From the IMG/VR virus record IMGVR_UViG_3300020428_001187, positions 4,245 to 68,244 of that record: a stretch of DNA of 64,000 nucleotides. One strand, 5' to 3'. This document shows positions 1 to 64,000 of the stretch, piece by piece (within the stretch, counting starts at the first letter, position 1; each line of letters opens with the position of its first letter). The position numbers were made by a program, and so were the translations under genes. The stretch is from a virus. The notes below the pieces were generated by a model. That model saw only the letters and a list, made by a program, of their open reading frames with translations, did not search any database and was not told where the DNA came from.

Positions 1-1044
1 AAAGGTATTTCAAGTAAGCGTCTATGGGAAACTGAAGAATGGAAACAACGTGTAGACTTTGATCAACTCATTGCTAGTACAAAAGAAGATGGTACTGCAC
101 CTGTAAGTATTCCTTACTTTGATTTACGTTTAGGTAACCTATGTCAACTTAAATGCGTTATGTGTAGTCCACATGATAGTTCAAGTTGGATTAAGGAATG
201 GAAACTACAAATGCCACAGTATAAGAATAAAGATCTTATTGCAGATCAAGGTTGGGACGATCAATTTGATTATACTTGGTATAAAAAAGGATCCTTCATA
301 GATACAATGAAGCATCAAGCATTTAATATACAAGAATTATATTTTGCAGGTGGCGAGCCATTGTTAATACCAGAACATTATAAAATATTAGAGTTCATGG
401 TTGACGAAGGATATGCCAAAGACTGTAACTTAAGATATAACTCAAATGGTTTAGAATTGCCAGACAAGTTATTTAAGTTATGGCAACATTTTAAAGAAGT
501 ACGTTTTAACTTTAGCATAGATGCTTACGGAGAACGTAACGATTACATACGTTACCCAAGCAAGTGGTCGGACGTTGAAACTAATTTAAGAAGGCTAGAT
601 GAGAATACAAAGGATAATACAGTTATTAATATTGCCTGTGCAGTACAATTACTAAATGTAGGTTACATAGATGAATTAGCTGAATGGAAAATGGATCAAG
701 GCTTTAGCAAGATTAATCCTTCAATGTTTGGAGGAGGTATTATAGGAACACATTTGGTTTATTTGCCATCATATCTAAATGTACAAGTTTTACCACAGGA
801 AGCAAAACTTTGGATAAAGGGCAAAGTAGAAAACTTCATAGATAGACAGAAGTTTAATTTGGAATTCAACCAGCACCCATATGGTGCTCAACGTTGGAGA
901 GGGTTGATTAAATACATGATGCAGGACGATTGGAGTAATAAGCTACCGGCTTTGCGTGAGTATTTGGCTGTAACTGATAAAACTAGAGGGACTGATTATA
1001 GCAAAACTTTTAAAGAATTAGGAGAATATATTAATGGACATTAA
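1..1044 (+). CDS. Radical SAM protein (5'-truncated by window edge)
   Basis: Frame open from base 1; LRLGNLCQLKCVMC (CxxxCxxC), YFAGGEP, YNSNG, SIDA..YIRYP motifs. Confidence 0.9.
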   Translation, partial: KGISSKRLWETEEWKQRVDFDQLIASTKEDGTAPVSIPYFDLRLGNLCQLKCVMCSPHDSSSWIKEWKLQMPQYKNKDLIADQGWDDQFDYTWYKKGSFIDTMKHQAFNIQELYFAGGEPLLIPEHYKILEFMVDEGYAKDCNLRYNSNGLELPDKLFKLWQHFKEVRFNFSIDAYGERNDYIRYPSKWSDVETNLRRLDENTKDNTVINIACAVQLLNVGYIDELAEWKMDQGFSKINPSMFGGGIIGTHLVYLPSYLNVQVLPQEAKLWIKGKVENFIDRQKFNLEFNQHPYGAQRWRGLIKYMMQDDWSNKLPALREYLAVTDKTRGTDYSKTFKELGEYINGH

Positions 1045-1681
1045 TAGAGCGATGCTATGGAACGGACTTACTAATTTAGGTGATACAGTTAAACTTAAAT
1101 TAAAAGTTGATCCATGGGAATGTGTACGAGATTTAGAACAGTTTAAGGATAACTGGTGCCCGTACAATGTTAAGAAAGATAAAGTTAACAATAGATGGGG
1201 ATTACCTATAACAAGCCATAGTGGTGATGTGATGGATAATTATCATCTGAATAGTTTTGGTCATATGCAACGTTATCATGATGTTGAAATGAAAGAAGAA
1301 AACTTCACAACTCCTACTGAAGTATATCATAAGATGCCTGAACTAGCAAAACTTGTTGATGTATTTTCACCAGACATTGGGCGTGTTCATTTATTACGTG
1401 TTGACCAAGGAGGATTCTTTCCTCCACATAGAGATTGGCCAGGAGCAGATCCAGAATACTTTAGATTGCTTATGGTAATGGGAAATTGTAAACCTGAGAA
1501 CTTTGTTCATATGCTTGACGGTAAGCCTATGTATCCAGATCCAGGATTTTTATATTTTATTAACTTTCAAAAAGATCATAGTGTGTTTAGTTTTAGTGAC
1601 GGGCTATATGCTTTAATTTTAACAGTTAAGTTAAATGAACGTACACACGATCTTATTATAAAACATAGTATGAGTGAGTAA
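1034..1681 (+). CDS. AspH-like 2OG/Fe(II) oxygenase
   Basis: FPPHRD (HxD) and distal H (KDHSV) in a jelly-roll pattern. Confidence 0.75.
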   Translation: MDINRAMLWNGLTNLGDTVKLKLKVDPWECVRDLEQFKDNWCPYNVKKDKVNNRWGLPITSHSGDVMDNYHLNSFGHMQRYHDVEMKEENFTTPTEVYHKMPELAKLVDVFSPDIGRVHLLRVDQGGFFPPHRDWPGADPEYFRLLMVMGNCKPENFVHMLDGKPMYPDPGFLYFINFQKDHSVFSFSDGLYALILTVKLNERTHDLIIKHSMSE

Positions 1682-2619
1682 TGAAACTAGGCTACAAGGA
1701 CATTACAAAGAACGATTGGTTTTTAGTTAGTTGGACACTATCTAATAAATGTAACTATCGTTGTGAGTATTGTCCAGACATACTACATAATGGTAGTACA
1801 GGACAGCCACGTTGGGAAACTGTAGAACGTTTTATAAAAAATTTAAAAGTAAAAAAGGATATTTGTTTTAGAATAAGTGGCGGCGAACCTACATACTGGA
1901 AACATTTTATTGACATGGCCGAATGTGTTAAAGAACAAGGACATAAGTTTTCATTTGTAAGTAACGGTAGTCAAAGTCCGGAATACTTTAAACGTATTGC
2001 TCCTTTCACAGATGCTATGATGTTAAGTTATCATAAAGCATACGCAGACCCAGAGCATTTTATAAAGGTTATTAATGAATCTAAAATTACAACAGTAATT
2101 AATATGATGTTGTTACCAGATGATTTCGATGAAGCATTTAGTATATCAGAAAAAATCTTTAGTAGTACAGCTAACGCAACAATATGGCCAAAGGTAATTG
2201 TTGATAAAACGTATAGCGATAACATTACAAATGAAGTAGTTACTTACACAGACAAACAAAAGGATCTAATAAAAAATTGGCCTTTTACTAGAAAGATTGA
2301 TGATAAAGATGTACACAGAGGAAAGATGCAATTAAAACTTAATGATTGGTTTGAAGATGCTAAAGACGTTGACGCTAATGAACTTATACTAGAAGGCAAG
2401 AATAAGTTTGTAGGTTGGAAATGTTGGGCTGGCATAGATGGTGTCAATATAGATATGTGGGGTAATATGTATAGAGCAGACTGCCAATTCGGAGGAGCAA
2501 TAGGTAACTTGGAAAGATATAAATTGCCTACAGAACCTATAGTTTGTGGTAAGAGTATATGCAGTTGTTTAAGCGACATATACATAAGGAAGGAACAGGA
2601 CGAATGGAAGATAACGTAG
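1681..2619 (+). CDS. Radical SAM protein with C-terminal Cys-rich (twitch/SPASM-like) region
   Basis: CNYRCEYC, ISGGEPT, C-terminal CWAG...C...C.C. Confidence 0.9.
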   Translation: MKLGYKDITKNDWFLVSWTLSNKCNYRCEYCPDILHNGSTGQPRWETVERFIKNLKVKKDICFRISGGEPTYWKHFIDMAECVKEQGHKFSFVSNGSQSPEYFKRIAPFTDAMMLSYHKAYADPEHFIKVINESKITTVINMMLLPDDFDEAFSISEKIFSSTANATIWPKVIVDKTYSDNITNEVVTYTDKQKDLIKNWPFTRKIDDKDVHRGKMQLKLNDWFEDAKDVDANELILEGKNKFVGWKCWAGIDGVNIDMWGNMYRADCQFGGAIGNLERYKLPTEPIVCGKSICSCLSDIYIRKEQDEWKIT

Positions 2620-2801
2620 CACTTGCTGAAGGAATGAATCAAATCTGGAACTGGCTCTGCGGTGTCTGTGGTTGGAGAGGTGTAGCACAGGATCTAGCAA
2701 CAGATGATAACACAGATGAATGGTGGGTATGTCCTAAATGCAATAGCACAAATATTCAAGACATAGGTTGGCATAAAGGAAATAACAAACATCATGAGTA
2801 G
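2604..2801 (+). CDS. Small zinc-ribbon protein
   Basis: CGVCGW...CPKCNS; ATG at 2604 follows AGGA. Confidence 0.6.
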   Translation: MEDNVALAEGMNQIWNWLCGVCGWRGVAQDLATDDNTDEWWVCPKCNSTNIQDIGWHKGNNKHHE

Positions 2802-3348
2802 AATATTAGTAACAGGAAATCCTAACTATGAAGGTTTATGCAAAGGTATTTACGAAGCATACAATAACAATAGGGTAGAATTCATAGGACGTCATAATGG
2901 CTGGGATATGAATGACGCAGAAAAAGTTGCCAACCATGCGAAAGACTTTGATGTATTTGTAAACAGCTTGTATGGTCCAGATGGACAACAGAATAGAATA
3001 CTAGAAGAAGTTTATAAAAAGTTTGAAAGAGGACACATAATAAACATAAGCAGTACTAGTTCTTATTGGGAATCAGGTTATAGTCCTCAAAATTACATTG
3101 ACAATAAAACATTATTAGACGGGTTGAGTAAGAAAATGAGTAATGATAGTTGTTGGGGTAACAGCGAAATAAAAGTTAGTAATATAGCATTTGGACAATT
3201 AAGTTCACAGAGTCAAAAAGAAAGAAAAGACAATAGGAATAAGATTAGTTTACAACAAGCTGGACAGTTTGTTAAGTGGGTAATTGATAGTCCTACAGAT
3301 ATTAATATTCATTATATGGCAATGGATCCTATACAAAAAGATCAGTAA
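2794..3348 (+). CDS. Short SDR-like Rossmann oxidoreductase
   Basis: ILVTG, DVFVNS, IINISS, YxxxK (YIDNK). Confidence 0.75.
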   Translation: MSRILVTGNPNYEGLCKGIYEAYNNNRVEFIGRHNGWDMNDAEKVANHAKDFDVFVNSLYGPDGQQNRILEEVYKKFERGHIINISSTSSYWESGYSPQNYIDNKTLLDGLSKKMSNDSCWGNSEIKVSNIAFGQLSSQSQKERKDNRNKISLQQAGQFVKWVIDSPTDINIHYMAMDPIQKDQ

Positions 3349-4447
3349 GTTCCGGACAATGATCTAAAACATTTGTATCTCTAATTTTATCTAAATCTTT
3401 AGTATAGTTTACAAACGTATCTAATAGTTTACTATCGTTATTTGTATAGTTTATATTAGGAAATCTAAAATCAATCTTATCAAGTATCTTATTAGGTAAA
3501 ACTCTTGGATTCAAATATGCAGGAGTGGCTACTACATTATTAAAATATATTTCCCAGTTGTCTTTTTTATTTTCTTCAAACCACCAATGTATTTTATCTA
3601 AGTGTGAGATATTATATGCCATCACAGTTACAGCAATAATGATCCTATCAAAGTCATATTGTTTTAGATTTTCATTGAGCTGTTCAAATGTAAAGTTCTT
3701 ACCACCTCTAATGTATTCGTATAAGCTACCAGTACCTTCTAAACTTACTGTCCATTTAGTTTCGCCAAAGTGTCTAGCAAGTTCCTGTACTTCTTCATCA
3801 ACGATCGTACCATTCGTTGTCCAGTCAAGTGTAACATTTTTTGCAACTCCTAAGTCAATAAACTTCTGCAATATCTTTTTGTTTGCAGGTTCCATGTAAG
3901 GTTCTCCACCTTTAATACTTAGATAACGTAAGTTCATAAATGGTGTAGGATCCTCAAATAATCTTTGAATAATTTCTTCACTTTTATTAGTATAACCAAA
4001 TTCAGGATGATCTACTGGGCGTTGGTAGTCTGCTGATATTTCAGCTAATTTCTTTTCTTCTTTGACCCAAGCACTTGAACTAATACCATTACACATACGG
4101 CATTTTAGGTTACAGATATTACTCATATTAAACTCCAAAAATAGTATGTCTGTGAAGTTTTTGGAGTAATCGTACTCCTTGTTTTCAACCATTGGATTAA
4201 GTATATCACGGAAGAATAAACGCCTACTATGACCCACAGATTCTTCTTTTAAAGCACATTGTTCGCACTCGGGTGGTAGTTGACCCATACGCAAAGAATC
4301 TTTAGTGTGCGTTGCTGTATAGCTGTTTAAGACGTCATTTAAAGACGATTTAAGCACGTTTCCATAGCGAGCCTTGTATACTCCGTCCGGTACTATATCA
4401 CCGTTAAAACGTACCAAAATACTATGCCATGGTGCTAGACATTTCAT
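3329..4447 (-). CDS. Radical SAM protein with N-terminal twitch-like domain
   Basis: N-terminal CLAPW...CEQC; CNLKCRMC; IKGGEP; TTNGT. Confidence 0.9.
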   Translation of the reverse strand: MKCLAPWHSILVRFNGDIVPDGVYKARYGNVLKSSLNDVLNSYTATHTKDSLRMGQLPPECEQCALKEESVGHSRRLFFRDILNPMVENKEYDYSKNFTDILFLEFNMSNICNLKCRMCNGISSSAWVKEEKKLAEISADYQRPVDHPEFGYTNKSEEIIQRLFEDPTPFMNLRYLSIKGGEPYMEPANKKILQKFIDLGVAKNVTLDWTTNGTIVDEEVQELARHFGETKWTVSLEGTGSLYEYIRGGKNFTFEQLNENLKQYDFDRIIIAVTVMAYNISHLDKIHWWFEENKKDNWEIYFNNVVATPAYLNPRVLPNKILDKIDFRFPNINYTNNDSKLLDTFVNYTKDLDKIRDTNVLDHCPELTDLFV

Positions 4448-5583
4448 ATTTTGGTAACCTCATGTATCCTTAACCATTCATCTATTGTAACCAAACTATG
4501 GGTATTATCAATTGTGTTGAAAACCAAGGTATAAAGTTTTTCTTTATATATAATAGGTCTTCCAAACAACTTTGAGTTGTCCGTTTTTGTTGCATGAAAC
4601 GTACCATCTGTTGCTACACTTATAATAGGTAAGCCTGGAGTTCCACTAGGCAAAAATATTGCTCTGCCTTTATATGCAATACCGCATTTAAATCTGTACT
4701 TGCCACCGTAGCCTATTTCAATATCAAAAGGTCTACTCTGTTTTGTTACTGTATCAAACACAACACCGTACTTACTTTCAAAGTCATCTCCGTCACCATA
4801 TGGTACACCAATAATAGTTTCGTCAACTAACACTTGAGCATTATATTTTTTAGCAAAGTCTGGAACGTTTAGTTCGTGTGTAGATACACTATTGTATTCT
4901 GTATTAAATTCTACAACCTGAGTAAGTCCTGCTGTTTCACCATATGGTAAACTGTATAACGTATCTCCTACTGGAATTAAATCTGTAAACTTTCTACTTA
5001 AAGTATGGTCAACAGGTATTGGATACTTCTCTATATCCTTGCCGTCATAACTTACTAATACATTATAGTTTCTAAAGTCACCTCTAGGCATACTCCAATA
5101 TCTTCCATTACAGTATGCAGTACCCATATGACTCTTTCTCATTTCAGCATCAAAGTCTTGTGTATGCAATCCTTTTTCATCAATGTATAGTAAAAAAGAT
5201 GTGTTAGAAGTTCCTAAAGGAAAACTACAAGCAGTAGTTCCGTTAGAAGCACAACCATAAAATTGTCCCATACCGCCTTTGTCTAGTGTATGGTATATAG
5301 GTGTAGTACCTTTTAACTCTACTACTGTTCTAAACTCGTCCCAATAGCCATATGGAATTAACCAAGTGCTATCATTAACTCTTGCAGTAGCATTAATTTT
5401 ACTTGTAACAGGAGGTAAATCTAAATCTATATAGGAAACGGAATCCCCAAAAACTGCCACCTTACTATAATCTTTACAAAGCTCAGTTGCAAAGGGTGGA
5501 GATATTAATTCACCATCATGCTCTGCTAATAACAAATGCTTAATGTCTAGTTCTCTATAATGATCTTCAAATGCTTTATACAT
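4444..5583 (-). CDS. Repeat (probable beta-propeller) protein
   Basis: About 7 repeats of a hydrophobic-P-[YFRL]-G motif (LIPYG, SMPRG, SLPYG, GVPYG); paralogue of the neighbouring gene. Confidence 0.6.
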   Translation of the reverse strand: MYKAFEDHYRELDIKHLLLAEHDGELISPPFATELCKDYSKVAVFGDSVSYIDLDLPPVTSKINATARVNDSTWLIPYGYWDEFRTVVELKGTTPIYHTLDKGGMGQFYGCASNGTTACSFPLGTSNTSFLLYIDEKGLHTQDFDAEMRKSHMGTAYCNGRYWSMPRGDFRNYNVLVSYDGKDIEKYPIPVDHTLSRKFTDLIPVGDTLYSLPYGETAGLTQVVEFNTEYNSVSTHELNVPDFAKKYNAQVLVDETIIGVPYGDGDDFESKYGVVFDTVTKQSRPFDIEIGYGGKYRFKCGIAYKGRAIFLPSGTPGLPIISVATDGTFHATKTDNSKLFGRPIIYKEKLYTLVFNTIDNTHSLVTIDEWLRIHEVTKI

Positions 5584-6808
5584 CTCTTAAATCCATTGTT
5601 CTTGCTTTCTCTGTAAGAGTATCAAATATTAAAAGTTTATGAAAGTCTTTAGATTGTCCGTAAGGGAAAGCATATATTACGTCATCTAAAATTACGCACT
5701 TATTATATTTTTCAATACTTGTATCATCTTTAAATAATTTGCTTACATCTATTGTAGTAAACTCTTCTGTTCTAATATCTAGTTTAAGTATTTCTGTTAA
5801 GTCACCTTGGCTTTTCCAAGTACTTTCAGGTTCGCATACGCAACCACCTCTTGGCATAAAGTAAAGATATCCTTTACTGTTTTCAACACCTGCAAAGAAT
5901 TTTTTACTTTCTTTTCCTATACCTAAATTAACTGTGTGCCAATACGTATCATGACCGTTATCTGCTGAAGGGTCTATAACTAACATTTCACTCCATGTTT
6001 CTTCGTGTCCTGCTGGAGGGCAAAATATTTTACCATTACTTGCAACACTATGAGCAAAGTATGTTCTGCTTGTTTCTTTAATACCTGTACGTTCAGTAAT
6101 CCATTTACCATCAACAAATTTAGTTAATACATCAAAGTTAGGGTTTTCACTATAAGGCGGAGCATATAACCTATTGCCAACCTTAGCCATTGTAGTATAC
6201 TTTTTATTATTAAAGCCATCGTGTTCATAGTCTTCCCATTCAGGTAGCATATCTGTTAATTCATATTCTTCATTACTACAATCAAATTCTATTCTATAAT
6301 TAAAGCTATTATCTAAACTTTCACCTCTAGGTAACCCATATATAATTCCATCTATTATTTGTGTAGTATGCCATTTCTTACAATCGTTAGTAGGTAACTT
6401 TAATTTTTCTTGGTCTGGATACATATAAGGTAAAGCTAAATTTAATACGTAGTCATATGGTTCGTGTTCACCGTAAGGTAAAGCGAATAAATTATCTCCG
6501 TGTATGTGACCTTGTATATATTTTCCTTTTCCTTTTTCTACTTCACTATACTCTACACTATCATCGTCTGTATCTATAATAAGAATATTATCTTCGTTAT
6601 AAGGTAGCACAATAATTTTGTTTCTCCAAGCAGTTCCCCATATCCATTTTTCTGTGCAATCACTAACGTCTAATTTAATTCTTGTAAATGTTTCGTCTTT
6701 AGGATTAAACTTTAACATATAGTCAATAGACTCTGTCAGACCAAATGGTGGAATATAAATCATTCCATTGTTTGCTACTATAGGATAACTAAATGCTTGT
6801 GGGGTCAT
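5576..6808 (-). CDS. Repeat (probable beta-propeller) protein
   Basis: About 8 repeats: IYIPPFG, LFALPYG, IYGLPRG, LYAPPYS, IFCPPAG, LYFMPRG, IYAFPYG; ATG 6808 after GGAGG. Confidence 0.65.
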   Translation of the reverse strand: MTPQAFSYPIVANNGMIYIPPFGLTESIDYMLKFNPKDETFTRIKLDVSDCTEKWIWGTAWRNKIIVLPYNEDNILIIDTDDDSVEYSEVEKGKGKYIQGHIHGDNLFALPYGEHEPYDYVLNLALPYMYPDQEKLKLPTNDCKKWHTTQIIDGIIYGLPRGESLDNSFNYRIEFDCSNEEYELTDMLPEWEDYEHDGFNNKKYTTMAKVGNRLYAPPYSENPNFDVLTKFVDGKWITERTGIKETSRTYFAHSVASNGKIFCPPAGHEETWSEMLVIDPSADNGHDTYWHTVNLGIGKESKKFFAGVENSKGYLYFMPRGGCVCEPESTWKSQGDLTEILKLDIRTEEFTTIDVSKLFKDDTSIEKYNKCVILDDVIYAFPYGQSKDFHKLLIFDTLTEKARTMDLRDV

Positions 6809-7244
6809 AAGAACCTCCAAATGCAGATTTTAAATCTTTTTCTATCTTGGTGTTAATCTCTTCAGGGGAATAAATGCCTACGTTATCCCAATCAACTAGA
6901 TAAGTGTTATCTCCGTCAATCATTATATTACTTAATACCCAATCGTAGTGTGCATAAGGCAATGTTTGTTCAAGTGTCTCATGACAGAAATCGTGTATTC
7001 TTTTTATAAACTGAGGAGTGTGTGCGAATGTATTTGCAGGAGTGCCTGGCACAATATGATAGTCTATGTACATACTGTTTTCTGTCTTGCCATAATCTAA
7101 AACATATCCAGGAATAACATCTTCAAGTATAGTTACGTGTTCTTCTAAACGATCCATATCTATATCATACCAAACTTTACGATATCTATCTTCAAGTTTA
7201 TAAACTTCTCTATTCTTTTCTAAATTTTTCTTAATCAAGTCCAT
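6789..7244 (-). CDS. Small APH/choline-kinase-like phosphotransferase
   Basis: HYDWVLSNIM (HxDxxxxN) and LVDWD motifs. Confidence 0.7.
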   Translation of the reverse strand: MDLIKKNLEKNREVYKLEDRYRKVWYDIDMDRLEEHVTILEDVIPGYVLDYGKTENSMYIDYHIVPGTPANTFAHTPQFIKRIHDFCHETLEQTLPYAHYDWVLSNIMIDGDNTYLVDWDNVGIYSPEEINTKIEKDLKSAFGGSYDPTSI

Positions 7245-8301
7245 AGGCTTTTGCTACCTCTGGTAGGTAATCTTTAATATGCATACCTCTCCAGTTATCT
7301 AATTTTGTTATATATTCTCTAAACTTATCTTGCCATTCAGGGTCAGCATCAACGTCAGCCCACTTGGCAATGTTTCCTGTAAACTTTTTCTTTAATTCGT
7401 CTGGTGCATTTTTTACGTGTAACCAATAAGGAGTTATTAGTAAGTTATCATAAATTTTAAAACGATTCTTTGCACAATACTCTCTTATTTCGTCATCGTA
7501 TATTGCATTTAATACACTGGTAGTTGGAGTAACATCTACAGTACAAAATTCTGCATACCTTTGTGTATTTTCTGATATAATATCCCAATCACTTCCGTGT
7601 CTAATATAATCTATTTTATGATCTACCGCATCAATACTCATACTCATAATTACTGTACGGAACTTTTTTAATATCTTTGATACTTTAGGGTTCCATAATG
7701 TTCCATTAGTATTAAATCTTACACATACAGTAGGGTCTAGTCTATCTAAAAAGCCAGGTAAGTGTTTAACCATCATTGGTTCTCCACCTGTTAAGTAAAC
7801 TTCTTTCATATCAGGTAAGTTTTCAAAGTGTTTTAATGTTTCCTCAGTAACCCAATTAAAGTTAGGCTCATCTAGTAAAGGCATATGAAGTGGTTGTACT
7901 CCTGCTTTCTGCATAGCAATAGCCTCTTCGGCTAAACTACTACTAGATAAATGGAAACAACTAATACATTTTAAGTTACAACTATTACCAAATCGAAGAT
8001 CCCAATGCGAAAGTCCTGGGCCAAAGTGATTTCTAACGTATCTAGTACCATCTTCTTTAACTTTAGTACGCATACTCTCTAAACCTTTTTCTTCTGCTTC
8101 TTGACATTTAATACAAGCATCAGGCCATTCGTCACGATCTAATTGTTCACGTACACCTTTATGGAAATCACTATCGTGCCATTGTTGTGGTGTATGAGTG
8201 TATATGGTTTCTTTGTTATCTTTTTCAAAGCTAGTACAACATAAACGATATTGACCGTCTGATCTTGTACAAATTTGATGTTCTAAATACTTACATTTCA
8301 C
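7231..8301 (-). CDS. Radical SAM protein with N-terminal twitch-like domain
   Basis: N-terminal C...CC...CIKC; CNLKCISC; LTGGEP; NTNGT. Confidence 0.9.
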   Translation of the reverse strand: MKCKYLEHQICTRSDGQYRLCCTSFEKDNKETIYTHTPQQWHDSDFHKGVREQLDRDEWPDACIKCQEAEEKGLESMRTKVKEDGTRYVRNHFGPGLSHWDLRFGNSCNLKCISCFHLSSSSLAEEAIAMQKAGVQPLHMPLLDEPNFNWVTEETLKHFENLPDMKEVYLTGGEPMMVKHLPGFLDRLDPTVCVRFNTNGTLWNPKVSKILKKFRTVIMSMSIDAVDHKIDYIRHGSDWDIISENTQRYAEFCTVDVTPTTSVLNAIYDDEIREYCAKNRFKIYDNLLITPYWLHVKNAPDELKKKFTGNIAKWADVDADPEWQDKFREYITKLDNWRGMHIKDYLPEVAKAYGLD

Positions 8302-9286
8302 CGCAGGTTACCTCACATATTTTAAATCTGTTTTCACTAGGAGTTGTTAGAACATCACTATCTAATATATGTTCTAAAGAATTGTTATTAATGTTAAGCC
8401 AGTTCATATCTGTTACATCTTTTGCGTATATGCTATTAGCATCTTTGGGATATCTTTCAGCTTCTAAATAACAACAAGGAAATACTTCTCCTACATGACT
8501 AATTTGTATCTTCTTTTTCTTTTGCCACTTACAAGTAATATGTCCTTTGTCAAATCCTTCTTTTAATAATCCTTTTACACGATCTACATTATCTAAATGT
8601 TCTTTGTTATATTTAATTGTTCGTGCATCGTCTTTTTTACTTGCCTTAAATTTTTCTATAGCTTCACCTACCACACTATCTATTGCACTAAAGGTATAGC
8701 CACCATTAATATCAAACTTACCGAAGCCCATGGCCTTGCTTAATTGTTCTGCGTCTTTGAGTTGATGTGCATTATGTTCAAATACTATCATACGCCAACG
8801 TGCAAGTCCACCTGCGTCTATAAAACTCTTTGCATTTTCCATAACCTTATGCCATTGTACATTTCTTCTATACAAATGATTAGTATCTTCCAATCCATCT
8901 ATGCTAAAAACTACATGAGTTGGAAAAGGAAAGTCTTTTAAACACTCTGCCAGTTCCGCAAAAAACTTAGGTCCATTCATTCCACCATTGGTATGTATAT
9001 GTATCTCTGGTTTGTTATATTGTTTTAAATAATTTAAACACTCAAAGATATAAGGATTACGTAACGGGTCTCCATAAGACCCATTGAATATAATTTTGTT
9101 AATGTTTTCCAATACTTTTTCAGTAAAAAGGTTCTTCCAAGTAGCAGGTTTCATGTGTTCAAGAGGCATACTAGGATTAACTTGTACTCCACCTATGTTT
9201 CTTGCACAGTTTCCGCACATCGCATTACAATGGCTCGTAAAGTCTACTGTCACCGTATCTATGTCTTTTAATTTCAAGAATGGCAT
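8291..9286 (-). CDS. Radical SAM protein with C-terminal SPASM/twitch
   Basis: CNAMCGNC, GSYGDP, HTNGG, FSIDG, C-terminal PCC...CxxxC; start reassigned to ATG 9286. Confidence 0.9.
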   Translation of the reverse strand: MPFLKLKDIDTVTVDFTSHCNAMCGNCARNIGGVQVNPSMPLEHMKPATWKNLFTEKVLENINKIIFNGSYGDPLRNPYIFECLNYLKQYNKPEIHIHTNGGMNGPKFFAELAECLKDFPFPTHVVFSIDGLEDTNHLYRRNVQWHKVMENAKSFIDAGGLARWRMIVFEHNAHQLKDAEQLSKAMGFGKFDINGGYTFSAIDSVVGEAIEKFKASKKDDARTIKYNKEHLDNVDRVKGLLKEGFDKGHITCKWQKKKKIQISHVGEVFPCCYLEAERYPKDANSIYAKDVTDMNWLNINNNSLEHILDSDVLTTPSENRFKICEVTCGEM

Positions 9287-9290
9287 ACTG

Positions 9291-9298
9291 TATTTAAC
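9291..9298 (-). promoter_or_regulatory. T4-type late promoter (GTTAAATA), 4 nt before ATG
   Basis: TAAATA core directly upstream of the rSAM start; divergent partner at 9331. Confidence 0.55.
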
Positions 9299-9330
9299 GT
9301 CATAAACAGAGTATTTAATGGGGTTGTGGC

Positions 9331-9338
9331 AATAAATA
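9331..9338 (+). promoter_or_regulatory. T4-type late promoter (AATAAATA), leaderless arrangement
   Basis: AATAAATA-TGTGT-ATG(9344), no SD. Confidence 0.65.
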
Positions 9339-9343
9339 TGTGT

Positions 9344-10039
9344 ATGCAAGAACTACACCAATTTCATGATACAAATGGTATAATAAAGACTCAAAAATAT
9401 CCAGAACAGTTCGATCCAAAGTGGATTGTAACGGAAAGTGGATGGCCTTATTTTCGTCTAAGTGCTTTAGATAACCAACCTTGGAAGGGTATGTACCATG
9501 AAGCGGAAAACTTAATAGATTCTTTTCATGAACACAGAGAAGAATACGGAAAAGGGTGGCGTAGTTTAACACTACACGGATTAAATGAAGATACACAGAG
9601 CCTTGACAGCTATGGAGATAGACAAGACTCTATCAAACAGTTAGATTGGACCTGGGTAGCTGATAAATGTCCTGAAACTAAAAAGTTTTTAACTGATGTT
9701 TGGCCAGCAGAGTATCTAAACCGTGTGCGTTTCATGTTGCTTGAACCAGGTGGATATATATTACCACATCAAGACAGAGATGATTCAGAAAAACGTTTAA
9801 GTGTTTGCAATATTAGTTTAAACAATCCAGAAGGTTGTGATTTTGTTTTTAAAGATCATGGTAAAGTTCCTTTTGAAGATCAAGGTAGTGCGTTCTTAAT
9901 GGATATTAGTAACGTTCATAGTGTATGGAATAGAAGTGATAAGCCACGCATACATATGATTATACATTATGAGTTAGGAAGACGTATTAGAGATTTCTTT
10001 TATGTGTTAAGACAAAGTTATTTCACCAATAGGGGTTAA
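9344..10039 (+). CDS. AspH-like 2OG/Fe(II) oxygenase
   Basis: RVRFMLLEPGGYILPHQD, HSVWN, RIH. Confidence 0.85.
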   Translation: MQELHQFHDTNGIIKTQKYPEQFDPKWIVTESGWPYFRLSALDNQPWKGMYHEAENLIDSFHEHREEYGKGWRSLTLHGLNEDTQSLDSYGDRQDSIKQLDWTWVADKCPETKKFLTDVWPAEYLNRVRFMLLEPGGYILPHQDRDDSEKRLSVCNISLNNPEGCDFVFKDHGKVPFEDQGSAFLMDISNVHSVWNRSDKPRIHMIIHYELGRRIRDFFYVLRQSYFTNRG

Positions 10040-10040
10040 T

Positions 10041-11531
10041 ATGAAAGATTGGAATTCAGTTTCAGTAGACAGATACTATGATACCCTTAATGTAGGTAAC
10101 GAAGTAGCCATTGGCATACTTGATATTTCACGAGATATTCCAGATAAGTTTGTACAAAAACGTTGTTTTGACATGACATACTTTTATATTAATCGTATGA
10201 TTAAGATGGGGTATTGTAAGTATGTAGGATCTAGTAATAGTGTTAAAACTATTTTAGAAAATGCAATCAAAGAAGATAAAAAGTATTGCATGATTGCCGC
10301 ACAGGGATTACTATTAACTAGAGGACCAAGCCTCTTAGATCAAAGTTTAAGTTACGCAAAAGATAATCCTAATTTCTTTGTTGTAGGTCATATCATGGAC
10401 AAAACAAAACAACATTACCTTACAAAAGGTGCGTATCCAGGATTACATAGACAGTATCTATTTGTAAACGTAGACAAGTGGGTAGAACTAGGTAAGCCAG
10501 AGTTTGACGAGATTGGTGTTTATAAAGATAGAAAGCCCAAGTTACAAAACTTTAAATTAAGTGAAGAAACTGTTCATGCTGATTATACACCTGCTTGGAT
10601 TGACTTTGCTGAATCACAAAAACAATGGGAAATAACTTCAGACGGATCTAATTGGATTGACATAGCCTTAAGAGAAGGCATAAGAATAGATAACTTAACT
10701 AGCGATATGAGAGCTTGTAAAATATTTTTATATCCGTATAACAAGTCAGATATATTATCAAAGAGCTGGATACACAAAGATTATTGGCAAGTAGATGAAT
10801 TAAATCAAAGCCAAAAGGCTTGGTTACGCAAACTAGACTATCAAGAGAAGATAGAAAAGAATCGTGTTTATGCTTTTAACACAGAAACACTTTCAAGCGA
10901 AGGAATACGTACAACACAACCTATTGAACATTTGTTTAGTGCGGCCGCAGGATTTAAACCACTTGCAATATTAAACGCAAATAGATTTCATGATCGTACA
11001 ATGGAACACCCTGGTACTAAGGTACATTACTTTGATTGGTGTGATGCTAGTTTATTGTATAAAAGAGACCTAATAGAAACATGGGATGGCTACGATTTAC
11101 ACCTATGGCTATTGGAACACGACCTAAACTATAACTTCAGTTCAACATATAGAGGCAATTACGAGTCGTTTTGGTTACAAGAAGTTGAAGAACATGGTGG
11201 TAGAGAAGCATTTAAAGAGCTATGGGATAGATATGTAGAACTAGATCATGCTTACTATAAGATTGATATTGTAAATGAACCAGAAGAACTATTTCATATA
11301 ATTAATGCACAACAAGGTAACAAAGTGTTATGGACTACAAACATTTGGTCAAGCGAAATGCTTCATTGGAATTTAGAACCAGAAGTATTAGAAAACAAGT
11401 TTAAAAAATTTAGAGAACTAGTACCTAATGATTTAATATTATATGGTCACGATTATGTTGCAATGGATTTAAGACAAAGTATAAGGAACACAGATGGAAC
11501 AACACACCCAAGATTTCAAACGGTACATTGA
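10041..11531 (+). CDS. Hypothetical 496-aa protein
   Basis: Long ORF in operon with RBS; no motif I can assign confidently. Confidence 0.55.
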   Translation: MKDWNSVSVDRYYDTLNVGNEVAIGILDISRDIPDKFVQKRCFDMTYFYINRMIKMGYCKYVGSSNSVKTILENAIKEDKKYCMIAAQGLLLTRGPSLLDQSLSYAKDNPNFFVVGHIMDKTKQHYLTKGAYPGLHRQYLFVNVDKWVELGKPEFDEIGVYKDRKPKLQNFKLSEETVHADYTPAWIDFAESQKQWEITSDGSNWIDIALREGIRIDNLTSDMRACKIFLYPYNKSDILSKSWIHKDYWQVDELNQSQKAWLRKLDYQEKIEKNRVYAFNTETLSSEGIRTTQPIEHLFSAAAGFKPLAILNANRFHDRTMEHPGTKVHYFDWCDASLLYKRDLIETWDGYDLHLWLLEHDLNYNFSSTYRGNYESFWLQEVEEHGGREAFKELWDRYVELDHAYYKIDIVNEPEELFHIINAQQGNKVLWTTNIWSSEMLHWNLEPEVLENKFKKFRELVPNDLILYGHDYVAMDLRQSIRNTDGTTHPRFQTVH

Positions 11532-12147
11532 AAAACATGAACCTCTTGACTTAGGCTTTAAAGTTAAGAAACTGTTTGAAGTTGATGTAGATAAAATACA
11601 AACTTGGTATAAAGACCTTGAAGAAAATTTTTCTGATTGGAAGTTTGTTATAGGTGAGAATCATCATGTGTGGAAGTTTCCTATTAGTGACCCTGAAGCA
11701 AAGACAGGACATTACTTGCCAGACGATGCGGCCTATTATACACTTTGTTGGAACAGTGATGAACCAGGACCTAAACCTTTTGAACAAGGTTGTGCAAAAG
11801 AAGAATACAAAGATAACGATAACGATGAACTAAATCCTCGTAAATGTTTTACTGGTTACGGACTAGAGCTTGTAGAAAAATTACCTATGCGTAGTAAGAA
11901 GTGGTTAGTAACTATACACACGCCAGGTACTAAACTAATTACGCATCAGGATAGCACAGATAAGATTAGAGTACACATACCTATACACACCAATGAAGAT
12001 AGTAATTGGATCATAGGCGGAGAAGAGTTTCATATGGAACCAGGTTGGGCTTATCTAGTAAACACAACAATTCCTCATAGTGTGGAAAACAAAGGTAGTA
12101 CAAATAGAATACATCTATATGGAAAGGTTTGGACCAATGACATATAG
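11494..12147 (+). CDS. AspH-like 2OG/Fe(II) oxygenase
   Basis: THQD, RVHIPI, PHSVEN, RIH. Confidence 0.85.
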   Translation: MEQHTQDFKRYIEKHEPLDLGFKVKKLFEVDVDKIQTWYKDLEENFSDWKFVIGENHHVWKFPISDPEAKTGHYLPDDAAYYTLCWNSDEPGPKPFEQGCAKEEYKDNDNDELNPRKCFTGYGLELVEKLPMRSKKWLVTIHTPGTKLITHQDSTDKIRVHIPIHTNEDSNWIIGGEEFHMEPGWAYLVNTTIPHSVENKGSTNRIHLYGKVWTNDI

Positions 12148-12889
12148 TTTAGAATATTTAAATAGCAAGGATTGGGATATAATAGAATTAGATTGGAATC
12201 TTGATTCTTTATTCTTACAAAGCTGGTATGAGCAAGTACATGAGCAATACAATCATCTATATTTTAGTTGGCGTAAAGAAGAATATTTAAAAGAGAAATA
12301 TCATTTAAAAAACATAGACACAGCATTTGCAGGAGAAGTAGGATCAGAAGGCAGAGGTGTACATGATGAAGGGTATCATATAATAAAATATATTAAGGAT
12401 CAATTAGAAATACCAGAAGAAATATTAGTAATGGAGATCAGTTGGTATTGCGAAAAGGAAATTCCTTGTACTCCTAAATGGGCAGGAAGAGAAGACCTAT
12501 ATCCAGAACTAATTAATCCAGGTGAAAAATCTGTTCAGGAAAAGTTTAAGTTCGGATACTTTAAAAAATTATATGATCAACTAGGTGAAGCTGTATGGAG
12601 AGATACAAGTATTAGACATCATCAACCTGGTGTTGTATTAGGAAAACACATCGACGGGCCAGACGTACAACGATTGCACATACCAGTAGACAGTGATCCA
12701 AATGCTTTATTCTTGTACGGAGAAAATTTAGAAAGAGAATATAACATGAAGCCAGGCAAGGCTTATGTAATTAATGCCGCTATTCCACATGGTACAATTA
12801 ATAAAAGTAAAGAAAGTAGGGTGCATATACAAACAAAACCTACACACGAAAACTTATTAAAGATACTTAACAAGGAAATAACTTTATGA
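12137..12889 (+). CDS. AspH-like 2OG/Fe(II) oxygenase
   Basis: KHID, RLHIPV, PHGTIN, RVH; start reassigned to ATG 12137. Confidence 0.85.
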   Translation: MTYSLEYLNSKDWDIIELDWNLDSLFLQSWYEQVHEQYNHLYFSWRKEEYLKEKYHLKNIDTAFAGEVGSEGRGVHDEGYHIIKYIKDQLEIPEEILVMEISWYCEKEIPCTPKWAGREDLYPELINPGEKSVQEKFKFGYFKKLYDQLGEAVWRDTSIRHHQPGVVLGKHIDGPDVQRLHIPVDSDPNALFLYGENLEREYNMKPGKAYVINAAIPHGTINKSKESRVHIQTKPTHENLLKILNKEITL

Positions 12890-13467
12890 ACGTAGCGATA
12901 ACAGGTAGTAGAAAAGGAATTAGACATTCGGGTAGTTACATACTCAATTGGCTACATGACTATTTTGCCAAGTTATCTAAGTACCAAGGTTATAATGTAA
13001 CGCAATTAAGCAGAGAAACAGGGTATGATTTTAATGAAAACTTTGACGATATTGTAAATGAAATATTAAAAAATGATGTGTTTGTTAATGCTAGTTGCAT
13101 AGACGACTATCAAATAAAACTTTTAAATGCAGTATACGGTAAAGTAAAACATATTATTTGTATAGGTAGTATTGCTGGAGACTTTAATACTGACGAAGAT
13201 TATGCTAGAGTAAAACGCAATCTAAAGCAAAGATGTAAGATGCTACCTATTGAAACATTAAATACACATACGAATCTATTTCACATGACAATAAGCGAAG
13301 TAGAAAAAGACGGTAAAGGAATGAGTCAAGAAGAGTTTAACAAAGTGCTAGACTTTTGGTTTGAAAATCCTACAATAGCAAATATTGACTTTAAGCATTA
13401 TGTTGAAAGTTATGATGATTGGAAGAAAGAAAAAATAAAAAGGATAGTAGATGAACAGAGATCTTAG
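12886..13467 (+). CDS. Short SDR-like Rossmann oxidoreductase
   Basis: VAITG, DVFVNA, IICIGS, YARVK. Confidence 0.7.
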   Translation: MNVAITGSRKGIRHSGSYILNWLHDYFAKLSKYQGYNVTQLSRETGYDFNENFDDIVNEILKNDVFVNASCIDDYQIKLLNAVYGKVKHIICIGSIAGDFNTDEDYARVKRNLKQRCKMLPIETLNTHTNLFHMTISEVEKDGKGMSQEEFNKVLDFWFENPTIANIDFKHYVESYDDWKKEKIKRIVDEQRS

Positions 13468-14041
13468 AGTACTAAAGCCTAGAATAGATATAAACGAGTT
13501 ACGAAACTTCTTTATAAGTCTCCAGCATGACCATAATGATATGAGGTGGGTATGGGAAGGCAATGAAGAAGAAGGAGTTGGTGGACATAAACTTAAAGGA
13601 GTAACCGGTTGGGCATTACAAAGTAATCTAGAAGATCTAACTAAACCTTGTCCTCCTTATAATATCACTAAAGAAGAAAAACAGGAATATAAAGATACTA
13701 AATGTATGTTTGGATTAGCAAAGAAGTTACAGGAAAAGTTTCCGTTCGCACATCAGTTTAGTGTAAGTGTACACCCGCCAGGAGCATTAATAAACTTTCA
13801 CAAGGATACTGATGATTATCTAAAGGTGCATATTCCTATAGTAACTAACAAGAAAGCATATTTTACGTTTGAACCTAATAGGAAATACGTATTACCTGCT
13901 GATGGGCGTATGACTCTTGTTAATACTAGCATACCACATGGTACACATAATGAAGGCGAAACAGATAGAGTTCATTTGTTTTTTAAAGTTCCTAAAGACA
14001 AGGAAATGGAATTGCTTAAATACAAAGAGGAAACACTATGA
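13451..14041 (+). CDS. AspH-like 2OG/Fe(II) oxygenase
   Basis: FHKD, KVHIPI, PHGTHN, RVH. Confidence 0.85.
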   Translation: MNRDLRVLKPRIDINELRNFFISLQHDHNDMRWVWEGNEEEGVGGHKLKGVTGWALQSNLEDLTKPCPPYNITKEEKQEYKDTKCMFGLAKKLQEKFPFAHQFSVSVHPPGALINFHKDTDDYLKVHIPIVTNKKAYFTFEPNRKYVLPADGRMTLVNTSIPHGTHNEGETDRVHLFFKVPKDKEMELLKYKEETL

Positions 14042-14742
14042 TAATCAAAAATTACGATCCTAAAGACATTGGTTGGAAAATGCTATATGAAGAAGATCAT
14101 TGGGGAGCGATAGAATTAAATTTAGATCTTGATGTAGATAAACTACAAAAGTATTACTCTGATGTAAAGAAAAAATTTAATCATATGTATTTTGATTTCT
14201 ATAACTTTCCTGATAGATTAAATGTTGAAGTTAGTAAACAATATATGGACTTAGGTTATTGTGGTTACTACTGCGGTCCTATTAGTGGATACACACTAGC
14301 ATGGCCAAAAGAAAGATACGAACCATTACCTCCTCCTAGTCAAGCTAATACAGATATGTTTCCTGAAACACTTGACCCAGAATTTTATGATAAGTGTAAT
14401 ATATTGCCTAAGTATCGTTTTGATTATATGAATGATTTAATCGAAATGCTAGGAGAAGAAAGTTTTAAACAATGTATAATCACAGTACACGGTCCTGGTG
14501 CAGAAATTAAAACACATAAAGATAGTAGTGTAAAGAAATTACATATACCTTTAGAAACAAACGAAGAAGCAGTTTTTTGTTTTGGAAAAGATAGAGAAGT
14601 AAAGTATAATATGAAAGTTGGCAAAGTTTACATATTAAATACCAATGCTTACCATGGAACAGAAAATCCAGGTAAAACTGATAGAGCTCACTTTTTAACT
14701 AGAGTAGACGAAACTAAAATTTTAGATATATTAGCATTATGA
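14038..14742 (+). CDS. AspH-like 2OG/Fe(II) oxygenase
   Basis: THKD, KLHIPL, YHGTEN, RAH. Confidence 0.85.
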   Translation: MIIKNYDPKDIGWKMLYEEDHWGAIELNLDLDVDKLQKYYSDVKKKFNHMYFDFYNFPDRLNVEVSKQYMDLGYCGYYCGPISGYTLAWPKERYEPLPPPSQANTDMFPETLDPEFYDKCNILPKYRFDYMNDLIEMLGEESFKQCIITVHGPGAEIKTHKDSSVKKLHIPLETNEEAVFCFGKDREVKYNMKVGKVYILNTNAYHGTENPGKTDRAHFLTRVDETKILDILAL

Positions 14743-15845
14743 AAATAACAATAGTAGGTGGTGGAACAGCTGGTTGGATGACTGCAAGTTATCTTGCAAA
14801 GAAAACTGATTGGAACATCACTGTAATACAAAGTGAAGATATTCCTATAATAGGTGTAGGCGAAAGCACGTTGCCTAGTATGTACGACTTTATTACAGAA
14901 CTAGGACTAACAGAACAAGACCTATTTGACCATTGTGATGCAGTAAGAAAATATACAATATGTCATAAGGATTGGCACAACAAAGAATGGTGGCACCATT
15001 TCTGCTTTGATGAGTCTGAACATAGAGAACAGATTGAATGGATGCGTAATTATACAAAGCCTACTAAAAAGTGGCGTCATGCTTATCATGTTGATGCTAA
15101 CAAGTTTGGTATTATGCTGAGAGATAAGGTTGCACTACCAAACGGTGTAGAACTTATTAATAAAACACTTGATACTATAGACGACCTTGATGCAGATTTA
15201 ATTATTAATTGTGCTGGATTTAGTGATCTGTTTCCTGCAAAAGAAATGATTAAAACTAACCTAAAAAATAATTGTGCCATAGTTGCACCTAGTTACGATA
15301 AGATGTTAAAATACTATACGGAAACTACTGCATTAAGTAACGGGTGGATGTGGAATATTTACTTACAGAATCGCATTGGAAACGGATATGTGTTTAGTAA
15401 AGATCATCAATCAGTAGAAAGTGCCAAAGCAGAATTTATAGAAAAATGTCCTCACAAATTAGAACTAGATAAGTTAAGAGTGATTGAATGGGAAAGTCAA
15501 TATTGTCCTAACCCCTACGAAGGTAACATTTTAAATATAGGATTAAGTGCAGGATTTATTGAACCGTTAGAAGCTCAAGCAATATGGCTAATACAATATC
15601 AAATTGAAATGCTAGTAAGACTAGTGGACAAACCTAGTGTGTATAACAAGCAATGGTTAAACGTAGTAAAACACGTAGAAGAATTCTTAGAACTTCATTA
15701 TACTGCTACAAGTAAAGACACAGACTATTGGAAAAATGAAATGAAAGAAATTGTAATTAAAAAGAAACCTTTTACAATTTTTGATCAATATTCTTATCGC
15801 TCTTTAGCGAGAGGTTACGCTCTTCCTTATAACGTTGAACATTAA
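14739..15845 (+). CDS. Flavin-dependent tryptophan-halogenase-like protein (compact)
   Basis: GGGTAGW, GVGEST, GWMWNI (WxWxI), RIGNGYV, GFIEPLEA. Confidence 0.85.
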   Translation: MKITIVGGGTAGWMTASYLAKKTDWNITVIQSEDIPIIGVGESTLPSMYDFITELGLTEQDLFDHCDAVRKYTICHKDWHNKEWWHHFCFDESEHREQIEWMRNYTKPTKKWRHAYHVDANKFGIMLRDKVALPNGVELINKTLDTIDDLDADLIINCAGFSDLFPAKEMIKTNLKNNCAIVAPSYDKMLKYYTETTALSNGWMWNIYLQNRIGNGYVFSKDHQSVESAKAEFIEKCPHKLELDKLRVIEWESQYCPNPYEGNILNIGLSAGFIEPLEAQAIWLIQYQIEMLVRLVDKPSVYNKQWLNVVKHVEEFLELHYTATSKDTDYWKNEMKEIVIKKKPFTIFDQYSYRSLARGYALPYNVEH

Positions 15846-16344
15846 TACGCCATAAGTTCTGCGGTACATTATATAATTCTATTTGTTGATCTAAAGACCA
15901 AATACCACGTTTAGCTAGTAATGGCATCATAGTATTATTCATACGTTGACTCTTACCACCATCGTCGTTTATATTTGTACTAATAAACAAGTCTGCTGAC
16001 TTAGGTGCCCATTCTATTTGTAAGTTTAGTAAGTAACTTAATTGTATACCTGTCTTAAAAATATCTCTTCCTGTACCTAGTGTGTATCCTGGTAGTTGAG
16101 CTCCGCGGAACAAACATCTATAACAGTTATGTCCAGCTTCAGGCAAGTCATGAATACCTGCAATACTAATAATTTTATCTTCATGAATTGCAACAGTCCA
16201 TGCACCATTGCGTAGGCACCATTCCCATTTCATTGCTTCTAAAGATGTATTGTTTGAATAGTTCTGTGATTTACAAAACTGTTCTACTAAAGGTCTATCT
16301 CTTTCAGTAGCAAGTCTAAAAGTTGTTTTTCCAAGTATGTCCAT
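15772..16344 (-). CDS. GNAT-like acyltransferase
   Basis: N-terminal FRLATERD, beta-strand pattern IISIAG; overlaps the convergent halogenase 3' end. Confidence 0.45.
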   Translation of the reverse strand: MDILGKTTFRLATERDRPLVEQFCKSQNYSNNTSLEAMKWEWCLRNGAWTVAIHEDKIISIAGIHDLPEAGHNCYRCLFRGAQLPGYTLGTGRDIFKTGIQLSYLLNLQIEWAPKSADLFISTNINDDGGKSQRMNNTMMPLLAKRGIWSLDQQIELYNVPQNLWRINVQRYKEERNLSLKSDKNIDQKL

Positions 16345-16993
16345 TTGCTTCTTTTAATCTACCGTGGTATTCTTTTGTGTCCATGTTAAAAATATCACCA
16401 GTTGATCTGCCGTTGATAATACAATGTTGAAGGTTAGTGCCAGTAGCTTGTAATGGCATAAACATCACATGATTCTCTTGATGATTTATAGTGTTGAAAT
16501 CAAATGCAGGTGAATCATAACCTATCATAATTGGTGGAGGAAACTCAGTCATGCCGTACCAGTTCGCGACTTTTTGAACTCCCTTATTTTTAAATTCATC
16601 TATAAAATTTTGGTCTATTTTTGAACTGCCTGTAACCATGTATTTGACGCAACTCATATCCAAATCCTTAAAGCCTTTAGTGCCTAATAACAGTTCTAAA
16701 TGACGTGGTATTAACGCAATATACGTCGGTTTAAAGCGTCTAAATAAGTCGAGGTAGGTGTATGCACTAAAGTTGCTAGAAACGTACTGTGCGCCGCTTA
16801 AAAACGCAGGAACACCGGTGATTGTGTAGTGGGCTATAGTGTTCGCAGGAAACACATCTAGCACTCTATCCTCTTCAGTCAATCCAATTTCTTTAATGCT
16901 TTTGGTCGCACATTTCTTAATATGATCCCACGAATGGGTCACGTCTTTTGGTTGGTCTGTTGACCCTGATGTAAAGAGAGTTATAGAGCTCAT
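16316..16993 (-). CDS. Miniature AMP-binding (ANL adenylation) enzyme
   Basis: FTSGSTDQPK P-loop, WYGMTE, TGD; only 225 aa. Confidence 0.8.
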   Translation of the reverse strand: MSSITLFTSGSTDQPKDVTHSWDHIKKCATKSIKEIGLTEEDRVLDVFPANTIAHYTITGVPAFLSGAQYVSSNFSAYTYLDLFRRFKPTYIALIPRHLELLLGTKGFKDLDMSCVKYMVTGSSKIDQNFIDEFKNKGVQKVANWYGMTEFPPPIMIGYDSPAFDFNTINHQENHVMFMPLQATGTNLQHCIINGRSTGDIFNMDTKEYHGRLKEANGHTWKNNF

Positions 16994-16998
16994 ACTGT

Positions 16999-17006
16999 TA
17001 CTTATT
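16999..17006 (-). promoter_or_regulatory. Late promoter variant (AATAAGTA), leaderless arrangement
   Basis: AATAAGTA-ACAGT-ATG(16993). Confidence 0.55.
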
Positions 17007-17037
17007 TTTAAATTGGTTTGGAAAAGTTAAAGCTGAA

Positions 17038-18408
17038 TTAGTGTAAGTCGACCCAAGCAACACCAGTACGTAATTGTAACTTACTTAATGTAGTATTGTA
17101 AATTACCATACCAGCACTTACTGAAGATAGTCCGTCTCTTTGAGTAGTTGTTAAGTTAGCAAACTTAACTGTACTTGAAAATTGTGCATCACCAACAACA
17201 TCTAAGTTAGCACCTGCAACATCACCTGGAGCACCGTTAACTTTTAAACGTCCTTTTGCATCAAATGACATAGCTTTTAAAACTGGTGAACTTCCTGTTC
17301 CTGCATTACTAATGAATAGTAATTTACCTTTAACTTGGTCTGATGCAACAGTCTCATCTGGATCAACTTGGAATGCCATAACTGCTGATGGAATAAAAGC
17401 ACTTGTATTTGTATCCCATGATTGAGCCGTTAATGCACCATTCCAGTCACCTGCTGTTGGATCTACTGGAGTTACCAATGATCCATGGTAAGCTGAAAAT
17501 GTTAACTTACTTGTATTGTTAACACTTGTTCCTGCCTTGTTGACAAAGTTAATTGGAGCACTTGCATCTGCTGATGTAATTTTAAATGTAGGACCAGCTG
17601 AGTCTGTAGTTTTACCTAGTTTAACTTCTGTTACATTGTTAAGCTCAAGTTGATTCTCAACAAAACTTACAACGCCATTGTTTAGGTTTACTCTACTGTT
17701 GACAGCATCAACTAATACAGTTGAATCGTCACCAACAATAGTACCTTTGAAATTTCCTGTAAATGCTTCTGCATTAATAACAGGAGCACTAATAGTTCCT
17801 GTTGCCGTAATAGCACCGGCGTTTACTGCCTTTGAAGTTGCATTAAAGAAGCTAGTGTTATCAGTTGCATTAACATCACCTTTGAAAGTACCTGAAGCAT
17901 TAATGGCTCCAGTTGCTTTATTTAAAACTACTGTAGAATCATCTGCAACGATATTAGCATTTACTGATCCAGCATTAATATCATCTGTTACGTGTAAAGC
18001 ACCAAAGTAACCAGCACCCCATCTTAGTACACTTGAACCAATGTTCCTTGCACTATCAACGTCTGGTAAAATATGTGATTCAACTTTGGCTGTTAAGTTT
18101 AATGTATCTGATGTAGCATCACCAACAGTTAAGTTACCACCTAGTGTTAAATTACCGTCAGCAGTGATGTTTCCAGTAGCAGTAATATTTCCAGTAATAT
18201 TAACGTTACCTGTTCCAGTTAAGCTATAATTGTTTAAGTCTAAATTTGAACCTAATGCACTACCGGCTGTATCAACGGGATTACCACCCGCAGTAGCACC
18301 GTCACCTATAAACAGTTTTTTAGTATCTGTAGTATAGATTAATTCACCATCAGCTGGCGTTATAAGCCCTCTTTGTGAGTCTGTACCTCTTCTTAGTTTT
18401 AATGCCAT
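17038..18408 (-). CDS. Tail fibre / virion structural protein
   Basis: N-terminal LKLRRGT...GELIYTTDTKKLFIGDG fibre-anchor motif, G/N/T-rich repeats, C-terminal GMVIYNTT; perfect late promoter upstream. Confidence 0.8.
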   Translation of the reverse strand: MALKLRRGTDSQRGLITPADGELIYTTDTKKLFIGDGATAGGNPVDTAGSALGSNLDLNNYSLTGTGNVNITGNITATGNITADGNLTLGGNLTVGDATSDTLNLTAKVESHILPDVDSARNIGSSVLRWGAGYFGALHVTDDINAGSVNANIVADDSTVVLNKATGAINASGTFKGDVNATDNTSFFNATSKAVNAGAITATGTISAPVINAEAFTGNFKGTIVGDDSTVLVDAVNSRVNLNNGVVSFVENQLELNNVTEVKLGKTTDSAGPTFKITSADASAPINFVNKAGTSVNNTSKLTFSAYHGSLVTPVDPTAGDWNGALTAQSWDTNTSAFIPSAVMAFQVDPDETVASDQVKGKLLFISNAGTGSSPVLKAMSFDAKGRLKVNGAPGDVAGANLDVVGDAQFSSTVKFANLTTTQRDGLSSVSAGMVIYNTTLSKLQLRTGVAWVDLH

Positions 18409-18435
18409 TTATATAACTCCTGGATCTGTTATATG

Positions 18436-18443
18436 TATTTATA
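18436..18443 (-). promoter_or_regulatory. T4 late promoter TATAAATA
   Basis: Exact T4 gp55 consensus upstream of the fibre gene, followed by AGGAG SD. Confidence 0.8.
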
Positions 18444-18457
18444 CCTTTTTAGTAATA

Positions 18458-18769
18458 TTACTTACGATGCTTGATGAACTTTGTGGTGCGTTTTTGTACA
18501 TCTTTTTTAATACGATCAGTATCTAGCTTAAAATCAACGTGCTTAATACTGCTATCATAAGTATTAAACAGTTCTTTTAGTGTTTTTTCCAAGGATTTAA
18601 CAGGGTTCTTTTTATCGTCTACTGCTATATCCCAAGCCTTACCATTAGTAAAACGAACTCGTAATGAGTGTAAGTACTCTAACGGTATGGCGTGAACGTC
18701 AACGTCTCCGAATACATCGGGCCATTTGTTCACAACGTCGGGTGGAAGGCGTTTGCTACGCCTTGGCAC
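18458..18769 (-). CDS. Hypothetical protein
   Basis: ORF tiling with neighbours. Confidence 0.6.
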   Translation of the reverse strand: MPRRSKRLPPDVVNKWPDVFGDVDVHAIPLEYLHSLRVRFTNGKAWDIAVDDKKNPVKSLEKTLKELFNTYDSSIKHVDFKLDTDRIKKDVQKRTTKFIKHRK

Positions 18770-19355
18770 TGGATTTGCCTTTTTTCGTAGGGCTTAAATC
18801 CTCAGCTTCTTTACGTAGTCTTTCAGCTTCTTTGAACATACGATCAGCATCTGCTCTCATGTTCTTAGCTAGATCTTCGTCTGTTAAAGGTTGCTCGTTT
18901 GCCGCGTCCACAGTTGCTGATGCTTCTCCTGATGGCATAGTTGTTGCAGTTGCTACTTCTTCAACTGAACTACCGCCAACCGCTAGGTCCTTAACTGCTA
19001 CACCTTTTTGCTCTGCGATGACTTTGTTTAGTTCATCAAGACCAATAGTAGTCTGTGTATCTGGTGTCATTTCAATATCTGAAGTTTTCACCTTAGTTAA
19101 TTTTCCGTTAACGTGGAAGTTTGCTAACATAATACTACCGTCTCCTAGTGGAGTACGTTGCATAGCATCTGCTAGTTCATCAGCACTTTGACCAGTGTTA
19201 CTTTCTAACATATTGATCAATGTGTCGTGTTCTGAATCACCTAAGTTTTCAGTTTGTACCACTAAAGCACTTTCTGGATCATCAGGTAATGTTCTAAAAA
19301 CAACGGCAACTTTTCTTCCGTTACCTTTGAATCTTCCTATATGTTTTAGGGCCAT
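18756..19355 (-). CDS. Hypothetical protein with C-terminal coiled coil
   Basis: ORF with GGAGAGG SD, stop/start coupling. Confidence 0.65.
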   Translation of the reverse strand: MALKHIGRFKGNGRKVAVVFRTLPDDPESALVVQTENLGDSEHDTLINMLESNTGQSADELADAMQRTPLGDGSIMLANFHVNGKLTKVKTSDIEMTPDTQTTIGLDELNKVIAEQKGVAVKDLAVGGSSVEEVATATTMPSGEASATVDAANEQPLTDEDLAKNMRADADRMFKEAERLRKEAEDLSPTKKGKSSAKA

Positions 19356-19693
19356 TATTTTACCTCTCCTGTAGCAGGATCAATTGGCTCACTTACCGGA
19401 GCAGTTGCTGGTGCAGTTGCTGGTGCTGGAGCATTTGGATCTTTAGCTACTTGTTGATTTTGAATTGAAGTTAGAAACGCCTCTAGTTTAGAATACGTCT
19501 TTCCAACAGCCTCAAGTTCGTTGGCTTTAAACGCCCCACGACTTTGTGCTACTTCAATGATTGTTTTCAATACCCCTAAGTCTTGAACTGTAAGTTCTTG
19601 AACTGGAGCATTAGCAGGAGCACCCGTCGGTGCAGTTGCCATACTTGGTTCCGGAGTTGCCGGAGCCGTTGCAGTTTTATTTTCTTCTGACAT
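19355..19693 (-). CDS. Hypothetical protein with Ala/Pro/Thr-rich ends
   Basis: AGGAG SD; late-type AATAAATA at 19739-19746. Confidence 0.65.
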   Translation of the reverse strand: MSEENKTATAPATPEPSMATAPTGAPANAPVQELTVQDLGVLKTIIEVAQSRGAFKANELEAVGKTYSKLEAFLTSIQNQQVAKDPNAPAPATAPATAPVSEPIDPATGEVK

Positions 19694-19744
19694 TTATGTC
19701 TCTCCTATTAATAGTAGTATAATTATATACCTACTTAATATTTA

Positions 19745-20011
19745 TTAGTATTTCAAATGTGGACACGCCAACATGAAATAAGATAACTCTTTTGGATCTT
19801 CAAAACCCACAGTAACATTATTTTGGTATTGGTTTTCTCTATCCAAAACCAAAGTTTTGCCTATAAAGTATCTGCCTTTGAGATTATTTCCAATCCACTT
19901 ATGAAGTGCGGTTTCAAAGTTATATTGTTGTTGGAAATGAGTGTATTCGAAATGAGGAGCCTGAAAATCAACCTCTCTCATTTCAAAAAAGTTTAATGCA
20001 TTTGGTTTCAT
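19745..20011 (-). CDS. Hypothetical protein
   Basis: ATG 20011 overlaps the stop of the VWA gene. Confidence 0.6.
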   Translation of the reverse strand: MKPNALNFFEMREVDFQAPHFEYTHFQQQYNFETALHKWIGNNLKGRYFIGKTLVLDRENQYQNNVTVGFEDPKELSYFMLACPHLKY

Positions 20012-21318
20012 CTTGCCTCTTCGTAATGACAAGTAAGACCGAATGGCGCCTGTAAATTCTTATCGTGATGTCCGTGGATTACAAATACTGTATCACAGTA
20101 ACTTTCATCACCCCAGCTATCCCAAGGATAACCATCAGTAAACATTATGAATCTCTTAGGAACAATATCCTGTTCTTTCATATATTCCCAATTGGCATTG
20201 AAGTCTGTTCCACCGCCACCCATTAATTGATACTGATTAAGATCCATACCATTATCAGCAGTAAAGTCTTGTTCGTTGTAAACCTTAGTATCAAAACACC
20301 ATACCTTAATGTTATAGTCTTGATACTCTGACATAATGCCTTGTACTTCTCCTAAGAAGTCTGCACCTTGTTCGTTACCAATCGAACCTGACATATCAAT
20401 ACCAATACAAATATCAATTGTTTCGTCATAGTTAATACCAGGAAGAACTGCTCCTGTGTGCCAACCTTTTCTGCTAGGACGTATGTAAGTATAGTCGTTC
20501 TTAATAGTTGACTGAATCTGTTGTCTAAGAATCTCTCTCCAATTCATCTTAGGCTCTGTAAGTTCCTTGATCATTCTTTCAATCTCTGCAGGAACCTTAC
20601 CAGCACCAGCGGCCTGTGCCGCACCCATCATACTTTCTTTAATCTCATCTCTGATCTTTTTAAGTTCTTCTTTAGAGTAACTAGGTTGTCCTTGACCTTT
20701 CTTGTTACCCTTCTTGCTAGGTGCCTTCTGATTATCTTGGCTATCTTTATCCCAGTCAATATGTTCGTCAAGTAATTGACCTAATTGTTTTAATTCTTCT
20801 TCATCATACTTCTTGTAGATGTCATCATATACTTCTTCTGAAGTTTTACCATCATATTTAAAGTCTTGGAAAATTGGAATATCTGCAGGCTTCTTACCAA
20901 TACCATCTCTAACAAGTGTATTGTTTACAATATAGTCTGCCGCGATATTATGTATCTGTGGATCTCTATCTTCTCTACGTGTCATGTGATCAAATACACA
21001 ATGAAGTATTTCATGTGCAATAACGAATTCAATTTCTTTGTTATCCATCTTAGCAAAGAATGGAACACTATAATATAAATGTCTACCATCAGTTGCGGCA
21101 GTAGGACACCAATCACTAGCTTCTTTAATGATAAGTCTAGTTGCCATATTACCAAAGAAAGGATGTCTAAGTAGTAAGCCTACTCTTGCTACAATAATCT
21201 TATCTAGAACTTCTGCTTTAAGTTCGTCAGTAATTTCAATTTCTGGTATTTTTTTGATCTCTTCGTATCTATCTAATACTTCTTGATCTTGTGTTGCTAT
21301 ATTAGTCATGTGTGCCAT
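20008..21318 (-). CDS. DUF2201-like metallopeptidase + VWA domain protein
   Basis: TAATDG, HEILH (HExxH), IDMSGS (MIDAS), GGGGTDF, FTDGY. Confidence 0.85.
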   Translation of the reverse strand: MAHMTNIATQDQEVLDRYEEIKKIPEIEITDELKAEVLDKIIVARVGLLLRHPFFGNMATRLIIKEASDWCPTAATDGRHLYYSVPFFAKMDNKEIEFVIAHEILHCVFDHMTRREDRDPQIHNIAADYIVNNTLVRDGIGKKPADIPIFQDFKYDGKTSEEVYDDIYKKYDEEELKQLGQLLDEHIDWDKDSQDNQKAPSKKGNKKGQGQPSYSKEELKKIRDEIKESMMGAAQAAGAGKVPAEIERMIKELTEPKMNWREILRQQIQSTIKNDYTYIRPSRKGWHTGAVLPGINYDETIDICIGIDMSGSIGNEQGADFLGEVQGIMSEYQDYNIKVWCFDTKVYNEQDFTADNGMDLNQYQLMGGGGTDFNANWEYMKEQDIVPKRFIMFTDGYPWDSWGDESYCDTVFVIHGHHDKNLQAPFGLTCHYEEAR

Positions 21319-21341
21319 CTTTTCCTAATTGTTATATGTAT

Positions 21342-21370
21342 ATTATAGTATATTTAATTGAGTTTGTCAA
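21342..21370 (-). promoter_or_regulatory. Sigma70-type promoter TTGACA-N17-TATAAT
   Basis: Perfect consensus; spacer also contains TAAATA. Confidence 0.8.
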
Positions 21371-21372
21371 CC

Positions 21373-21407
21373 AAAAAGAGCGGGGAGAACCAAAAAAGAT
21401 CCTCCCC
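21373..21407 (-). terminator. Rho-independent terminator
   Basis: GGGGAGGATC...GGTTCTCCCC stem (two G-U pairs) followed by GCTCTTTTT, after the AAA ATPase stop. Confidence 0.65.
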
Positions 21408-21421
21408 TAATAGCCAAAATA

Positions 21422-22513
21422 TTAGCTACCATCTCCTTGTGCGGCTTTAATATACTTGCCGAAACGTTCATGGAACTCATCAAAGCACTCAACTTCATCT
21501 GGATCGATTGGAAGTTGATATTGTGTAAGAGCTAATTTGATACCCATGACAACCAATTCGGTATCAAAATTGTCCATCGCAAAACGTAAAAAGTTATTAA
21601 CTTTGTCGTCAAACTTTTTATCGCTCTTATCACTAGCTTCTTTCAACTCATAACACAATGAAACAGTCAAGGAATACATGGCACTGATTTCTTTAGTTTC
21701 CATTGTTTTTACCTTACCAGCAAGTACTTCGCTAGGGTTAGGTAATTGAGCTGACACTTTTCTGTGTGCCATAAACTTAACGGCTAGTCCTTCGCCGACT
21801 GAACCACTAACAAGATCTGTTGTGGTTGTTTCATCGTCATCGTCTTCCAATAAATCGGAAACAAATGACCACGAACGAGGTGTAGCAAAAGAACGACTTG
21901 GACTCTTAGGATCAAAGTCATATAAGTCCTTCTTGCTAAATGACAAGTAACCTACTACATCTTGGTGTACATCATTTTGTACTGCCCAAGCAAACCAGTC
22001 ATCAAAGTCCACTTTAATTTCTAAGTGAACAAATCTGTTTGCCAATGGACTTGGCATCCTGTAAGTTACACCTTTATCTGCTTCTCTGTTACCAGCGGCA
22101 ACAATCAAAACATTATCAGGTAATTTATAAGTACCAACCCTTCTATTAAGAATAAGTTGATATGCCGCGGCTTGTACTGCCGGAGCGGCTGAATTCATTT
22201 CGTCTAAGAATAAAATAATATGCTTATGCTTCTTAGCCAATTTTTCATCTGGCAATTCAACAGGCGGTGCCCATTTCATTGTATTATCGTTTGCCGCATA
22301 ATAAGGGATACCCTTAATGTCTGTTGGATCCCATAATGACAATCTAATGTCAATTACTAATGCTGACATATCTGAACCAATTTGTCCAACGATGTCTGAT
22401 TTACCAATACCTGGAGGTCCCCAAATAAAAATTGGTCTTTGTTTTTTGAATGCCCTAATAATGCTCTTCTTTGCACCATTTGGACTAACTTGTCTAACTG
22501 CGATGTTTTCCAC
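21422..22513 (-). CDS. MoxR-like AAA+ ATPase
   Basis: Walker A GPPGIGKS, Walker B LFLDEMN, AAGN, PLANRF; adjacent VWA partner. Confidence 0.9.
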   Translation of the reverse strand: MENIAVRQVSPNGAKKSIIRAFKKQRPIFIWGPPGIGKSDIVGQIGSDMSALVIDIRLSLWDPTDIKGIPYYAANDNTMKWAPPVELPDEKLAKKHKHIILFLDEMNSAAPAVQAAAYQLILNRRVGTYKLPDNVLIVAAGNREADKGVTYRMPSPLANRFVHLEIKVDFDDWFAWAVQNDVHQDVVGYLSFSKKDLYDFDPKSPSRSFATPRSWSFVSDLLEDDDDETTTTDLVSGSVGEGLAVKFMAHRKVSAQLPNPSEVLAGKVKTMETKEISAMYSLTVSLCYELKEASDKSDKKFDDKVNNFLRFAMDNFDTELVVMGIKLALTQYQLPIDPDEVECFDEFHERFGKYIKAAQGDGS

Positions 22514-22573
22514 TTTGTACTCCTTTGTTACGTTTTGTTTTCAGTGCCATACTTAATTTCTAAGTATGTATAT

Positions 22574-22602
22574 ATAATAACACCTATTACTCAAAAGGTC
22601 AA
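22574..22602 (-). promoter_or_regulatory. Sigma70-type promoter TTGACC-N17-TATTAT
   Basis: Near-consensus boxes with 17-nt spacer in the intergenic region. Confidence 0.65.
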
Positions 22603-22643
22603 CCAGAAAATGCAATTTTTTTAAGAAAAATTATGTAGTAAAA

Positions 22644-23039
22644 TCAAGGGTTTACCAATTCATCTGTCCGTTTTAGAGCTTTGTTCAAGCCATATTTTCG
22701 GACATCACCACTGAAAAGATGCAGTTCGAGTGCTTTCTTTTCTTCCGTTACTGTGATTCCACGATTGGTTAGGTAGTATGGACAGTCAATAAACTTGTCC
22801 AAAAATATAATAACTTGGGTAGTTATTTTAAAGTCTGCTGGAAATGGAACTTCATACGTAGCTAGTTCTATCTTTTCCATTAAGAAAAGCATACCTTCTT
22901 CTGTTAGTCTAAGACCACCAGTTTCTTTACCTCTAGTATTCTGCCACCACTTAGGCATATACTCTGCCATAGAGCTATCGCTTATTGCAATATCGGCCTG
23001 TTTCAAGAATACCTTGGTATAGGTTTCTTTCCAGTTCAT
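22644..23039 (-). CDS. Hypothetical protein
   Basis: Stop/start coupled ORF. Confidence 0.65.
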   Translation of the reverse strand: MNWKETYTKVFLKQADIAISDSSMAEYMPKWWQNTRGKETGGLRLTEEGMLFLMEKIELATYEVPFPADFKITTQVIIFLDKFIDCPYYLTNRGITVTEEKKALELHLFSGDVRKYGLNKALKRTDELVNP

Positions 23040-23329
23040 TACTCTTCCTTAACTGTTTCGCCGGAAGTTAACTTAACAACTGTAAAGTCTTCGCTTGTAA
23101 AAAGGTCGTTTAATTTTTTAGCTAAATTGTGTGCATGGCCTGGATTAGAGAAAGATACCTTTTTGTATTTAGGTCCAGGGTAGTTTGTTAGTGTGTTAGA
23201 ACTTTTCAAATTAAAAGGCTTATCTTTGTGAAAGACGGCCCATATAGCTTCAGCCTCCAAGACCTGCTCGGACTTGTAAGTTTTTCTATTGATATTTTCT
23301 AAAACAACTGTTGGTTTAGGTCTGCTCAT
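23039..23329 (-). CDS. Hypothetical protein
   Basis: GAGG SD; late promoter GATAAATA at 23349-23356. Confidence 0.65.
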   Translation of the reverse strand: MSRPKPTVVLENINRKTYKSEQVLEAEAIWAVFHKDKPFNLKSSNTLTNYPGPKYKKVSFSNPGHAHNLAKKLNDLFTSEDFTVVKLTSGETVKEE

Positions 23330-23395
23330 TTGTTATCCTCTATACATATATTTATCTCAAAGAGATAGTAATATACGTAGTTTATAGGATAACTG

Positions 23396-23638
23396 CTACC
23401 ACTGTTGACCGCCGTCTGCGGTAACGTTAATGACTTCTTCTGTTTTATTTTGTTGATCTACTAGCTTCTCTAAATCACCATGCAATCTAGACATTACTTC
23501 GCCTAGTGTAAATGCAAGTATCTTAGATTCTTGTAGTGTAAGTCTGATCTCAGGTTGCTTACTAGCATCAGCAACTTTTACTCTATCAATGAACTGTTGA
23601 AGTGGTATAGGGTTTAAAGGTTTAACCTCTGTTGACAT
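23396..23638 (-). CDS. Hypothetical protein
   Basis: AGGAG SD, ORF tiling. Confidence 0.6.
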   Translation of the reverse strand: MSTEVKPLNPIPLQQFIDRVKVADASKQPEIRLTLQESKILAFTLGEVMSRLHGDLEKLVDQQNKTEEVINVTADGGQQW

Positions 23639-24104
23639 TACTTAACTCCTGACGCATTTCTAATTCAGTCTTAAATGGTCCTTTATGTTGATACTTCTCT
23701 AGTGTAACTAGCTTCGGACAAAAACTTTTTACCCAACCCTTTTCAAAACTAATGCAAAAATAACCTGCACAGTATAGGCTCTTGGATTTTTTACTTTTTG
23801 TAAACAATGCAAATTTACGTTTTAAATCAAACATAGCATTGTAAGGCGTAGTTGATGTAGGTAGTTTGTATATCTCTTTACTTACATCTTGTTTATCTGA
23901 TATTGTACCTTTTGTCCATAGTATCTCACCAAGTGTCTTTTCTACTTGGTTCTTATTATCATAGAAGTATGAACCAGTGTCGCAACTATACATATATCTA
24001 TTGTCATTATCTTTGGATAACGTGCCAACTTTATTCTTACTGTCAGCATCCTCGATGATCCAAAATTTATTTTTTAAAATTTCTTTTGCTTTTAAACTTG
24101 TCAT
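23622..24104 (-). CDS. Hypothetical protein
   Basis: ATGA overlap with rnh. Confidence 0.65.
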   Translation of the reverse strand: MTSLKAKEILKNKFWIIEDADSKNKVGTLSKDNDNRYMYSCDTGSYFYDNKNQVEKTLGEILWTKGTISDKQDVSKEIYKLPTSTTPYNAMFDLKRKFALFTKSKKSKSLYCAGYFCISFEKGWVKSFCPKLVTLEKYQHKGPFKTELEMRQELSNVNRG

Positions 24105-25087
24105 AATACAGGATACCTCGCTTGTAATGGCTCAGCATAAGCCTGAGCATTATCAGTTATTCTTTGCATATCATATAATGCACAGAATTTCATTAGACGC
24201 AACCCAACTTGCTTTATGTTCTTAGGTTGTGCATTTTCTTTAATTGTTGTCATAATCTTTTCTTTTACATTTTCAGGTTGTGCAGAAAGATCACATAGCA
24301 TTACATTTCTATTATAGTCATCTAATACTCTGTGTTCCTTACCATCATGATCAACCCAACGTTGTAACATCAAGTTATTCCAAGCATAGCCTTTGTTGCT
24401 TTTATCTGCAAATGCCTCTTGTAAGCCTACTTTGTTCTTTGTGCCTTTTACTCTAACGCCAGGGTAAGCACTAAACACGTTATCACTAGTGTCACCTCGC
24501 ATACATTTTTCAAACAATAACCACTCAGGGTTAGGTGCAGGCTTCTCTTGTTTAGTCTTGTTATCAATTACACGTTTACCCTTATCATCAAAGTAACCTT
24601 CATGTGTAATAGTTGTATTGCTAACACCATTGTATTGTGCAACCTTAGGACTAATCAATTGTGCAAAGTCACCATCTGTACTGATAATAACGTGTTCATC
24701 ATCAGGGTGTGCTTGTACCCAACCTGCAATCAAATCATCTGCTTCAAGTTCATCATGTTGTAGAACTGTACAGTTTGTTTTTTCTGTAATAAAATTCTTA
24801 AAATTATCAAACGTTTCCCAGAACGTTTTTTCTTCTTGTTGTTGTGCTTCTGTTAGTGCATCACGTGATTCTTGTCTATTACGTTTGTATGGAGCATAAA
24901 CATCTTTACGCCAACTTCTACCTTCCATACAAAATACAATATGATCAGCATCGAAATCATTCCATGCCTTTTTCAAACTATTAAAAGTAATATGAAATGC
25001 CATACCTACCTTTATATCCAATTCGCCTCGTACTACATGGCGAGCTCTAAAGAAAGTATTAGCAGTATCTACCAAAACATATTTCAT
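24101..25087 (-). CDS. rnh: T4 RNase H-like 5'-3' exonuclease (FEN/PIN)
   Basis: LVD..N, YKRNR, LEADDLI, ISTDGDF, GDTSDNV. Confidence 0.85.
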   Translation of the reverse strand: MKYVLVDTANTFFRARHVVRGELDIKVGMAFHITFNSLKKAWNDFDADHIVFCMEGRSWRKDVYAPYKRNRQESRDALTEAQQQEEKTFWETFDNFKNFITEKTNCTVLQHDELEADDLIAGWVQAHPDDEHVIISTDGDFAQLISPKVAQYNGVSNTTITHEGYFDDKGKRVIDNKTKQEKPAPNPEWLLFEKCMRGDTSDNVFSAYPGVRVKGTKNKVGLQEAFADKSNKGYAWNNLMLQRWVDHDGKEHRVLDDYNRNVMLCDLSAQPENVKEKIMTTIKENAQPKNIKQVGLRLMKFCALYDMQRITDNAQAYAEPLQARYPVL

Positions 25088-25121
25088 AACATTAACCTAT
25101 TTAATTTACTATTATGTTTAA

Positions 25122-25150
25122 ATTATAGCACAAAATTAGCACGTTGTCAA
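25122..25150 (-). promoter_or_regulatory. Sigma70-type promoter TTGACA-N17-TATAAT
   Basis: Perfect consensus with TG extended -10. Confidence 0.8.
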
Positions 25151-25530
25151 CTAACTTCTGTCTTACCGTCTTTTCGTTTATTGATCTTTATATGACCAGC
25201 TTCTCTTTTAGGATCCAAACCTTGTTCTTCCAAAATGTTTCTTGCAATAGTTTTGAACCATGCATCAACAATCTGCTCATTTGTTTCCCCAGAATAACCT
25301 GCATCAAGTAGTTGTTCAATAAATTCGTTATTCCAATCAAGCTCAAAGAACCCATTCTTAATGTCTTTTTCATTAACATGAGTATTCAAAACTGCAACCC
25401 AAGGTTTTTTGTCTTTTGTTGCTTGTTTCTTTTCTTCTTGTAAAAGACGCAGTCTTTTCTCTTCAGATGTTTCTGCAACCTTTTCTTTCTTAACGAACTT
25501 ATCTTTAACTTTGTTTATAAAGTCTTTCAT
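25147..25530 (-). CDS. Hypothetical protein
   Basis: GFFELDWN core; ATGA overlap with the upstream gene. Confidence 0.65.
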   Translation of the reverse strand: MKDFINKVKDKFVKKEKVAETSEEKRLRLLQEEKKQATKDKKPWVAVLNTHVNEKDIKNGFFELDWNNEFIEQLLDAGYSGETNEQIVDAWFKTIARNILEEQGLDPKREAGHIKINKRKDGKTEVS

Positions 25531-25868
25531 AAGTTTTTTCCTTTTATTGTCCAATCCGTGCCATAACTAATAATACAATAGCTCTCATAACCAGGATGGT
25601 ACTCTATTATTGTATATGATTTTGTCGTTGGACTGACGTATATTGACAGCGGCAAATATGCCGGAATACCTGACAATCCAGTTCCATCACGTACAGTTGT
25701 TATTTGGATTGACTCAAATAGTTTGATTTCTCCTCTATTTGCCAACCCTTGTTTCATTTCAGATTCGGTAACACAAACGATTGGTTTGTCTTGCCATTCG
25801 CCTGCATTCGCATCTGTGTAAACTGCTACCGCAGTAAATAAAATTAGTATTGCTATTAATAATCTCAT
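25527..25868 (-). CDS. Secreted/membrane-anchored hypothetical protein
   Basis: Signal-peptide-like N-terminus ending ANA; AGGAGG SD. Confidence 0.6.
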   Translation of the reverse strand: MRLLIAILILFTAVAVYTDANAGEWQDKPIVCVTESEMKQGLANRGEIKLFESIQITTVRDGTGLSGIPAYLPLSIYVSPTTKSYTIIEYHPGYESYCIISYGTDWTIKGKNL

Positions 25869-25878
25869 AATGGCCTCC

Positions 25879-26775
25879 TTAAGTGCCTATTGCATTTCCG
25901 AATAGATAAACGTGTACTCTTGCCGCCACATTATATCCTCGTTGAAAAGCCAGTTTAGCAACGTCTCCGGCTGTTGCAGTTTGCTCTTCTTCTCTGGCTC
26001 CTACAGGCATAACCCATACAGGCCAATCTACACCTTCTGCTCTAAATTTTTCTATAGCAGAATCCATTTCGTCCCATTGTCTTTGCTCAGAGCCTACAAC
26101 AAATTTTAATTGTCCTGCTTTAGAAACTTGTCTGTATTCTCCAACTACTTCTGGAATAATTGCTTTTTTAGATTCTTCACCTGATACTGTAAACAGTTTA
26201 GGACTACAACTAAAGAATACTTCTTGATCAATTCCTGTAGCCCATTCTTTAAAAGGCTCTTTTAACTTTTGTGTACCGTTAGTTTCAAAAGTCATCGACT
26301 CGGGTAAATTACCTTGTTTTAATAATTCTTCATATATACCAACACTTGCTAACTGTCCTGTAACCATCAAAGGCTCACCACCAGTGAAACATAAGTGTTG
26401 TCTTTGTTTACTCATAGGGTGTAAGAACTTACCTTCTGGGTTCGACTCTGTCTTTAGTATATCAACAATCTTATTTGCTAACACACTAGGAACTTCCTGT
26501 CCCATTAGATGTTTATATTTCTTTGCCCAAGTATAAGAACTATCACAACCTTTTTCCCACACAGGCAAGTCTTCAACTCTTTTTACCTGACTAACGTCAT
26601 AATCCAAAAACGGCAAATCGTATGTTTCTGGATTTGTAGGATCTATCTGTCCAAAGCCACTACATTGTAGATTGCATAGAAAGAAACGTATCCAAGCAGT
26701 AGGCACACCTGTATAGTGTCCTTCACCTTGTATGGAATGAAATATCTCACTGTAATATACTTTTTTCTCTGCCAT
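25879..26775 (-). CDS. queE: 7-carboxy-7-deazaguanine synthase (radical SAM)
   Basis: EIFHSIQGEG..TGVP...IRF..CNLQC, GCDS, TGGEP, ETNGT, SPKL, RVH. Confidence 0.9.
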   Translation of the reverse strand: MAEKKVYYSEIFHSIQGEGHYTGVPTAWIRFFLCNLQCSGFGQIDPTNPETYDLPFLDYDVSQVKRVEDLPVWEKGCDSSYTWAKKYKHLMGQEVPSVLANKIVDILKTESNPEGKFLHPMSKQRQHLCFTGGEPLMVTGQLASVGIYEELLKQGNLPESMTFETNGTQKLKEPFKEWATGIDQEVFFSCSPKLFTVSGEESKKAIIPEVVGEYRQVSKAGQLKFVVGSEQRQWDEMDSAIEKFRAEGVDWPVWVMPVGAREEEQTATAGDVAKLAFQRGYNVAARVHVYLFGNAIGT

Positions 26776-26777
26776 AT

Positions 26778-26963
26778 TTAATCACTTATTTTACAAAGGG
26801 GTTCATCAAAATAACTATCGTTATAGTCACCGTTACTATGAAACTGTCTTACAGTACTTTCTTTTACAAGCATACCGTTCTTCTTACGATACGTAATGAA
26901 CTCTTGTTTCACAACGCCTACAGTATCACGTTCTACGTGAGCTTTCATTGGACCATCCTCCAT
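26778..26963 (-). CDS. Small hypothetical protein
   Basis: GAGGAG SD, stop/start coupling. Confidence 0.55.
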   Translation of the reverse strand: MEDGPMKAHVERDTVGVVKQEFITYRKKNGMLVKESTVRQFHSNGDYNDSYFDEPLCKISD

Positions 26964-27211
26964 TATACAATCTCCTCTATGATTCCTAAAACTTCTGCTA
27001 AGAACAGAACTGCTCCTGCTCCCATTAACATAAAACCGGAATCAGCAATAAAAATATCTGAATATTCATTTGCTGACCACAGTATATACCCTGCCCAAAC
27101 TAAAAGTCCACTTGCTACAAATCTGAAAACACTTTTTACTAGACTTATTGCAAAGTGATTGTCGCCTGGATCTTTACTTGCGGGGATAATAATCTTTTCT
27201 GGTATTGGCAT
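26963..27211 (-). CDS. Small membrane protein
   Basis: Two hydrophobic helices; ATG 27211 after AGGAG. Confidence 0.6.
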   Translation of the reverse strand: MPIPEKIIIPASKDPGDNHFAISLVKSVFRFVASGLLVWAGYILWSANEYSDIFIADSGFMLMGAGAVLFLAEVLGIIEEIV

Positions 27212-27212
27212 C

Positions 27213-27323
27213 TTATACTCCTGCATGATTGGCCGCTAGTATTAAACCAAATGCAAATACTAATCCAACCCATATTGTTGGTAGGTTATCTAATATAACC
27301 CATTTAAAACTTTTCTTATTCAT
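27213..27323 (-). CDS. 36-aa single-TM protein (absent from ORF track)
   Basis: MNKKSFKWVILDNLPTIWVGLVFAFGLILAANHAGV fills the gap exactly. Confidence 0.55.
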   Translation of the reverse strand: MNKKSFKWVILDNLPTIWVGLVFAFGLILAANHAGV

Positions 27324-27699
27324 GCTCACCACCTGGATCACCTTTAGGCAAGTTTACTTTATAAGGATTACCATTTTTATCTCTCATAATAACATGACCT
27401 CTGCCTCTACCATATGAGTGATATCCTTTAACAAAGTTAAAGGCGTTTGGATTACTTTCAGCAACCTTAAATGTTGCAACAGTAATAACCACTCCTCCGA
27501 TAAACATGATATGAGCAATAGCACTAATACCAAATGCCCATACACTATCTACAATTAAAATTGCAAAAATACTTGACCACATAAATGCTAACACCTGCAT
27601 CATCATATGACGCACTTGTAAGTCTGGAATATGTCTTAATGGATTAATCTTATGATCCATAATACCATTCCAACCTGATACAATCCATTCCTTAATCAC
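27316..27699 (-). CDS. Membrane protein
   Basis: Two TM segments; GTG start 27699 after AGGAG. Confidence 0.55.
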   Translation of the reverse strand: MIKEWIVSGWNGIMDHKINPLRHIPDLQVRHMMMQVLAFMWSSIFAILIVDSVWAFGISAIAHIMFIGGVVITVATFKVAESNPNAFNFVKGYHSYGRGRGHVIMRDKNGNPYKVNLPKGDPGGEHE

Positions 27700-28378
27700 G
27701 TGCAAACTCCTGTTGTAATTTGATGTTATCCATAAACTCTTTTTTAGTACCCATGTCTTTTTCAAATGCACCACGTAAGACTGTAGTTTGTGTTAAACTA
27801 CTTCTTGCCATAATACCTCTGTTCTCACAACAACCATGTGTTGCTTGAATGTAAACACCTACGTTAGGACTGTTAGTTGCTTGTTGAATCTCATTAGCAA
27901 TAACATTATTAAGTTCTTCTTGTAGTGTTCCACGTCTTGCACACCATTGGGCAATACGTGTGTACTTAGAAAGTCCTATAAGTGTTTCCGCGGCAATAAT
28001 ACCAATGTATGCAACACCACTCACTGGTTGGTGATGATGTGAACACATACTTTTAATTTCGCTTCTTACAACAAGCATACCTTTATAGCCATCTTCAATA
28101 TGATTAGGAAATGCAGTTGCATTAGGCATTGGGTTATAACGACCTGACATTAGTTCATTGATGTACATCTTTGCTAGACGTTTACCAGTGTCCATACTGT
28201 TAGGATCATTAAAACGATCTATAACCAAGCTATCAAGCACTTCTTCAAACTTTGGTGTAAGTTCTTCGATAAGTGCTTCTTTGTCACCTGGTTGTAGATG
28301 CTTAGATATGTTGTCACCAGCCCAGTATCTATCTCCTGAGTCTTGTAACTTCTGTATTATTTCTTCACTTTTCTTCAA
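27692..28378 (-). CDS. folE: GTP cyclohydrolase I
   Basis: SMCSHH, GLSK..R, LQEEL, HGCCENRG. Confidence 0.95.
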   Translation of the reverse strand: MKKSEEIIQKLQDSGDRYWAGDNISKHLQPGDKEALIEELTPKFEEVLDSLVIDRFNDPNSMDTGKRLAKMYINELMSGRYNPMPNATAFPNHIEDGYKGMLVVRSEIKSMCSHHHQPVSGVAYIGIIAAETLIGLSKYTRIAQWCARRGTLQEELNNVIANEIQQATNSPNVGVYIQATHGCCENRGIMARSSLTQTTVLRGAFEKDMGTKKEFMDNIKLQQEFARD

Positions 28379-28385
28379 TTCTCTT

Positions 28386-28412
28386 CTCCGATGTTAAGGC
28401 AGTGGATTGCCT
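28386..28412 (-). promoter_or_regulatory. Candidate cis-regulatory RNA (hairpin/pseudoknot) in the folE leader
   Basis: AGGCA-AUCCAC-UGCCU stem-loop; loop UCC complementary to GGA of the SD. Confidence 0.4.
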
Positions 28413-28423
28413 GTACTCTAAAT

Positions 28424-28452
28424 AGTATACACTTATTTAGGTTTTTTGTCAA
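28424..28452 (-). promoter_or_regulatory. Sigma70-type promoter TTGACA-N17-TATACT with embedded TAAATA
   Basis: Read directly upstream of folE. Confidence 0.75.
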
Positions 28453-28454
28453 GT

Positions 28455-28664
28455 TTATTCTGGAAAATATCTGTTCAATACTTCCAATTCATCCATGTAC
28501 TGAGCGATGACAGCCAATTCTTTTTCGACTGCTTCTAATACGTCCGGATGCTCACCAATACCAACACTATTATCTAAGTAAACATTAACATTCATTTTAT
28601 GTTTGTCAATGTGCCCTTGTGCATGGCTCTTAAGTGCTTTGATCATTTCTGTTCTATTAGACAT
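28455..28664 (-). CDS. Small hypothetical protein
   Basis: VGIGEHPD motif; AGGA SD. Confidence 0.65.
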   Translation of the reverse strand: MSNRTEMIKALKSHAQGHIDKHKMNVNVYLDNSVGIGEHPDVLEAVEKELAVIAQYMDELEVLNRYFPE

Positions 28665-29538
28665 TTGATTTCCTTTCAAATTGTTGTGGCAGATATTCTA
28701 AAGCAATCGTCTTATGCACATCTTCTCCAAAATGTTCTCCGTCGATTGTTTCTTTAGTTAGGTCTACCTTTTTCTCACGTAGAAACCATTCTTCTACATG
28801 ATTCGTTGCGACTTGGATGTAGTCAAAGTTATAAAAAGAATTTCTTAACTTTGGAATAAGCATTTCATCTGGTATCCAAGTCCATTTGTTTAAGCCGAAT
28901 AATTTAAGTTCAGCCCCATTACTTCTACATAACTCCTGTAGTATATACATCTCCTTAAACCATTCTCGTTGTGCTTTAAGTGACATAATTTCCATCCAAG
29001 TTTTTACTTTCATATAAGGTTCAGCTCTTAGGTCTGGTTTACCCATCATAAACCTTGGATCGAATTTTACTTCGAAATGTAATCTATCTTGATAATCCTG
29101 CGGATAGCATTGTAAAGGAATATCAAATACATTTCTCTTTTCGTTGTGTAATCTTTTTAACCAACAATCGATGTTGCCTTTTGTTGTCTCTTTTTCGTAT
29201 AGTTCGTCTAATGGAATCATATTTTCATAATCAGGTGGATCCATCATACTTAATCTAAAACGATTCCAGTATGTGTTCTGTACTATTACTTCATCAATAT
29301 CATCATATTGCTTAAACAAGAAACTTAACCATTCGCTATATTCCCACCAACCATTACTACTGTTGGCAAATATAACTCCGTCTTTGTTTGCATTGTTTGT
29401 ATAAAACTCTGCCCAGTTGTTGTCATTCCACTTGCCACTGAAAGGCCAAGTGTTAATATCCAATACTGCATCTTCAGGCATACCATTAACATGATATCCG
29501 CAAGTATGACTACAACCTAATGCGGCTACTCGTCCCAT
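28657..29538 (-). CDS. SGNH-hydrolase-like protein
   Basis: N-terminal LGCSHT (GxS) and C-terminal DGEH (DxxH). Confidence 0.55.
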   Translation of the reverse strand: MGRVAALGCSHTCGYHVNGMPEDAVLDINTWPFSGKWNDNNWAEFYTNNANKDGVIFANSSNGWWEYSEWLSFLFKQYDDIDEVIVQNTYWNRFRLSMMDPPDYENMIPLDELYEKETTKGNIDCWLKRLHNEKRNVFDIPLQCYPQDYQDRLHFEVKFDPRFMMGKPDLRAEPYMKVKTWMEIMSLKAQREWFKEMYILQELCRSNGAELKLFGLNKWTWIPDEMLIPKLRNSFYNFDYIQVATNHVEEWFLREKKVDLTKETIDGEHFGEDVHKTIALEYLPQQFERKSNV

Positions 29539-29882
29539 AGTCTATAGTTTCCTTTCTCTGGTATCACGTGTCTTACACCACCTCTTGGATCTTCCATATC
29601 GCCTTTGCGTCTTGGAATTAAATGTACGTGTGGCCACATAACAGTTTGTCCTGCTTCTTTACCTACGTTTTGTCCTATATTAAAAGAGTCACAGTAACCA
29701 CGTTCTACCCAATCATATCCCCACTTGTAAGCGGCCTTGAAACAAGCAGTCAAATGTTCCCAGTCTTCTACCTTGGGTACAAAAAGAACGTGTCCTTCTG
29801 TAACAGGGAAGCCGTCTCTAAAAACAGTAAACTCTTTAGTATCGATTAATACATTAGTCCAAGGTATATCTTTAAACTGCAT
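29526..29882 (-). CDS. HIT family hydrolase
   Basis: FPVTEGH, AGQTV, HVHLIPR. Confidence 0.9.
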   Translation of the reverse strand: MQFKDIPWTNVLIDTKEFTVFRDGFPVTEGHVLFVPKVEDWEHLTACFKAAYKWGYDWVERGYCDSFNIGQNVGKEAGQTVMWPHVHLIPRRKGDMEDPRGGVRHVIPEKGNYRLWDE

Positions 29883-30270
29883 GAAATTCTTCCTCAATAT
29901 ATCTTTTTAATTCGTGATCACCTACGTTATCAGGAACACGTTTCTTATAAAATAATTCATAACTATCACTACCGTACTTACCAATGCCATACAGTTTAGT
30001 TGCATCTTCCTGGTCCCAAGTTAAGTAGTCCTTTGTCATTTGTCTAATAGAATTCTCACGTCTATTATAAAAGCCTAAACTTTTAATTACTTTGATAACA
30101 GTTGCTTTTCTGCTTCTAAGAAACTTCTCTGGCGTTGGCCATCTATCAAAGAATTCAGGTAATACTCTTTTAACTTGTATTCTGCCTGTTTGATTAAGAC
30201 ATATTACACCAACGAAGTGTTGCCATAGGTTATCAACCTGTTGCTGAACCATTAAGTCTTCACGCATCAT
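29872..30270 (-). CDS. MBD4-like HhH-GPD DNA glycosylase
   Basis: ICLNQT, WPTPE, LGFYNRR, LYGIGKYGSDSY, DHELKRY. Confidence 0.8.
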   Translation of the reverse strand: MMREDLMVQQQVDNLWQHFVGVICLNQTGRIQVKRVLPEFFDRWPTPEKFLRSRKATVIKVIKSLGFYNRRENSIRQMTKDYLTWDQEDATKLYGIGKYGSDSYELFYKKRVPDNVGDHELKRYIEEEFHAV

Positions 30271-30503
30271 TCTACCCACTCTGTAACCTGTATCATTTTG
30301 TGTAGTTTTTCTTTTGCTTCTTTTAAATTCTTTGCAGGTACCCAAGCCTGTCCTAGTCCTTCTGTTGGACTTAATCTTTCAATCTCTAATGCAATATCAC
30401 TATCAGCTTCTTTGCTCATACGTATAACTGCTGGTACTTTAAATTTTAATATATGTACCGTATCTTTTATCTCTGGAAATTTTACTATATTGTCGTCGCT
30501 CAT
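30267..30503 (-). CDS. Hypothetical protein
   Basis: ATGA overlaps on both sides. Confidence 0.55.
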   Translation of the reverse strand: MSDDNIVKFPEIKDTVHILKFKVPAVIRMSKEADSDIALEIERLSPTEGLGQAWVPAKNLKEAKEKLHKMIQVTEWVE

Positions 30504-31204
30504 AATCTCGGTTTACGTTTAATTAATTTTTTGGGTCTTAGTTTCAAAGCTCTACTCATTAACTTTATTATACCACCTTTTTTGAATTCTGTCAAGAACC
30601 TTTTTCTATCTAATTCTTTAATAATATCATCAGTAAGTAAACATTCATTTAATGAAACTTTTGATTTCAAATCTGGTGTAGTAAACTTTACATAACATAA
30701 TGGATCACCACGTTTTACTACAAGTGGCTTTTTGATGTCGTTAAAAACAAAACCCCAACTTATACTTCTAACCCAACTATGTATGTTATAACTTCCACCA
30801 ATTACTTCTCCAGGAAATTTATCCTTGTGCATAAACGGAGGAAGTATTTCCATTAAGCAAGGCTCATCTGCAATAAACAAATAATTTAAATTAAATTGAA
30901 ACATTGGCTTTTTTATATCGTGCATTTCTTGTGGTTGATGTAATGTAACTAACCCTTGTAATTGATTTGTACTAACTTCATCACTTGATATATCAACTGC
31001 ACCTTCTTTGGGTGTGGCAGTAAAAGACACCGGCGACTTTAAAAGAAATAGGTTACTATAGAAGCCTTGATAACTTGGGCAATCTATTACACCTCTTTTA
31101 TTATAATCTTTGTTTACTATCTTTGGTGTTTTAAAACGTTCTGGTTCTATTACTAATAGTTCAGGTACAGTTCCAGTCCAACACCAACCTATATCAGCTG
31201 TCAT
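30500..31204 (-). CDS. Hypothetical protein (possible dUTPase-like beta-clip fold)
   Basis: CP...SP and KRGDPLCY motifs; similar to 61016..61792. Confidence 0.5.
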   Translation of the reverse strand: MTADIGWCWTGTVPELLVIEPERFKTPKIVNKDYNKRGVIDCPSYQGFYSNLFLLKSPVSFTATPKEGAVDISSDEVSTNQLQGLVTLHQPQEMHDIKKPMFQFNLNYLFIADEPCLMEILPPFMHKDKFPGEVIGGSYNIHSWVRSISWGFVFNDIKKPLVVKRGDPLCYVKFTTPDLKSKVSLNECLLTDDIIKELDRKRFLTEFKKGGIIKLMSRALKLRPKKLIKRKPRL

Positions 31205-31739
31205 ACTTTCCTACGTTTTCCCAAGGATAAACTAACCAAACGTCTTCCTCAGCTTTATTAACTTCATCACAACGGAAACTAACCATACCAAAGTCACTTG
31301 CTAGGTTTTCAGTTAGTACTGCAAACTTAACATTGTTTCCCCATATTCTTTCCCACTTACCGGGATCGTTATGTCTTGTTTCCCAGTCATTCTTAATCCA
31401 GTTAAACGTAGCACCAGTATCATTTATATCATCTACAATTAAAATCCTTTTAGATGAAGGACCACCTGAAGCTATCTTTCCATCAAGTACACCATATGCA
31501 TCATCGGCCATCCAAGCAACACTATCGCCTGTTTTACCTGTTTCGTTATCTCTTAAACTTACTTTAATTGACTCACAACGTATGCCAGTCATGTTACTAA
31601 TAATTGTAGCAGGTACATTACCGCCTCTTGTGATGCCTACAATGTAATCAGGCTTCCAATTACAAGAGTACATATCAGTTACTATCTCTGTACACATCTG
31701 CTCTACGTCAGTCCATGTGTAATACTTTTTCTTAACCAT
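31194..31739 (-). CDS. Type I purine phosphoribosyltransferase
   Basis: IVGITRGG, PRPP motif IVDDINDTGAT, WLVYPWE. Confidence 0.9.
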   Translation of the reverse strand: MVKKKYYTWTDVEQMCTEIVTDMYSCNWKPDYIVGITRGGNVPATIISNMTGIRCESIKVSLRDNETGKTGDSVAWMADDAYGVLDGKIASGGPSSKRILIVDDINDTGATFNWIKNDWETRHNDPGKWERIWGNNVKFAVLTENLASDFGMVSFRCDEVNKAEEDVWLVYPWENVGKYDS

Positions 31740-32913
31740 CGTTGCTCCTAATATTAAAGTTACCACTAATAGAGTACCTATCAGTGTTTGTTACGTTCTT
31801 TCCAGTGTAGTGGGAAATCTTAGAATCAAATATTAAAAGCATACCTGCCTTAGGTTGTATGACTTTTTCAAAACGAGGCATATCATTTATAAAGACTGTA
31901 AAATGTATGTCACCTTGACCTTCTTCGTGTTGTGGATAATACACAAACGAGTATAAACTTTTTGTATGACTGTGGAATGCAGTACTGCCATTAGGTTCAG
32001 TTTTATGTGTCCAGATACCCGTCAGTTCGACGTCTTTATTTGCATACGCCGTTACTGCTTTTTCTACTTCCCCCATGAAGTGCATACAGGTATCTGAACC
32101 GGGGAACTTAATGTCTTCATAATGGGTATCTTCAGGGTTGGCGTCAATTCTTTCTTGCTCGTTATTAACTATTTCATACATTAAACTATCATTGTCAATG
32201 TTTGGTAAGTTAGTTTCATATACGTCAATACTTGCAATAGTATGTTTGATATCTGTAATAGGCAATGGCGGAGTGTATTCTTGGTGCCACGGGTATGTAT
32301 TTTTGTTACCCATAACAATACCACCTTCAGCCTTGCCGTGTTTTTCTTTTAAAAATTTAATAAATTTAAATGTTGGAGTAAACCTATGTGTATTTCTCAT
32401 AGGTGTTGCAGTATGTAATACGTTACTTTTCCAAAGTAACATTCTGCCTGGAATAGGTGGAATAGCAATTATTTCAGGATACTCAGTTCCTTCATAATTT
32501 TCTTTCTTGTTTTGTAAGTTTGTAATAAACTTTGTTTCACCACCATCATTAATATCCCAATTATTATTTGCATAAAACATAAATGTCCATGCTTCATCGC
32601 TTTCATCATCTACATGATAATAAGCAGGTTCTCTTGGAGCGAATATATTTGCGTGTGATCTTTTTAAAATACAACCATGTGTTTGTGGAAGATGTTCTTC
32701 ACAGAACTTCCATAATGCATGAAATGTTTTTGTGCCTGTGTATTCTCCAGTACTCATTCCTGTTGGAGGTAAGTCTCCATCATCTACTTCTCCATATAGA
32801 TAAGGCCAGTTCTGTACATCACGTACTAGTTCATTAAGCTCTGGTGCACTAAAATAATCATCAATGATTATAAGTCTGCCGTCTAGCTTTTCTGTTATGT
32901 TAGGCGTACTCAT
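31732..32913 (-). CDS. Tandem two-domain 2OG/Fe(II) oxygenase
   Basis: Domain 1: HVD...GGET...LH..R; domain 2: HSH..FVYYP...SH...RYSISGN. Confidence 0.8.
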   Translation of the reverse strand: MSTPNITEKLDGRLIIIDDYFSAPELNELVRDVQNWPYLYGEVDDGDLPPTGMSTGEYTGTKTFHALWKFCEEHLPQTHGCILKRSHANIFAPREPAYYHVDDESDEAWTFMFYANNNWDINDGGETKFITNLQNKKENYEGTEYPEIIAIPPIPGRMLLWKSNVLHTATPMRNTHRFTPTFKFIKFLKEKHGKAEGGIVMGNKNTYPWHQEYTPPLPITDIKHTIASIDVYETNLPNIDNDSLMYEIVNNEQERIDANPEDTHYEDIKFPGSDTCMHFMGEVEKAVTAYANKDVELTGIWTHKTEPNGSTAFHSHTKSLYSFVYYPQHEEGQGDIHFTVFINDMPRFEKVIQPKAGMLLIFDSKISHYTGKNVTNTDRYSISGNFNIRSNDG

Positions 32914-33403
32914 TTCTCTCTCTATCCTTTAAATACTCCTCATGACTTATCCAACGATAACCTGCATCTTTCCAATTAGTTTCAGTTGCGTTAACGTGTC
33001 TTACAAAGCCCCAATCTTTTTCTTTTTTACCCATGTAAAATAAACTCCAACATGGTATTTCATTACCTTCTTCGTCCTTGGCTAGTTCTAACCAATGCAA
33101 ATCACTTGCCTTTCTAAAACGTAAATGTCCTGGACCTCTCCATTCTTTGGTAGATCCTACTACATTACCTTCTTGTGATATAATAGGAATGTGTTCCCAA
33201 TATCCACCTTTAATAATAAATGCTCCCCAACTCCACGGATGATCATGCAATACGTCTTCATCGCTTACTAGTATTTTATGCAAAGTAATGTTAAAAGGAA
33301 AGTCTTTTCGATCCTTAAGGAATATATACCAACGTACTAGGTATGGTATCTTTCCTGATCTATCATATATTGTTCTTTTTCTATTCTTAAAGAAATCAAA
33401 CAT
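32900..33403 (-). CDS. Cupin-like phage protein
   Basis: LHK...LHDHPW...GGYWE...H. Confidence 0.65.
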   Translation of the reverse strand: MFDFFKNRKRTIYDRSGKIPYLVRWYIFLKDRKDFPFNITLHKILVSDEDVLHDHPWSWGAFIIKGGYWEHIPIISQEGNVVGSTKEWRGPGHLRFRKASDLHWLELAKDEEGNEIPCWSLFYMGKKEKDWGFVRHVNATETNWKDAGYRWISHEEYLKDRERNEYA

Positions 33404-33809
33404 CAATGTCCTTTCCTGCAAAGTCGTCCTTGCATAGATTGTAAACTTCTAAAAATCTTTGATACTGTAATTTTAAAGCAGGATACTCAGCAATCATTTC
33501 TAGTATTCTATCCTCAGTTGGCCATGTTTGAACACCAGTTCCCATATCAAAATCTAATCCAAAGTCTCCGTCACCTAATGACCCTGCTCCTGTAAATGAA
33601 GTATTATATGTTACACTAGGTTGTACGCCGTACCTGTCTATACAACCACCTACAGATGCACCTGTTATTGTGTAATTATTATTATCTGTGTCAAAGCTAT
33701 ATTCGTAGTTTGGACTAGCAATACGTGATTCCTCGCTACTAATAGTAACGTCGTTGCCGCCGATTGTTATCTTAAAGTCTTTATTACTGTTAATGTCATC
33801 AGGATCCAT
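33396..33809 (-). CDS. Hypothetical protein
   Basis: ORF tiling; C-terminal YPALK..Y helix. Confidence 0.55.
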   Translation of the reverse strand: MDPDDINSNKDFKITIGGNDVTISSEESRIASPNYEYSFDTDNNNYTITGASVGGCIDRYGVQPSVTYNTSFTGAGSLGDGDFGLDFDMGTGVQTWPTEDRILEMIAEYPALKLQYQRFLEVYNLCKDDFAGKDIDV

Positions 33810-34872
33810 TGCCTATCGCTCCATAAAGTTTTTCACCACTAAAGAAATCTGTTTTCAACTTTGCCACTTGTTTCCTTAAAGTAGGAAGATATTGATCATA
33901 GTTTTCTATGTAGTCTTTTATTCTTTCTATTATCAACACTCTGTGATTTTCATAATCACCGAAACTTTCTGTCCACTTGCTTGGATACTTGAATTGATCC
34001 AAAGCCATTTCCGCATAACTTAATCTATCTGGAACCATTGGAATAGTATCTACTAGAGCACCTTCATACCAACTAATACCTAGTGTTTCTTGTAAGTTAG
34101 CACTAAACACTAGCTTTGCTCTGCCTAATAAGTTATGATATTCCATCTTTGTTAATGATTGTTCTTGACAAACAATTAGTTCATAGTCAGGTAAGTGTGT
34201 TCTTAAATCTCTAAATATATCTGGTTGTTTCTCAGGAGCAACTCTATGTGGAAATAATATAATGTTTTCCTTAGGCATATTCCTGTAACTATCTAAACTG
34301 TTAGCAAGATATTCCATAGGCCAACCAACACGTTGTACCTTAGTCTTATCTGTTGAAAGTCCTACGTAGTTGCCTACTTCTCTAAATGCATCTACAAATA
34401 TGTTTATATGAAAGTCACTTGCAAAGAAGTTGTTATCATAACATTCAAACATAGAACGTTCTGCATTTCTAACCCAAGGTTTATCACCTATAAGCCTTCC
34501 TAGAAAATCTTGCGGATCATAACTACCTGCGTGCCACAAACCACCAACGCGAATATCAACACCCAATAGTTCTGCCATATACCGTAGTTGAATAACTGTA
34601 GGATTCCAGGCATCGGTATAGAGAAAATAATCACCGTCTTTAATTTGTCCGTTACAAAACTTTTCACCTATGATCTCTAACTGCTTACTCTTATAGACAT
34701 TAGTTCCGCCAAAGTTTAAAAAAGCACCAGGCGTAGTTGCCTGTGGTGTTTCTCCTCCACTTATGACTTCAACAGTTTGATTCGTTGCACGTTTTAATTG
34801 TTTAGGAAGATAGTCCTTCCATTGCTTTGTGTAACGAGTGTCTACTGCTTCTATGTCTACAATATATATCAA
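33799..34872 (-). CDS. GT-B fold glycosyltransferase
   Basis: HAGSYD, FPHRVAPEKQ, ETLGISWYEG (ExFG..xxE-type), PDRLSY. Confidence 0.85.
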   Translation of the reverse strand: MIYIVDIEAVDTRYTKQWKDYLPKQLKRATNQTVEVISGGETPQATTPGAFLNFGGTNVYKSKQLEIIGEKFCNGQIKDGDYFLYTDAWNPTVIQLRYMAELLGVDIRVGGLWHAGSYDPQDFLGRLIGDKPWVRNAERSMFECYDNNFFASDFHINIFVDAFREVGNYVGLSTDKTKVQRVGWPMEYLANSLDSYRNMPKENIILFPHRVAPEKQPDIFRDLRTHLPDYELIVCQEQSLTKMEYHNLLGRAKLVFSANLQETLGISWYEGALVDTIPMVPDRLSYAEMALDQFKYPSKWTESFGDYENHRVLIIERIKDYIENYDQYLPTLRKQVAKLKTDFFSGEKLYGAIGNGS

Positions 34873-35087
34873 TTATATCTCCTTCTATTCTTTAGACGTG
34901 CTTGTCTTTTTTCACGCCTTTCTTTCTTTGCTTTTGCCGGATCAAGGAATGCTCGAAACGACTTAGACTTTTCATTATACAGATCTTTCTCATTAAACCT
35001 GTATCCTTCAAATCTACAAAAATCACGAAACTTATCTAGGTCGTCAAAGATTTGTACGACTTCGGGGTTTTTAGCAAAATAAGACAC
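34869..35087 (-). CDS. Small basic hypothetical protein
   Basis: GTG start after GGAGG; Lys/Arg-rich tail. Confidence 0.6.
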   Translation of the reverse strand: MSYFAKNPEVVQIFDDLDKFRDFCRFEGYRFNEKDLYNEKSKSFRAFLDPAKAKKERREKRQARLKNRRRYN

Positions 35088-35100
35088 GTTCAGTCCTCCT

Positions 35101-35586
35101 CTAGTATTTTGCGTATTCGATGTGAGCACCATTCTCTCCATCTTCTGAAACATCAATTTGAACTTCTCTGCTAGGATACTTTTCACTTATCTTTGCATAC
35201 AAATCATCGCTAATCATTTCACAAGATTTGTAGTCAAGCTCTAAAGTTTTTTCGCTATACAGTTTTTCCAACCAACGTTTGAATTGAATAAATTCAATAT
35301 CTCTATCATCATGGAATACTTCGATAGCAACTTTAAAATGAAAGATATGCCTATGTGGATAACCTAAGAAGCTAACATCATATTCGTCACCAGTTGCTAG
35401 TTTAGGATCATCTAACGCCGCAGGATATTTGTGGATACCTTCTTTTCTAAATGTAACCCAAATCATTCTTTTTGCAGTATTCATAGTCTTTGCTTTGCCT
35501 TCCTCTTTGTATTTTTGTCTAATAAATTCATCTGTAGACAACCGTTCATGTTCTTGTATTGTAGCATCTTCTAACATATTAATCAA
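35101..35586 (-). CDS. QueD-like T-fold 6-carboxytetrahydropterin synthase
   Basis: GIH, HRH (YPHRHIFHF), SCE, VSEDGENGA; folE/queE context. Confidence 0.7.
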   Translation of the reverse strand: MINMLEDATIQEHERLSTDEFIRQKYKEEGKAKTMNTAKRMIWVTFRKEGIHKYPAALDDPKLATGDEYDVSFLGYPHRHIFHFKVAIEVFHDDRDIEFIQFKRWLEKLYSEKTLELDYKSCEMISDDLYAKISEKYPSREVQIDVSEDGENGAHIEYAKY

Positions 35587-36106
35587 CCTCTTTTATTGGT
35601 TTATCTTTAGTATATTCTCTCCAATCTGTGAACTTATCAGTATTTTTGAGATCGTGTACCCTGTGTACCCAAACACCAGGATTTGTTGCTTTGAAATCTG
35701 TGTCATCAATTTTGATACAAGCATTATAGTTCAGTTGATCTATGTGTGGCATCTTTACACTAATTTGGCTAATAAAATTACTATATTCATTATATCCCAT
35801 ATCTAGTATTTTTTGATGAAACTGATGATCATAATCTAGTGTTGTATACCAACCTTCATCTAATAATACACTAATCATATCGTCCCAGTCTTCCAATTGA
35901 TCACTGTTAGTAGGATTGAAACTTTGATTAGCACCTAAATAAATGTGTTTGCAATCATGCTCTCTAGCTTTGTCCATGACATCAACGGACATCTGAGCAC
36001 CAACGACAAACAAAGTTTTCATACCATAAGCAGGAGTGTCTTCTACTTCAACACCTGTGAAATATGTAATGTCGTCTTTTACACCATCTTTATAATCACG
36101 TTTCAT
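35579..36106 (-). CDS. Hypothetical protein in the deazaguanine operon
   Basis: FTGVEVE, TLFVVG, HIYLGANQSF, KIDD..F.ATNPGVW. Confidence 0.65.
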   Translation of the reverse strand: MKRDYKDGVKDDITYFTGVEVEDTPAYGMKTLFVVGAQMSVDVMDKAREHDCKHIYLGANQSFNPTNSDQLEDWDDMISVLLDEGWYTTLDYDHQFHQKILDMGYNEYSNFISQISVKMPHIDQLNYNACIKIDDTDFKATNPGVWVHRVHDLKNTDKFTDWREYTKDKPIKEVD

Positions 36107-36680
36107 TTATATCTCCGTTAAATGCAATACTAATTCTATCTCTGTTACTGTGATTTATATCTGCACTATGTAACAGGTAACTTGGAAAACAAACTAGTTT
36201 GCCTGGTTCAGGTTTAATACTAAACCTTGTACTATTCCATGCATTAGGTTGTTTAATATATCTATACGGAACTGCAAAATCATATAACTGATGTGGCGCC
36301 ATTAGTGTAAGGTTACCACAATGATTGTCTGCTTGTACATAATAAACACAACTTAAAACATTTCTGTCATGCATATGAACTTGATTGATATTGTTCGTAT
36401 CACCTTTTGGATAGTTAATGTTCACCCATTCGTTTGTAATCTTTATAGGCTTATCAATATGGTAATAATGTTTTTGTACAGTATTCATCATACCTTGTAC
36501 AGATTTCTTTAACTCATCAAAGCGATCGTCTTTTAGTGACCAATCACTCTGCCAACCCCCTGGGCTTTCGTTGTGCGGACTTTGTGTTTTTAGATCATAA
36601 CAAGCTTCTAAGAGAATCTCATTATTAATGTCCGGAAAGTCCTCCAGTAACAGGGTTGGAAAGAGTGTTGTTTCTTGCAT
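36096..36680 (-). CDS. TIGR02466-like 2OG/Fe(II) oxygenase
   Basis: LFPT, GWQS, HMH, SCVYYV, FPSYLLH, RISIAFN. Confidence 0.85.
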   Translation of the reverse strand: MQETTLFPTLLLEDFPDINNEILLEACYDLKTQSPHNESPGGWQSDWSLKDDRFDELKKSVQGMMNTVQKHYYHIDKPIKITNEWVNINYPKGDTNNINQVHMHDRNVLSCVYYVQADNHCGNLTLMAPHQLYDFAVPYRYIKQPNAWNSTRFSIKPEPGKLVCFPSYLLHSADINHSNRDRISIAFNGDINET

Positions 36681-36856
36681 TAGTGACCTGCCAATTTATC
36701 CTTAATTGCTAGTTTTATTTTTTTAGTTCTTTTTAAAAGTTCTTCTGTTTGCCAAGATCTGTTTAACTTTCTTTCCTTTGTAAGTTCACCAGTAATCTTG
36801 TCATACCACTTATGTTCGTTCTGTAGCTTTTTCTCGCTCTTACTTGCTTTGTTCAT
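36680..36856 (-). CDS. 58-aa DUF465/YdcH-like coiled-coil protein (absent from ORF track)
   Basis: MNKASKSEKKLQNEH...KKIKLAIKDKL fills the gap; GGAGGAG upstream. Confidence 0.55.
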   Translation of the reverse strand: MNKASKSEKKLQNEHKWYDKITGELTKERKLNRSWQTEELLKRTKKIKLAIKDKLAGH

Positions 36857-38378
36857 TTTCTAACTCCTCCAACTTACTTTCTTGTAAGTCTTCTTCGTCT
36901 GTTTCAGCAACGGCTACACTATCAGCATCATCAAACAATGCATTAAATTGTGTCTGTGCATTGACAGTCTTTTTACCTGTTGCTCCTCTAGTGCCAATGA
37001 TTGACATCCAGAATCTTGAAAACTCTTCAATGATCATATTTGCTTTATCTCTGTCATCAGTTGCAAAGATGGCATCTATTACATCTCTGAAGTATAGTCT
37101 ATCAAATTTTTCTTGTACTAACATATTAGGATAACTACCTGCGTCATACTGTCTGTTAGCTTCTTGTACTGCATTAATATGGCTCCATACATTATGACCC
37201 ATCTGTATAGCATAACTAAAACTATCCCAACTAGTTTTGCCTTCCTTACCTATCTTATTTAGGTCACCTGGAGCATAAATGCAAACGTCTTTAACAGTTA
37301 ATCCTTTAGTTATTGGACTATCTGTAAAGTTTTTAAATATACCATCTGCCAATACTGCATCTCTAAAGTTACGTGTATCCTGTGCATACTTCTTATCATC
37401 AATACTTGGAACCATTCTATAGACCCATTTAGATCTATCCATTGTTTCTGTTTGAATATAAAGTTGTCCGTTAGCAGTTGCTAAGAAAGGACTTGCACAA
37501 TCAAATGTTGCAGTATAGTTTTCGTTGTGATACTTACGAACTGCTCTTTGAATGTCAGTAAGTAGTACTGCCCATTCTAGTTTACTTGTACCTAAGAAGT
37601 GCATAAAGTCATGCTTACCTTTTTCAAGTAAGCCATCAAAACGTAATGCTACCAATCTTTTTAATACTAGATGTATATCACACATATTTTGTCCACCCAT
37701 GGACCAACCATTAAAGTGATCTGTGTATTTCTTAGGATCACAATAGTCTTTCATTTGTTGATACCAGTCTTCAGCATCTGTATGATTTTCACCTTGTAAT
37801 ACATTTAAGAATTTACAATTACCATTACGATTTTTCATAAAGTAATCATTGTTAATACGTGTAGCATTAACGGCATCCTGATAGTTATCAATACCCGTTG
37901 CTTTTGCACCAGCAGGGGATCTTGACACCCAGGCAGGAATATCAAGTATCATTCCATAGTCCATATAAGCATCCATCCACGTAAGAACTTGTTCACGTTT
38001 CTTTTTAGCTTTAGGACAGTTAGGATCTTTCCAATCACCTTCCCATACACCCTTACCAATCTGGAAACCACCTGAGTCTCCTAGTAACCAACTATTGTTA
38101 CGATCCCTGTTACGGATCATATCTTCTTTGGGTGAATCTTTATTAACGTCTAGCTCGGCGTGTCCTGCCGAATATAGACTCCAGTGATAATTAAACATAC
38201 TAGCTTTAGGTTCAAGCCAGTTCATACTCTCTACTTCAGTTGGAAAGTTACTAGGTATCCTAGTCTTATCAACATATTCTTCATAACGTTGCTTACCTAT
38301 AAACGTAGCAAAGAATCCACTAATGGCAGGGAGAAATACTGCATAGTCTTTTTGGGCATTAGTAAGATTAGTGTTCAT
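36840..38378 (-). CDS. TGT-fold guanine transglycosylase (DpdA-like)
   Basis: DSGGFQ, MILDIP, VLQG, WSMGG, HFLG, TFDCASP; no C-terminal CxCxxC Zn site. Confidence 0.8.
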   Translation of the reverse strand: MNTNLTNAQKDYAVFLPAISGFFATFIGKQRYEEYVDKTRIPSNFPTEVESMNWLEPKASMFNYHWSLYSAGHAELDVNKDSPKEDMIRNRDRNNSWLLGDSGGFQIGKGVWEGDWKDPNCPKAKKKREQVLTWMDAYMDYGMILDIPAWVSRSPAGAKATGIDNYQDAVNATRINNDYFMKNRNGNCKFLNVLQGENHTDAEDWYQQMKDYCDPKKYTDHFNGWSMGGQNMCDIHLVLKRLVALRFDGLLEKGKHDFMHFLGTSKLEWAVLLTDIQRAVRKYHNENYTATFDCASPFLATANGQLYIQTETMDRSKWVYRMVPSIDDKKYAQDTRNFRDAVLADGIFKNFTDSPITKGLTVKDVCIYAPGDLNKIGKEGKTSWDSFSYAIQMGHNVWSHINAVQEANRQYDAGSYPNMLVQEKFDRLYFRDVIDAIFATDDRDKANMIIEEFSRFWMSIIGTRGATGKKTVNAQTQFNALFDDADSVAVAETDEEDLQESKLEELENEQSK

Positions 38379-38386
38379 GTAAACTC

Positions 38387-39118
38387 CTACTTGCTTTGTG
38401 CAGGTAAAATATAATTATATGTTGCCATACCTGAATCAACAGTAATTTGCATAGCACCTTGATCTGAAATCTTCATTGTAAGTTTACCATCAAGTCCAAG
38501 TATCGATTGTACCTGTGCTACTGGCCAACTCCAACTATGTTTAAGTTCACCTGTAATACCTTTAGCAAAGTCAAATGATCCTGCGTGTGTGCTATGATCA
38601 CCAAAGTAAAATACAAGATTGTTATTTTCAGTTTTTACTGTAAACACAGTTTCTTCTGTGTGTGCCGCACTTTGCAATTTCATTCTTTGAATACTTGCCA
38701 TGCTTGGCTCTAGTTCTACTTCCCAACTAGCACCTTTAAACTTAACACTCTTAAGTTTTTCATTAATGATTTCTTGATTCATAAATCTGTAATCATTCTG
38801 GAAGTCACCACTTTCATTTTCAAAGTGAATATGTGTAGGAACTTCAGCACCATTTCTAGTTGCTTTCTCTACAGAAAGTTTTGCGTTCTTCTGATACTCT
38901 GGATTCTTTAAGTGTAATGCTAACTTGTCTAAGTTAGGCATACCAAATGTTGCCGCAAACTCTGTTACAGGATTTTTAGTATCAGCAGTTAGAATAACAC
39001 TTCTGTCTTCTGCCATACTTTCGATTTGTGTATTTGCGTCATCTCCTGTAACCTTCACTAGATTCAAAAAACCTAGAGAATGTGTATGTGCAACTACATC
39101 TTGTAAGATATCTTTCAT
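38387..39118 (-). CDS. Sliding clamp (gp45/PCNA-like)
   Basis: 243 aa, C-terminal ISDQGAMQI...YNYILPA; near polB. Confidence 0.75.
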   Translation of the reverse strand: MKDILQDVVAHTHSLGFLNLVKVTGDDANTQIESMAEDRSVILTADTKNPVTEFAATFGMPNLDKLALHLKNPEYQKNAKLSVEKATRNGAEVPTHIHFENESGDFQNDYRFMNQEIINEKLKSVKFKGASWEVELEPSMASIQRMKLQSAAHTEETVFTVKTENNNLVFYFGDHSTHAGSFDFAKGITGELKHSWSWPVAQVQSILGLDGKLTMKISDQGAMQITVDSGMATYNYILPAQSK

Positions 39119-39141
39119 TTACTTTTCTCCTTTGATCTTAT

Positions 39142-39170
39142 ATTGTACATAACTTTAATCATAAAGTCAA
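39142..39170 (-). promoter_or_regulatory. Sigma70-type promoter TTGACT-N17-TACAAT
   Basis: Near-consensus, directly upstream of the clamp-DpdA run. Confidence 0.65.
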
Positions 39171-39890
39171 GTCCTTTTGCGACTTTAGGTACTCAAATAA
39201 TTTGATTTTAGGTGACCATCCAAAGTCTGTTAATTTCGAAATGTCAGCTTTATTGCATAACCTTTCGTTCTCACCACCGATTCTTTCTTCAACTTTTAAA
39301 TCGAAAAAATCCGTAATCTCTTTTAGGGGTGTGCTTATACCCGTTCCAATATCATATACACCAGGTGCTTCACGATTCATAAGAAACGTAATGGCACTAC
39401 AAACATCATCTATATGGATAAAGTCTCGTTTATGATTAGTATGAATATACTCTATTTGGTTTCGTAGTAAACGAGGTACGAACATATTGGGCCTTTGCTG
39501 ACTGTTACTGTATATAGTGCAAAAACGTAGTCCCGTACTTGTATGTGGTGCAAGTTTTTCTAATGTGTATTTTGTCATCGCATAAGGATTTCTATCTGGT
39601 TCTTTTGCAGTACTAGAACTTGCATACATAATCCTTGTGCCTTTAAAATGATCAAATAATCTTTTTGTTGCTATAACATTGTTCTCCCAATATAGTTCAG
39701 GGTGGTCTAAACTCTTACCTATACCGCTTTCACCTGCTAGATGAATTACTAGATCAACATCATAGTTTAAATCACAGGTAAGTAAGTCTTTGCCATCAGC
39801 TCTATCAATACATTGTACCTGATGAGCCGTCAATTTTTTGACAAGGTGGCTTCCTAAAAATCCCTTACTTCCTGTTAATAATATCTTCAT
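39159..39890 (-). CDS. NAD-dependent nucleotide-sugar epimerase/dehydratase
   Basis: TGSKGFLG, IHLAG, YASS, YAMTK, RDFIHIDD. Confidence 0.9.
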   Translation of the reverse strand: MKILLTGSKGFLGSHLVKKLTAHQVQCIDRADGKDLLTCDLNYDVDLVIHLAGESGIGKSLDHPELYWENNVIATKRLFDHFKGTRIMYASSSTAKEPDRNPYAMTKYTLEKLAPHTSTGLRFCTIYSNSQQRPNMFVPRLLRNQIEYIHTNHKRDFIHIDDVCSAITFLMNREAPGVYDIGTGISTPLKEITDFFDLKVEERIGGENERLCNKADISKLTDFGWSPKIKLFEYLKSQKDLTL

Positions 39891-40051
39891 CTTCCTAAAA
39901 ACTTTTTCACCCCTTCGATTGGATTGCGTAAACCTTCATATGTATTGTCAATAAAGTCAATATGTTTGTCTAATTTCTTAGTTAACTTATCAAACTTCTT
40001 TTCAATCCTTTCGAGTCTTTTTTCTATTTCAATTAGTTTCTCTTCAATCAT
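39887..40051 (-). CDS. 54-aa coiled-coil protein (absent from ORF track)
   Basis: MIEEKLIEIEKRLERIEKK...HIDFIDNTYEGLRNP; ATGA overlaps at both ends. Confidence 0.6.
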   Translation of the reverse strand: MIEEKLIEIEKRLERIEKKFDKLTKKLDKHIDFIDNTYEGLRNPIEGVKKFLGR

Positions 40052-40590
40052 TTTTTAACTCCAAAGTGTTTAAATGTAGACTGTATACATTTTGCTTGGT
40101 AGTAACAGTCAGCCAATGCATTGTGCATTTCTTCTTGAATAGCTTTACGTGGATCACTTGGCATCATACTAAACACAGTTCTACTATCTCTAATTTGCCA
40201 GAAGTTCCACGGACAAGGTTTTTTAACATTCTTATATAAATTTTGTAATATAGCATAATCAAACAATGGACCTTGGCACCATAACTGATCAATACCCACA
40301 CAGAACTTATTTAGAGCTTTTGTAAGTTGATCCATGTTTACACGATCCTCGTGTTCACCAAATGCTTCGTCCTGAATGTTCTTTGGTTGTTTGGTCCACC
40401 ATTCCATTGTATTGTCATCTATAGTTCTACCTAGTTCTTCTGATTGTTCTTCGATGTCGCAACGTAGATACAATCCACTATGGGGTTCAACATCAGTATA
40501 AGGATCAAACTTAATTGCTCCTACAGTGATGATAACACTATCTGGCTCAACGCCTAGTGTTTCTAAATCTATCATTCCATGTACTGCCAT
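40048..40590 (-). CDS. DEDDh 3'-5' exonuclease (DexA-like)
   Basis: MIDLETL, FD..IL, RDSRT, HNALADC. Confidence 0.85.
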   Translation of the reverse strand: MAVHGMIDLETLGVEPDSVIITVGAIKFDPYTDVEPHSGLYLRCDIEEQSEELGRTIDDNTMEWWTKQPKNIQDEAFGEHEDRVNMDQLTKALNKFCVGIDQLWCQGPLFDYAILQNLYKNVKKPCPWNFWQIRDSRTVFSMMPSDPRKAIQEEMHNALADCYYQAKCIQSTFKHFGVKK

Positions 40591-43265
40591 TATTCTGCAC
40601 CTCCAAAGTCAAATAGGTTATTAAATGTGTTCTTTTGTAGTGTACTTGCAATATCATAATTAAGTACACCAATTAGATTATCTAGCTTGTTGTCAATGAT
40701 AGTTGACTCCATAGCATCTCCATCAAATGGCAATTCTTTAAACCATTCAGGAATACGTAATTCATCTGTAGGATAAGCAACACTAGTATAACCTAATGGA
40801 TTTTGTTTTAGTTTACAAACAATAACTTTCATACCATCAACAATCTCTTGTGAATACTTGTCATTGTTCATACGTTTAAGTGTGTTCCAATTAATACTTG
40901 CTCGAACGTGTCCGGGCATATTTGCTTTACCTTCACGTTGTTCCTTACGTTGATAATCACCAATTCTATTTGCACGTTTAGGTGAACCTTTCTCATAACC
41001 AGGACGTAGTTTAAACTCTGTTCTAAATTCGCTAATACGTTCTAAGATATCTTTTTCACTTGCTTCTTGTAGCACCATCATTAGCAGTTCACTTAAGAAG
41101 TCTTGCATAAACACAGGAGTATCAGAACGTTTAAGATCCAAGCCCATGGCTTTTACTTTACCTGGCTTGCCATCTACATCTGTACGTTGTCCTTCGTTGT
41201 CATATATCAAGGCCGCATATCTTTTCTTTGTAATGTACAATCCGCTTTCAGCAACAATCTCTCTACCCGCCGCGATAACGTCCGACCGACTTTTTGGACA
41301 ATGGAATGCCTCCATCATAAACTTACCAAATGTTTTGTTTGCTTCTTCGCATACTTGATCATAAAGTTTTATAACACTATCCTTTGTCCAAGGAATCTTG
41401 CCTTCTTCTATTTCTTTTTTCAATATCGGAAATGCACTAAAATAAACGGAGTCAGTATCACCATATATAATGCTGTCTCCTACGTGATCATATTTGCCTG
41501 TAATAACTTTATTAACTTCGGCGCTCATGTGCTTTGCAATAGCTCTACCTGTAAGTGTTGTTGATTGACCAATACGTTTATCAAAGAATCTACAACCTGG
41601 ATTAAGTATTGCACCATATAAACTATTTAGGTTAATCTTCTTAACTAGCTGACGTTTATCCCAAAACGCAATTTCTGTTTTATTACCTGCATCAATGGCT
41701 TTTCCTTTCATAGCCTGTAGCTCTTTACGTTCGCTATACCAACGTTTCAATAGTCCTGGAATAACACCATCAAATTCATTTGTAAGGATAGTACCATTAG
41801 CAGTAAGCATCCATGGTTGATTGCTATTATAAATTAGTTTGTATACTTCTGCACCACTTAATATTTCACTTTCGCCATTCTCAAAGTCAACAGTAAGACT
41901 AACATCTTTCTTCTTCTCCATGACAGCTTCATATTCTATTGTGCCGAACTTACCTTCCCATGCACCTGCAAATGACTTCTTCTGTAATGTCATTTGATCA
42001 TCTACAAATGCCTGTGTTAGTTCGGGACGTAGTTGTCCAACAATAGTTGCTGGATCCATATTCAATGCTCTAATAACAGATGGATACAGTGAATTCAAGT
42101 CCATTGATCCTATCCATTTGTGTAAACCTTTTTTAGGAAATGCCACATAGGCACCTGCCGCCGCAGTATTTTCCTCATCACGTTTAGGCCTGTTAGGAAC
42201 CTGTAGTCCTCTGTGATGTGCTTCATTAATAATTGCTTGTTCTGTAACTGCTACTGCACCCATTGTGGTCTGTAGCAAAACAGTATTTGCATGAGCTAGT
42301 TCATTACTAAGATCGATAAACCTTAGTTTTTTGTCCAGCTTGTCCAGTAGTGCAACGTCTTGTCTGTTGTACTCAATGAATGTCTTGAAGTCATTGTTAT
42401 AAAGTTGATCGAGTGTACCTTCGTAAACAGTTTTGTTTTCACCGATCTCAAGTTCGCCAATAGCGTCAAGTCTGTAAGTGTGTCGTTCTTCATATGTGTA
42501 TTTACGATATAATTCTAAACTATCTAAATGCACTCTACCTATTAGGTCATAGGTTTCAGCTTTCTTACCATACTTCTCATACTCACGTTTCTTAGGAAGT
42601 TGTTTCCATAAACAGAAACGTCTAGTATCATCTTTACTTAAAACTCTTGAAACACGGTTAACTGTATAAGGAATATCATAACCTTCACTGTTCCAACCTG
42701 TTAGTATGTCTGCGTCTTGTATGATATCAAGAAATGCTTCTAGCATATCTCCTTCTTTTTCATACAAGTATGTGTTAGGGAATTCTTCTACTTCTTTCTT
42801 TGCCTGTTCCATTGTTAAGCCCTTGGGCGGAAGTGCAAATGTTACAAGACTATCTAGCCATTGTAAGTGTACTGTGATTGCAGTAATTGGCATGAAAGGA
42901 TCACTAGGATCAGCAAATCCTCTTTCAGGATCAAAGTCTGTCTCAATATCAAAAAAGCAAACATTTAGTTTAGGAGCATCAACATTTAAGTATTGTTCAC
43001 TTAAACATTGGAATATTGGATTTACATCACTTTCAAATAATTCTTTGTTTTGATTGATTGCAAGTTCTTTGCGAAACTGTTTTGTATTTCTAGCAACAAT
43101 CCTACTTAATGGATCGCCATAGATACTTTTGTATTTGCCTCTGGCATCTTTATAAAAGAATGTATATTTGACCGGGTATTCTGTAAAATGTCTCTTTCCG
43201 TCTTTTCGTTCTACTACACGGATAACATCTTGGTCTCTATCGAATTGTGCGTCTACGTAACTCAT
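40590..43265 (-). CDS. Family B DNA polymerase (gp43-like)
   Basis: FDIET exonuclease, DLNSLYPS, KINLNSLYG, YGDTDS, KKRY. Confidence 0.97.
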   Translation of the reverse strand: MSYVDAQFDRDQDVIRVVERKDGKRHFTEYPVKYTFFYKDARGKYKSIYGDPLSRIVARNTKQFRKELAINQNKELFESDVNPIFQCLSEQYLNVDAPKLNVCFFDIETDFDPERGFADPSDPFMPITAITVHLQWLDSLVTFALPPKGLTMEQAKKEVEEFPNTYLYEKEGDMLEAFLDIIQDADILTGWNSEGYDIPYTVNRVSRVLSKDDTRRFCLWKQLPKKREYEKYGKKAETYDLIGRVHLDSLELYRKYTYEERHTYRLDAIGELEIGENKTVYEGTLDQLYNNDFKTFIEYNRQDVALLDKLDKKLRFIDLSNELAHANTVLLQTTMGAVAVTEQAIINEAHHRGLQVPNRPKRDEENTAAAGAYVAFPKKGLHKWIGSMDLNSLYPSVIRALNMDPATIVGQLRPELTQAFVDDQMTLQKKSFAGAWEGKFGTIEYEAVMEKKKDVSLTVDFENGESEILSGAEVYKLIYNSNQPWMLTANGTILTNEFDGVIPGLLKRWYSERKELQAMKGKAIDAGNKTEIAFWDKRQLVKKINLNSLYGAILNPGCRFFDKRIGQSTTLTGRAIAKHMSAEVNKVITGKYDHVGDSIIYGDTDSVYFSAFPILKKEIEEGKIPWTKDSVIKLYDQVCEEANKTFGKFMMEAFHCPKSRSDVIAAGREIVAESGLYITKKRYAALIYDNEGQRTDVDGKPGKVKAMGLDLKRSDTPVFMQDFLSELLMMVLQEASEKDILERISEFRTEFKLRPGYEKGSPKRANRIGDYQRKEQREGKANMPGHVRASINWNTLKRMNNDKYSQEIVDGMKVIVCKLKQNPLGYTSVAYPTDELRIPEWFKELPFDGDAMESTIIDNKLDNLIGVLNYDIASTLQKNTFNNLFDFGGAE

Positions 43266-43278
43266 CTTTTCTCCTGTA

Positions 43279-43325
43279 TGTCATTTGAGGCTGACAAATA
43301 CCAAATAAGTCGCTTATGGCCGACT
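43279..43325 (-). promoter_or_regulatory. Tandem stem-loops in the polB leader (candidate translational operator)
   Basis: AGUCG-GCCAUAAG-CGACU and UGUCA-GCCUCAAA-UGACA immediately 5' of AGGAG. Confidence 0.55.
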
Positions 43326-43334
43326 GTGCCTTCT

Positions 43335-43592
43335 TCATAGTGTTGCTAATATTATACCTGAAATCCCAACTAATGTCAAGACCCCATTTGTTATTATCAA
43401 CGCCGGTTCTTTCCACATAAATGAAACTATTAACCAAACTGCTCCACCTAGTGCTAGTAAGCCTGGTCCTATTGGATATAACTCAGGAAATCCTGCGTTA
43501 ATAAAAGTTCCAATTATTAGTATTAATGTTGCTACCCATTTTAGTATAACATCAATCTTCAATGCCTTGTTGTTTAAAATATTCTCTATCAT
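43335..43592 (-). CDS. Small 3-TM membrane protein
   Basis: LKWVAT...W...WKEPALI..N; hydrophobic. Confidence 0.65.
   Translation of the reverse strand: MIENILNNKALKIDVILKWVATLILIIGTFINAGFPELYPIGPGLLALGGAVWLIVSFMWKEPALIITNGVLTLVGISGIILATL
43351..43379 (-). promoter_or_regulatory. Sigma70-type promoter TTGACA-N17-TATAAT for polB
   Basis: Perfect consensus inside the 3' end of the upstream ORF. Confidence 0.8.
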
Positions 43593-43863
43593 TTATTGCC
43601 TTATCGTCTATCCAAATATCGTATACTTGTTTGCCTGTTTTTATTGTTGTGGCTCTTACACCCCAATTCATTAATTGTCTTACGGTAAATTCCTGCCAAT
43701 CTGTGCCTGAATTACCGCCCCTTGCAGTATAGTAATGTATCTCATTACCTGCGTCATATAGCCCGTTTAGGTGCTCTATGCGGTCTCTACGTGGCTGACT
43801 TTCCTCATAGTTACTGTTTACAGTATAACAGATAGTTCCGTCTATGTCAACCATATATTTCAT
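43552..43863 (-). CDS. HAD-family (capsule-phosphatase-like) protein
   Basis: VDIDGTI, YTARG, WIDDKA. Confidence 0.8.
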   Translation of the reverse strand: MKYMVDIDGTICYTVNSNYEESQPRRDRIEHLNGLYDAGNEIHYYTARGGNSGTDWQEFTVRQLMNWGVRATTIKTGKQVYDIWIDDKAINDREYFKQQGIED

Positions 43864-44132
43864 AAAAATAACTTCCAAAGTGCTATGGTATTCATAGTAG
43901 TAAACCATGCGGTTAAAACCATAACCCATGCTGAACTTCTATAATATGCTCCAAAGAATCCTGTAACACTTCCAATCCAATAAAATGGAATGAATATGTC
44001 TGGCCTTGGTGCAAGAACTGTATAGGTAAGAATACCACTACCTATAATCACCGTAATAGCACTGACCATTTCAAGGTAAAATGCTGTTGGGTGCGACTCG
44101 TAGCTTTTTCTAAAAAATGACGAGATACTCAC
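43860..44132 (-). CDS. Small 3-TM membrane protein
   Basis: Three hydrophobic segments; GTG start. Confidence 0.6.
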   Translation of the reverse strand: MSISSFFRKSYESHPTAFYLEMVSAITVIIGSGILTYTVLAPRPDIFIPFYWIGSVTGFFGAYYRSSAWVMVLTAWFTTMNTIALWKLFL

Positions 44133-44392
44133 TACTTGTCTTTGCCTACAGTAACAACCAAAGTTTCTAGGTCGTCAAATGCATCTGCAACTTTATGCCA
44201 GTCACCTTTGTGTGCAATCTTAATTGCCTTGTTAATGGTTGCTGGTTTGATGTTCAGTTCTTCTGCTACTGCTTTTACAGTATCCTTAAGACCTGTATTT
44301 AGGTCCTCAACCTCTTGCATCACTTGAGCACCTTCGTTTACAAGACGTTCTAGCTTTTGCTTTTCGTCCTGTCCATATACTCTATCACTCAT
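44132..44392 (-). CDS. Small dsDNA-binding protein (T4 DsbA-like)
   Basis: Helical LKDTVKAVAEEL.IKP..INKAIKIAHK pattern. Confidence 0.5.
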   Translation of the reverse strand: MSDRVYGQDEKQKLERLVNEGAQVMQEVEDLNTGLKDTVKAVAEELNIKPATINKAIKIAHKGDWHKVADAFDDLETLVVTVGKDK

Positions 44393-44422
44393 TATATTCT
44401 CCTTAAATTATAAGTTTGTTTA

Positions 44423-44968
44423 TTATACACTCTTAGCCTGTGGTCTGTCAATAGTTAAATTACCTGCAATGACAACTCTTTCTTTTTCATTTACTTGTGG
44501 TGGCACACTATGAGTTACCCAACCTGGGAATACTATCATAAGTCCTGAATTTGGATATATTGCATTACCACTCGTTGGAAAGACCAACGGAGCATCTTCA
44601 GGTGTCGCATCTACATAATAAACGAAACTCCAAATTGCTGGGTGGTGTGCATGAGGGTTACAACTTTCTCCCTTTTTATATACGGCTCCCCAACAATCAG
44701 TAATTGAATATGTACCTAACTCTTTATGTACCAATCCTCCTTTAACAACATCAATTGCAAAATCGATTATCTTTGCAAAGTCAGGATCTTCAAACATAGT
44801 CCATTTAGTCATGTCGGCTTGGACATTAGTTTTTCTAAATTGCTGATCACCTTCAGCTCTAATTTTTTGATCTAGAATTGGATTAAGTGTTTCAAACTCT
44901 GGATAAACCATTGTAAAAACATCTGCTTGTTCTTTGAATTCTAAACTCTGTACGTTAGGTTCTAACAT
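44423..44968 (-). CDS. TIGR02466-like 2OG/Fe(II) oxygenase
   Basis: WG..Y, HAH, SFVYYV, FPGWVTH, RVVIAGN; ATTAAATA-N5-ATG upstream. Confidence 0.85.
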   Translation of the reverse strand: MLEPNVQSLEFKEQADVFTMVYPEFETLNPILDQKIRAEGDQQFRKTNVQADMTKWTMFEDPDFAKIIDFAIDVVKGGLVHKELGTYSITDCWGAVYKKGESCNPHAHHPAIWSFVYYVDATPEDAPLVFPTSGNAIYPNSGLMIVFPGWVTHSVPPQVNEKERVVIAGNLTIDRPQAKSV

Positions 44969-44985
44969 ACAACTATTTAATCTTA

Positions 44986-45180
44986 TTAAGTTTTGGTAGT
45001 ATTTAAGGTGGCTTTGTAGGCTTCTTCGAACCCTTCTAGATATATGTATGCTTCTTCGTTATACCAAACTCGTTTGAAATAACTATCATAACAATCTAAT
45101 ATACATGATTCGGTTGCGTTGAAATGTCCTTTGACTATCCAAAAAACTCGGTAAGCATCTTTACGTTTTGCTTGATCCAA
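44986..45180 (-). CDS. Small hypothetical protein
   Basis: ORF tiling. Confidence 0.5.
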   Translation of the reverse strand: MDQAKRKDAYRVFWIVKGHFNATESCILDCYDSYFKRVWYNEEAYIYLEGFEEAYKATLNTTKT

Positions 45181-45823
45181 TCTCTTCCTCGTCCTTTGAT
45201 TTATATTGCCACTCGTCAGTATGTCCGACGGACCACTTTGGATTATTTTCTACTGTATAATTTTGTGTACATACTTTGAAGTCTGGCATTTTACGATCAC
45301 CGATCACAAGACTTTGGTCTGTGAATATAACTCTGTTGTTTGGCTGTGCGGCAAACTGACCATTGTTCATTTTAATAAAATTAAATGATTTGTGTTCCGG
45401 ATCGTGTTCTGAAAAATTAACATTAAGAGTTGAATGTTGTGAATGACACGTGTCGAGTGTAAACATATACTCGCCCTTGTGCATCTTTTTATCCTTGCCA
45501 AAGAACTCACAGTCTGCTAACATAGGTTTTTTAATTACTGTAATATCATAATCAAAACAATCCCATATCTGTAACGTATCTAGTGGTAATTGGTCTTCTG
45601 GATTAATGTCTGTTTTCCAGACAAATGCTGACAAAGGAAGTTTATCATATAAAGCACCATACTCTGTTAGTAATGTTTCAACATACAAAGCCTTGCCCAT
45701 TATACTTCTAATTGAAATCCATATTCCAGGAGTAAACTCTCCGTGACCTTTTTGCAGATCATATAGGTATTCTTTTTTAACGAATACTTCGACGGGTGGT
45801 ATGTTATGGACTAGAAAGGCCAT
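45161..45823 (-). CDS. Hypothetical phage protein
   Basis: GAGGAG SD; late motif at 45853-45860; WDCF, GQFAAQPNNR. Confidence 0.7.
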   Translation of the reverse strand: MAFLVHNIPPVEVFVKKEYLYDLQKGHGEFTPGIWISIRSIMGKALYVETLLTEYGALYDKLPLSAFVWKTDINPEDQLPLDTLQIWDCFDYDITVIKKPMLADCEFFGKDKKMHKGEYMFTLDTCHSQHSTLNVNFSEHDPEHKSFNFIKMNNGQFAAQPNNRVIFTDQSLVIGDRKMPDFKVCTQNYTVENNPKWSVGHTDEWQYKSKDEEEIGSSKT

Positions 45824-45860
45824 AGAACTCCTCGTTATGTTAATTTATAATGTATTTATG

Positions 45861-46304
45861 CTAGGCTTGGATTGCCTTGCCTTTTTGTAGGGCAACGACG
45901 AAATTTCTGTAACCTGTTTTGCTATCAAGCATATTCTTACCATCTGACCATTTAGTACCGTCAAATGTCCAAGTAACTTTGCCATCACTATATGCTGATC
46001 CAGGTTTTACGTCTTCTTGTCTTGGTAGTTTTTGTGCAGGCTCCGGAGTAGGCGCCGGTGCTTTTGTATTCTTTTCTGGTGCTTTAGCATTATCTTTGCT
46101 ACTAGAACTGGAAGGTTTGTCCTTGCCAAGTCCGACTAAATTACGTAGTCTATCACCACCTGTTGGTTTCTGTATGTTTGATAACTTATTATCACCGCCG
46201 AATGTTTTGACCAGCTTATCAGAAAAGTCAGTACCATAGTCCGCAACGCCTTTATAAACGCCTTTTGGATCTGGTTTTTCTGGAAGGAAGTCTTTGGCTC
46301 TCAT
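45861..46304 (-). CDS. Putative internal head protein
   Basis: N-terminus MRAKDFLPE resembles a capsid-targeting peptide. Confidence 0.5.
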   Translation of the reverse strand: MRAKDFLPEKPDPKGVYKGVADYGTDFSDKLVKTFGGDNKLSNIQKPTGGDRLRNLVGLGKDKPSSSSSKDNAKAPEKNTKAPAPTPEPAQKLPRQEDVKPGSAYSDGKVTWTFDGTKWSDGKNMLDSKTGYRNFVVALQKGKAIQA

Positions 46305-46308
46305 TGAA

Positions 46309-47331
46309 CTACATCTTTACGCAGTTATCAACAGTCTTGCCACCCTTTTTCTTAGTACCCATACGTTTGTAACCTTTCCAGCATACTTTGCCGTCAACGC
46401 CTTTTTGTTTTTCGTATACATACTCGCCTTGTTCTTTTGCAAGTTTATCTGCTAGGGACTCTTTATAACCGTCTTTCTTTTTAGCAATAGCAATAGCCGC
46501 CTGTTGTTTAGGATTCTTTGCTTTGCCTTCACTTACTGGATCACAACCACAGTCGTCATCACATTTACTATGACTTTCGTGTGTGTCACAACCACAGTTT
46601 GCACTTTCACTTACTTCTTCGAACTTTTGTTCGTAGTCCATATTGTGATATACTGCACCCATATAGTCTGCGGCTTTAGTAATTTTAGATTGTACCCAAC
46701 CCTCTAAGCCTTCTTGCTCAGATACATTCTTTAACATCTCATGCATCTTGATTGAGTATTTTGCAATTTTGTATAGCTGAGCACGTGCCATTTGCACTTC
46801 GTGATCTTGCTCGACCTTGCTGGCCATATCCGCTAAATTTTCAACTAATTCTTTATCTTTGTTCATTGTAAGTTCCTTACTATTATTTAGCCGTTTCATT
46901 GGTTGACCGAATAGTCCATGGCTCTTGTTATCTAGTGCGTTATCTGTTGGTTTTTGTGTCTTAGGCTTCTTTTTGCTGTTTGCTATGTGTGGATTAGCCA
47001 CTGTTGCTATATTACCGGCACTTGTTGCACCAGGTGTAGCAGTTTCATCTACTTTAGGATCGTTGCAATTACAATGCGGACAAGTTGGTTTACATTCACA
47101 GTCTTCACGTTTTACATCTGCTCCACAACACTTGGGCGAACAATGTGTGTCTTTTTCAGATTCATTAATATCGTATGCATCTTTTCCCTTGTGCTTGTCT
47201 TTGCGTGGAATATCTTTAGTTTTGTCACCATGGCTACCTGCGGCTCCACTTTTACGTAAGCTCTGCATAGCCTGGAAATTAGGATCTCTTGGCTTGTTAA
47301 CTTTAGGTTTTTTAACTTCTCTTATACGCAT
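46309..47331 (-). CDS. Modular putative internal head (poly)protein
   Basis: Basic and Cys-rich modules separated by INE/VDE/LVE/VSE/VYE; C-terminal CWKGY...NCVK. Confidence 0.6.
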   Translation of the reverse strand: MRIREVKKPKVNKPRDPNFQAMQSLRKSGAAGSHGDKTKDIPRKDKHKGKDAYDINESEKDTHCSPKCCGADVKREDCECKPTCPHCNCNDPKVDETATPGATSAGNIATVANPHIANSKKKPKTQKPTDNALDNKSHGLFGQPMKRLNNSKELTMNKDKELVENLADMASKVEQDHEVQMARAQLYKIAKYSIKMHEMLKNVSEQEGLEGWVQSKITKAADYMGAVYHNMDYEQKFEEVSESANCGCDTHESHSKCDDDCGCDPVSEGKAKNPKQQAAIAIAKKKDGYKESLADKLAKEQGEYVYEKQKGVDGKVCWKGYKRMGTKKKGGKTVDNCVKM

Positions 47332-47336
47332 AGCAG

Positions 47337-47344
47337 TATTTATC
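47337..47344 (-). promoter_or_regulatory. Late promoter GATAAATA, leaderless arrangement
   Basis: GATAAATA-CTGCT-ATG(47331). Confidence 0.65.
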
Positions 47345-49295
47345 TTTTCATAAGTTGCATGATCTCTTTTAAACTTCCATTGATCATGTGTACTCTAGCT
47401 TCTTTTTGTCCACGTAAACGTAGTGAATCGTATCTATGATGTCCGTTAATGATATAACCATCTCTATCAACTAGTATAGGAGAGTATTTCTTATCGCCTG
47501 TGCGTTGTAATGCTTTACCTAGTTTAGCCCAGCTACGATCACGTTGTACGGGCTTTAGCTTGTCTAATGGTGTTTTACCCTTACGTGCAATAAACTTATC
47601 TACATCTTTGCTCTTAACTTGTGGAGGTTCTTTGCCATCTGTTGGTTCTGGGTCAAAGTTATGATCCTGATATCCTGATACATTACCAACTTGATATCCT
47701 AAACGTTTTAAGTTAGCAATCATATGTTTAGCTTCTTTATCTCCTCCAAAGAAGTTCAGCATAATATCTTGATCGCCCATGTTAGCATCATCTGGTTCAG
47801 TTGTTGCTATGTTGGCCATGTTACGTCCTAGTTTCATAAAGTCGTAATCAGTAGCATCTGAATCTACTGAATAACTGTTTTTAGGAAATGGTATAAGATC
47901 GCCTTCTTTTGCCATCTTGGTTGCTGTTGCATACATAACCGCATCAGCATCTTTACCGTAACGTTTTTTAAAGTCCTTTGAATTTTTCTTCATACCTTTT
48001 ACGAAACGTTCCTTGTCTTTCTCTTCGCCTTTTGTCAATTCTCTCTCCGTAGCTGGTTGTTCAAAATATTGTTTTAAATTTTTAGCAGTTCTTTCAAACT
48101 TATGATCTTTATGTTTAAATCCTACACCACCTGATGCTTCCCACTTACTAACGTTCTGACCAAAGTCATCAATTAGTATGTTTGGAGTGCCATCTGAATT
48201 TTTAGCATACTTGCTTTTCTGTGCAGTAATAATTACTTCTTTTGGTGGAAATGCTTTTAGGTTCTTTTCAACCCATTCTTTTTTACTAGGTTCTACTCTA
48301 GGGTCATCAGCCATTGGTGCTGAAAGTATAGAGTACTCACCTTTAATATCTTTAATAATAGATAGTAAGTTATCTGCATTAGAAGTAGGTTTTAGATTAA
48401 TCCAAAAGTCTTTTGTATCTCTAATTTTTTGTAATGCGGCATCTACGTCTTTGATTTCTTTCCAATCGCTAACACCCATCATCTTAGTCCACGGACCAAA
48501 GAAGTCTACAAGAACTCCGTCCATGTCAACGTATATCTTACTTGCACTTGACAATTCTGTTTCGTCTTCGTTTGCTTTGTTATTGCCCTTGTTCTTAAAG
48601 TCAAATCTGTTGTTAGGTCCTTTTCCTGCTTTATGTACTAAACCCATTGGTTTAATAGTTTGAGGCATAATCTTCCATTCGTTCCATATTTCTTTCCTTG
48701 ACTCTACCAACCCATCTGGTACATCAAATTGCCATACTTTGCCTTTACCAGTTGCTTTCATTACAGCAGTAAGTCTTGTATTACCGCCTACTAGTTCTAA
48801 ATGCCCGTCACTGTAACTTGCAACAATAGGTAATTCAATTGAACCTTTTTCTAGTTGTTTTAATGCTCTTGCTTGTTTATCTTTATCAAGGTTATCAAAG
48901 TCTTTAACATTAACAGCATCAGTATTACTCATCTTTTGAACTGTTTTAGTATTGTATTCAACTACTTTGCCTTTATTTACAAGCTCAATCCATTTATCCT
49001 TACCTATCTTTTTAAATTCTTCATAACGTGTTGCTTCGTCCCACTCGCTATCAAGATTAGGCTTTGTATATGTTATATCCTTTCTAGACTCTGCCATGCC
49101 CAAATTAAATAATGTATTTGGGTCACTGTTTTTATGAGCCTTCTTGTGCATATTATATACTGGAACTCCTTTTTTGTCAACCTTTAATCCTAGTTTGGCC
49201 GCTTGTTTCTTGATTGCGTCAGGACCTACGTCGTGTGTAGTGTTAACACCCGGTACAATTAATCCAACACCTTCGTAGAGTTGACGTAGTTTCAT
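47340..49295 (-). CDS. Modular protein: ParB/Srx-like + HAD 5'(3')-nucleotidase-like + ParB/Srx-like
   Basis: LPIV...GGNTRL; YVDMDGVLVDF...LIDD; PILVDRDGYIINGHHR; N-terminus MKLRQLYE. Confidence 0.7.
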   Translation of the reverse strand: MKLRQLYEGVGLIVPGVNTTHDVGPDAIKKQAAKLGLKVDKKGVPVYNMHKKAHKNSDPNTLFNLGMAESRKDITYTKPNLDSEWDEATRYEEFKKIGKDKWIELVNKGKVVEYNTKTVQKMSNTDAVNVKDFDNLDKDKQARALKQLEKGSIELPIVASYSDGHLELVGGNTRLTAVMKATGKGKVWQFDVPDGLVESRKEIWNEWKIMPQTIKPMGLVHKAGKGPNNRFDFKNKGNNKANEDETELSSASKIYVDMDGVLVDFFGPWTKMMGVSDWKEIKDVDAALQKIRDTKDFWINLKPTSNADNLLSIIKDIKGEYSILSAPMADDPRVEPSKKEWVEKNLKAFPPKEVIITAQKSKYAKNSDGTPNILIDDFGQNVSKWEASGGVGFKHKDHKFERTAKNLKQYFEQPATERELTKGEEKDKERFVKGMKKNSKDFKKRYGKDADAVMYATATKMAKEGDLIPFPKNSYSVDSDATDYDFMKLGRNMANIATTEPDDANMGDQDIMLNFFGGDKEAKHMIANLKRLGYQVGNVSGYQDHNFDPEPTDGKEPPQVKSKDVDKFIARKGKTPLDKLKPVQRDRSWAKLGKALQRTGDKKYSPILVDRDGYIINGHHRYDSLRLRGQKEARVHMINGSLKEIMQLMKR

Positions 49296-49513
49296 TTCTT
49301 TTTTCTTCCTCTAAAACTAGGAACACCGGTCATATAAGGTTTACCAAACCAAAGTTTAAACCAATCCTTATCTCCAGGCTTTAGCCCTAACTTCTTTTCT
49401 TTTTTTCTAATGGCAGTTGCAGTGATACTAGGATTCTCGTCTACTTTGTATTCAGTATATCCTGTAAACTCATTAATACCTGCTAGTTTCTGTAATCTTT
49501 TTATATCGTCCAT
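49292..49513 (-). CDS. Small putative internal head protein
   Basis: MDDIKRLQKLAGINE; PG...WF..WF. Confidence 0.55.
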   Translation of the reverse strand: MDDIKRLQKLAGINEFTGYTEYKVDENPSITATAIRKKEKKLGLKPGDKDWFKLWFGKPYMTGVPSFRGRKKK

Positions 49514-50541
49514 TACTTCTTCTTGCCACTTTTCATATTAGCACACCAGTGATACATCTTTGCTTTTTCACCTGATGCCTTCTTTGCTCTTGCTCTTAGA
49601 TCAGTTACTGATCCGTTGCAACTTGCACCAGACTTTTTAACACGACCTGGTCTGCTTTTACCTTTTTTTTTACCGTCTGCAAAGTTTTCATCTTGCTTGT
49701 ACGTAAATTTAAAGTTTAAATTCTTAAAAAGATTTACAGTTGTCTTTGCACTTCTTAAAGCCTTTTGCATAAGCTCTTGTTCGTCTTCTGATCTGCCATC
49801 ATAAAAACGTAAAAATTTGTTTGCTTCAGATGGTTCAATATAAACTTTACCACCTACACTTATTTCATTTGAATCTGCGTTCCAACTTAATGGAAAAGGT
49901 TTGCCGTCACTTCTACTTGCTATGTTATTAAGTACATCTAGTTTAGGCTTCTGTTGTTTAACTACTAGCTCGTCTAGGTTTTCTTGTACACCCATACCAG
50001 CCTTAACTTTAGTAAACATCATCTGTGCTAGTTTCTCATCTCCAGCAACACCTTGTTTGAAAGTTTCAAAATCACCTTCAGCGGCCGCGGCTTTCATTTT
50101 ACTTGCACTCATTCCTTCTGCACCTTCGGCATCAGGATCACGTTGACCTGCACTTACAATATTAATGCTGTCAAATGTATAATCTTTTCCGTTGTAATCA
50201 TTTAAAAGTTTTGTAAAGCTATCTACTCTATCACTACCAGCTACATAAATTATATCTGTGTAACCTTTTGCTTCTAAACTTTTCATAGCATCGATAATAG
50301 TTCTTACTTTATTATCACCAATAGCAATACCACTAAAACTTTTTTGTGCAAAGAATACTTTTTCTGCAAATGACAAAGGATCTGTCTTAGGTTTTTGCGT
50401 ATGTGTTAAGAATAGAAAAGGTTCGCCTTGTTGACTTTTTATTACGTCAACTAATTTTGCGTGTCCTATAGTAGGTGGGTTCATTCGCCCAAAGGCAAAT
50501 ACGGCAGTCTTAGAAGCTTCGAATAGCTCTCGCAGAAACAC
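49513..50541 (-). CDS. Cytidylyltransferase-like (HxGH) nucleotidyltransferase with extra modules
   Basis: FGRMNPPTIGH, AGSDR, GMSASKM; N-terminus MFLRELFE; basic C-terminal module. Confidence 0.8.
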   Translation of the reverse strand: MFLRELFEASKTAVFAFGRMNPPTIGHAKLVDVIKSQQGEPFLFLTHTQKPKTDPLSFAEKVFFAQKSFSGIAIGDNKVRTIIDAMKSLEAKGYTDIIYVAGSDRVDSFTKLLNDYNGKDYTFDSINIVSAGQRDPDAEGAEGMSASKMKAAAAEGDFETFKQGVAGDEKLAQMMFTKVKAGMGVQENLDELVVKQQKPKLDVLNNIASRSDGKPFPLSWNADSNEISVGGKVYIEPSEANKFLRFYDGRSEDEQELMQKALRSAKTTVNLFKNLNFKFTYKQDENFADGKKKGKSRPGRVKKSGASCNGSVTDLRARAKKASGEKAKMYHWCANMKSGKKK

Positions 50542-50879
50542 TAGTACTCTCCATCTCTAATCATCTCCATTTCGTCACCATATATCTTTTCGATGATCTC
50601 TGTTTTTTCATCGTCACTTAAAAGTTCTTCTGGTCTTTTTGGGATATCATACTTTGAGCAATAATGTTGACAGCCTTTCTCAATCATTGGCCCCATGTGT
50701 TGCATTTGATCAATTGGCTCGCCTTTTTTAAGTTTATCCTGCATAGTTGCCATTGTTGGATAATACATTTTACGATAGAAGATAGGATCGTTTCTCATGT
50801 GTTGACATAAGTCTTCAACAACATTGAATCCTAAATCTTGTTCGTATTTGTCTTCAGAAAATTCAACTAGTTTTACCAT
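50541..50879 (-). CDS. Putative internal head protein
   Basis: N-terminus MVKLVEFSE. Confidence 0.5.
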   Translation of the reverse strand: MVKLVEFSEDKYEQDLGFNVVEDLCQHMRNDPIFYRKMYYPTMATMQDKLKKGEPIDQMQHMGPMIEKGCQHYCSKYDIPKRPEELLSDDEKTEIIEKIYGDEMEMIRDGEY

Positions 50880-51247
50880 TTACGACAACTCCAATATCTT
50901 GCTTTTGTTCTTGGCCCTGGATTATCGCAGTTGTGTCTTGCACGAAAACTTCTGCGTCTTGCAGGGTTTGATTTTTTGATTCTCATATTAGGATCACCAA
51001 AGTTTACTTTTTTAACATTTTTAGTCTTTGGATCTTTGACGTATACTTTAAACTTCTTAACATCGCCTTGCATTGGCTTTCCAAGTTTTACTTTACGTCC
51101 TTGGTATTCAGCTTCGTCTACAATCTCGTCTTCGTTAAACCACATATCACCATATGCAATATAAAAATCATCACCGTCGTAAGTTTCTTCAACCCAGCGG
51201 TTTTGTTCCTCTGTTTCTTTTAAATAATCAGTAAATGTTTTAGACAT
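50873..51247 (-). CDS. Phage protein with basic C-terminal domain (putative head protein)
   Basis: MSKTFTDYLKE; RRRSFRARHNC...ARYWSCRKW; late promoter at 51269-51276. Confidence 0.65.
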   Translation of the reverse strand: MSKTFTDYLKETEEQNRWVEETYDGDDFYIAYGDMWFNEDEIVDEAEYQGRKVKLGKPMQGDVKKFKVYVKDPKTKNVKKVNFGDPNMRIKKSNPARRRSFRARHNCDNPGPRTKARYWSCRKW

Positions 51248-51287
51248 AGAATACTCCTATACTAAGAGTATTTATCACAGTTTAAAG

Positions 51288-51560
51288 CTAGACGGAAATT
51301 TCGATATCGAAGTTATTGTGGCCTAAATCAAACAATTTGTGTGCTAAACGTTCAGCTATGACGCTTGATTCTTCATCGTTTAGCTGTTTATGTAGCTCTA
51401 CAGCAAGTACAGAGCCACCCTCTATAGTATCATATGTTTCGTAGTTAGTTTCTTCTTCTAATAAGGCCTCATCAGCACACTCTAGCACAGTATCAACTAG
51501 ATAATCGTCTACTTCACTTAAATCTTTGTTTTCCCATACTATATTAATAAAATGTTTCAT
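51288..51560 (-). CDS. Acidic hypothetical protein
   Basis: AAGG SD; N-terminus MKHFINIVWE. Confidence 0.55.
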   Translation of the reverse strand: MKHFINIVWENKDLSEVDDYLVDTVLECADEALLEEETNYETYDTIEGGSVLAVELHKQLNDEESSVIAERLAHKLFDLGHNNFDIEISV

Positions 51561-51569
51561 GATTATACC

Positions 51570-51908
51570 TTAATGATTCAGCAATATGCTTTGTACAGTT
51601 CCGCTTGTAAATGTTACTACTGCTCTAACCCATACAAAGTTACCTGTAAAATTGTAAAAATAAGAACCTTCTGTTCCCATGGATTCAGTACCATCAATGT
51701 CAAAGTAGTCCGCTTCTGCAGGATCAGTTGCAAGTGTTCCTTGCATTTTTATAGTACCGTTAAAGCCTGCAACGTTGTATTGTACTGTATGAAATCCATC
51801 TGCTCTGCCATAGTAACCGTCACCTTTAAACTTGGTACCTGTTACTGTAGAAGAAGTAGAGTCTCCTGCGTGTACTTGGTTTGACATTATTGTTTCTGAA
51901 CTGGACAT
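51570..51908 (-). CDS. Small beta-rich virion protein
   Basis: NFTGNFVWVRA; GATAAATA-ATAAT-ATG late promoter (51914-51921). Confidence 0.55.
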   Translation of the reverse strand: MSSSETIMSNQVHAGDSTSSTVTGTKFKGDGYYGRADGFHTVQYNVAGFNGTIKMQGTLATDPAEADYFDIDGTESMGTEGSYFYNFTGNFVWVRAVVTFTSGTVQSILLNH

Positions 51909-51912
51909 ATTA

Positions 51913-52566
51913 TTATTTATCCGAATATACTAGCCTATCGATCCTCATGATATTGTTATGTAAGAACAATCTAACTATGGTAAGTATCTTGTCATCTTTT
52001 ACATACAAGTACTTGCCCTTCAAATCTCTACCCTGCTGTAAATCACGTATAAGCCTATCACCTGCTTTTACCTTGCTAGTGTTTTTTACACAATAATCTG
52101 CAAAGTTCTTATCAGCAGTTCCATTAAGGTTAATTTTGTAATTGTACTCGGAAGGCTTGTCTAAGTATATTGTATTCTTTTCTAGTGTATCTACTGTTGG
52201 TTCCCATAACCAAGGAACATCATTTATTTTTCTTGAAATCTTCTTCAACCAATCGATATCATTGGAGTATATGCCTAGTCTTGATCCTTCACATCTAAGC
52301 ATAAAGTCTACATCATCTTGGAAAGCATTTACAAGTATCTTAAGATCATCAAAGTCTTCAACTTTTATCTCTTGTTCTTTCTGTGACCACCTATGCATTT
52401 TAAAAGTTAGTGGTTCTCCTTGTGTGGACTTACGTTGTAATTGATCTATAATAACTCTAGCATTGTCAAGACGTTTGTTTCTAAAGATATGTGTGCCAGA
52501 ATTGTACACACCTAGCTTATAAGCATACTTGTCCCAGAAGAGTTTATTAGTTTGTCTTTTGATCAA
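51913..52566 (-). CDS. Hypothetical protein
   Basis: ORF overlapping the clpA end. Confidence 0.6.
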   Translation of the reverse strand: MIKRQTNKLFWDKYAYKLGVYNSGTHIFRNKRLDNARVIIDQLQRKSTQGEPLTFKMHRWSQKEQEIKVEDFDDLKILVNAFQDDVDFMLRCEGSRLGIYSNDIDWLKKISRKINDVPWLWEPTVDTLEKNTIYLDKPSEYNYKINLNGTADKNFADYCVKNTSKVKAGDRLIRDLQQGRDLKGKYLYVKDDKILTIVRLFLHNNIMRIDRLVYSDK

Positions 52567-54805
52567 TTTTCTCTCGCTTCTTAACTTTGGTATTTAATAC
52601 AAATTCTTTTTCGTTAATATCTATATTTAAAGTACCGCCATCTTTTAAGTCACCAAACAAGAGTTTTTTGGATAAAGGTGTCTTGATGTCTCTATCAATT
52701 ACACGTTGTAAAGGTCTTGCACCCATCTTAGCATCAAAGCCTTTGTCAACTAGTAAGTCAATAGCACTATCAGATACAGTAGTTGTAACACCTTTCTCTG
52801 TAAGCATATTTTTTAGTTCTAGTAAGAATTTACCAACAATCTTGATCATAGTATTCTTTTCAAGTTTGTTAAACGTCATTGTTCCGTCTAATCTATTCCT
52901 AAATTCAGGTGCAAAGAATTTTTTAAGTTCTTTATCTTCATATTCTTTTTCCATTTCACCAAAGCCAATAGCATTAGTTTCAGCTTCTTGTGAACCTAAG
53001 TTAGTAGTTAGGATTAAAACAATATTTCTACAGTCGGCTGTCTTACCATTAGATCCTGTAACAAATCCATTGTCCATAATTTGTAGTAATAATGAACTTA
53101 CATCAGGATGTGACTTTTCTATTTCATCTAATAATAGTACACAGTTAGGATGTTCTTGTAATTTGGTAATTAACAATCCTGCATTTTCTTCAAAGCCAAC
53201 ATAGCCCGGAGGAGAACCAATTAGTTTTGATACAGAATGTTTCTCTTGGTATTCTGACATATCAAATCTAACAAGTTTTACACCAAGTTGTTTGGATAGT
53301 TGTCTAGCAGTTTCAGTTTTACCAACACCTGTTGGACCCATAAACACAAACGACCCAATTGGTTTGTTTTCTGCTTTAAGTCCTGCTTGAGCAACAAGTA
53401 TCTTATCAACTATTTGATCTACTGCTTTATCTTGACCGTATATTTCGCCTTTTAGATTCTTTTCTAAGTTAGCAAGGTTGCTTGATTCTTTTTCTTTAAC
53501 TGTTTCCTCTGGCAAGTTAACTGCTTTAGAAAGTTCAAACTGTATTTCTTCTTCAGTAATAACCTTTTCTGCCTTAGGATCTTTCAAATTAAATCTTGAA
53601 CAAGCACAATCAATCAAATCAATTGCTTTATCAGGAAGTTTCTTATCTGACTGATACTTAACACTTAATTTAATTGCACTTTCAATAGCTTCTTCTGTAA
53701 TAGTTGTCTTATGAAACTCTTCGTAATACTTTTTAATACCTAACAAGATATCTTTTGTCATCTCTTTGCTAGGCTCGTCTACAGTTACTCTAGCAAATCT
53801 ACGCATCAATGCTCTATCTTTTTCAAAATACTTTCTATATTCTTCCCAAGTGGTTGATGCAACGACTTTAATATTACCTTTGGTTAATACAGGCTTTAAC
53901 ATATTAGCAAGATCGTTGGAACTTTGTCCACCACCTGCACCTGCACCATTCATCATATGTGCTTCATCAATAAACACGATAGTTTTACCACGTTTCTTAA
54001 GAGCGGCCATAACTAATTTAAAACGTTCTTCAAAGTCTCCTCTGTATTTAGAACCTGCTAACATTGATCCAATGTCTAAGTTGTAAACACTATACTCTTT
54101 TAGAAACTCTGGTACTGTTTTATTAACGATGTTCCAGGCAAGGCCTTCAGCAATAGCTGTTTTACCTACACCTGGATCACCTACTAGCAACACGTTATTC
54201 TTTGCACGTCTACCTAAGGCAAGTGCAATAGAATCTAATTCGTCTATTCGTCCTATAACAGGATCTATTTTTCCTTGATCAACTTCAGCATTAAGATTAG
54301 TTGTAAATGAACGTAAAGCTCTAGTAGCCATACCTGCCATTTCTTCATCTTCATAGTTGTCAGCCATCTCATTGTTAAGATAGTCAGCAAACTTATCCTT
54401 ATCAATGTTAGTTTTTGCAATATGATAGTATGACCAGCTTTTCTTTTCATTCATAATGCTTAAGAAAACATCTGAACAATCAATGTGGCTTCTACCACTA
54501 AACAATACTTGAGTAAATGCCCTATTCAACACTCTTTCTACTGCGTGTGTTTTCTTAGGCTTATACTTTTTAGCTACTGCCGGATCCATCTGAATTTTTT
54601 CAGTCTGGGTCTTTAAATAATTTTCAACATTCTTTTTAAGGAACTCTGGATCTGATCCATATCCTTCTATAATTTTAGCAAAGGACGACTCGCAAAGCAT
54701 AGCAAATAATAAATGCTCAAGGGTAACGTACTCATGTTGTAGCTTCTTAGCTACATCAACTGCTTTATCAAATACTAACTGTAACTGTTCGCTCGGTTCA
54801 ACCAT
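52547..54805 (-). CDS. clpA: ATP-dependent Clp protease ATPase subunit
   Basis: Clp N-domain (HEYVTLEHLL), GDPGVGKT, GPTGVGKT, IGF ClpP-docking loop, GARPL; no ClpB middle domain. Confidence 0.92.
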   Translation of the reverse strand: MVEPSEQLQLVFDKAVDVAKKLQHEYVTLEHLLFAMLCESSFAKIIEGYGSDPEFLKKNVENYLKTQTEKIQMDPAVAKKYKPKKTHAVERVLNRAFTQVLFSGRSHIDCSDVFLSIMNEKKSWSYYHIAKTNIDKDKFADYLNNEMADNYEDEEMAGMATRALRSFTTNLNAEVDQGKIDPVIGRIDELDSIALALGRRAKNNVLLVGDPGVGKTAIAEGLAWNIVNKTVPEFLKEYSVYNLDIGSMLAGSKYRGDFEERFKLVMAALKKRGKTIVFIDEAHMMNGAGAGGGQSSNDLANMLKPVLTKGNIKVVASTTWEEYRKYFEKDRALMRRFARVTVDEPSKEMTKDILLGIKKYYEEFHKTTITEEAIESAIKLSVKYQSDKKLPDKAIDLIDCACSRFNLKDPKAEKVITEEEIQFELSKAVNLPEETVKEKESSNLANLEKNLKGEIYGQDKAVDQIVDKILVAQAGLKAENKPIGSFVFMGPTGVGKTETARQLSKQLGVKLVRFDMSEYQEKHSVSKLIGSPPGYVGFEENAGLLITKLQEHPNCVLLLDEIEKSHPDVSSLLLQIMDNGFVTGSNGKTADCRNIVLILTTNLGSQEAETNAIGFGEMEKEYEDKELKKFFAPEFRNRLDGTMTFNKLEKNTMIKIVGKFLLELKNMLTEKGVTTTVSDSAIDLLVDKGFDAKMGARPLQRVIDRDIKTPLSKKLLFGDLKDGGTLNIDINEKEFVLNTKVKKREKIDQKTN

Positions 54806-55337
54806 ATAATTTTGTGTCCTTAACTTGTCTTGTAATCCGTTTCATTAATTTGTTCTGCTTCTTCTTTGCCATGTCTAATCTCAACTTGCTTACTCTGTCT
54901 ATGTAGTTGATTCCGTATAGATGATCATATTCATGACCAAAGATTCTTGCATTCCAACCTTGTAACTCTATTGTACACTCTTTTCCGCTAGAGTCAAGAC
55001 ACTCTGTTACCAATCCAACTGGTCTTTTAACTTTAAAGTACAATAAAGGAAAACTTAAACAACCTTCTTCGCCTTCTATCATCTCCTCACTTACCGCAGT
55101 AATTTTAGGATTGATAATTGCAAATGGTTTGCCGTCCTCGTAGTCTTTTAAACCTTCTGGTTTAATAATGAATATCTGTGAATCAAGTTCAACTTGATTA
55201 GCCGCTAATCCTACTCCTTGATTCTTGTCCATGATATCAATCATTTCAGATTCAATCTTTTTAGCGTCTTGTTTGTCAAAGTCAAAAGGTTTAACCTTTT
55301 TCTCTAACCAATCATTTGGGTGATATATCAATTTCAT
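54798..55337 (-). CDS. def: Peptide deformylase
   Basis: GVGLAANQ, EGCLS, HEYDH. Confidence 0.95.
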   Translation of the reverse strand: MKLIYHPNDWLEKKVKPFDFDKQDAKKIESEMIDIMDKNQGVGLAANQVELDSQIFIIKPEGLKDYEDGKPFAIINPKITAVSEEMIEGEEGCLSFPLLYFKVKRPVGLVTECLDSSGKECTIELQGWNARIFGHEYDHLYGINYIDRVSKLRLDMAKKKQNKLMKRITRQVKDTKLYG

Positions 55338-56178
55338 CTTTTATCTTTGCTAGTTTCTCTCTTGTTTGTTCATCATTAATCGTTGGCGTTATGCCTAATA
55401 CCTTAACAAATAAGTTTCCCGTTTGTCCTGATCTTTGATCTGGTAATCCTTGTCCGCTTATACTAAAAGTTGTGTTGGAGTTTGTGCCTGGTGGAACATT
55501 AACACTTAAGGTTCTTCCGTGTAATGTCTCTACTCTTATGTTTGTGCCTAATAACAAATCGAATACACTTACATTCCTTGTTATATATAAATTTATGCCT
55601 TCCACGTCATACTCGGGGTGCCTTTTGACTCTTACTTTAACCATTAAGTTACCTCTAGGCATATTAGGTACTTGATCACCACCCATTCCTGGATAACGTA
55701 TTGTATCTCCTGGGCGTACACCCTTTGGTAGTGTGATGTTTACTGTCTGTTGTTTGCCACTAGGTAATCTAAAATTGGCTATTAGTTCTTTGCCCTTTAT
55801 AATATCTTCAAGTTCGATATCAGCGGCTATTGTAATGTCTTGATTACGCATTTGTCTTTGCCTAAAAGGACTATTTGGCTGTGCAAATCCGTCGCCAAAG
55901 AATGTAGAAAAGATATCATTCATATCTCCGCCATTGAAATGGAAAGTTGTACCGTTTTGTGAGAAGCCTTGCTGTTGTGGATCAGTAGTTCCAAACTGAT
56001 CATACATCTGTCGCTTCTGTGGATCTTTTAATGCCGAGTAGGCTTCGTTTACTTCTTTGAATTTGGCTTCATCGCCACCTCTGTCAGGGTGGTGTTGCAT
56101 ACTTTGTTTCTTATATGCTTTCTTTAGTTCAGAGTCTGAAGCTGTTTTATCAACACCTAGTATATCGTAATAGTCCAT
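55312..56178 (-). CDS. DnaJ/CbpA-type co-chaperone (no Zn finger)
   Basis: J-domain HPD, G/F region, C-terminal domains. Confidence 0.92.
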   Translation of the reverse strand: MDYYDILGVDKTASDSELKKAYKKQSMQHHPDRGGDEAKFKEVNEAYSALKDPQKRQMYDQFGTTDPQQQGFSQNGTTFHFNGGDMNDIFSTFFGDGFAQPNSPFRQRQMRNQDITIAADIELEDIIKGKELIANFRLPSGKQQTVNITLPKGVRPGDTIRYPGMGGDQVPNMPRGNLMVKVRVKRHPEYDVEGINLYITRNVSVFDLLLGTNIRVETLHGRTLSVNVPPGTNSNTTFSISGQGLPDQRSGQTGNLFVKVLGITPTINDEQTREKLAKIKDEIDISPK

Positions 56179-56183
56179 ACTAT

Positions 56184-56191
56184 TACTTATC
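56184..56191 (-). promoter_or_regulatory. Late promoter variant GATAAGTA, leaderless arrangement
   Basis: GATAAGTA-ATAGT-ATG(56178). Confidence 0.55.
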
Positions 56192-56201
56192 GGTGCTTAT
56201 G

Positions 56202-56540
56202 TTACTTTTTACCTGATCGTGAACCCGTATATAGTCCAAACCAAGCCGCACCAGCACCTACTACAATGCTAACCAAACCTGATTGTTCCATTGTTGGTCC
56301 TGGTAAAGCCATGTACCATATTACCACTTTATATAATAAAAATATATAAGTTGTAATAAAGATACGTGGAAATATTCTCCAACTATCTACTGCTTTCGCA
56401 AGATCGATAAGTCCTTGATACTTGTTTTTTGAACTGTCAACAACATTAGTATCAACTTCTAATTCTATATTCACTTTTTTCGTAGTGTCTGCCACAGGCT
56501 TTGCCCCCTTCTTATCTACAATTTTATTTTCTTTTTCCAT
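56202..56540 (-). CDS. Two-TM membrane protein (holin candidate)
   Basis: WRIFPR followed by two TM helices; near lysis genes. Confidence 0.5.
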   Translation of the reverse strand: MEKENKIVDKKGAKPVADTTKKVNIELEVDTNVVDSSKNKYQGLIDLAKAVDSWRIFPRIFITTYIFLLYKVVIWYMALPGPTMEQSGLVSIVVGAGAAWFGLYTGSRSGKK

Positions 56541-56958
56541 TTTTTAATTCTTTTATATGTATTTCGTTTTCTTTTATTCTTTGTGTTTGTGCCTTGTCGA
56601 TCATCTCTTGTAGTCTTCGCCCTTTTTCTGCTTTGCTGTCTAAGTGTAAATCTTTGTTTATAATCTTTTCAAGTTTATGAAATTTTAATCTATCATTTGG
56701 TATAAATTGCCATACATAACCTTTGTCTTTATAAACACCAAACACACTTTCACGTAATCCTATCTTAACAATAATTGCATCATGGTCATCTAATATGATA
56801 TGATCGCCTTCATTGAATGCTGAATTCATCTTAAACTTTAATCCACTCATCAAATTAACTGCGAAGTCTTTGAACCAGAAAACTGCTGACAGCGATATTA
56901 AAATAGCTATCCAGGGAGCAAGTACATCTGCGAGATCTAGTCCTAATTGGTCAAACAT
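56524..56958 (-). CDS. Minimal MscS-like membrane protein
   Basis: TM, KDF..N..SG, FNEGD, I.KIGLR, IPN. Confidence 0.55.
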   Translation of the reverse strand: MFDQLGLDLADVLAPWIAILISLSAVFWFKDFAVNLMSGLKFKMNSAFNEGDHIILDDHDAIIVKIGLRESVFGVYKDKGYVWQFIPNDRLKFHKLEKIINKDLHLDSKAEKGRRLQEMIDKAQTQRIKENEIHIKELKNGKRK

Positions 56959-56959
56959 T

Positions 56960-57205
56960 TTACTTCTTCTCTAATGCTTTCAATCTCTTTTCCATGACTT
57001 CAAGTTTTGCTTTGAGAGATGGAAACTTTGCCATTTGCTTTTCTTCATCAGTCAGAATTTTTACATTGTAACGTTCTGCCGCCCAGTTATATAATGAATC
57101 TATTTTATTGTAAAACCAAACGCCTGCTTTAGTTTTTTTAAACCAAGTAGACGAAGCATTACCAATAATCGAACCTGCTATTGCTTTAATTAAGAAAAAC
57201 CACAT
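56960..57205 (-). CDS. Small hypothetical protein
   Basis: AAGGA SD; late promoter AATAAATA at 57228-57235. Confidence 0.6.
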   Translation of the reverse strand: MWFFLIKAIAGSIIGNASSTWFKKTKAGVWFYNKIDSLYNWAAERYNVKILTDEEKQMAKFPSLKAKLEVMEKRLKALEKK

Positions 57206-57247
57206 ATAATATCCTTTGTTATATGTGTATTTATTAAAAAGAGGGGG

Positions 57248-57637
57248 TTATTTTTTGCCGGGTTTCTTGTCAGTACCTTCGTAGTACTCTTTGTAAGACT
57301 TGATTATTTCGTCTTGCTGTAGCATATATGCACGTATTTGTGCGAAGTTTTTAGCTAGAGCTTCGTATCCTTCGTCAGTTAAGCCAAATAACACAGGATC
57401 TACTCCACCTGCTTTCAGCTTTTCAAACACTTCATCAGCATTATCAGAAGTAATAATAGTCCATTTAAGTTCTTCTAACTTAGGTGTTAGAGGAGCAGGA
57501 AGCTCAAGAGGTTGTCTTTCGACTTCTGTCTTAAAAACGTCTAGTTGTCTAACACTACTACATCCACTAATAAGGAACGTACTTAGGATTAGCAATACTA
57601 GGACACTCTGAGTTGATTTCAGACTTTTTAGTAGCAT
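57248..57637 (-). CDS. Outer-membrane spanin (lipoprotein)
   Basis: Lipobox LISGC, Pro-rich segment; overlaps the 3' end of the i-spanin. Confidence 0.75.
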   Translation of the reverse strand: MLLKSLKSTQSVLVLLILSTFLISGCSSVRQLDVFKTEVERQPLELPAPLTPKLEELKWTIITSDNADEVFEKLKAGGVDPVLFGLTDEGYEALAKNFAQIRAYMLQQDEIIKSYKEYYEGTDKKPGKK

Positions 57638-58052
57638 TTTTCTCTTTCTCCGTTAGCGGACTTCCCATGGCAATTTCATTACATCTATTGCCTTCGGAAC
57701 TTCCTTTATTAATTATTCGTTCAACGGAACCTGGTCTTTCATTTGCGAGTGAACCAATATCACGCACTTCACCTTTTCCGTTTATTTTATTGAATTTCTT
57801 GTCTAAGTTTGCAAATTCTTTTTTAAGATCATCATGTTGCTTTTGCAAGTTTGCTTTGATGTTAGCCTGTGCTTCAAAATCTGCTTTCATCTGTGTAATA
57901 ACAGCTTTTTGATCTTCAACACTCTGCTCTAACTTGGCATTATTAGCTTCTGATGTAGCCAAGTCTGCTTTTAGATTCTTTACATATATAAAGCCTCCAC
58001 CTGCACCTGCTAACATTACTACTACTAATGCAATCTTTATAGAACTAAACAC
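57567..58052 (-). CDS. Inner-membrane spanin
   Basis: N-terminal TM, long coiled coil, C-terminal Cys. Confidence 0.75.
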   Translation of the reverse strand: MFSSIKIALVVVMLAGAGGGFIYVKNLKADLATSEANNAKLEQSVEDQKAVITQMKADFEAQANIKANLQKQHDDLKKEFANLDKKFNKINGKGEVRDIGSLANERPGSVERIINKGSSEGNRCNEIAMGSPLTEKEKNATKKSEINSECPSIANPKYVPY

Positions 58053-58269
58053 TTTTGCTCTCCACTAGTTTGATAAAGTCGCCAACAGTTACTACTTCAG
58101 CTTCTTCTTGCTCAGAAATTTTTACACCTGTTGCATTTTGTATTGCAATGGTCATCTCAACGATATCAAAGTCGTCAGCATTTAAGTCATCTACTAAAGA
58201 TGCACCTGGTACGACCTTAGACGCATCAATGCCTAAGTGTTCTGCTATTGCTTTAACTACTTTTTCCAT
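58045..58269 (-). CDS. Acyl carrier protein homologue lacking the phosphopantetheine Ser
   Basis: ASLVDDLNADDFDIVEM vs canonical ASFVEDLGADSLDTVEL; also EEAE...TVGD. Confidence 0.8.
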   Translation of the reverse strand: MEKVVKAIAEHLGIDASKVVPGASLVDDLNADDFDIVEMTIAIQNATGVKISEQEEAEVVTVGDFIKLVESKSV

Positions 58270-58399
58270 CTTTTTCCTCTTCTAAGTAACGTGGATTTTC
58301 ACAGACAACTATTTCAATTGGTCTGTTATCTCCATCTTTAAACTCTTCGATTAATCTGCCTTCGTGCTGTCTTCCGCAGTTTTGGCAATAACCGATCAT
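58253..58399 (-). CDS. Small Zn-binding protein
   Basis: CQNCG..H...C; ATGA overlap with the endolysin. Confidence 0.55.
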   Translation of the reverse strand: MIGYCQNCGRQHEGRLIEEFKDGDNRPIEIVVCENPRYLEEEKDGKSS

Positions 58400-58905
58400 A
58401 TCATTGTTTTTGCTAAATCTGTTGTCTCGTTGACACGTCTTGTCCAACCCTTACCAAACGTTGCAAAGGTACTTAATTGTTCATAGTAACTTTGTCTGGC
58501 CTGTTGGAAACCCTCAATACTTTGCTCAATGCCATTTGCCTCAACATACTCAGCAACCTTCTTTAATGTATTAGGACCAATCCCACCGTCAACTGTTGTA
58601 CCTATCATTCTTTGTAAGTACTTTGCTGAACGTCCTGGACCTGCGTTAACACCGAAGTCGAATACACATAAGTCTAATCCACCTGGTAAGTCATCGCCTT
58701 TTACTTTATCCCAATAATTCTTTTTATAAATTGGAGCAACATCTTCGACTAATAAGTCTTTCATGTCTTTTGTTCCGCCCCATTCTTCGTAAACTCTTTT
58801 TGTAACACCTAAGTTAGTTTCACCACCTGGATCTTTTGGGTGGTTTACATATCCACCTTCGTGGTGTAGAATAGTTTCTAAACATTTATCGTAATTTGAT
58901 TGCAT
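58396..58905 (-). CDS. Endolysin, glycoside hydrolase family 108 with peptidoglycan-binding domain
   Basis: HEGGYVNHPKDPGGETNLG, DFGVNAG, DGGIGPNT, GWTRR. Confidence 0.92.
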   Translation of the reverse strand: MQSNYDKCLETILHHEGGYVNHPKDPGGETNLGVTKRVYEEWGGTKDMKDLLVEDVAPIYKKNYWDKVKGDDLPGGLDLCVFDFGVNAGPGRSAKYLQRMIGTTVDGGIGPNTLKKVAEYVEANGIEQSIEGFQQARQSYYEQLSTFATFGKGWTRRVNETTDLAKTMI

Positions 58906-58907
58906 AA

Positions 58908-59621
58908 TTAATTCCTTGTAGTAACGACTGTGTATCCGTTATTGGAGATCATAATCTTATCTCCATACTTTTCAATATCATAATCGCCTAAGTATTTAGT
59001 AAGGTAAATTGTCTCAGCCCAAGAATTGATATTGTATGATTCTGTAACTGCTTTATCCATTTCATCAGTTTTACCAAAATCTTCAACCTTTAGTGTTAAT
59101 GGATCAGCATATATCTTTTTAAAAGTAATATGATCTTGTAACATCTCAATACTATCTAAGTAACTTTTATTAAAAAAGTTCTTATAGTTTTCCATATTGT
59201 TTTCGTTTACTTTAATATCATAAGCATCATTGTCTAAAGGTACTGTTTCTGCAATAGCTTCTGGACTACAATCATTGCTTTTAAAACTTTTGTAATATCT
59301 AAATCTCATTCCGTCTAGCTCGGATAACTTTTGTACACCATCAACAATCTCGTGTATCTGTTTAGGCACATCTTTGTTACGTTCCATCTCAACAAATACT
59401 TTATAAGTTCCGTCTGCTTGTTCACCTGATGTAGTGTCAGCATCTAAAATAAAACTATAACCTTTTTCTAAAAAATTTTCTAGGTCTTTTGCTGATTCTC
59501 TTGTTCTAGCTGAAAAGCTCAATACAACGATATTCTTATCATCGCCCATCTTAGATTTAAATGAATCTATTTCAAATATATCGTAAACTAATGACCTAAG
59601 GTCGCCTTTGTTTAGTCCCAT
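58908..59621 (-). CDS. Hypothetical phage protein
   Basis: IDSFKSKMG...FLEKGY...VFVE; GGAG SD. Confidence 0.65.
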   Translation of the reverse strand: MGLNKGDLRSLVYDIFEIDSFKSKMGDDKNIVVLSFSARTRESAKDLENFLEKGYSFILDADTTSGEQADGTYKVFVEMERNKDVPKQIHEIVDGVQKLSELDGMRFRYYKSFKSNDCSPEAIAETVPLDNDAYDIKVNENNMENYKNFFNKSYLDSIEMLQDHITFKKIYADPLTLKVEDFGKTDEMDKAVTESYNINSWAETIYLTKYLGDYDIEKYGDKIMISNNGYTVVTTRN

Positions 59622-60139
59622 TATACTGCTCCACCTTCTGCATTAACTTCTGCATCTTGTGGAACGTCATCTACTGCTGGTTGCGTTGATGCAGTAGCAG
59701 GTTCTTTAACAAAATCTAGTTGCTCTTTGTATCCACTGTAAATGTTAAGTATTAGGTCCTTAGGCATTGTAATATTTACTAACCAAATAGGTTGTCTATC
59801 AAGTTTACCTTTTTTAGAACCTGGTCTAATATCGTCTGGTTTACGTATCTTACGTGGCTTTAATAATGAGCTCTTTTTGTATGACACTTTACAGTCATAA
59901 TCTAATAGTCTTTTACCACCCATTGGGTCTGGCATTTTATCTTTAGGCCACATAAATTCACAAGATACCCAATGCTTTTCGATCTTTGGTCCTGATGCTA
60001 ATTCACCATCTTCCCAGTTATCGTACACATATAAATCTAATTCGTCTAGAACACGTTCGAAGTCTTTTAATACACTAAAAGCGGTATCGCTTTCGTATAT
60101 TCCTTCTACGTTTTTAACTATGTCCATTACATCTTGCAT
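59621..60139 (-). CDS. Hypothetical phage protein
   Basis: DFERVLD..D.Y...NW..GE, MPDP.GG; ATG 60139 after AGGTGAG; late promoter at 60165-60172. Confidence 0.65.
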   Translation of the reverse strand: MQDVMDIVKNVEGIYESDTAFSVLKDFERVLDELDLYVYDNWEDGELASGPKIEKHWVSCEFMWPKDKMPDPMGGKRLLDYDCKVSYKKSSLLKPRKIRKPDDIRPGSKKGKLDRQPIWLVNITMPKDLILNIYSGYKEQLDFVKEPATASTQPAVDDVPQDAEVNAEGGAV

Positions 60140-60305
60140 TCGTCTCACCTATAGCTTATACACTTATTTATCCACTTTACTTTTATAACCACGCACTTTT
60201 GTTTCTGTCCCGACCAGGTAAATATTTGTGTAGAGACGCATTTTAGTTGTTTTCTATATAGCTAAGGTGTTCCTTTACGTGATTAACTCATAAAGGAGAT
60301 ACTTA

Positions 60306-61019
60306 ATGGGTGCTAAAAGAGCCAAAAGACGTTACGAACAGCAACGTTCGAACATTATTAACTTTCAACCAAACAAACACAAACAAGTACAAATATTACC
60401 CAGAAATAAAAATCAAGAAACATATATGCTAAAACTGTTGGACGCCCGAAAAGACATAGTCTTTGGAATAGGTCCTGCGGGAACCGGCAAGACCCTATTA
60501 GCGGTCCAGGTGGCTATTAAGAATTTTAAAGAAGGATTGTTTGACAAGATTGTGATCACAAGACCAGCTGTGTCAGTAGACGAGGATTTAGGGTTTCTTC
60601 CAGGAAGTATGGAAGAAAAGATGGCGCCTTGGACTAGACCAATTTTTGACGTATTTAAAGAATACTTCCATCCAAAGGAAATATCAAGTATGCTTGAAGA
60701 TGACATAGTAGAAATTGCTCCACTCTCTTATATGCGAGGGCGTACTTTCAAAAAGGCATTTATCGTTGCTGATGAAATGCAAAATGCAACGGCAAGTCAA
60801 ATGAAAATGTTGTTAACTAGAATAGGTGAGAAATCACAGATGGCAGTTACAGGAGACTTGAATCAAGCAGACAGAATGTCAAATAATGGACTACTAGATT
60901 TTGTAAAAAAATTAGAAGGACATAGAGAAACATCACATATTGATATTGTGCGGTTCCAACATGGGGACATTGAAAGACACAAGGCAGTTAGTGAAGTTTT
61001 AGATATCTACGGAGATTAG
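60306..61019 (+). CDS. phoH: PhoH-family ATPase
   Basis: GPAGTGKT, ITRP, LGFLPG, MRGRTF, DEMQN, LTRIG, GDLNQ. Confidence 0.95.
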   Translation: MGAKRAKRRYEQQRSNIINFQPNKHKQVQILPRNKNQETYMLKLLDARKDIVFGIGPAGTGKTLLAVQVAIKNFKEGLFDKIVITRPAVSVDEDLGFLPGSMEEKMAPWTRPIFDVFKEYFHPKEISSMLEDDIVEIAPLSYMRGRTFKKAFIVADEMQNATASQMKMLLTRIGEKSQMAVTGDLNQADRMSNNGLLDFVKKLEGHRETSHIDIVRFQHGDIERHKAVSEVLDIYGD

Positions 61020-61792
61020 GCTTTATCGCCAGGAAGGTCTGTATCGTGTGAATCAACAGTATAGCTCTTTCTGGCGTGTTGCCATTTAGACCAACCGTTA
61101 AATGTAATCTTATTTGTTTGTATTATAGCATTATGTCTATCAACGGCAGTTTTAGTTAGCTCACTTGTACGAGCAACAATCTTTTCACGTTTAATAGGAA
61201 TAACTTGTACTATAGGATCACCTAGTTTAATCAAGGTTCTTTTCTTTTCAAGCATCATAATATTAATAGGACTCATCAAAGCACCTAAGTCATGATCTAT
61301 TACGCCTGGTACTGCCTCCCAGTTTCTTCCTTCAAAGAAATACATCGGAAAGTATAATAAACTCCAGTCCTTAGGTTGCCATATCTTCCAAGGACAGTCT
61401 AATTTTACTGCTGAACGTACACCAAACTTTTGCATAACAGAACTATACTCATTAGTAACTTGATCTGCTGGGTGATAGGCACTATTATAATTAGTGTCTG
61501 AATATCTAGTTTCAACCATCTGTCCATCTTCACTAGGAAGAAGTTCCATATCACACCAAGCTGGAATAATAAAGCCAGTCTTCATATAGTCACCTATACC
61601 AGGACAAGCTCTTACAGTTTGTTCACTATCAATCTTATGTTTTTCCTTCTTTGTAAAGGTAGGCATCTTTTTCCATTGGCTAGGAACGAATTCAGAAGCA
61701 GGTTTAATAGGTGCGTACTTTCGTACAGCCCAATTTTCTGTTTCAAAATTTACAACAGGTTCCTGTTTTTTCTTAAACCAATTAAACATCAA
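61016..61792 (-). CDS. Hypothetical protein (possible dUTPase-like beta-clip fold)
   Basis: CPG..DY...G.IIP.W, PW, PG.ID, GDPIVQVIP. Confidence 0.55.
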   Translation of the reverse strand: MMFNWFKKKQEPVVNFETENWAVRKYAPIKPASEFVPSQWKKMPTFTKKEKHKIDSEQTVRACPGIGDYMKTGFIIPAWCDMELLPSEDGQMVETRYSDTNYNSAYHPADQVTNEYSSVMQKFGVRSAVKLDCPWKIWQPKDWSLLYFPMYFFEGRNWEAVPGVIDHDLGALMSPINIMMLEKKRTLIKLGDPIVQVIPIKREKIVARTSELTKTAVDRHNAIIQTNKITFNGWSKWQHARKSYTVDSHDTDLPGDKA

Positions 61793-62456
61793 GTTCCTTC
61801 ATTAGTGGAAATATTTTTGCAATTACTTTGGCACATTCATGAGCAATTTCCATGTGTTCTTTTTGTGTACCATTTGCACCACGTAGCTCAATATAGTGTA
61901 CCCAACTTCTTAAGGTACCATTCATGTATAATTTAGTCTTAGTCAAGCCTTCTGGTAGTACGACTCTGGCTTGTTCTTTAGCAATACCGTTTTTAATTGC
62001 CCAATCATATGCTTCTTTGGACATTTTGATTACTTCCTTTTGCATATGACCCCAATCCATTTCTAATTGTTGATCATGTACTTCAATTGAGTTTTGTCTA
62101 TTCTTTGTATCCTGTAGTCTTGGTTCTCTATATGTAAATGCTTCTTCCATGTCTTGTGGATTTGCATAACGTTGACTAAACTCTTGAAAGCTAAAACTTC
62201 TATGACGCACTATTTGATGTGCAATATCTCTTGTTGTTTCAATTTCTAAACAAGCACTAACCATCTCTAATGGTGACCAATGTTTGTGTTTAATTAGATA
62301 CTTAATTAGTTTAGCACTAGTTTCTTTATTCATCTGGTTAGATGGATTACTTACTCTTGCACAAAAGGCAATTAAATCTTGCAAGTCTAGTAAGCCTCCG
62401 TCTTCGTAAGTTTCAAATTCACTTGCCTTACTATACGAGATTAACTTAACTTTCAT
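61782..62456 (-). CDS. thyX: Flavin-dependent thymidylate synthase
   Basis: HWSPLE, RHRSFSFQEFSQRY, EQAR.VLP. Confidence 0.95.
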   Translation of the reverse strand: MKVKLISYSKASEFETYEDGGLLDLQDLIAFCARVSNPSNQMNKETSAKLIKYLIKHKHWSPLEMVSACLEIETTRDIAHQIVRHRSFSFQEFSQRYANPQDMEEAFTYREPRLQDTKNRQNSIEVHDQQLEMDWGHMQKEVIKMSKEAYDWAIKNGIAKEQARVVLPEGLTKTKLYMNGTLRSWVHYIELRGANGTQKEHMEIAHECAKVIAKIFPLMKELDV

Positions 62457-62460
62457 TTTT

Positions 62461-62784
62461 TTATCCTGTTCTATATATGATGTGTACACCGAACTCGGTG
62501 ACAATAGGGTGTGGTCCCATTTCGCCCTTAGGTATTGATTGGCAGGCTGTTGAAAATTCTATTACCATGTCTTCTGGTAAAAACCAACCTAAATCGCCGC
62601 CTGATCTTTTTCCACTTGGACAAGCACTATTCTCTTTTGCGGCGGTCTCAAAAGAAATTCCTCCATCTTGGATTTCTTTTTGTACACGTTCAGCTTCTTT
62701 CATTGCAAACGCAATACCTCTACTGTGAGTACTGTTTTTCGCACCGGCATAAGAAAAAAGTATGTGTGAAGCTCTCATTTTCAT
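62461..62784 (-). CDS. Parvulin-type peptidyl-prolyl isomerase
   Basis: RASHIL, S.CPS, GGDLGWF, TEFGVHII. Confidence 0.9.
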   Translation of the reverse strand: MKMRASHILFSYAGAKNSTHSRGIAFAMKEAERVQKEIQDGGISFETAAKENSACPSGKRSGGDLGWFLPEDMVIEFSTACQSIPKGEMGPHPIVTEFGVHIIYRTG

Positions 62785-62785
62785 A

Positions 62786-63109
62786 TTAATCTCCTTTACC
62801 TGGTTCTTCCGACATAGTAACATCTACTACTGGAATCTTATCTGCTAATACATCTTCTGGCCTTGCTTCAGTTATTTGAGGCCATATATTACTATATTTA
62901 CTATTCCACTGCATCCAAGTACCGTCGTCTTGAGATTCTTCTATAATAGCATCTACAGGACATTCAGGAACACAAACACCACAGTCAATACATTCATCAG
63001 GATTAATAACAAGCATATTTTTACCTTCGTAGAAACAGTCAACTGGACATACTTCTACACAGGTCATATGCTTACAGTTTACACAACTGTCATTTACTAG
63101 GTAAGTCAT
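62786..63109 (-). CDS. fdxA: FdxA-type (7Fe/8Fe) ferredoxin
   Basis: [26 protein letters not shown]. Confidence 0.9.
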
Positions 63110-63355
63110 TTATACTATCCAATTATATATTCCTCTGAGTGCTAATAACAAATAAAATAGTTCCATCAATGCACGTGGAAGATCCTTGTCTTTTATACCC
63201 ATATATATCCATATTGAACATGAAAAGGTTGCAACTAACCAGCCCATCCATTGTACACTAGGATCACCTCCACTTAAAATAAAGGCACCTACCATTGCTA
63301 GTACGAACCCTAACCATCTCCAACCATCAATCTTATGATAGTATCTGATTTTCAT
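63110..63355 (-). CDS. Small 3-TM membrane protein
   Basis: RWLG...W...KD...GIYNW; hydrophobic. Confidence 0.6.
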   Translation of the reverse strand: MKIRYYHKIDGWRWLGFVLAMVGAFILSGGDPSVQWMGWLVATFSCSIWIYMGIKDKDLPRALMELFYLLLALRGIYNWIV

Positions 63356-64000
63356 TTATAGCCTTGCTAGTTTAATTAATGTTGCCGCTAAATTTATTTC
63401 AGGATCTACGACTAGTGTGTGATCTACTAGTCCTTGTTTAATAATAATTACTGCTTTGTCTTGTTGTTCTTCAGTACCGAACAATTCAATGTTATCATAC
63501 AGCCATCTGTAAACTTCTTCCATCTCTTCTGCTCTAGCACTTGCACAAACAAGTTTCCTTGCTTCGCTGATCTTACCTGCTTTAAACAGTTCGACCATTT
63601 CAAGTTTCCAGTCAGCTTCGTTTTTGTCGCTTTCGTTTGGCTTTAATAGTTTACCATCTTGTGAATTCATTTGTACTGTATTAATACACTTACGTAGATC
63701 AGGATAACTTGCTTTTACATAAGTGTCTAGTGTATCCAAGTCTGGAGTAACACCTTCTGTGATTAGTATCTCTGCCACCCTTGCAGTAAACTCTGTCATG
63801 TCTACTTTTGCAATATGAAAGCCTTGACATCTTGAATGTAATGCAGGAATAATTCTGTTTGGATAGTTACAAGTTAAAATAAATCTGCTAGTTGTATGAT
63901 ACTCTTCCATCACGCCACGTAATGCCGCCTGTGCATTTGGACTTAGATAATCTGCCTCATCAAGTAGTACAACCTTAAATGGACCAAATGGAATCATTTG
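63356..64000 (-). CDS. Clamp loader AAA+ subunit (RFC/gp44-like), 5'-truncated
   Basis: VVLLDEAD, AQAALR, FILTCNY, SRC, DLRKCIN. Confidence 0.9.
   Translation of the reverse strand, partial: QMIPFGPFKVVLLDEADYLSPNAQAALRGVMEEYHTTSRFILTCNYPNRIIPALHSRCQGFHIAKVDMTEFTARVAEILITEGVTPDLDTLDTYVKASYPDLRKCINTVQMNSQDGKLLKPNESDKNEADWKLEMVELFKAGKISEARKLVCASARAEEMEEVYRWLYDNIELFGTEEQQDKAVIIIKQGLVDHTLVVDPEINLAATLIKLARL

What the first reader, a model, noticed from the sequence alone, without database searches (positions are those of the whole stretch)
1..18443. Late-expressed tailoring-enzyme island beside a tail-fibre gene: candidate virion-decoration pathway
Seen: about 21 consecutive genes (5 radical SAM, 6 AspH-like oxygenases, 2 SDR, halogenase-like, kinase, GNAT, adenylation enzyme, 2 propellers), the complement of a natural-product cluster, in a phage. 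Three transcription units start at T4-type late motifs (9291, 9331, 16999), and the island abuts a fibre gene with TATAAATA. Known: twitch/SPASM rSAM enzymes and AspH oxygenases commonly modify peptides, proteins or glycans. Inference: late timing favours modification of virion proteins, virion glycans or the cell surface over nucleotide supply, which would be a combinatorial post-translational modification system.
Basis: partly seen in the sequence, partly recalled or inferred. Interest (0 to 1): 0.8.

Follow-up and report, generated by a model that had tools for sequence, protein, structure and literature searches.

The report
Enzyme island inside a phage fibre module
A widespread marine giant phage keeps a conserved block of radical-SAM, hydroxylase and sugar-type enzymes wedged between its fibre genes, probably to chemically decorate a late-made (virion) protein, though no one has yet shown what the target is.

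Summary
The gene island is real. All 6 radical-SAM hits of the 68-kb contig lie in it, with five AspH-type oxygenases, a short flavin-halogenase homologue and a truncated adenylating enzyme, and it abuts a fibre-like gene. It runs 4.2 kb past the window's left edge.

The promoter claim is only partly right. The sole exact TATAAATA precedes the fibre gene. The 9331 site belongs to a depleted, start-proximal ATAAATA motif. The 9291 site is a conserved TAAATA. The 16999 site is unsupported.

All 18 related marine viral contigs hold part of the island. They share a conserved core and swap cassettes. All 7 that reach far enough have the fibre gene next to it, and one relative has a collar/gp10-like gene on the other side.

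New here:
- The unknown 496-aa core protein folds as a GT-A-like plus methyltransferase-like protein.
- It is predicted to bind AspH1 (0.81 against 0.02 for controls) and is fused to an AspH domain in three MAG proteins.
- Homologous clusters fill Bdellovibrionota chromosomes.

Best reading (about 0.37): a late, soluble hydroxylate-then-glycosylate pathway acting on a virion protein. Fibre-linked hypervariable enzyme regions in marine T4-like phages are already published, so this is a new variant of a known kind. The substrate is untested.

The parts
1..1044 (+). NTwi1: C-terminal 347 aa of a 437-aa radical-SAM enzyme with an N-terminal twitch domain. The gene starts 270 bp left of the window.
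   Evidence: NF033640 421.8 bits (cut-off 170) on the full gene L007:3975-5288. PF04055 and SPASM. CX3CX2C at 138.
1034..1681 (+). 215-aa unknown protein with an HRD...H motif, a possible sixth oxygenase.
   Evidence: No Pfam or NCBIfam hit. Motif read from the sequence. Homologues in 13 of 18 related loci.
1681..2619 (+). rSAM_B: 312-aa radical-SAM enzyme.
   Evidence: PF04055 47.3 bits. CX3CX2C at 24. Only generic sub-threshold NCBIfam hits.
2559..2801 (+). 80-aa Cys-pair small ORF, a possible Zn-ribbon or rubredoxin-like protein.
   Evidence: Only weak Zn-ribbon hits (E 0.04 or worse). Found in 3 of 18 related loci.
2794..3348 (+). Short (184 aa) SDR-like Rossmann protein.
   Evidence: adh_short E 0.0022, below the cut-off. 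Homologues in 16 of 18 related loci.
3329..4447 (-). NTwi2: N-terminal-twitch radical-SAM enzyme.
   Evidence: NF033640 237.4 bits. CX3CX2C at 112.
4444..5583 (-). 379-aa repeat protein, a possible beta-propeller. Part of a variable cassette.
   Evidence: No family hit. PxG repeats seen in the sequence. Present in 5 of 18 related loci.
5576..6820 (-). About 410-aa repeat protein, a possible beta-propeller. Part of a variable cassette.
   Evidence: Atlas lead to an SMP-30/Reg_prop cluster at 0.91 with 158 shared features. No Pfam hit.
6789..7244 (-). 151-aa APH/choline-kinase-like fragment.
   Evidence: PF01636 E 0.0014, below the cut-off. Homologues in 15 of 18 related loci.
7231..8301 (-). 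NTwi3: N-terminal-twitch radical-SAM enzyme.
   Evidence: NF033640 231.5 bits. CX3CX2C at 108.
8291..9286 (-). rSAM_C: 331-aa radical-SAM/SPASM enzyme, first gene of the minus-strand operon.
   Evidence: PF04055 and SPASM. CX3CX2C at 20, and 58-79% identity in 12 related loci.
9287..9343 (.). Divergent control region. TAAATA (9296-9291, minus strand) lies 4 nt before the rSAM_C ATG. AATAAATA (9331-9338, plus strand) lies 5 nt before the AspH1 ATG at 9344.
   Evidence: Position and spacing are conserved in related loci while the rest of the spacer varies.
9344..10039 (+). AspH1: AspH-type Fe(II)/2OG oxygenase, a core gene.
   Evidence: PF05118 51.5 bits. HxD...H. Predicted to bind the next gene's product.
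10041..11531 (+). u10041: 496-aa core protein with a GT-A-like N-domain and a methyltransferase-like C-domain.
   Evidence: No Pfam hit. AF2 pLDDT 86. Foldseek and VIA matches to GT-A transferases and to MTases. Fused to AspH in 3 MAG proteins.
11494..12147 (+). AspH2 oxygenase, in the variable slot.
   Evidence: PF05118 51.5 bits. HxD...H.
12080..12889 (+). AspH3 oxygenase, in the variable slot.
   Evidence: PF05118 22.8 bits against a cut-off of 22.6. HxD...H.
12886..13467 (+). 193-aa unknown protein with an SDR-like TGxxxG N-terminus.
   Evidence: No family hit. It does not align as an AspH.
13451..14041 (+). AspH4 oxygenase, in the variable slot.
   Evidence: PF05118 36.7 bits. HxD...H.
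14038..14742 (+). AspH5 oxygenase, in the variable slot.
   Evidence: PF05118 37.0 bits. HxD...H.
14739..15845 (+). Short (368 aa) flavin-dependent halogenase homologue.
   Evidence: PF04820 233 bits. Th-Hal 1.8e-39 and VirX1 1.6e-36. It lacks about 70 mid residues and about 100 C-terminal residues of solved halogenases. About 30% identity to cyanomyovirus genes.
15772..16344 (-). 190-aa unknown protein, paired with the adenylating-enzyme fragment.
   Evidence: No family hit. The same pair occurs in L023.
16316..16993 (-). 225-aa ANL (AMP-binding) enzyme that lacks the N-terminal subdomain.
   Evidence: PF00501 67.3 bits, model positions 168-330 of 384. The same short form occurs in L023.
17038..18408 (-). 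456-aa fibre-like protein.
   Evidence: Mtd_N 39.5 bits. Its N-terminal 45 aa match tail-fibre proteins of other phages. 63-64% identical homologues sit next to the island in 6 loci.
18436..18443 (-). TATAAATA late-type promoter motif of the fibre gene, followed by AGGAG.
   Evidence: The only exact match in the window. The motif and leader are identical in 6 of 6 relatives that have the fibre.

Best explanation
The island is the enzyme-rich part of a fibre-linked hypervariable region in an abundant, uncultured marine jumbo phage of the T4 superfamily.

Its conserved core encodes soluble cytoplasmic enzymes:
- at least six radical-SAM enzymes, three of the N-terminal-twitch type;
- a class I methyltransferase;
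- a short SDR-like protein and a kinase-like protein;
- a terminal module in which an AspH-type Fe(II)/2OG oxygenase (AspH1) binds a two-domain protein with a GT-A-like and a methyltransferase-like domain (u10041).

I read the terminal module as a hydroxylate-then-glycosylate(-then-methylate) machine. This is the logic of collagen LH3. The radical-SAM, SDR, kinase and methyltransferase enzymes would tailor the donor sugar or the attached group.

The slot between this module and the fibre gene takes swappable cassettes. Here it holds four more AspH paralogues, a short halogenase and an adenylating enzyme. In a relative it holds TauD, a nucleotidyltransferase and a HAD enzyme. These cassettes would diversify the product.

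The units are read from T4-late-like promoters together with the fibre genes, so the most likely target is a protein made late, namely the adjacent fibre or another virion protein.

Shown: gene content, synteny, motif statistics, folds, fusions, and a complex prediction that passed its controls. Inferred: late timing, sugar chemistry and the identity of the target.
For: (1) Gene families and intact catalytic motifs.

(2) Conserved core with variable cassettes in all 18 related IMG/VR loci. The fibre homologue is adjacent in 7 of the 7 loci that reach past the island. Relative G001 has a Collar/Gp10_C protein on the other flank.

(3) ATAAATA occurs 10 times against 36.6 +/- 5.7 expected, and all 10 lie 5 to 46 nt before a start codon on the coding strand. 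They include the fibre gene, AspH1 and a gene matching virion-structural phrog_12928 at 3.8e-26.
- The fibre promoter is identical in 6 of 6 relatives.
- (A/G)TAAATA plus 5 nt plus ATG before AspH1 is kept in 8 relatives, and with 7 nt in a ninth.
- In G001 and G002 the motif heads the collar operon, and a divergent pair lies inside the island.

(4) u10041: AF2 pLDDT 86.
- The N-domain matches GT-A transferases, including virion-glycosylating viral ones: PBCV-1 A64R, Mimivirus R699 and STIV A197. LH3 also matches. Z is 7.1-8.3, and Foldseek probability reaches 1.0 at E 2.5e-3 or weaker.
- The C-domain is methyltransferase-like (Z 9.2 and 7.0).

(5) AspH and u10041 domains are fused in three MAG proteins, in both orders.

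(6) Complex prediction of u10041 with AspH1: ipSAE 0.81, best of 3 controls 0.02.
- Partner pLDDT is at least 88, and the runs agree in at least 97% of contacts.
- That mark was reached by 58 of 80 solved complexes and 2 of 110 mismatched pairs.
- These counts hold only roughly here, because my own alignments were used.

(7) Sugar-type enzymes recur in the island of this lineage:
- a shortened NDP-sugar dehydrogenase here and a full-length one in G001;
- NTP_transf_3, HAD and TauD in L025's slot;
- a NodS-like class I methyltransferase.

(8) No island enzyme has a predicted membrane segment.

(9) The fibre protein has 17 NxS/T motifs against 7.9 +/- 2.4 in shuffles, with 0 of 2000 shuffles reaching 17. 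This is a lead only.
Against: - No modification of any protein was observed or could be.
- Late timing rests on motif likeness to T4. No gp55, gp33 or gp45 homologue was looked for, and the contig is only 19% of a genome.
- The AMP-ligase unit has no such motif, and the rSAM_C unit has only the TAAATA core.
- The GT-A assignment rests on middling structural scores (Z under about 8.3, Foldseek E no better than 2.5e-3). No DxD motif was identified, and the profile search against PDB sequences found nothing.
- Homologous multi-rSAM clusters with the AspH-u10041 pair sit in Mb-scale Bdellovibrionota chromosomes, and no homologue of this fibre lies within 10 kb of any of the 78 loci. The chemistry therefore has a cellular target somewhere.
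- Hypervariable, enzyme-rich regions beside tail fibres are common in marine T4-like phages. Adjacency may reflect a recombination hot-spot rather than a shared function (PMC7029224; PMC3037559).
- The authors of PMC7029224 favour host O-chain modification.
- The RNA-library contigs that lie on the island give no strand, start or timing.
Confidence: 0.37

Rival explanations
1. Host-surface remodelling. The island makes or alters a host envelope glycan or lipid (O-chain, capsule, lipid hydroxylation), to block superinfection or to stop progeny adsorbing to debris. This is the reading proposed for the 'host recognition cluster' of pelagimyophages.
For: - The published reading for analogous regions that hold glycosyltransferases, UDP-glucose dehydrogenase and radical-SAM cassettes (PMC7029224, passages).
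- NDP-sugar dehydrogenase and nucleotidyltransferase/HAD cassettes.
- The PF05118 family also holds lipid hydroxylases such as LpxO (recalled, not tested).
- In one Bdellovibrionales locus the homologous cluster lies beside a GtrB/ArnC-type polyprenyl-phosphate glycosyltransferase (3.6e-26).
- Cellular homologues exist without the fibre.
Against: - No membrane segment in any island enzyme.
- No flippase, polymerase, initiating transferase or GT-C seen in the phage island by Pfam.
- Late-type motifs fit superinfection exclusion poorly, since that is usually an early function (inference).
- The GtrB neighbour was seen in 1 locus only.
Confidence: 0.22
2. No single pathway. The region is a recombination hot-spot next to the fibre genes that collects unrelated auxiliary metabolic genes (HemC, oxygenases, halogenase, Fe-S enzymes). 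Adjacency to the fibre carries no functional meaning.
For: - Cassette turnover between close relatives.
- HemC, the halogenase and the AMP-ligase are sporadic: HemC in 7 of 18 loci, the halogenase in 0 of 18, the AMP-ligase in 1 of 18.
- Hyperplastic regions rich in host-like genes are documented in cyanomyoviruses (PMC3037559).
- Marine T4-like genomes with 12 radical-SAM genes have been read as Fe-S-related metabolism (PMC5332604).
Against: - A core of about 12 genes keeps its order across relatives whose shared island proteins are 41-100% identical.
- It is partly syntenic with clusters in Bdellovibrionales MAG contigs (L084, L096).
- AspH1 and u10041 are fused elsewhere and are predicted to bind.
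- Operon structure with overlapping stops and starts.
Confidence: 0.2
3. A diffusible product. The island makes a ribosomal peptide or other small natural product, such as a toxin, signal or cofactor, during infection.
For: - The enzyme set (SPASM/twitch radical-SAM enzymes, oxygenases, halogenase, adenylating enzyme, methyltransferases) is typical of natural-product clusters.
- The characterised relative of the halogenase, VirX1, acts on small molecules. This is from the title in a reference list; the content is recalled.
Against: - No precursor-peptide candidate is conserved. The only small ORF, 2559-2801, is in 3 of 18 loci.
- No RRE/PqqD, protease, transporter, carrier-protein or condensation domain was found by Pfam.
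- The three radical-SAM enzymes without an N-terminal twitch domain begin their core within about 30 residues of the N-terminus, leaving no room for a recognition domain.
- The adenylating enzyme is a 225-aa fragment-like form.
Confidence: 0.1
4. DNA hypermodification. The enzymes tailor a nucleotide or the phage DNA.
For: - rSAM_B's weak N-terminal similarity to viperin, NrdG and QueE (47 bits or less, far under the cut-offs).
- A kinase-like protein.
- The neighbouring part of the window is a replication region.
Against: - No base-modifying hallmark was detected (no thymidylate-synthase-like, transglycosylase or DNA glycosyltransferase family).
- Late-type motifs and placement between fibre genes.
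- The similarities are generic radical-SAM core matches.
Confidence: 0.04

Closest known systems
'Host recognition cluster' (HRC) of pelagimyophages, and the hyperplastic region of cyanomyophages (Zaragoza-Solas et al. 2020, PMC7029224; Sullivan et al. 2010, PMC3037559; passages read)
   Same: A large hypervariable region that holds tail-fibre genes plus many enzymes 'seemingly unrelated' to fibres. These include glycosyltransferases, UDP-glucose dehydrogenase and radical-SAM cassettes that differ between close relatives. An aspartyl/asparaginyl beta-hydroxylase is core to all pelagimyophages.
   Different: - A different lineage. The DNA polymerase is nearest the jumbo phages Phosso (50%) and Atu_ph07 (47%), and homologues sit on contigs of up to 365 kb.
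- Here there is a conserved ordered core dominated by N-terminal-twitch radical-SAM paralogues, and an AspH-GT-A/MTase pair. No LPS-type GT8 or other glycosyltransferase family was detected by Pfam.
- Supplementary tables of these papers were not seen, so overlap of genomes cannot be excluded.
Oxygenase/halogenase clusters in the structural module of T4-like cyanophages (for example Synechococcus phage Sf-CH11), and the cyanophage halogenase VirX1
   Same: - The halogenase homologue is about 30% identical.
- In Sf-CH11 it is flanked by P4H and 2OG-Fe(II) oxygenase genes, directly after a structural protein of over 3000 aa and before head-tail genes.
- VirX1 matches at 1.6e-36.
   Different: - The window's protein has 368 aa against 531 for VirX1, and lacks the C-terminal region.
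- The cyanophage clusters have no radical-SAM genes in the stretch shown.
- VirX1's activity is known to me only from a title in a reference list and from recall.
Hydroxylase-glycosyltransferase machines: human LH3 with or without ColGalT1, Mimivirus R699 and (recalled) L230
   Same: A 2OG oxygenase physically coupled to a GT-A domain. LH3 and R699 are among the structural matches of u10041. AspH and u10041 domains are fused in 3 proteins and are predicted to bind.
   Different: The oxygenase here is AspH-type, not lysyl-hydroxylase type. There is an extra methyltransferase-like domain. No sequence similarity to LH3 was found, and substrate and sugar are unknown.
Virion glycosylation in mycobacteriophages (Freeman et al. 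2023) and chloroviruses (PBCV-1 A64R)
   Same: Virus-encoded GT-A enzymes next to structural genes that decorate virion proteins. A64R is a structural match of u10041 (Z 7.1; Foldseek probability 0.98-0.99).
   Different: Those systems use recognisable glycosyltransferases and no radical-SAM or AspH enzymes. The Freeman paper was seen only as an entry in reference lists.
Uncharacterised multi-radical-SAM clusters of Bdellovibrionota
   Same: - 69 of the 78 best genomic loci with N-terminal-twitch rSAM genes carry Bdellovibrionota-type titles.
- Tandem arrays of up to 10 paralogues occur with rSAM_B-like, SPASM-type, methyltransferase, SDR and AspH1-u10041 genes, some on Mb-scale chromosomes.
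- L084 and L096 are syntenic with the phage's left operon.
   Different: - No fibre, halogenase, HemC or AMP-ligase homologue lies within 10 kb.
- Extra PP-loop-like and amidotransferase-like genes were seen by eye.
- No paper on them was found.
- Smaller MAG contigs could be mis-binned mobile elements.

Membership tests
Radical SAM superfamily (PF04055) | Family score over the curated cut-off | tested here: met
   All 6 genes of the contig score 34.4-47.3 bits (cut-off 29.5); 5 of them lie in the window.
Radical SAM superfamily (PF04055) | CX3CX2C cluster motif | tested here: met
   Present once in each of the 6 proteins.
NF033640 N-terminal-twitch radical SAM subfamily | Full-length match over the cut-off (170 bits), with a Cys-rich twitch/SPASM segment before the radical-SAM core | tested here: met
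   421.8, 237.4 and 231.5 bits over model positions 1-5 to 396-397 of 398. The Pfam SPASM hit at residues 3-85 precedes the core in two of the three.
AspH-type Fe(II)/2OG oxygenase (PF05118) | Family score over the cut-off (22.6 bits) | tested here: met
   51.5, 51.5, 22.8, 36.7 and 37.0 bits. The third is marginal.
AspH-type Fe(II)/2OG oxygenase (PF05118) | Metal-binding HxD/E...H residues | tested here: met
   HxD and the distal H align in all five paralogues. H142, D144 and H192 are invariant in the AspH1 family alignment.
AspH-type Fe(II)/2OG oxygenase (PF05118) | Hydroxylation of Asp/Asn in a protein substrate | not testable with these tools
   No assay is possible. The family also acts on other substrates (recalled).
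Flavin-dependent (tryptophan-type) halogenase | Family score, FAD-binding GxGxxG, the catalytic Lys region and the WxWxIP motif | tested here: inconclusive
   PF04820 233 bits. GGGTAGW, an aligned Lys and EPLE are kept, but the motif reads GWMWNIY (P to Y). The roles of these residues are recalled.
Flavin-dependent (tryptophan-type) halogenase | Full-length architecture with the C-terminal substrate-binding region | tested here: not met
   368 aa against 497-554 for the tryptophan-type halogenase matches among solved structures. The alignment ends near residue 420 of the targets, and about 70 mid residues are missing. Short forms also exist in cyanophages (gene lengths in PMC3037559).
GT-A glycosyltransferase (for u10041, N-domain) | GT-A fold | tested here: inconclusive
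   Most of the 50 listed VIA rows are GT-A enzymes aligned to about residues 17-235, at Z 6.5-8.3. The tool warns that Z under 8 can be a common arrangement. Foldseek E 2.5e-3 or weaker.
GT-A glycosyltransferase (for u10041, N-domain) | DxD or equivalent metal and nucleotide-sugar site | not tested
   No canonical DxD was picked out from the invariant columns. No ligand modelling was done.
Class I SAM methyltransferase (for the L007:2540-3145 product) | Rossmann-like methyltransferase fold | tested here: met
   AF2 pLDDT 97. At least 500 Foldseek matches at E 0.001 or better, all 41 listed rows E 4.3e-9 or better, led by NodS at 4e-10 with TM 0.70. The sequence profile search was only weak (E about 0.1).
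T4-type late promoter | TATAAATA about 5 nt upstream of the transcript start | tested here: inconclusive
   An exact motif only at the fibre gene. ATAAATA at AspH1 and TAAATA at rSAM_C. No transcript starts are available. The T4 spacing is recalled.
T4-type late promoter | Dependence on gp55/gp33/clamp, and late timing | not tested
Fibre-linked hypervariable region (HRC) of marine T4-like myophages | Holds fibre genes and differs by cassettes between close relatives | tested here: met
   The definition is from PMC7029224.
Fibre-linked hypervariable region (HRC) of marine T4-like myophages | Membership of the pelagimyophage or cyanomyophage lineages | tested here: not met
   The best DNA-polymerase matches are Phosso (50%), Atu_ph07 (47%) and Rak2-like coliphages (43%). 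There is no near-DNA match to 50,697 phage records.
RiPP biosynthetic cluster | A conserved precursor peptide and a recognition (RRE) domain or protease | tested here: not met
   No such Pfam domain in any island protein. The only small ORF is in 3 of 18 loci. RRE-independent systems are not excluded.

The most novel reading that the evidence does not exclude
AspH1 and u10041 form a hydroxylase-glycosyltransferase-methyltransferase machine that installs a new kind of protein modification. It would hydroxylate a side chain, perhaps Asn or Asp in the N/T-rich repeats of the fibre. It would then attach and methylate a sugar that the N-terminal-twitch radical-SAM paralogues have tailored. The swappable AspH, halogenase and TauD cassettes between this module and the fibre gene would give each phage strain a different virion surface chemistry. 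That would be a combinatorial, late-expressed way to tune adsorption or to escape host recognition. Predatory Bdellovibrionota would use the same toolkit, in expanded arrays, on their own surface or invasion proteins.
Probability: 0.18. Interest if true: 0.85.

Novelty: new variant of a known kind. Interest (0 to 1): 0.62.

Why it matters
This genotype is held almost letter for letter by marine DNA runs of 7 studies from 2013 to 2025. Its radical-SAM family has thousands of metagenomic relatives. Whatever the island does is therefore done at ocean scale.

If the target is a virion protein, this would be the first radical-SAM/oxygenase-based virion decoration system in a phage. It would also offer a new handle on host range.

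If the target is the host envelope, it would specify the chemistry behind the published 'host recognition cluster' idea.

Either way there is now a concrete two-protein module that can be expressed (AspH1 with u10041). There are also cultured bacteria that carry N-terminal-twitch radical-SAM homologues in which to test function.

Tried and rejected
- Near-DNA search of the whole island against 50,697 phage records: no match.
- AspH1 protein against the same records: no match.
- The fibre protein matched other phages only over its first 45 residues or so.
- PHROGs gave nothing for the fibre.
- Lenient Pfam (E up to 5) on ten unknowns gave only noise-level hits.
- Pfam on ten longer proteins that carry the methyltransferase domain: no families.
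- Sequence and profile searches against PDB: nothing for NTwi1 or u10041, and only E 0.003 or weaker 'beta-hydroxylase' hits for the AspH paralogues.
- Sigma-70 promoter and terminator scans were at chance level: 79 found against 85.7 expected, and 8 against 8.2.
- The Mtd_N family was not found in 5 Bdellovibrionota genomes. The control rang nowhere, so this says nothing.
- RNA-library contigs of 4 runs from 3 studies lie on pieces all over window 1-20000. They are contigs. They give no strand, start, level or timing, and DNA carry-over cannot be excluded, so I draw nothing about expression time from them.
- Moraphages (PMC12619734) were checked as a possible identity for the lineage and dropped. 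That paper has no radical-SAM, hydroxylase or halogenase terms.
- Literature searches that found no description of this cluster type.
- My first tblastn rows for rSAM_C used an out-of-frame start at 9287. They were redone with 9286.
- Supplementary tables of PMC7029224 and PMC5332604 were not seen. They might show whether genomes of this lineage were in those studies.

Full report
WHAT THE WINDOW IS

The window is bases 4245-68244 of a 68,244-bp linear IMG/VR viral contig that CheckV rates 19% complete. That implies a genome of roughly 350 kb. G+C is about 35%.

The part to the right of the finding is a replication and auxiliary region, almost all on the minus strand. It holds a T4-type DNA polymerase and an exonuclease. 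The polymerase's best matches are Sinorhizobium phage Phosso (50%), Agrobacterium phage Atu_ph07 (47%) and Rak2-like coliphages (43%). It also holds an ATP-dependent protease and a MoxR-type AAA plus DUF2201 pair. No cultured phage shares DNA with the island.

THE OBSERVATION: GENES

Twenty-two close-packed ORFs fill 1-18408 in four blocks. Family searches confirm the following:
- Five radical-SAM enzymes in the window, and six in the contig. All six PF04055 hits of the contig lie in its first 13.5 kb.
- Every one has CX3CX2C.
- Three belong to NCBIfam NF033640, radical-SAM proteins with an N-terminal twitch domain, at 232-422 bits against a cut-off of 170.
- Five proteins pass PF05118 (AspH type) and keep the HxD...H metal site.
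- The last gene of that operon is a flavin-halogenase homologue (233 bits) of only 368 aa. It lacks about 70 internal and about 100 C-terminal residues of the solved enzymes, including the cyanophage enzyme VirX1.
- The adenylating enzyme is a 225-aa form that starts at the phosphate-binding loop.

The island continues 4.2 kb to the left. That stretch holds another rSAM/SPASM enzyme and a shortened NDP-sugar dehydrogenase. It also holds a hydroxymethylbilane synthase (HemC, 264 bits against a cut-off of 164). A fourth gene there encodes a protein that AlphaFold and Foldseek show to be a class I methyltransferase. Its top match is NodS at 4e-10, with pLDDT 97. In relatives the truncated first ORF is a further radical-SAM gene.

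THE OBSERVATION: PROMOTERS

Exact TATAAATA occurs once in 64 kb, where 10.5 +/- 3.2 are expected. It lies 27 nt before the fibre ATG and is followed by AGGAG.

The 7-mer ATAAATA occurs 10 times in the contig against 36.6 +/- 5.7 expected. All ten lie on the coding strand, 5 to 46 nt before a start codon. They precede:
- the fibre gene;
- a gene matching virion-structural phrog_12928 (3.8e-26), and one matching phrog_14467 weakly;

At AspH1 and at two other genes the ATG follows after exactly 5 nt. By the T4 spacing rule as I recall it, that would put the transcript start on the A of the ATG, giving leaderless mRNA.

In relatives the spacer sequence drifts, but (A/G)TAAATA plus 5 nt plus ATG persists before AspH1, and TAAATA plus 4-5 nt plus ATG persists before rSAM_C.

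TAAATA at that spacing is as over-represented as Shine-Dalgarno-like hexamers. A role in translation rather than transcription cannot be excluded.

The 16999 site is a one-mismatch match of a kind that is commoner by chance than observed, and it is not conserved.

In relatives G001 and G002, ATAAATA heads a 204-aa gene followed by a Collar/Gp10_C gene. A divergent TATAAATA/CATAAATA pair sits inside the left extension of the island.

The motif class is associated with structural genes. Its 'late' character is by analogy with T4 only.

RELATIVES

A scan of IMG/VR with NTwi2 found 18 loci at 55-100% identity. Mapping the island proteins onto them shows three things.

First, there is an ordered core: radical-SAM, rSAM_A, methyltransferase, NTwi1, rSAM_B, SDR-like, NTwi2, kinase-like, NTwi3, rSAM_C, AspH1, u10041.

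Second, some cassettes come and go:
- HemC is in 7 of 18 loci.
- The two repeat proteins are in 5 of 18.
- AspH2 to AspH5 are in a few.
- The halogenase is in none.
- The AMP-ligase pair is in 1.

Third, the variable slot lies between u10041 and the fibre gene. In L025 it holds a TauD dioxygenase, a MobA-like nucleotidyltransferase, a HAD phosphatase and a weak AspH.

In all 7 loci that extend beyond the island, the fibre homologue comes next. It is 63-64% identical in six of them and 37-48% over parts in L019. The same small genes and the DUF2201/AAA pair follow where the sequence extends that far (5 loci). Five relatives' contigs carry 7-8 radical-SAM genes each.

The linkage holds.

THE KEY UNKNOWN

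u10041 is a 496-aa core gene that always follows AspH1. It has no Pfam family and 173 homologues, all at least about 50% identical and confined to this lineage.

Its AlphaFold model has pLDDT 86 and pTM 0.82, and it has two domains.
- Residues about 17-235 match GT-A glycosyltransferases: STIV A197 (Z 8.3), Manic Fringe (8.0), Mimivirus R699 (8.0), LH3/ColGalT1 (7.8) and PBCV-1 A64R (7.1). Foldseek probability reaches 1.0, but E is 2.5e-3 or weaker.
- Residues about 267-489 match methyltransferase-like chains (Z 9.2 and 7.0).

These scores are middling, and I found no DxD motif, so 'GT-A-like' is a fold-level lead.

Three independent observations tie this protein to AspH1.
- Adjacency is constant in the phages, and is seen again in 5 cellular loci.
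- Three MAG proteins fuse the two: 808 aa and 1062 aa as AspH then u10041, and 651 aa as the u10041 N-domain then AspH. An Atlas lead to a 688-aa viral AspH cluster (0.84) points the same way.
- The complex prediction scored 0.81 against 0.02 for the best of three controls. Partner pLDDT was at least 88 and contact agreement at least 97%. That mark is reached by 58 of 80 solved complexes and 2 of 110 mismatched pairs, and these counts are only rough here because I supplied the alignments. The AspH1 C-terminal tail lies on the GT-A-like domain.

An oxygenase bound to a glycosyltransferase is the logic of collagen LH3: hydroxylation creates the acceptor, and the transferase glycosylates it.

CELLULAR COUNTERPARTS

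A scan of one genome per prokaryotic species with an alignment of the twitch paralogues gave 340 confirmed relatives. Of the best 78 loci, 69 carry Bdellovibrionota-type names.

Many sit on Mb-scale chromosomes as tandem arrays. One example has ten paralogues plus AspH-u10041-AspH within 21 kb of a 917-kb contig. Another has seven in a row on a 1.9-Mb chromosome.

Across the 78 loci, homologues were found as follows:
- SPASM-type enzymes in 29-31 loci;
- rSAM_B-like in 32;
- SDR-like in 11;
- the methyltransferase in 10;
- AspH1 in 8;
- u10041 in 5;
- the fibre, halogenase, HemC and AMP-ligase in none.

Two MAG contigs are syntenic with the phage's left operon. One locus lies beside a GtrB/ArnC-type polyprenyl-phosphate glycosyltransferase. 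I found no paper on these clusters.

This shows that the core is an old, shared pathway, not a phage invention. Its substrate cannot be defined by the phage fibre alone.

WHAT IS ALREADY KNOWN

I read only passages of the papers below, not whole texts.
- Zaragoza-Solas et al. (PMC7029224) describe a 'host recognition cluster' in pelagimyophages and cyanomyophages. It is a large hypervariable region with the tail fibres plus glycosyltransferases, UDP-glucose dehydrogenase and radical-SAM cassettes. An Asp/Asn beta-hydroxylase is core to all pelagimyophages. They propose host O-chain modification against co-infection.
- Nishimura et al. (PMC5332604) note a 183-kb marine T4-like genome with 12 radical-SAM genes.
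- Sullivan et al. (PMC3037559) tabulate 2OG-Fe(II) oxygenases and PrnA-like halogenases in cyanomyoviruses.
- In Sf-CH11 the halogenase sits among P4H and 2OG oxygenase genes inside the structural module.

The general phenomenon is therefore in print. The following appear not to be, as far as searches show: the conserved twitch-rSAM core, the AspH-GT-A/MTase module, the late-type motifs and the Bdellovibrionota counterparts. I could not see supplements.

MECHANISM AND ODDS

All island enzymes lack membrane segments. No envelope-assembly component was detected by Pfam.

Given also the fibre and collar flanks, the shared motif class and the hydroxylase-transferase module, I favour decoration of a late-made, probably virion, protein with a tailored sugar, at 0.37. 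The rivals are:
- host-surface remodelling, 0.22;
- an unlinked collection of auxiliary genes at a recombination hot-spot, 0.20;
- a diffusible natural product, 0.10;
- DNA modification, 0.04.

The fibre's excess of NxS/T motifs (17 against 7.9 +/- 2.4) is only a lead.

Marine DNA runs of 7 studies hold the region almost unchanged. Pieces of it occur in RNA libraries of 3 studies, but these give no timing.

VERDICT

This is a new variant of a known kind. It is worth an experiment, because a two-protein module can now be tested directly.

Noticed in passing
L007:3142-3978 (contig bases left of the window): A full-length hydroxymethylbilane synthase (HemC, TIGR00212 263.7 bits against a cut-off of 164) sits inside the phage island, between a methyltransferase and a radical-SAM gene. 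It is present in 7 of 18 related loci. I did not pursue a tetrapyrrole link to the radical-SAM enzymes.
   Followed up: partly
window 47337-47343 and 51914-51920 (minus strand); also 9332-9338 (plus strand): Three ATAAATA motifs are followed after exactly 5 nt by the ATG of a gene. This spacing would give leaderless mRNAs if the T4 late-promoter rule holds.
   Followed up: partly
L030-L107, for example L075, L066, L032: Bdellovibrionota chromosomes carry tandem arrays of up to ten N-terminal-twitch radical-SAM paralogues, with AspH-u10041 pairs and PP-loop-like and amidotransferase-like genes. This looks like an uncharacterised system of predatory bacteria. It may also hint at the origin of the phage genes, or at the host.
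   Followed up: partly
window 8800-18500: This stretch is held at 0.99-1.00 of its sampled 31-mers by 14 marine DNA runs from 7 studies dated 2013-2025. The genotype is therefore nearly invariant and widespread. Some of these runs may be the source sample.
   Followed up: no
window 31732-32913 (minus strand): A single 393-aa ORF joins a DNA endonuclease V-like N-terminal part (phrog_274, 1.3e-23) to a 2OG-Fe(II) oxygenase C-terminal part (phrog_81, 8.7e-29).
   Followed up: no
window 20008-22513 (minus strand): A DUF2201 metallopeptidase/VWA-like protein and a MoxR-type AAA ATPase lie next to each other. They are syntenic with the fibre block in five relatives.
   Followed up: no
L007:1420-2163 and 2160-2540: The NDP-sugar dehydrogenase is 247 aa, covering model positions 74-295 of 413. 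It is followed by a separate 126-aa ORF. The two-ORF arrangement is kept in relatives L013, L014, L024 and L025, whereas relative G001 has a full-length 390-aa gene elsewhere in its island.
   Followed up: partly
window 47340-49295 (minus strand): A 651-aa protein combines a 5'-3' deoxyribonucleotidase-like segment (phrog_2643, 1.5e-24) with a ParB-like C-terminus.
   Followed up: no
window 15772-16993 (minus strand); L023:866-2048: The 225-aa AMP-binding form and the following 190-aa ORF overlap in different frames, by 29 nt here and by 14 nt in L023. This is either a conserved overlapping pair or a frameshifted single gene.
   Followed up: no

What the first reader, a model, noticed from the sequence alone, without database searches (positions are those of the whole stretch)
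36930..40625. Transglycosylase and DNA polymerase share a C-terminal FNxLFD peptide: clamp-tethered DNA modification
Seen: the polymerase ends ...NTFNNLFDFGGAE (motif at 40608-40625). The TGT-fold enzyme has ...TQFNALFDD (36930-36947) before an acidic tail, and its gene directly follows the clamp gene. Known: T4-family polymerases and late factors bind gp45 through a C-terminal LxxLF-type peptide. Inference: the base-exchange enzyme rides the sliding clamp and modifies DNA behind the fork, which also argues for DNA rather than tRNA as its substrate.
Basis: partly seen in the sequence, partly recalled or inferred. Interest (0 to 1): 0.75.

Follow-up and report, generated by a model that had tools for sequence, protein, structure and literature searches.

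The report
Clamp-docking tail on phage DNA transglycosylase
A large marine phage's guanine-swapping enzyme carries the same short tail peptide as the phage's DNA polymerase, which probably hooks it onto the sliding clamp so that new DNA is chemically disguised as it is copied.

Summary
The PolB (40590-43265, minus strand) ends TFNNLFDFGGAE. The 512-aa protein (36840-38378, minus strand) has QFNALFD at residues 477-483, and its gene starts 8 nt after the upstream gene. No sequence library names either neighbour, but predicted structures do. The 512-aa protein has a tRNA-guanine-transglycosylase fold (Z 18.1). The 243-aa upstream protein has a PCNA-type sliding-clamp fold (Z 18.9).

The peptide lies in a low-confidence tail outside the fold. 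L481 and F482 are invariant in 48 aligned homologues down to 32% identity, while the flanks vary. In 26 of 79 close relatives the protein ends within 4 residues of the motif. Distant relatives (Pseudomonas phage PA5oct, Vibrio phage 2.275.O) keep the polymerase-clamp-enzyme order and polymerase-like tails.

A complex model puts F478, L481 and F482 on the clamp's interdomain loop and C-terminus: ipSAE 0.78, best control 0.00. That pass may reflect likeness to solved PCNA-peptide complexes.

FolE, QueE-like and DpdL-like genes point to 7-deazaguanine in DNA.

Caveats: binding is predicted only, a test for genome-specific co-variation was not significant, and some lineages lack the motif. I found no paper linking DpdA-type enzymes to clamps. 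A T4 alpha-glucosyltransferase-gp45 precedent exists but is disputed.

The parts
36996..38378 (-). Catalytic core (residues 1-461) of the 512-aa TGT-fold, DpdA-like transglycosylase. Invariant D101 S102 G104 (GDSGGFQ), D146, P148, H260, G263 and D293.
   Evidence: AF2 pLDDT 91.8. Foldseek top hits are all tRNA-guanine transglycosylases, E 5.6e-7. VIA Z 18.1 to 2ash_B, 305 residues aligned, rmsd 4.5. Invariant columns. hhalign to the Vibrio phage GR7B TGT-domain protein gives 98.7% probability.
36948..36995 (-). Flexible basic linker (residues 462-477, GTRGATGKKTVNAQTQ) between the core and the motif.
   Evidence: pLDDT below 50 for residues 464-477. G465, G468 and K469 are 100% conserved among close homologues. 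Residues 470-477 touch the clamp in the complex model.
36930..36947 (-). FNALFD (residues 478-483), the proposed clamp-binding peptide of the transglycosylase.
   Evidence: Of 48 aligned sequences, F478 is kept in 45, and L481 and F482 in all 48. Short helix at 478-481 within a disordered tail. The lowest-error contacts with the clamp involve F478, L481 and F482.
36843..36929 (-). Acidic C-terminal extension (residues 484-512). It holds a second conserved helical element, ESKLEELENEQ (about residues 498-510; predicted helix 495-511, window 36846-36896). Function unknown. It is absent from the short forms that end just after the motif.
   Evidence: K502 0.86, L503 0.97, L506 0.92 and E507 0.89 among the 36 of 48 sequences that carry the extension. 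It makes no confident contact with the clamp.
38387..39118 (-). 243-aa PCNA-like sliding-clamp subunit, immediately upstream of the transglycosylase gene.
   Evidence: AF2 pLDDT 91.9. Foldseek top hits are all PCNA, E 7.4e-11, TM 0.67. VIA Z 18.9 to 8dr4_G, 224 of 243 residues aligned, rmsd 3.1. A homologue lies upstream of the enzyme in 63 of 79 loci within 400 nt and in 74 of 75 within 1.5 kb.
40590..43265 (-). Family-B DNA polymerase of the RB69/T4 gp43 type, 891 aa.
   Evidence: Pfam DNA_pol_B 3.1e-33. phrog_262 1.7e-194. Best PDB sequence matches are a run of ~900-residue family-B 'DNA polymerase' chains, E 2e-64 (3kd1_E), including 1clq and 1ig9.
40608..40625 (-). FNNLFD (residues 881-886) in the polymerase C-terminal tail TFNNLFDFGGAE.
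   Evidence: The polymerase tail keeps [FYW]xxL[FYW] in its last 15 residues in 68 of 71 loci and 65 of 67 loci.
63356..63997 (-). Clamp-loader AAA+ subunit (gp44-like). The ORF runs off the window end.
   Evidence: Pfam DNA_pol3_delta2 1.6e-8, AAA 1.3e-5, Gp44_lid 1.5e-4.
35101..35586 (-). DpdL-like T-fold protein (proposed 7-carboxy-7-deazaguanine decarboxylase). It carries the LxxxHRHxF signature (LGYPHRHIF).
   Evidence: BLASTP to phiST CGPG_00067 (DpdL), 4.6e-16, and to PA5oct EST35_0318, 3.2e-50. The signature is quoted from PMC10516641. Sequence.
27692..28378 (-). GTP cyclohydrolase I (FolE), the first step of 7-deazaguanine synthesis.
   Evidence: Pfam GTP_cyclohydroI 2.8e-38. 40% identity to phiST FolE, 1.2e-46.
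25879..26775 (-). QueE-like radical-SAM protein (7-carboxy-7-deazaguanine synthase).
   Evidence: Weak NCBIfam QueE matches, best 9.9e-11 and far below the cut-offs. 38% identity to the protein annotated as QueE in PA5oct, 2.5e-56.

Best explanation
The 512-aa protein is a divergent, unannotated member of the TGT/DpdA superfamily. It exchanges guanine in phage DNA for a 7-deazaguanine base made by the phage's FolE, QueE-like and DpdL-like enzymes, probably 7-deazaguanine or a CDG derivative.

Its folded core ends at about residue 461. A flexible basic linker then presents a short peptide, [FY]xxLF followed by acidic residues. This is the same peptide that ends the phage's gp43-type DNA polymerase. 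The peptide inserts into the hydrophobic groove of the phage's own PCNA-like clamp, formed by the interdomain connecting loop and the C-terminus. The clamp gene lies directly upstream.

The clamp would therefore work as a toolbelt. It keeps the transglycosylase on freshly replicated duplex, so base exchange is coupled to replication.

Shown here: the sequence, its conservation, both folds, the disorder of the tail and the gene order. Predicted here: the interface. Inferred: DNA as substrate, the base inserted, and the timing relative to the fork.
For: 1. Folds. The enzyme matches tRNA-guanine transglycosylases: Foldseek E 5.6e-7 with all top hits TGT, and VIA Z 18.1 with 305 residues aligned at rmsd 4.5. 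There is also a transitive sequence link. hhalign gives 98.7% probability (E 1.6e-16, 266 columns) to a Vibrio phage GR7B 'TGT domain-containing protein'. That protein itself hits Pfam TGT at 2.3e-5, 24.1 bits, below the 26.3 cut-off. The clamp matches PCNA at Z 18.9, 224 of 243 residues, rmsd 3.1. A gp44-like clamp loader is in the window. The polymerase's best PDB sequence matches are the ~900-residue family-B chains headed by 3kd1/1clq/1ig9, which by recall are RB69 gp43 (the table prints only 'DNA polymerase'), E 2e-64.

2. Exposure. pLDDT is below 50 for residues 464-477 and 483-488, with a 4-residue helix at 478-481.

3. Conservation against variable flanks. In 48 aligned homologues (32-96% identity), L481 and F482 are kept in all 48 and F478 in 45. 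Positions 479, 480 and 484-497 vary.

4. Close relatives. In 79 IMG/VR relatives with a complete C-terminus, 71 have [FYW]xxL[FYW] in the last 60 residues and 75 have the loose form. In 26 the protein ends within 4 residues of the motif, as the polymerase does.

5. Distant relatives. In 76 more distant relatives (28-50% identity), 52 keep the five-residue pattern and 18 keep only an (L/V)F core at that place. Six have neither.

6. Polymerase tails carry the motif in 68 of 71 and 65 of 67 loci.

7. Independent lineages pair like with like.
- PA5oct: polymerase HFDSLFGW, enzyme SFNSLFD.
- Vibrio phage 2.275.O: polymerase NNTDLFDW, enzyme NNNDLFGW. Both are the true C-termini.
- L083/L086: polymerase NSMFSF, enzyme HNLFDF.
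- L076: both have NFF, and the clamp is only 35% identical.
- L111: polymerase FVDDLFG, enzyme SVNDLFD.

8. Complex model: ipSAE 0.82, 0.78 and 0.76, median 0.78, against a best of 3 controls of 0.00. That mark was reached by 58 of 80 solved complexes and 2 of 110 mismatched pairs. The runs share at least 53% of contacts, and the partner's pLDDT is at least 50. The interface is partner residues 470-478 and 480-485 against clamp residues 38-42, 123-130, 220-222 and 237-243.

9. DNA as substrate. FolE, QueE-like and DpdL-like with the LxxxHRHxF signature are in the window. Vibrio phage 2.275.O has QueF, QueC, FolE and a precursor transporter next to its homologue. [quoted passage not shown]

10. 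Precedent for the mechanism. T4 gp43, gp55 and gp33 bind gp45 through interchangeable hydrophobic-acidic C-termini on divergent flexible linkers (PMC2988020, passages).
Against: - No binding has been measured. The complex tool warns that a pass may reflect memory of the many solved PCNA-peptide complexes, and my own alignments make its calibration counts only approximate.
- Co-variation is weak. Over 114 unique enzyme/polymerase 8-mer pairs, mean identity is 3.61 for own pairs and 3.52 (sd 0.06) for shuffled pairs. 330 of 5000 shuffles reached the observed value. The shared consensus is solid, but the genome-specific examples are anecdotes.
- The motif is not universal. It is absent in 4 of 79 close relatives and 6 of 76 distant relatives. 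Of 93 full-length cluster representatives, only 23 have the strict pattern in the last 70 residues.
- F..LF alone is not rarer than chance in this proteome.
- Clamp residues at the predicted interface are only modestly enriched for conservation. By my count, 12 of 26 are at least 90% conserved, against 85 of 243 overall.
- The PA5oct record labels the clamp homologue 'structural protein (ESI-MS/MS)'. The RNase H and an ATPase carry the same note, so it marks mass-spectrometry detection rather than a role.
- Enzyme activity is unproven. There is no Pfam TGT hit for the protein itself or for any of 95 aligned members. A direct TGT-HMM search of the contig also found nothing. The CxCxxC found at the aligned place in the GR7B protein is missing here.
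Confidence: 0.6

Rival explanations
1. The shared peptide is a docking motif for some other common partner of the polymerase and the enzyme, such as the clamp loader, the single-strand-binding protein, the helicase-primase or a chaperone. The enzyme is recruited to the replisome, but not through the clamp groove.
For: Conservation and similarity to the polymerase tail show a shared partner, not which one. The clamp-side interface is only weakly enriched for conserved residues. For T4, the review notes more than one attachment site on gp45 and that clamp-binding ends are not uniformly conserved in the family. A second conserved acidic helix in the tail hints at further partners.
Against: The complex model places the motif with low error in the canonical clamp groove, and the control with an unrelated protein in place of the clamp scored 0.00. 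The clamp gene is the conserved immediate neighbour. In the gp43 family, the C-terminal tail of the polymerase is the established clamp ligand.
Confidence: 0.17
2. The enzyme is clamp-tethered but is not a 7-deazaguanine inserter. It could be a DNA glycosylase, a base-excision enzyme, or a non-catalytic DNA-binding factor built on a TGT scaffold. Alternatively it acts on tRNA, and the tail serves only for localisation.
For: There is no Pfam TGT hit. The zinc-type CxCxxC at the aligned position of a related TGT-domain protein is absent. No QueC or QueD was recognised in the 68-kb fragment. The authors of PMC10516641 could not reconstitute their DpdA3, DpdA4 or DpdL enzymes in E. coli, so chemistry in divergent DpdA families is untested.
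Against: D101 (in DSGG), D146 and D293 are invariant across 95 sequences. The gene is consistently linked with FolE, QueE, DpdL, QueF and QueC in four lineages. PA5oct DNA shows G-linked restriction resistance. The contig is only about 19% of a genome by CheckV, so the missing pathway genes may lie elsewhere.
Confidence: 0.13
3. The resemblance has no functional meaning. A short hydrophobic-acidic peptide arose or persisted in a low-complexity tail, and the structure predictor docks any such peptide onto any PCNA-like protein.
For: F..LF is common by chance. The co-variation test was not significant. Some lineages lack the motif. The tool itself warns of memory effects.
Against: L481 and F482 are invariant amid freely varying flanks at identities down to 32%. 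The motif recurs at the extreme C-terminus in lineages whose tails have been remodelled: lost at the old site and present at a new C-terminus in L066, and terminal in Vibrio 2.275.O and L083. FN.LFD occurs twice against 0.0105 expected. Two unrelated ~50-residue control partners scored 0.00.
Confidence: 0.1

Closest known systems
C-terminal sliding-clamp-binding epitopes of T4-family gp43, gp55 and gp33 (PMC2988020, passages read)
   Same: A short hydrophobic-plus-acidic peptide at or near the C-terminus, on a divergent flexible linker, shared between the gp43-type polymerase and a non-polymerase client of the phage's own trimer-type clamp. The polymerase here has its best PDB sequence matches among those ~900-residue family-B chains, RB69 gp43 by recall.
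   Different: The second client is a DNA base-modifying enzyme, not a transcription factor. The clamp is too diverged for Pfam gp45 models, and all 50 listed structural matches are PCNAs. In the window's form, the motif is followed by a 29-residue acidic extension with a second conserved helix.
PIP-box clients of PCNA that act on DNA behind the fork, such as DNMT1 and UNG2 (recalled, not checked here)
   Same: A DNA-modifying or base-excising enzyme is tethered to the replication clamp by a short helical peptide that lies in the groove under the interdomain connecting loop. The spacing Q475-x-x-F478-x-x-L481-F482 mimics Qxx[LIVM]xx[FY][FY].
   Different: Q475 is not conserved: Q in 10 and S in 31 of 47 sequences. 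The aromatic pair is L-F. This is a phage system, and the chemistry is base exchange rather than methylation or excision.
T4 alpha-glucosyltransferase-gp45 hypothesis (bioRxiv 10.64898/2025.12.06.692756, passages read)
   Same: The idea that a phage DNA-hypermodifying enzyme binds the phage clamp and modifies DNA concomitantly with replication.
   Different: That interaction is disputed. The 2025 preprint found no co-purification of gp45 with C-terminally His-tagged alpha-GT or beta-GT, in vitro or in vivo. No polymerase-like tail peptide is mentioned in the passages I read. Here, a conserved polymerase-like peptide is the evidence.
DpdA DNA transglycosylases: bDpdA and DpdA1-4 (PMC10516641 passages; PMC6884629 and PMC10164549 seen in a search listing only)
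   Same: A TGT-superfamily enzyme encoded beside 7-deazaguanine synthesis genes in a phage. Like phiST DpdA3, it lies between the polymerase gene and a FolE/QueE/DpdL set and is invisible to ordinary Pfam scans.
   Different: It is 512 aa against 259 aa for phiST DpdA3. hhalign to phiST DpdA3 gives only 83% probability over 83 columns. tblastn at E up to 10 against 50,697 phage records finds none of the characterised DpdA phages. 'Clamp' occurs 0 times in the main text of PMC10516641. That paper's supplementary protein lists, which might include PA5oct-like proteins, could not be read.

Membership tests
TGT / DpdA superfamily (guanine-exchange transglycosylases) | TGT (beta/alpha)8-barrel fold | tested here: met
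   AF2 pLDDT 91.8. Foldseek top 50 are all tRNA-guanine transglycosylases, best E 5.6e-7. VIA Z 18.1 to 2ash_B (305 aligned, rmsd 4.5) and Z 17.6 to archaeosine TGT 1iq8_A.
TGT / DpdA superfamily (guanine-exchange transglycosylases) | Match to Pfam PF01702 (TGT) above the curated cut-off | tested here: not met
   There are 0 Pfam families for the protein. No TGT hit in any of 95 aligned members. The TGT HMM found nothing in the six frames of the contig at E up to 10, whereas all 14 control genomes matched. There is only a transitive link: hhalign 98.7% to the GR7B protein, which scores 24.1 bits against a 26.3 cut-off. An Atlas neighbour cluster at rank 14 carries PF01702 on 17% of its members.
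TGT / DpdA superfamily (guanine-exchange transglycosylases) | Conserved catalytic aspartates (the DSGG[FY]Q aspartate and a second nucleophile aspartate; their roles are recalled from Z. mobilis TGT) | tested here: inconclusive
   D101 in GDSGGFQ and D293 in FDCASPF are invariant in 95 sequences. GDSGGFQI aligns with sdsggfqi of the GR7B TGT-domain protein. No residue-level superposition on a solved TGT was available.
TGT / DpdA superfamily (guanine-exchange transglycosylases) | Structural zinc site (CxCxxC...H; recalled as typical of TGTs) | tested here: not met
   In the hhalign alignment, the GR7B protein has c-ncpvc where the window protein has DSPITKG. The family consensus there has no cysteines.
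DpdA (DNA 7-deazaguanine transglycosylase) function | Encoded with 7-deazaguanine biosynthesis genes | tested here: met
   FolE 2.8e-38. QueE-like. DpdL-like with LxxxHRHxF. PA5oct has QueE and a DpdL homologue nearby. Vibrio 2.275.O has QueF, QueC, FolE and a transporter nearby.
DpdA (DNA 7-deazaguanine transglycosylase) function | Inserts a 7-deazaguanine base into DNA | not testable with these tools
   The only indirect evidence is that PA5oct DNA resists five G-containing restriction enzymes (PMC12191111).
DpdA3 subfamily (phiST / Campylobacter phage type) | Sequence homology to phiST CGPG_00065 | tested here: inconclusive
   hhalign gives probability 83%, E 9.1e-6, over 83 columns only. 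The lengths are 512 and 259 aa. The phiST protein has no FxxLF tail.
Sliding clamp (PCNA/gp45 class), for the 243-aa neighbour | Two-domain processivity fold over the full length | tested here: met
   pLDDT 91.9. VIA Z 18.9, 224 of 243 residues, rmsd 3.1. Foldseek E 7.4e-11.
Sliding clamp (PCNA/gp45 class), for the 243-aa neighbour | Trimeric ring that encircles DNA and is loaded by a clamp loader | not tested
   Only a gp44-like clamp-loader gene is present in the window. No oligomer was modelled.
Canonical PIP box | Qxx[LIVM]xx[FY][FY] | tested here: not met
   The window has Q475-T-Q-F478-N-A-L481-F482. The spacing fits, but the hydrophobic residue is F, the aromatic pair is L-F, and Q475 is Q in only 10 of 47 sequences.
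T4-family clamp-binding C-terminal epitope | Hydrophobic-acidic peptide at or near the C-terminus, on a divergent flexible linker, similar to that of the cognate polymerase | tested here: met
   The definition is taken from PMC2988020.
T4-family clamp-binding C-terminal epitope | Physical binding to the clamp | not testable with these tools
   Prediction only: ipSAE 0.78 against a best control of 0.00. That mark was reached by 58 of 80 solved complexes and 2 of 110 mismatched pairs.

The most novel reading that the evidence does not exclude
In this widespread group of large phages (marine relatives, PA5oct-like Pseudomonas phages, a Vibrio jumbo phage), the sliding clamp is a toolbelt for genome hypermodification. 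A polymerase-type tail turns a distributive guanine-exchange enzyme into a replication-coupled one. This would be the missing explanation for how a post-replicative transglycosylase can reach very high or complete G replacement. The second conserved acidic helix would be a regulatory module, for instance a DNA-mimicking autoinhibitor released on clamp binding or a handle for a second replisome protein. Other enzymes in related phages, such as a ~190-aa MutH-like protein and a neighbour that starts MFNELFDF, would use the same docking code.
Probability: 0.3. Interest if true: 0.85.

Novelty: new variant of a known kind. Interest (0 to 1): 0.68.

Why it matters
Phage 7-deazaguanine DNA is a current topic in the phage-defence arms race. 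How a base-exchange enzyme working after replication can replace a large share of guanines, or all of them, is an open question. PMC10516641 proposes post-replicative insertion and notes complete replacement with DpdA3, and its main text never uses the word 'clamp'.

A conserved polymerase-like clamp-docking tail on a TGT-fold enzyme gives a concrete hypothesis that can be tested by mutation: replication-coupled modification. It can be tested in a cultured relative, PA5oct. The older idea that T4 alpha-glucosyltransferase rides gp45 is now disputed, so a system with an explicit motif would settle whether phage hypermodification enzymes ever use the clamp.

The finding also names a very abundant, unannotated protein family. 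There are 7989 homologues among the 8000 candidates scored and 1003 representatives at 50% clustering. Every source name seen was 'hypothetical protein'. Finally, it adds a new, Pfam-invisible branch to the DpdA/TGT superfamily.

Tried and rejected
- Sequence annotation of the 512-aa and 243-aa proteins gave nothing useful. This covered Pfam, PHROGs, NCBIfam, PDB phmmer and PDB profile searches. A TGT-HMM scan of the contig also found nothing.
- A megablast of 8 kb against 50,697 phage records gave no match.
- Membership in phiST-type DpdA3 is rejected as a filing. The match is a weak partial hhalign hit and the protein is half the length.
- Genome-specific co-variation between enzyme and polymerase tails was not significant: 330 of 5000 shuffles reached the observed value. 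The motif picker in that script mis-chose a core 'KFW' site in a few loci (L057, L064, L072, L077), and L083 was dropped as a duplicate of L086.
- I tested whether the Phosso lineage keeps a clamp upstream. These enzymes lie next to a DnaE-like fragment, a primase and DnaB, and their tails end EGLF, NSLFTI or PSLFG. hhalign of the upstream 240-aa and 306-aa proteins against the clamp alignment gave probabilities of 0.1% and 0.4%. The idea that these tails are beta-clamp-type motifs remains speculation.
- Single-protein locus searches with distant homologues gave 1 and 0 loci. One alignment was too diverse to search with.
- I looked for other clamp clients in the window. Apart from the polymerase, the only C-terminal candidates are weak, for example ELTDLFV at the end of ORF 3329-4447.
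- Only one complex job was allowed, so the polymerase tail, the clamp trimer, the full-length enzyme and the second helix were not modelled.
- Literature searches for a published link found no paper that connects them: DpdA + sliding clamp, DpdA + PCNA, deazaguanine + transglycosylase + phage + replisome, clamp-binding motif + hypermodif + phage, and 7-deazaguanine + sliding clamp. Only the T4 GT preprint from these listings was read.

Full report
**What is there.** The window is 64 kb of a 68,244-base IMG/VR virus record (35% GC). CheckV rates the record about 19% complete, so it is a fragment of a very large phage. The relevant genes are all on the minus strand:
- an 891-aa family-B DNA polymerase (40590-43265);
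- an Rv2179c-like exonuclease and an NAD-dependent epimerase;
- a 243-aa ORF (38387-39118);
- 8 nt further on, a 512-aa ORF (36840-38378).

The polymerase ends TFNNLFDFGGAE, with FNNLFD at 40608-40625. The 512-aa protein reads ...GTRGATGKKTVNAQTQFNALFDDADSV...ESKLEELENEQSK, with FNALFD at 36930-36947. The coordinates and sequences of the finding are exact.

**Is it more than chance?** The loose pattern F..LF is not rare in this proteome. It occurs 3 times against 3.4 in shuffles, and in the last 40 residues of 2 ORFs against 0.65 expected (P = 0.14). The shared hexapeptide FN.LFD occurs twice against 0.0105 expected, and 0 of 2000 shuffles gave two. No other long gene of the contig has F..LF near its C-terminus. 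The real weight comes from conservation, described below.

**What the proteins are.** No sequence library names the 512-aa or the 243-aa protein. Sources that hold homologues call them 'hypothetical protein'. Predicted structures are confident and decisive.
- The 512-aa protein has mean pLDDT 91.8. It matches only tRNA-guanine transglycosylases: Foldseek E 5.6e-7, VIA Z 18.1 to 2ash_B with 305 residues aligned at rmsd 4.5, and Z 17.6 to archaeosine TGT 1iq8.
- A 95-sequence alignment has invariant D101, S102 and G104 (GDSGGFQ), D146, P148, H260, G263 and D293.
- hhalign links this alignment at 98.7% probability to a Vibrio phage GR7B 'TGT domain-containing protein'. That protein scores just below Pfam's TGT cut-off. 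At the place where it has CxCxxC, the window family has no cysteines.
- The 243-aa protein has pLDDT 91.9 and is a PCNA-type clamp subunit: Z 18.9, 224 of 243 residues, rmsd 3.1.
- A gp44-like clamp loader lies at the window's end.
- The polymerase's best solved relatives by sequence are a run of ~900-residue family-B DNA polymerases headed by 3kd1, 1clq and 1ig9 (RB69 gp43 by recall; the table names them only 'DNA polymerase'), E 2e-64.

**The tail.** The fold ends near residue 461. Residues 464-477 and 483-488 have pLDDT below 50. The motif forms a four-residue helix at 478-481, and a further helix spans 495-511. The motif is therefore exposed, not buried.

**Conservation.** The family is very large: 7989 hits among 8000 scored candidates and 1003 representatives at 50% clustering.
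- In 48 aligned homologues (32-96% identity), L481 and F482 are invariant and F478 is kept in 45. Positions 479, 480 and 484-497 vary freely.
- Among 79 IMG/VR relatives with a complete C-terminus, 71 have [FYW]xxL[FYW] in the last 60 residues and 75 have the loose form. In 26 the protein stops within four residues of the motif, as the polymerase does. Four lack it.
- Among 76 more distant relatives (28-50% identity), 52 keep the pattern, 18 keep only an (L/V)F core with acidic flanks, and 6 have neither.
- Of 93 full-length cluster representatives, only 23 show the strict pattern in the last 70 residues. Many others end in xLFxF-type tails.
- Polymerase tails keep the motif in 68 of 71 and 65 of 67 loci.
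- A clamp homologue lies within 400 nt upstream of the enzyme in 63 of 79 loci, and within 1.5 kb in 74 of 75.

**Independent lineages.**
- PA5oct (33% identical enzyme) has the order polymerase, clamp homologue, small ORF, TGT-like enzyme. Its tails are HFDSLFGW for the polymerase and SFNSLFD plus an acidic stretch and DEKLTELEQG for the enzyme.
- Vibrio phage 2.275.O has both proteins ending in near-identical true C-termini, NNTDLFDW and NNNDLFGW.
- L083/L086 has NSMFSF and HNLFDF.
- L076 has NFF in both proteins, with a clamp only 35% identical.
- L111 has VDDLFG and VNDLFD.
- In L066, the motif is lost at the old site and present at a new C-terminus.

These cases look like co-evolution with one pocket, but a crude permutation test did not support genome-specific matching beyond the shared consensus. 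Own-pair identity was 3.61 against 3.52 (sd 0.06) for shuffled pairs, and 330 of 5000 shuffles reached the observed value.

It gave ipSAE 0.82, 0.78 and 0.76, median 0.78, against 0.00 for the best of three controls. That mark was reached by 58 of 80 solved complexes and 2 of 110 mismatched pairs. The runs share at least 53% of contacts, and the partner's pLDDT is at least 50.

The interface is partner residues 470-478 and 480-485. F478, L481 and F482 make the lowest-error contacts with clamp residues 38-42, 123-130 (the interdomain connecting loop), 220-222 and 237-243 (the C-terminus). This is the classical peptide groove of PCNA-type clamps.

The model supports binding but does not show it. 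Many PCNA-peptide complexes are solved, so the pass may partly reflect likeness to them. The second helix made no confident contact.

**Substrate.** The window encodes three pathway genes:
- FolE;
- a QueE-like radical-SAM protein, 38% identical to the protein annotated as QueE in PA5oct;
- a homologue of phiST DpdL, the proposed CDG decarboxylase, with its published signature LxxxHRHxF, here LGYPHRHIF.

The Vibrio relative has QueF, QueC, FolE and a precursor transporter beside the enzyme. A preprint reports that PA5oct DNA resists five G-containing restriction enzymes and infers a modified G. The passages I read name QueE and a PTPS-like gene but not this enzyme. DNA is thus the likely substrate, and a 7-deazaguanine or CDG derivative the likely base. 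No QueC or QueD was recognised in this fragment.

**Comparison with what is known.** The mechanism is that of the T4 family. [quoted passage not shown] The spacing QxxFxxLF also mimics a PIP box, but Q475 is not conserved.

The enzyme belongs to the TGT/DpdA superfamily by fold and context, but it fails Pfam's TGT model. It is not a phiST-type DpdA3, which is 259 aa and gives an hhalign probability of 83% over 83 columns.

The idea that a phage hypermodification enzyme rides the clamp was proposed for T4 alpha-glucosyltransferase. A 2025 preprint contradicted it, using C-terminally tagged proteins.

Searches for DpdA or 7-deazaguanine together with clamp, PCNA or replisome found no paper linking them. 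'Clamp' does not occur in the main text of PMC10516641. Its supplementary tables could not be read and might already list PA5oct-like proteins as DpdA.

**Verdict.** I put the clamp-tethered DNA 7-deazaguanine transglycosylase reading at about 0.6. The rivals are a different shared partner (0.17), a different chemistry or substrate (0.13), and a functionless resemblance (0.10). It is a new variant of a known kind: a clamp client of a new enzyme class, on a new and very abundant branch of the DpdA/TGT superfamily.

Noticed in passing
window 36846-36896 (-), residues 495-511 of the 512-aa protein: There is a second conserved element in the acidic tail, ESKLEELENEQ. K502, L503, L506 and E507 are 86-97% conserved among the 36 of 48 sequences that have the extension. 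It recurs as DEKLTELEQG in PA5oct and as D(D/E)xLxxLE in distant marine relatives, but it is missing from the short forms. It is a predicted helix, makes no confident clamp contact, and has no known function.
   Followed up: partly
window 35101-35586 (-): This protein is a homologue of phiST DpdL, the proposed 7-carboxy-7-deazaguanine decarboxylase, and carries the published LxxxHRHxF signature (LGYPHRHIF). It is 60% identical to PA5oct EST35_0318. This suggests that 7-deazaguanine itself, rather than preQ0, is the inserted base. PHROGs files it only under a family of unknown function.
   Followed up: partly
L068:13779-14366, L065:10470-11084, L128:11512-12138, L152:12402-12956 (+): A ~190-aa protein family lies downstream of the enzyme in four related loci. 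Three of the four end in the same kind of peptide: HFDNLFEPA, TYVSLFEETV and TFQNLFAYDN. The fourth ends in NNTTLFE. One of the three scanned gives a weak Pfam MutH hit (E 0.018). This may be another clamp client. There is no homologue in the window.
   Followed up: partly
L085:13726-14838 (+), Vibrio phage 2.275.O NVP2275O_469: The 370-aa gene directly after the TGT-like gene begins MFNELFDF, a polymerase-tail-like motif at the N-terminus. It has a weak Amidoligase_2 hit (1.8e-4). It gave no BLASTP hit (E <= 0.01) to any of the window's 101 chosen ORFs, the 357-aa neighbour included.
   Followed up: partly
window 33799-34872 (-): This 357-aa protein of unknown function (no Pfam or PHROG hit) is 43% identical to the PA5oct gene that directly follows the TGT-like gene (E 3.6e-99). 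It is a conserved member of the cluster and a candidate for a further modification step.
   Followed up: partly
L081 (PA5oct) 5605-10831; L039 4346-7777: In PA5oct, the polymerase gene is split by a Hef-like homing endonuclease. In locus L039, the polymerase ORF ends in an intein- or HEG-like insert (...VTEDHSLIVDRHG...). The polymerase gene is a hot spot for mobile insertions in this phage group.
   Followed up: no
L084 (Sinorhizobium phage Phosso), L126, L160: In a third lineage, the enzyme sits between a DnaE-like fragment and primase/DnaB genes, with no PolB or PCNA-like clamp nearby. Its tails end in a bare xLF (EGLF, NSLFTI, PSLFG). This is reminiscent of bacterial beta-clamp motifs, but that is speculation. 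The upstream proteins are not clamp homologues by hhalign.
   Followed up: partly
window 29526-31766 (-): A HIT-family protein, a small HhH-GPD (EndoIII/MutY-like) protein and a phosphoribosyltransferase lie in a row near the deazaguanine genes. A PRTase could make a 7-deazaguanine nucleotide, which would allow a pre-replicative route as well. phiST also has a PRTase.
   Followed up: no
window 3329-4447 (-): This 372-aa ORF, one of several radical-SAM-looking ORFs at the left end of the window, ends ...CPELTDLFV. That is a weak resemblance to the DLF-type tails of the Vibrio phage and may be chance.
   Followed up: no
L081:10912-11658 (PA5oct EST35_0314): The PA5oct homologue of the clamp (35% identity, E 1.2e-49) is annotated 'structural protein, ESI-MS/MS' in GenBank. 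The fold evidence here suggests it should be re-annotated as a sliding clamp.
   Followed up: partly
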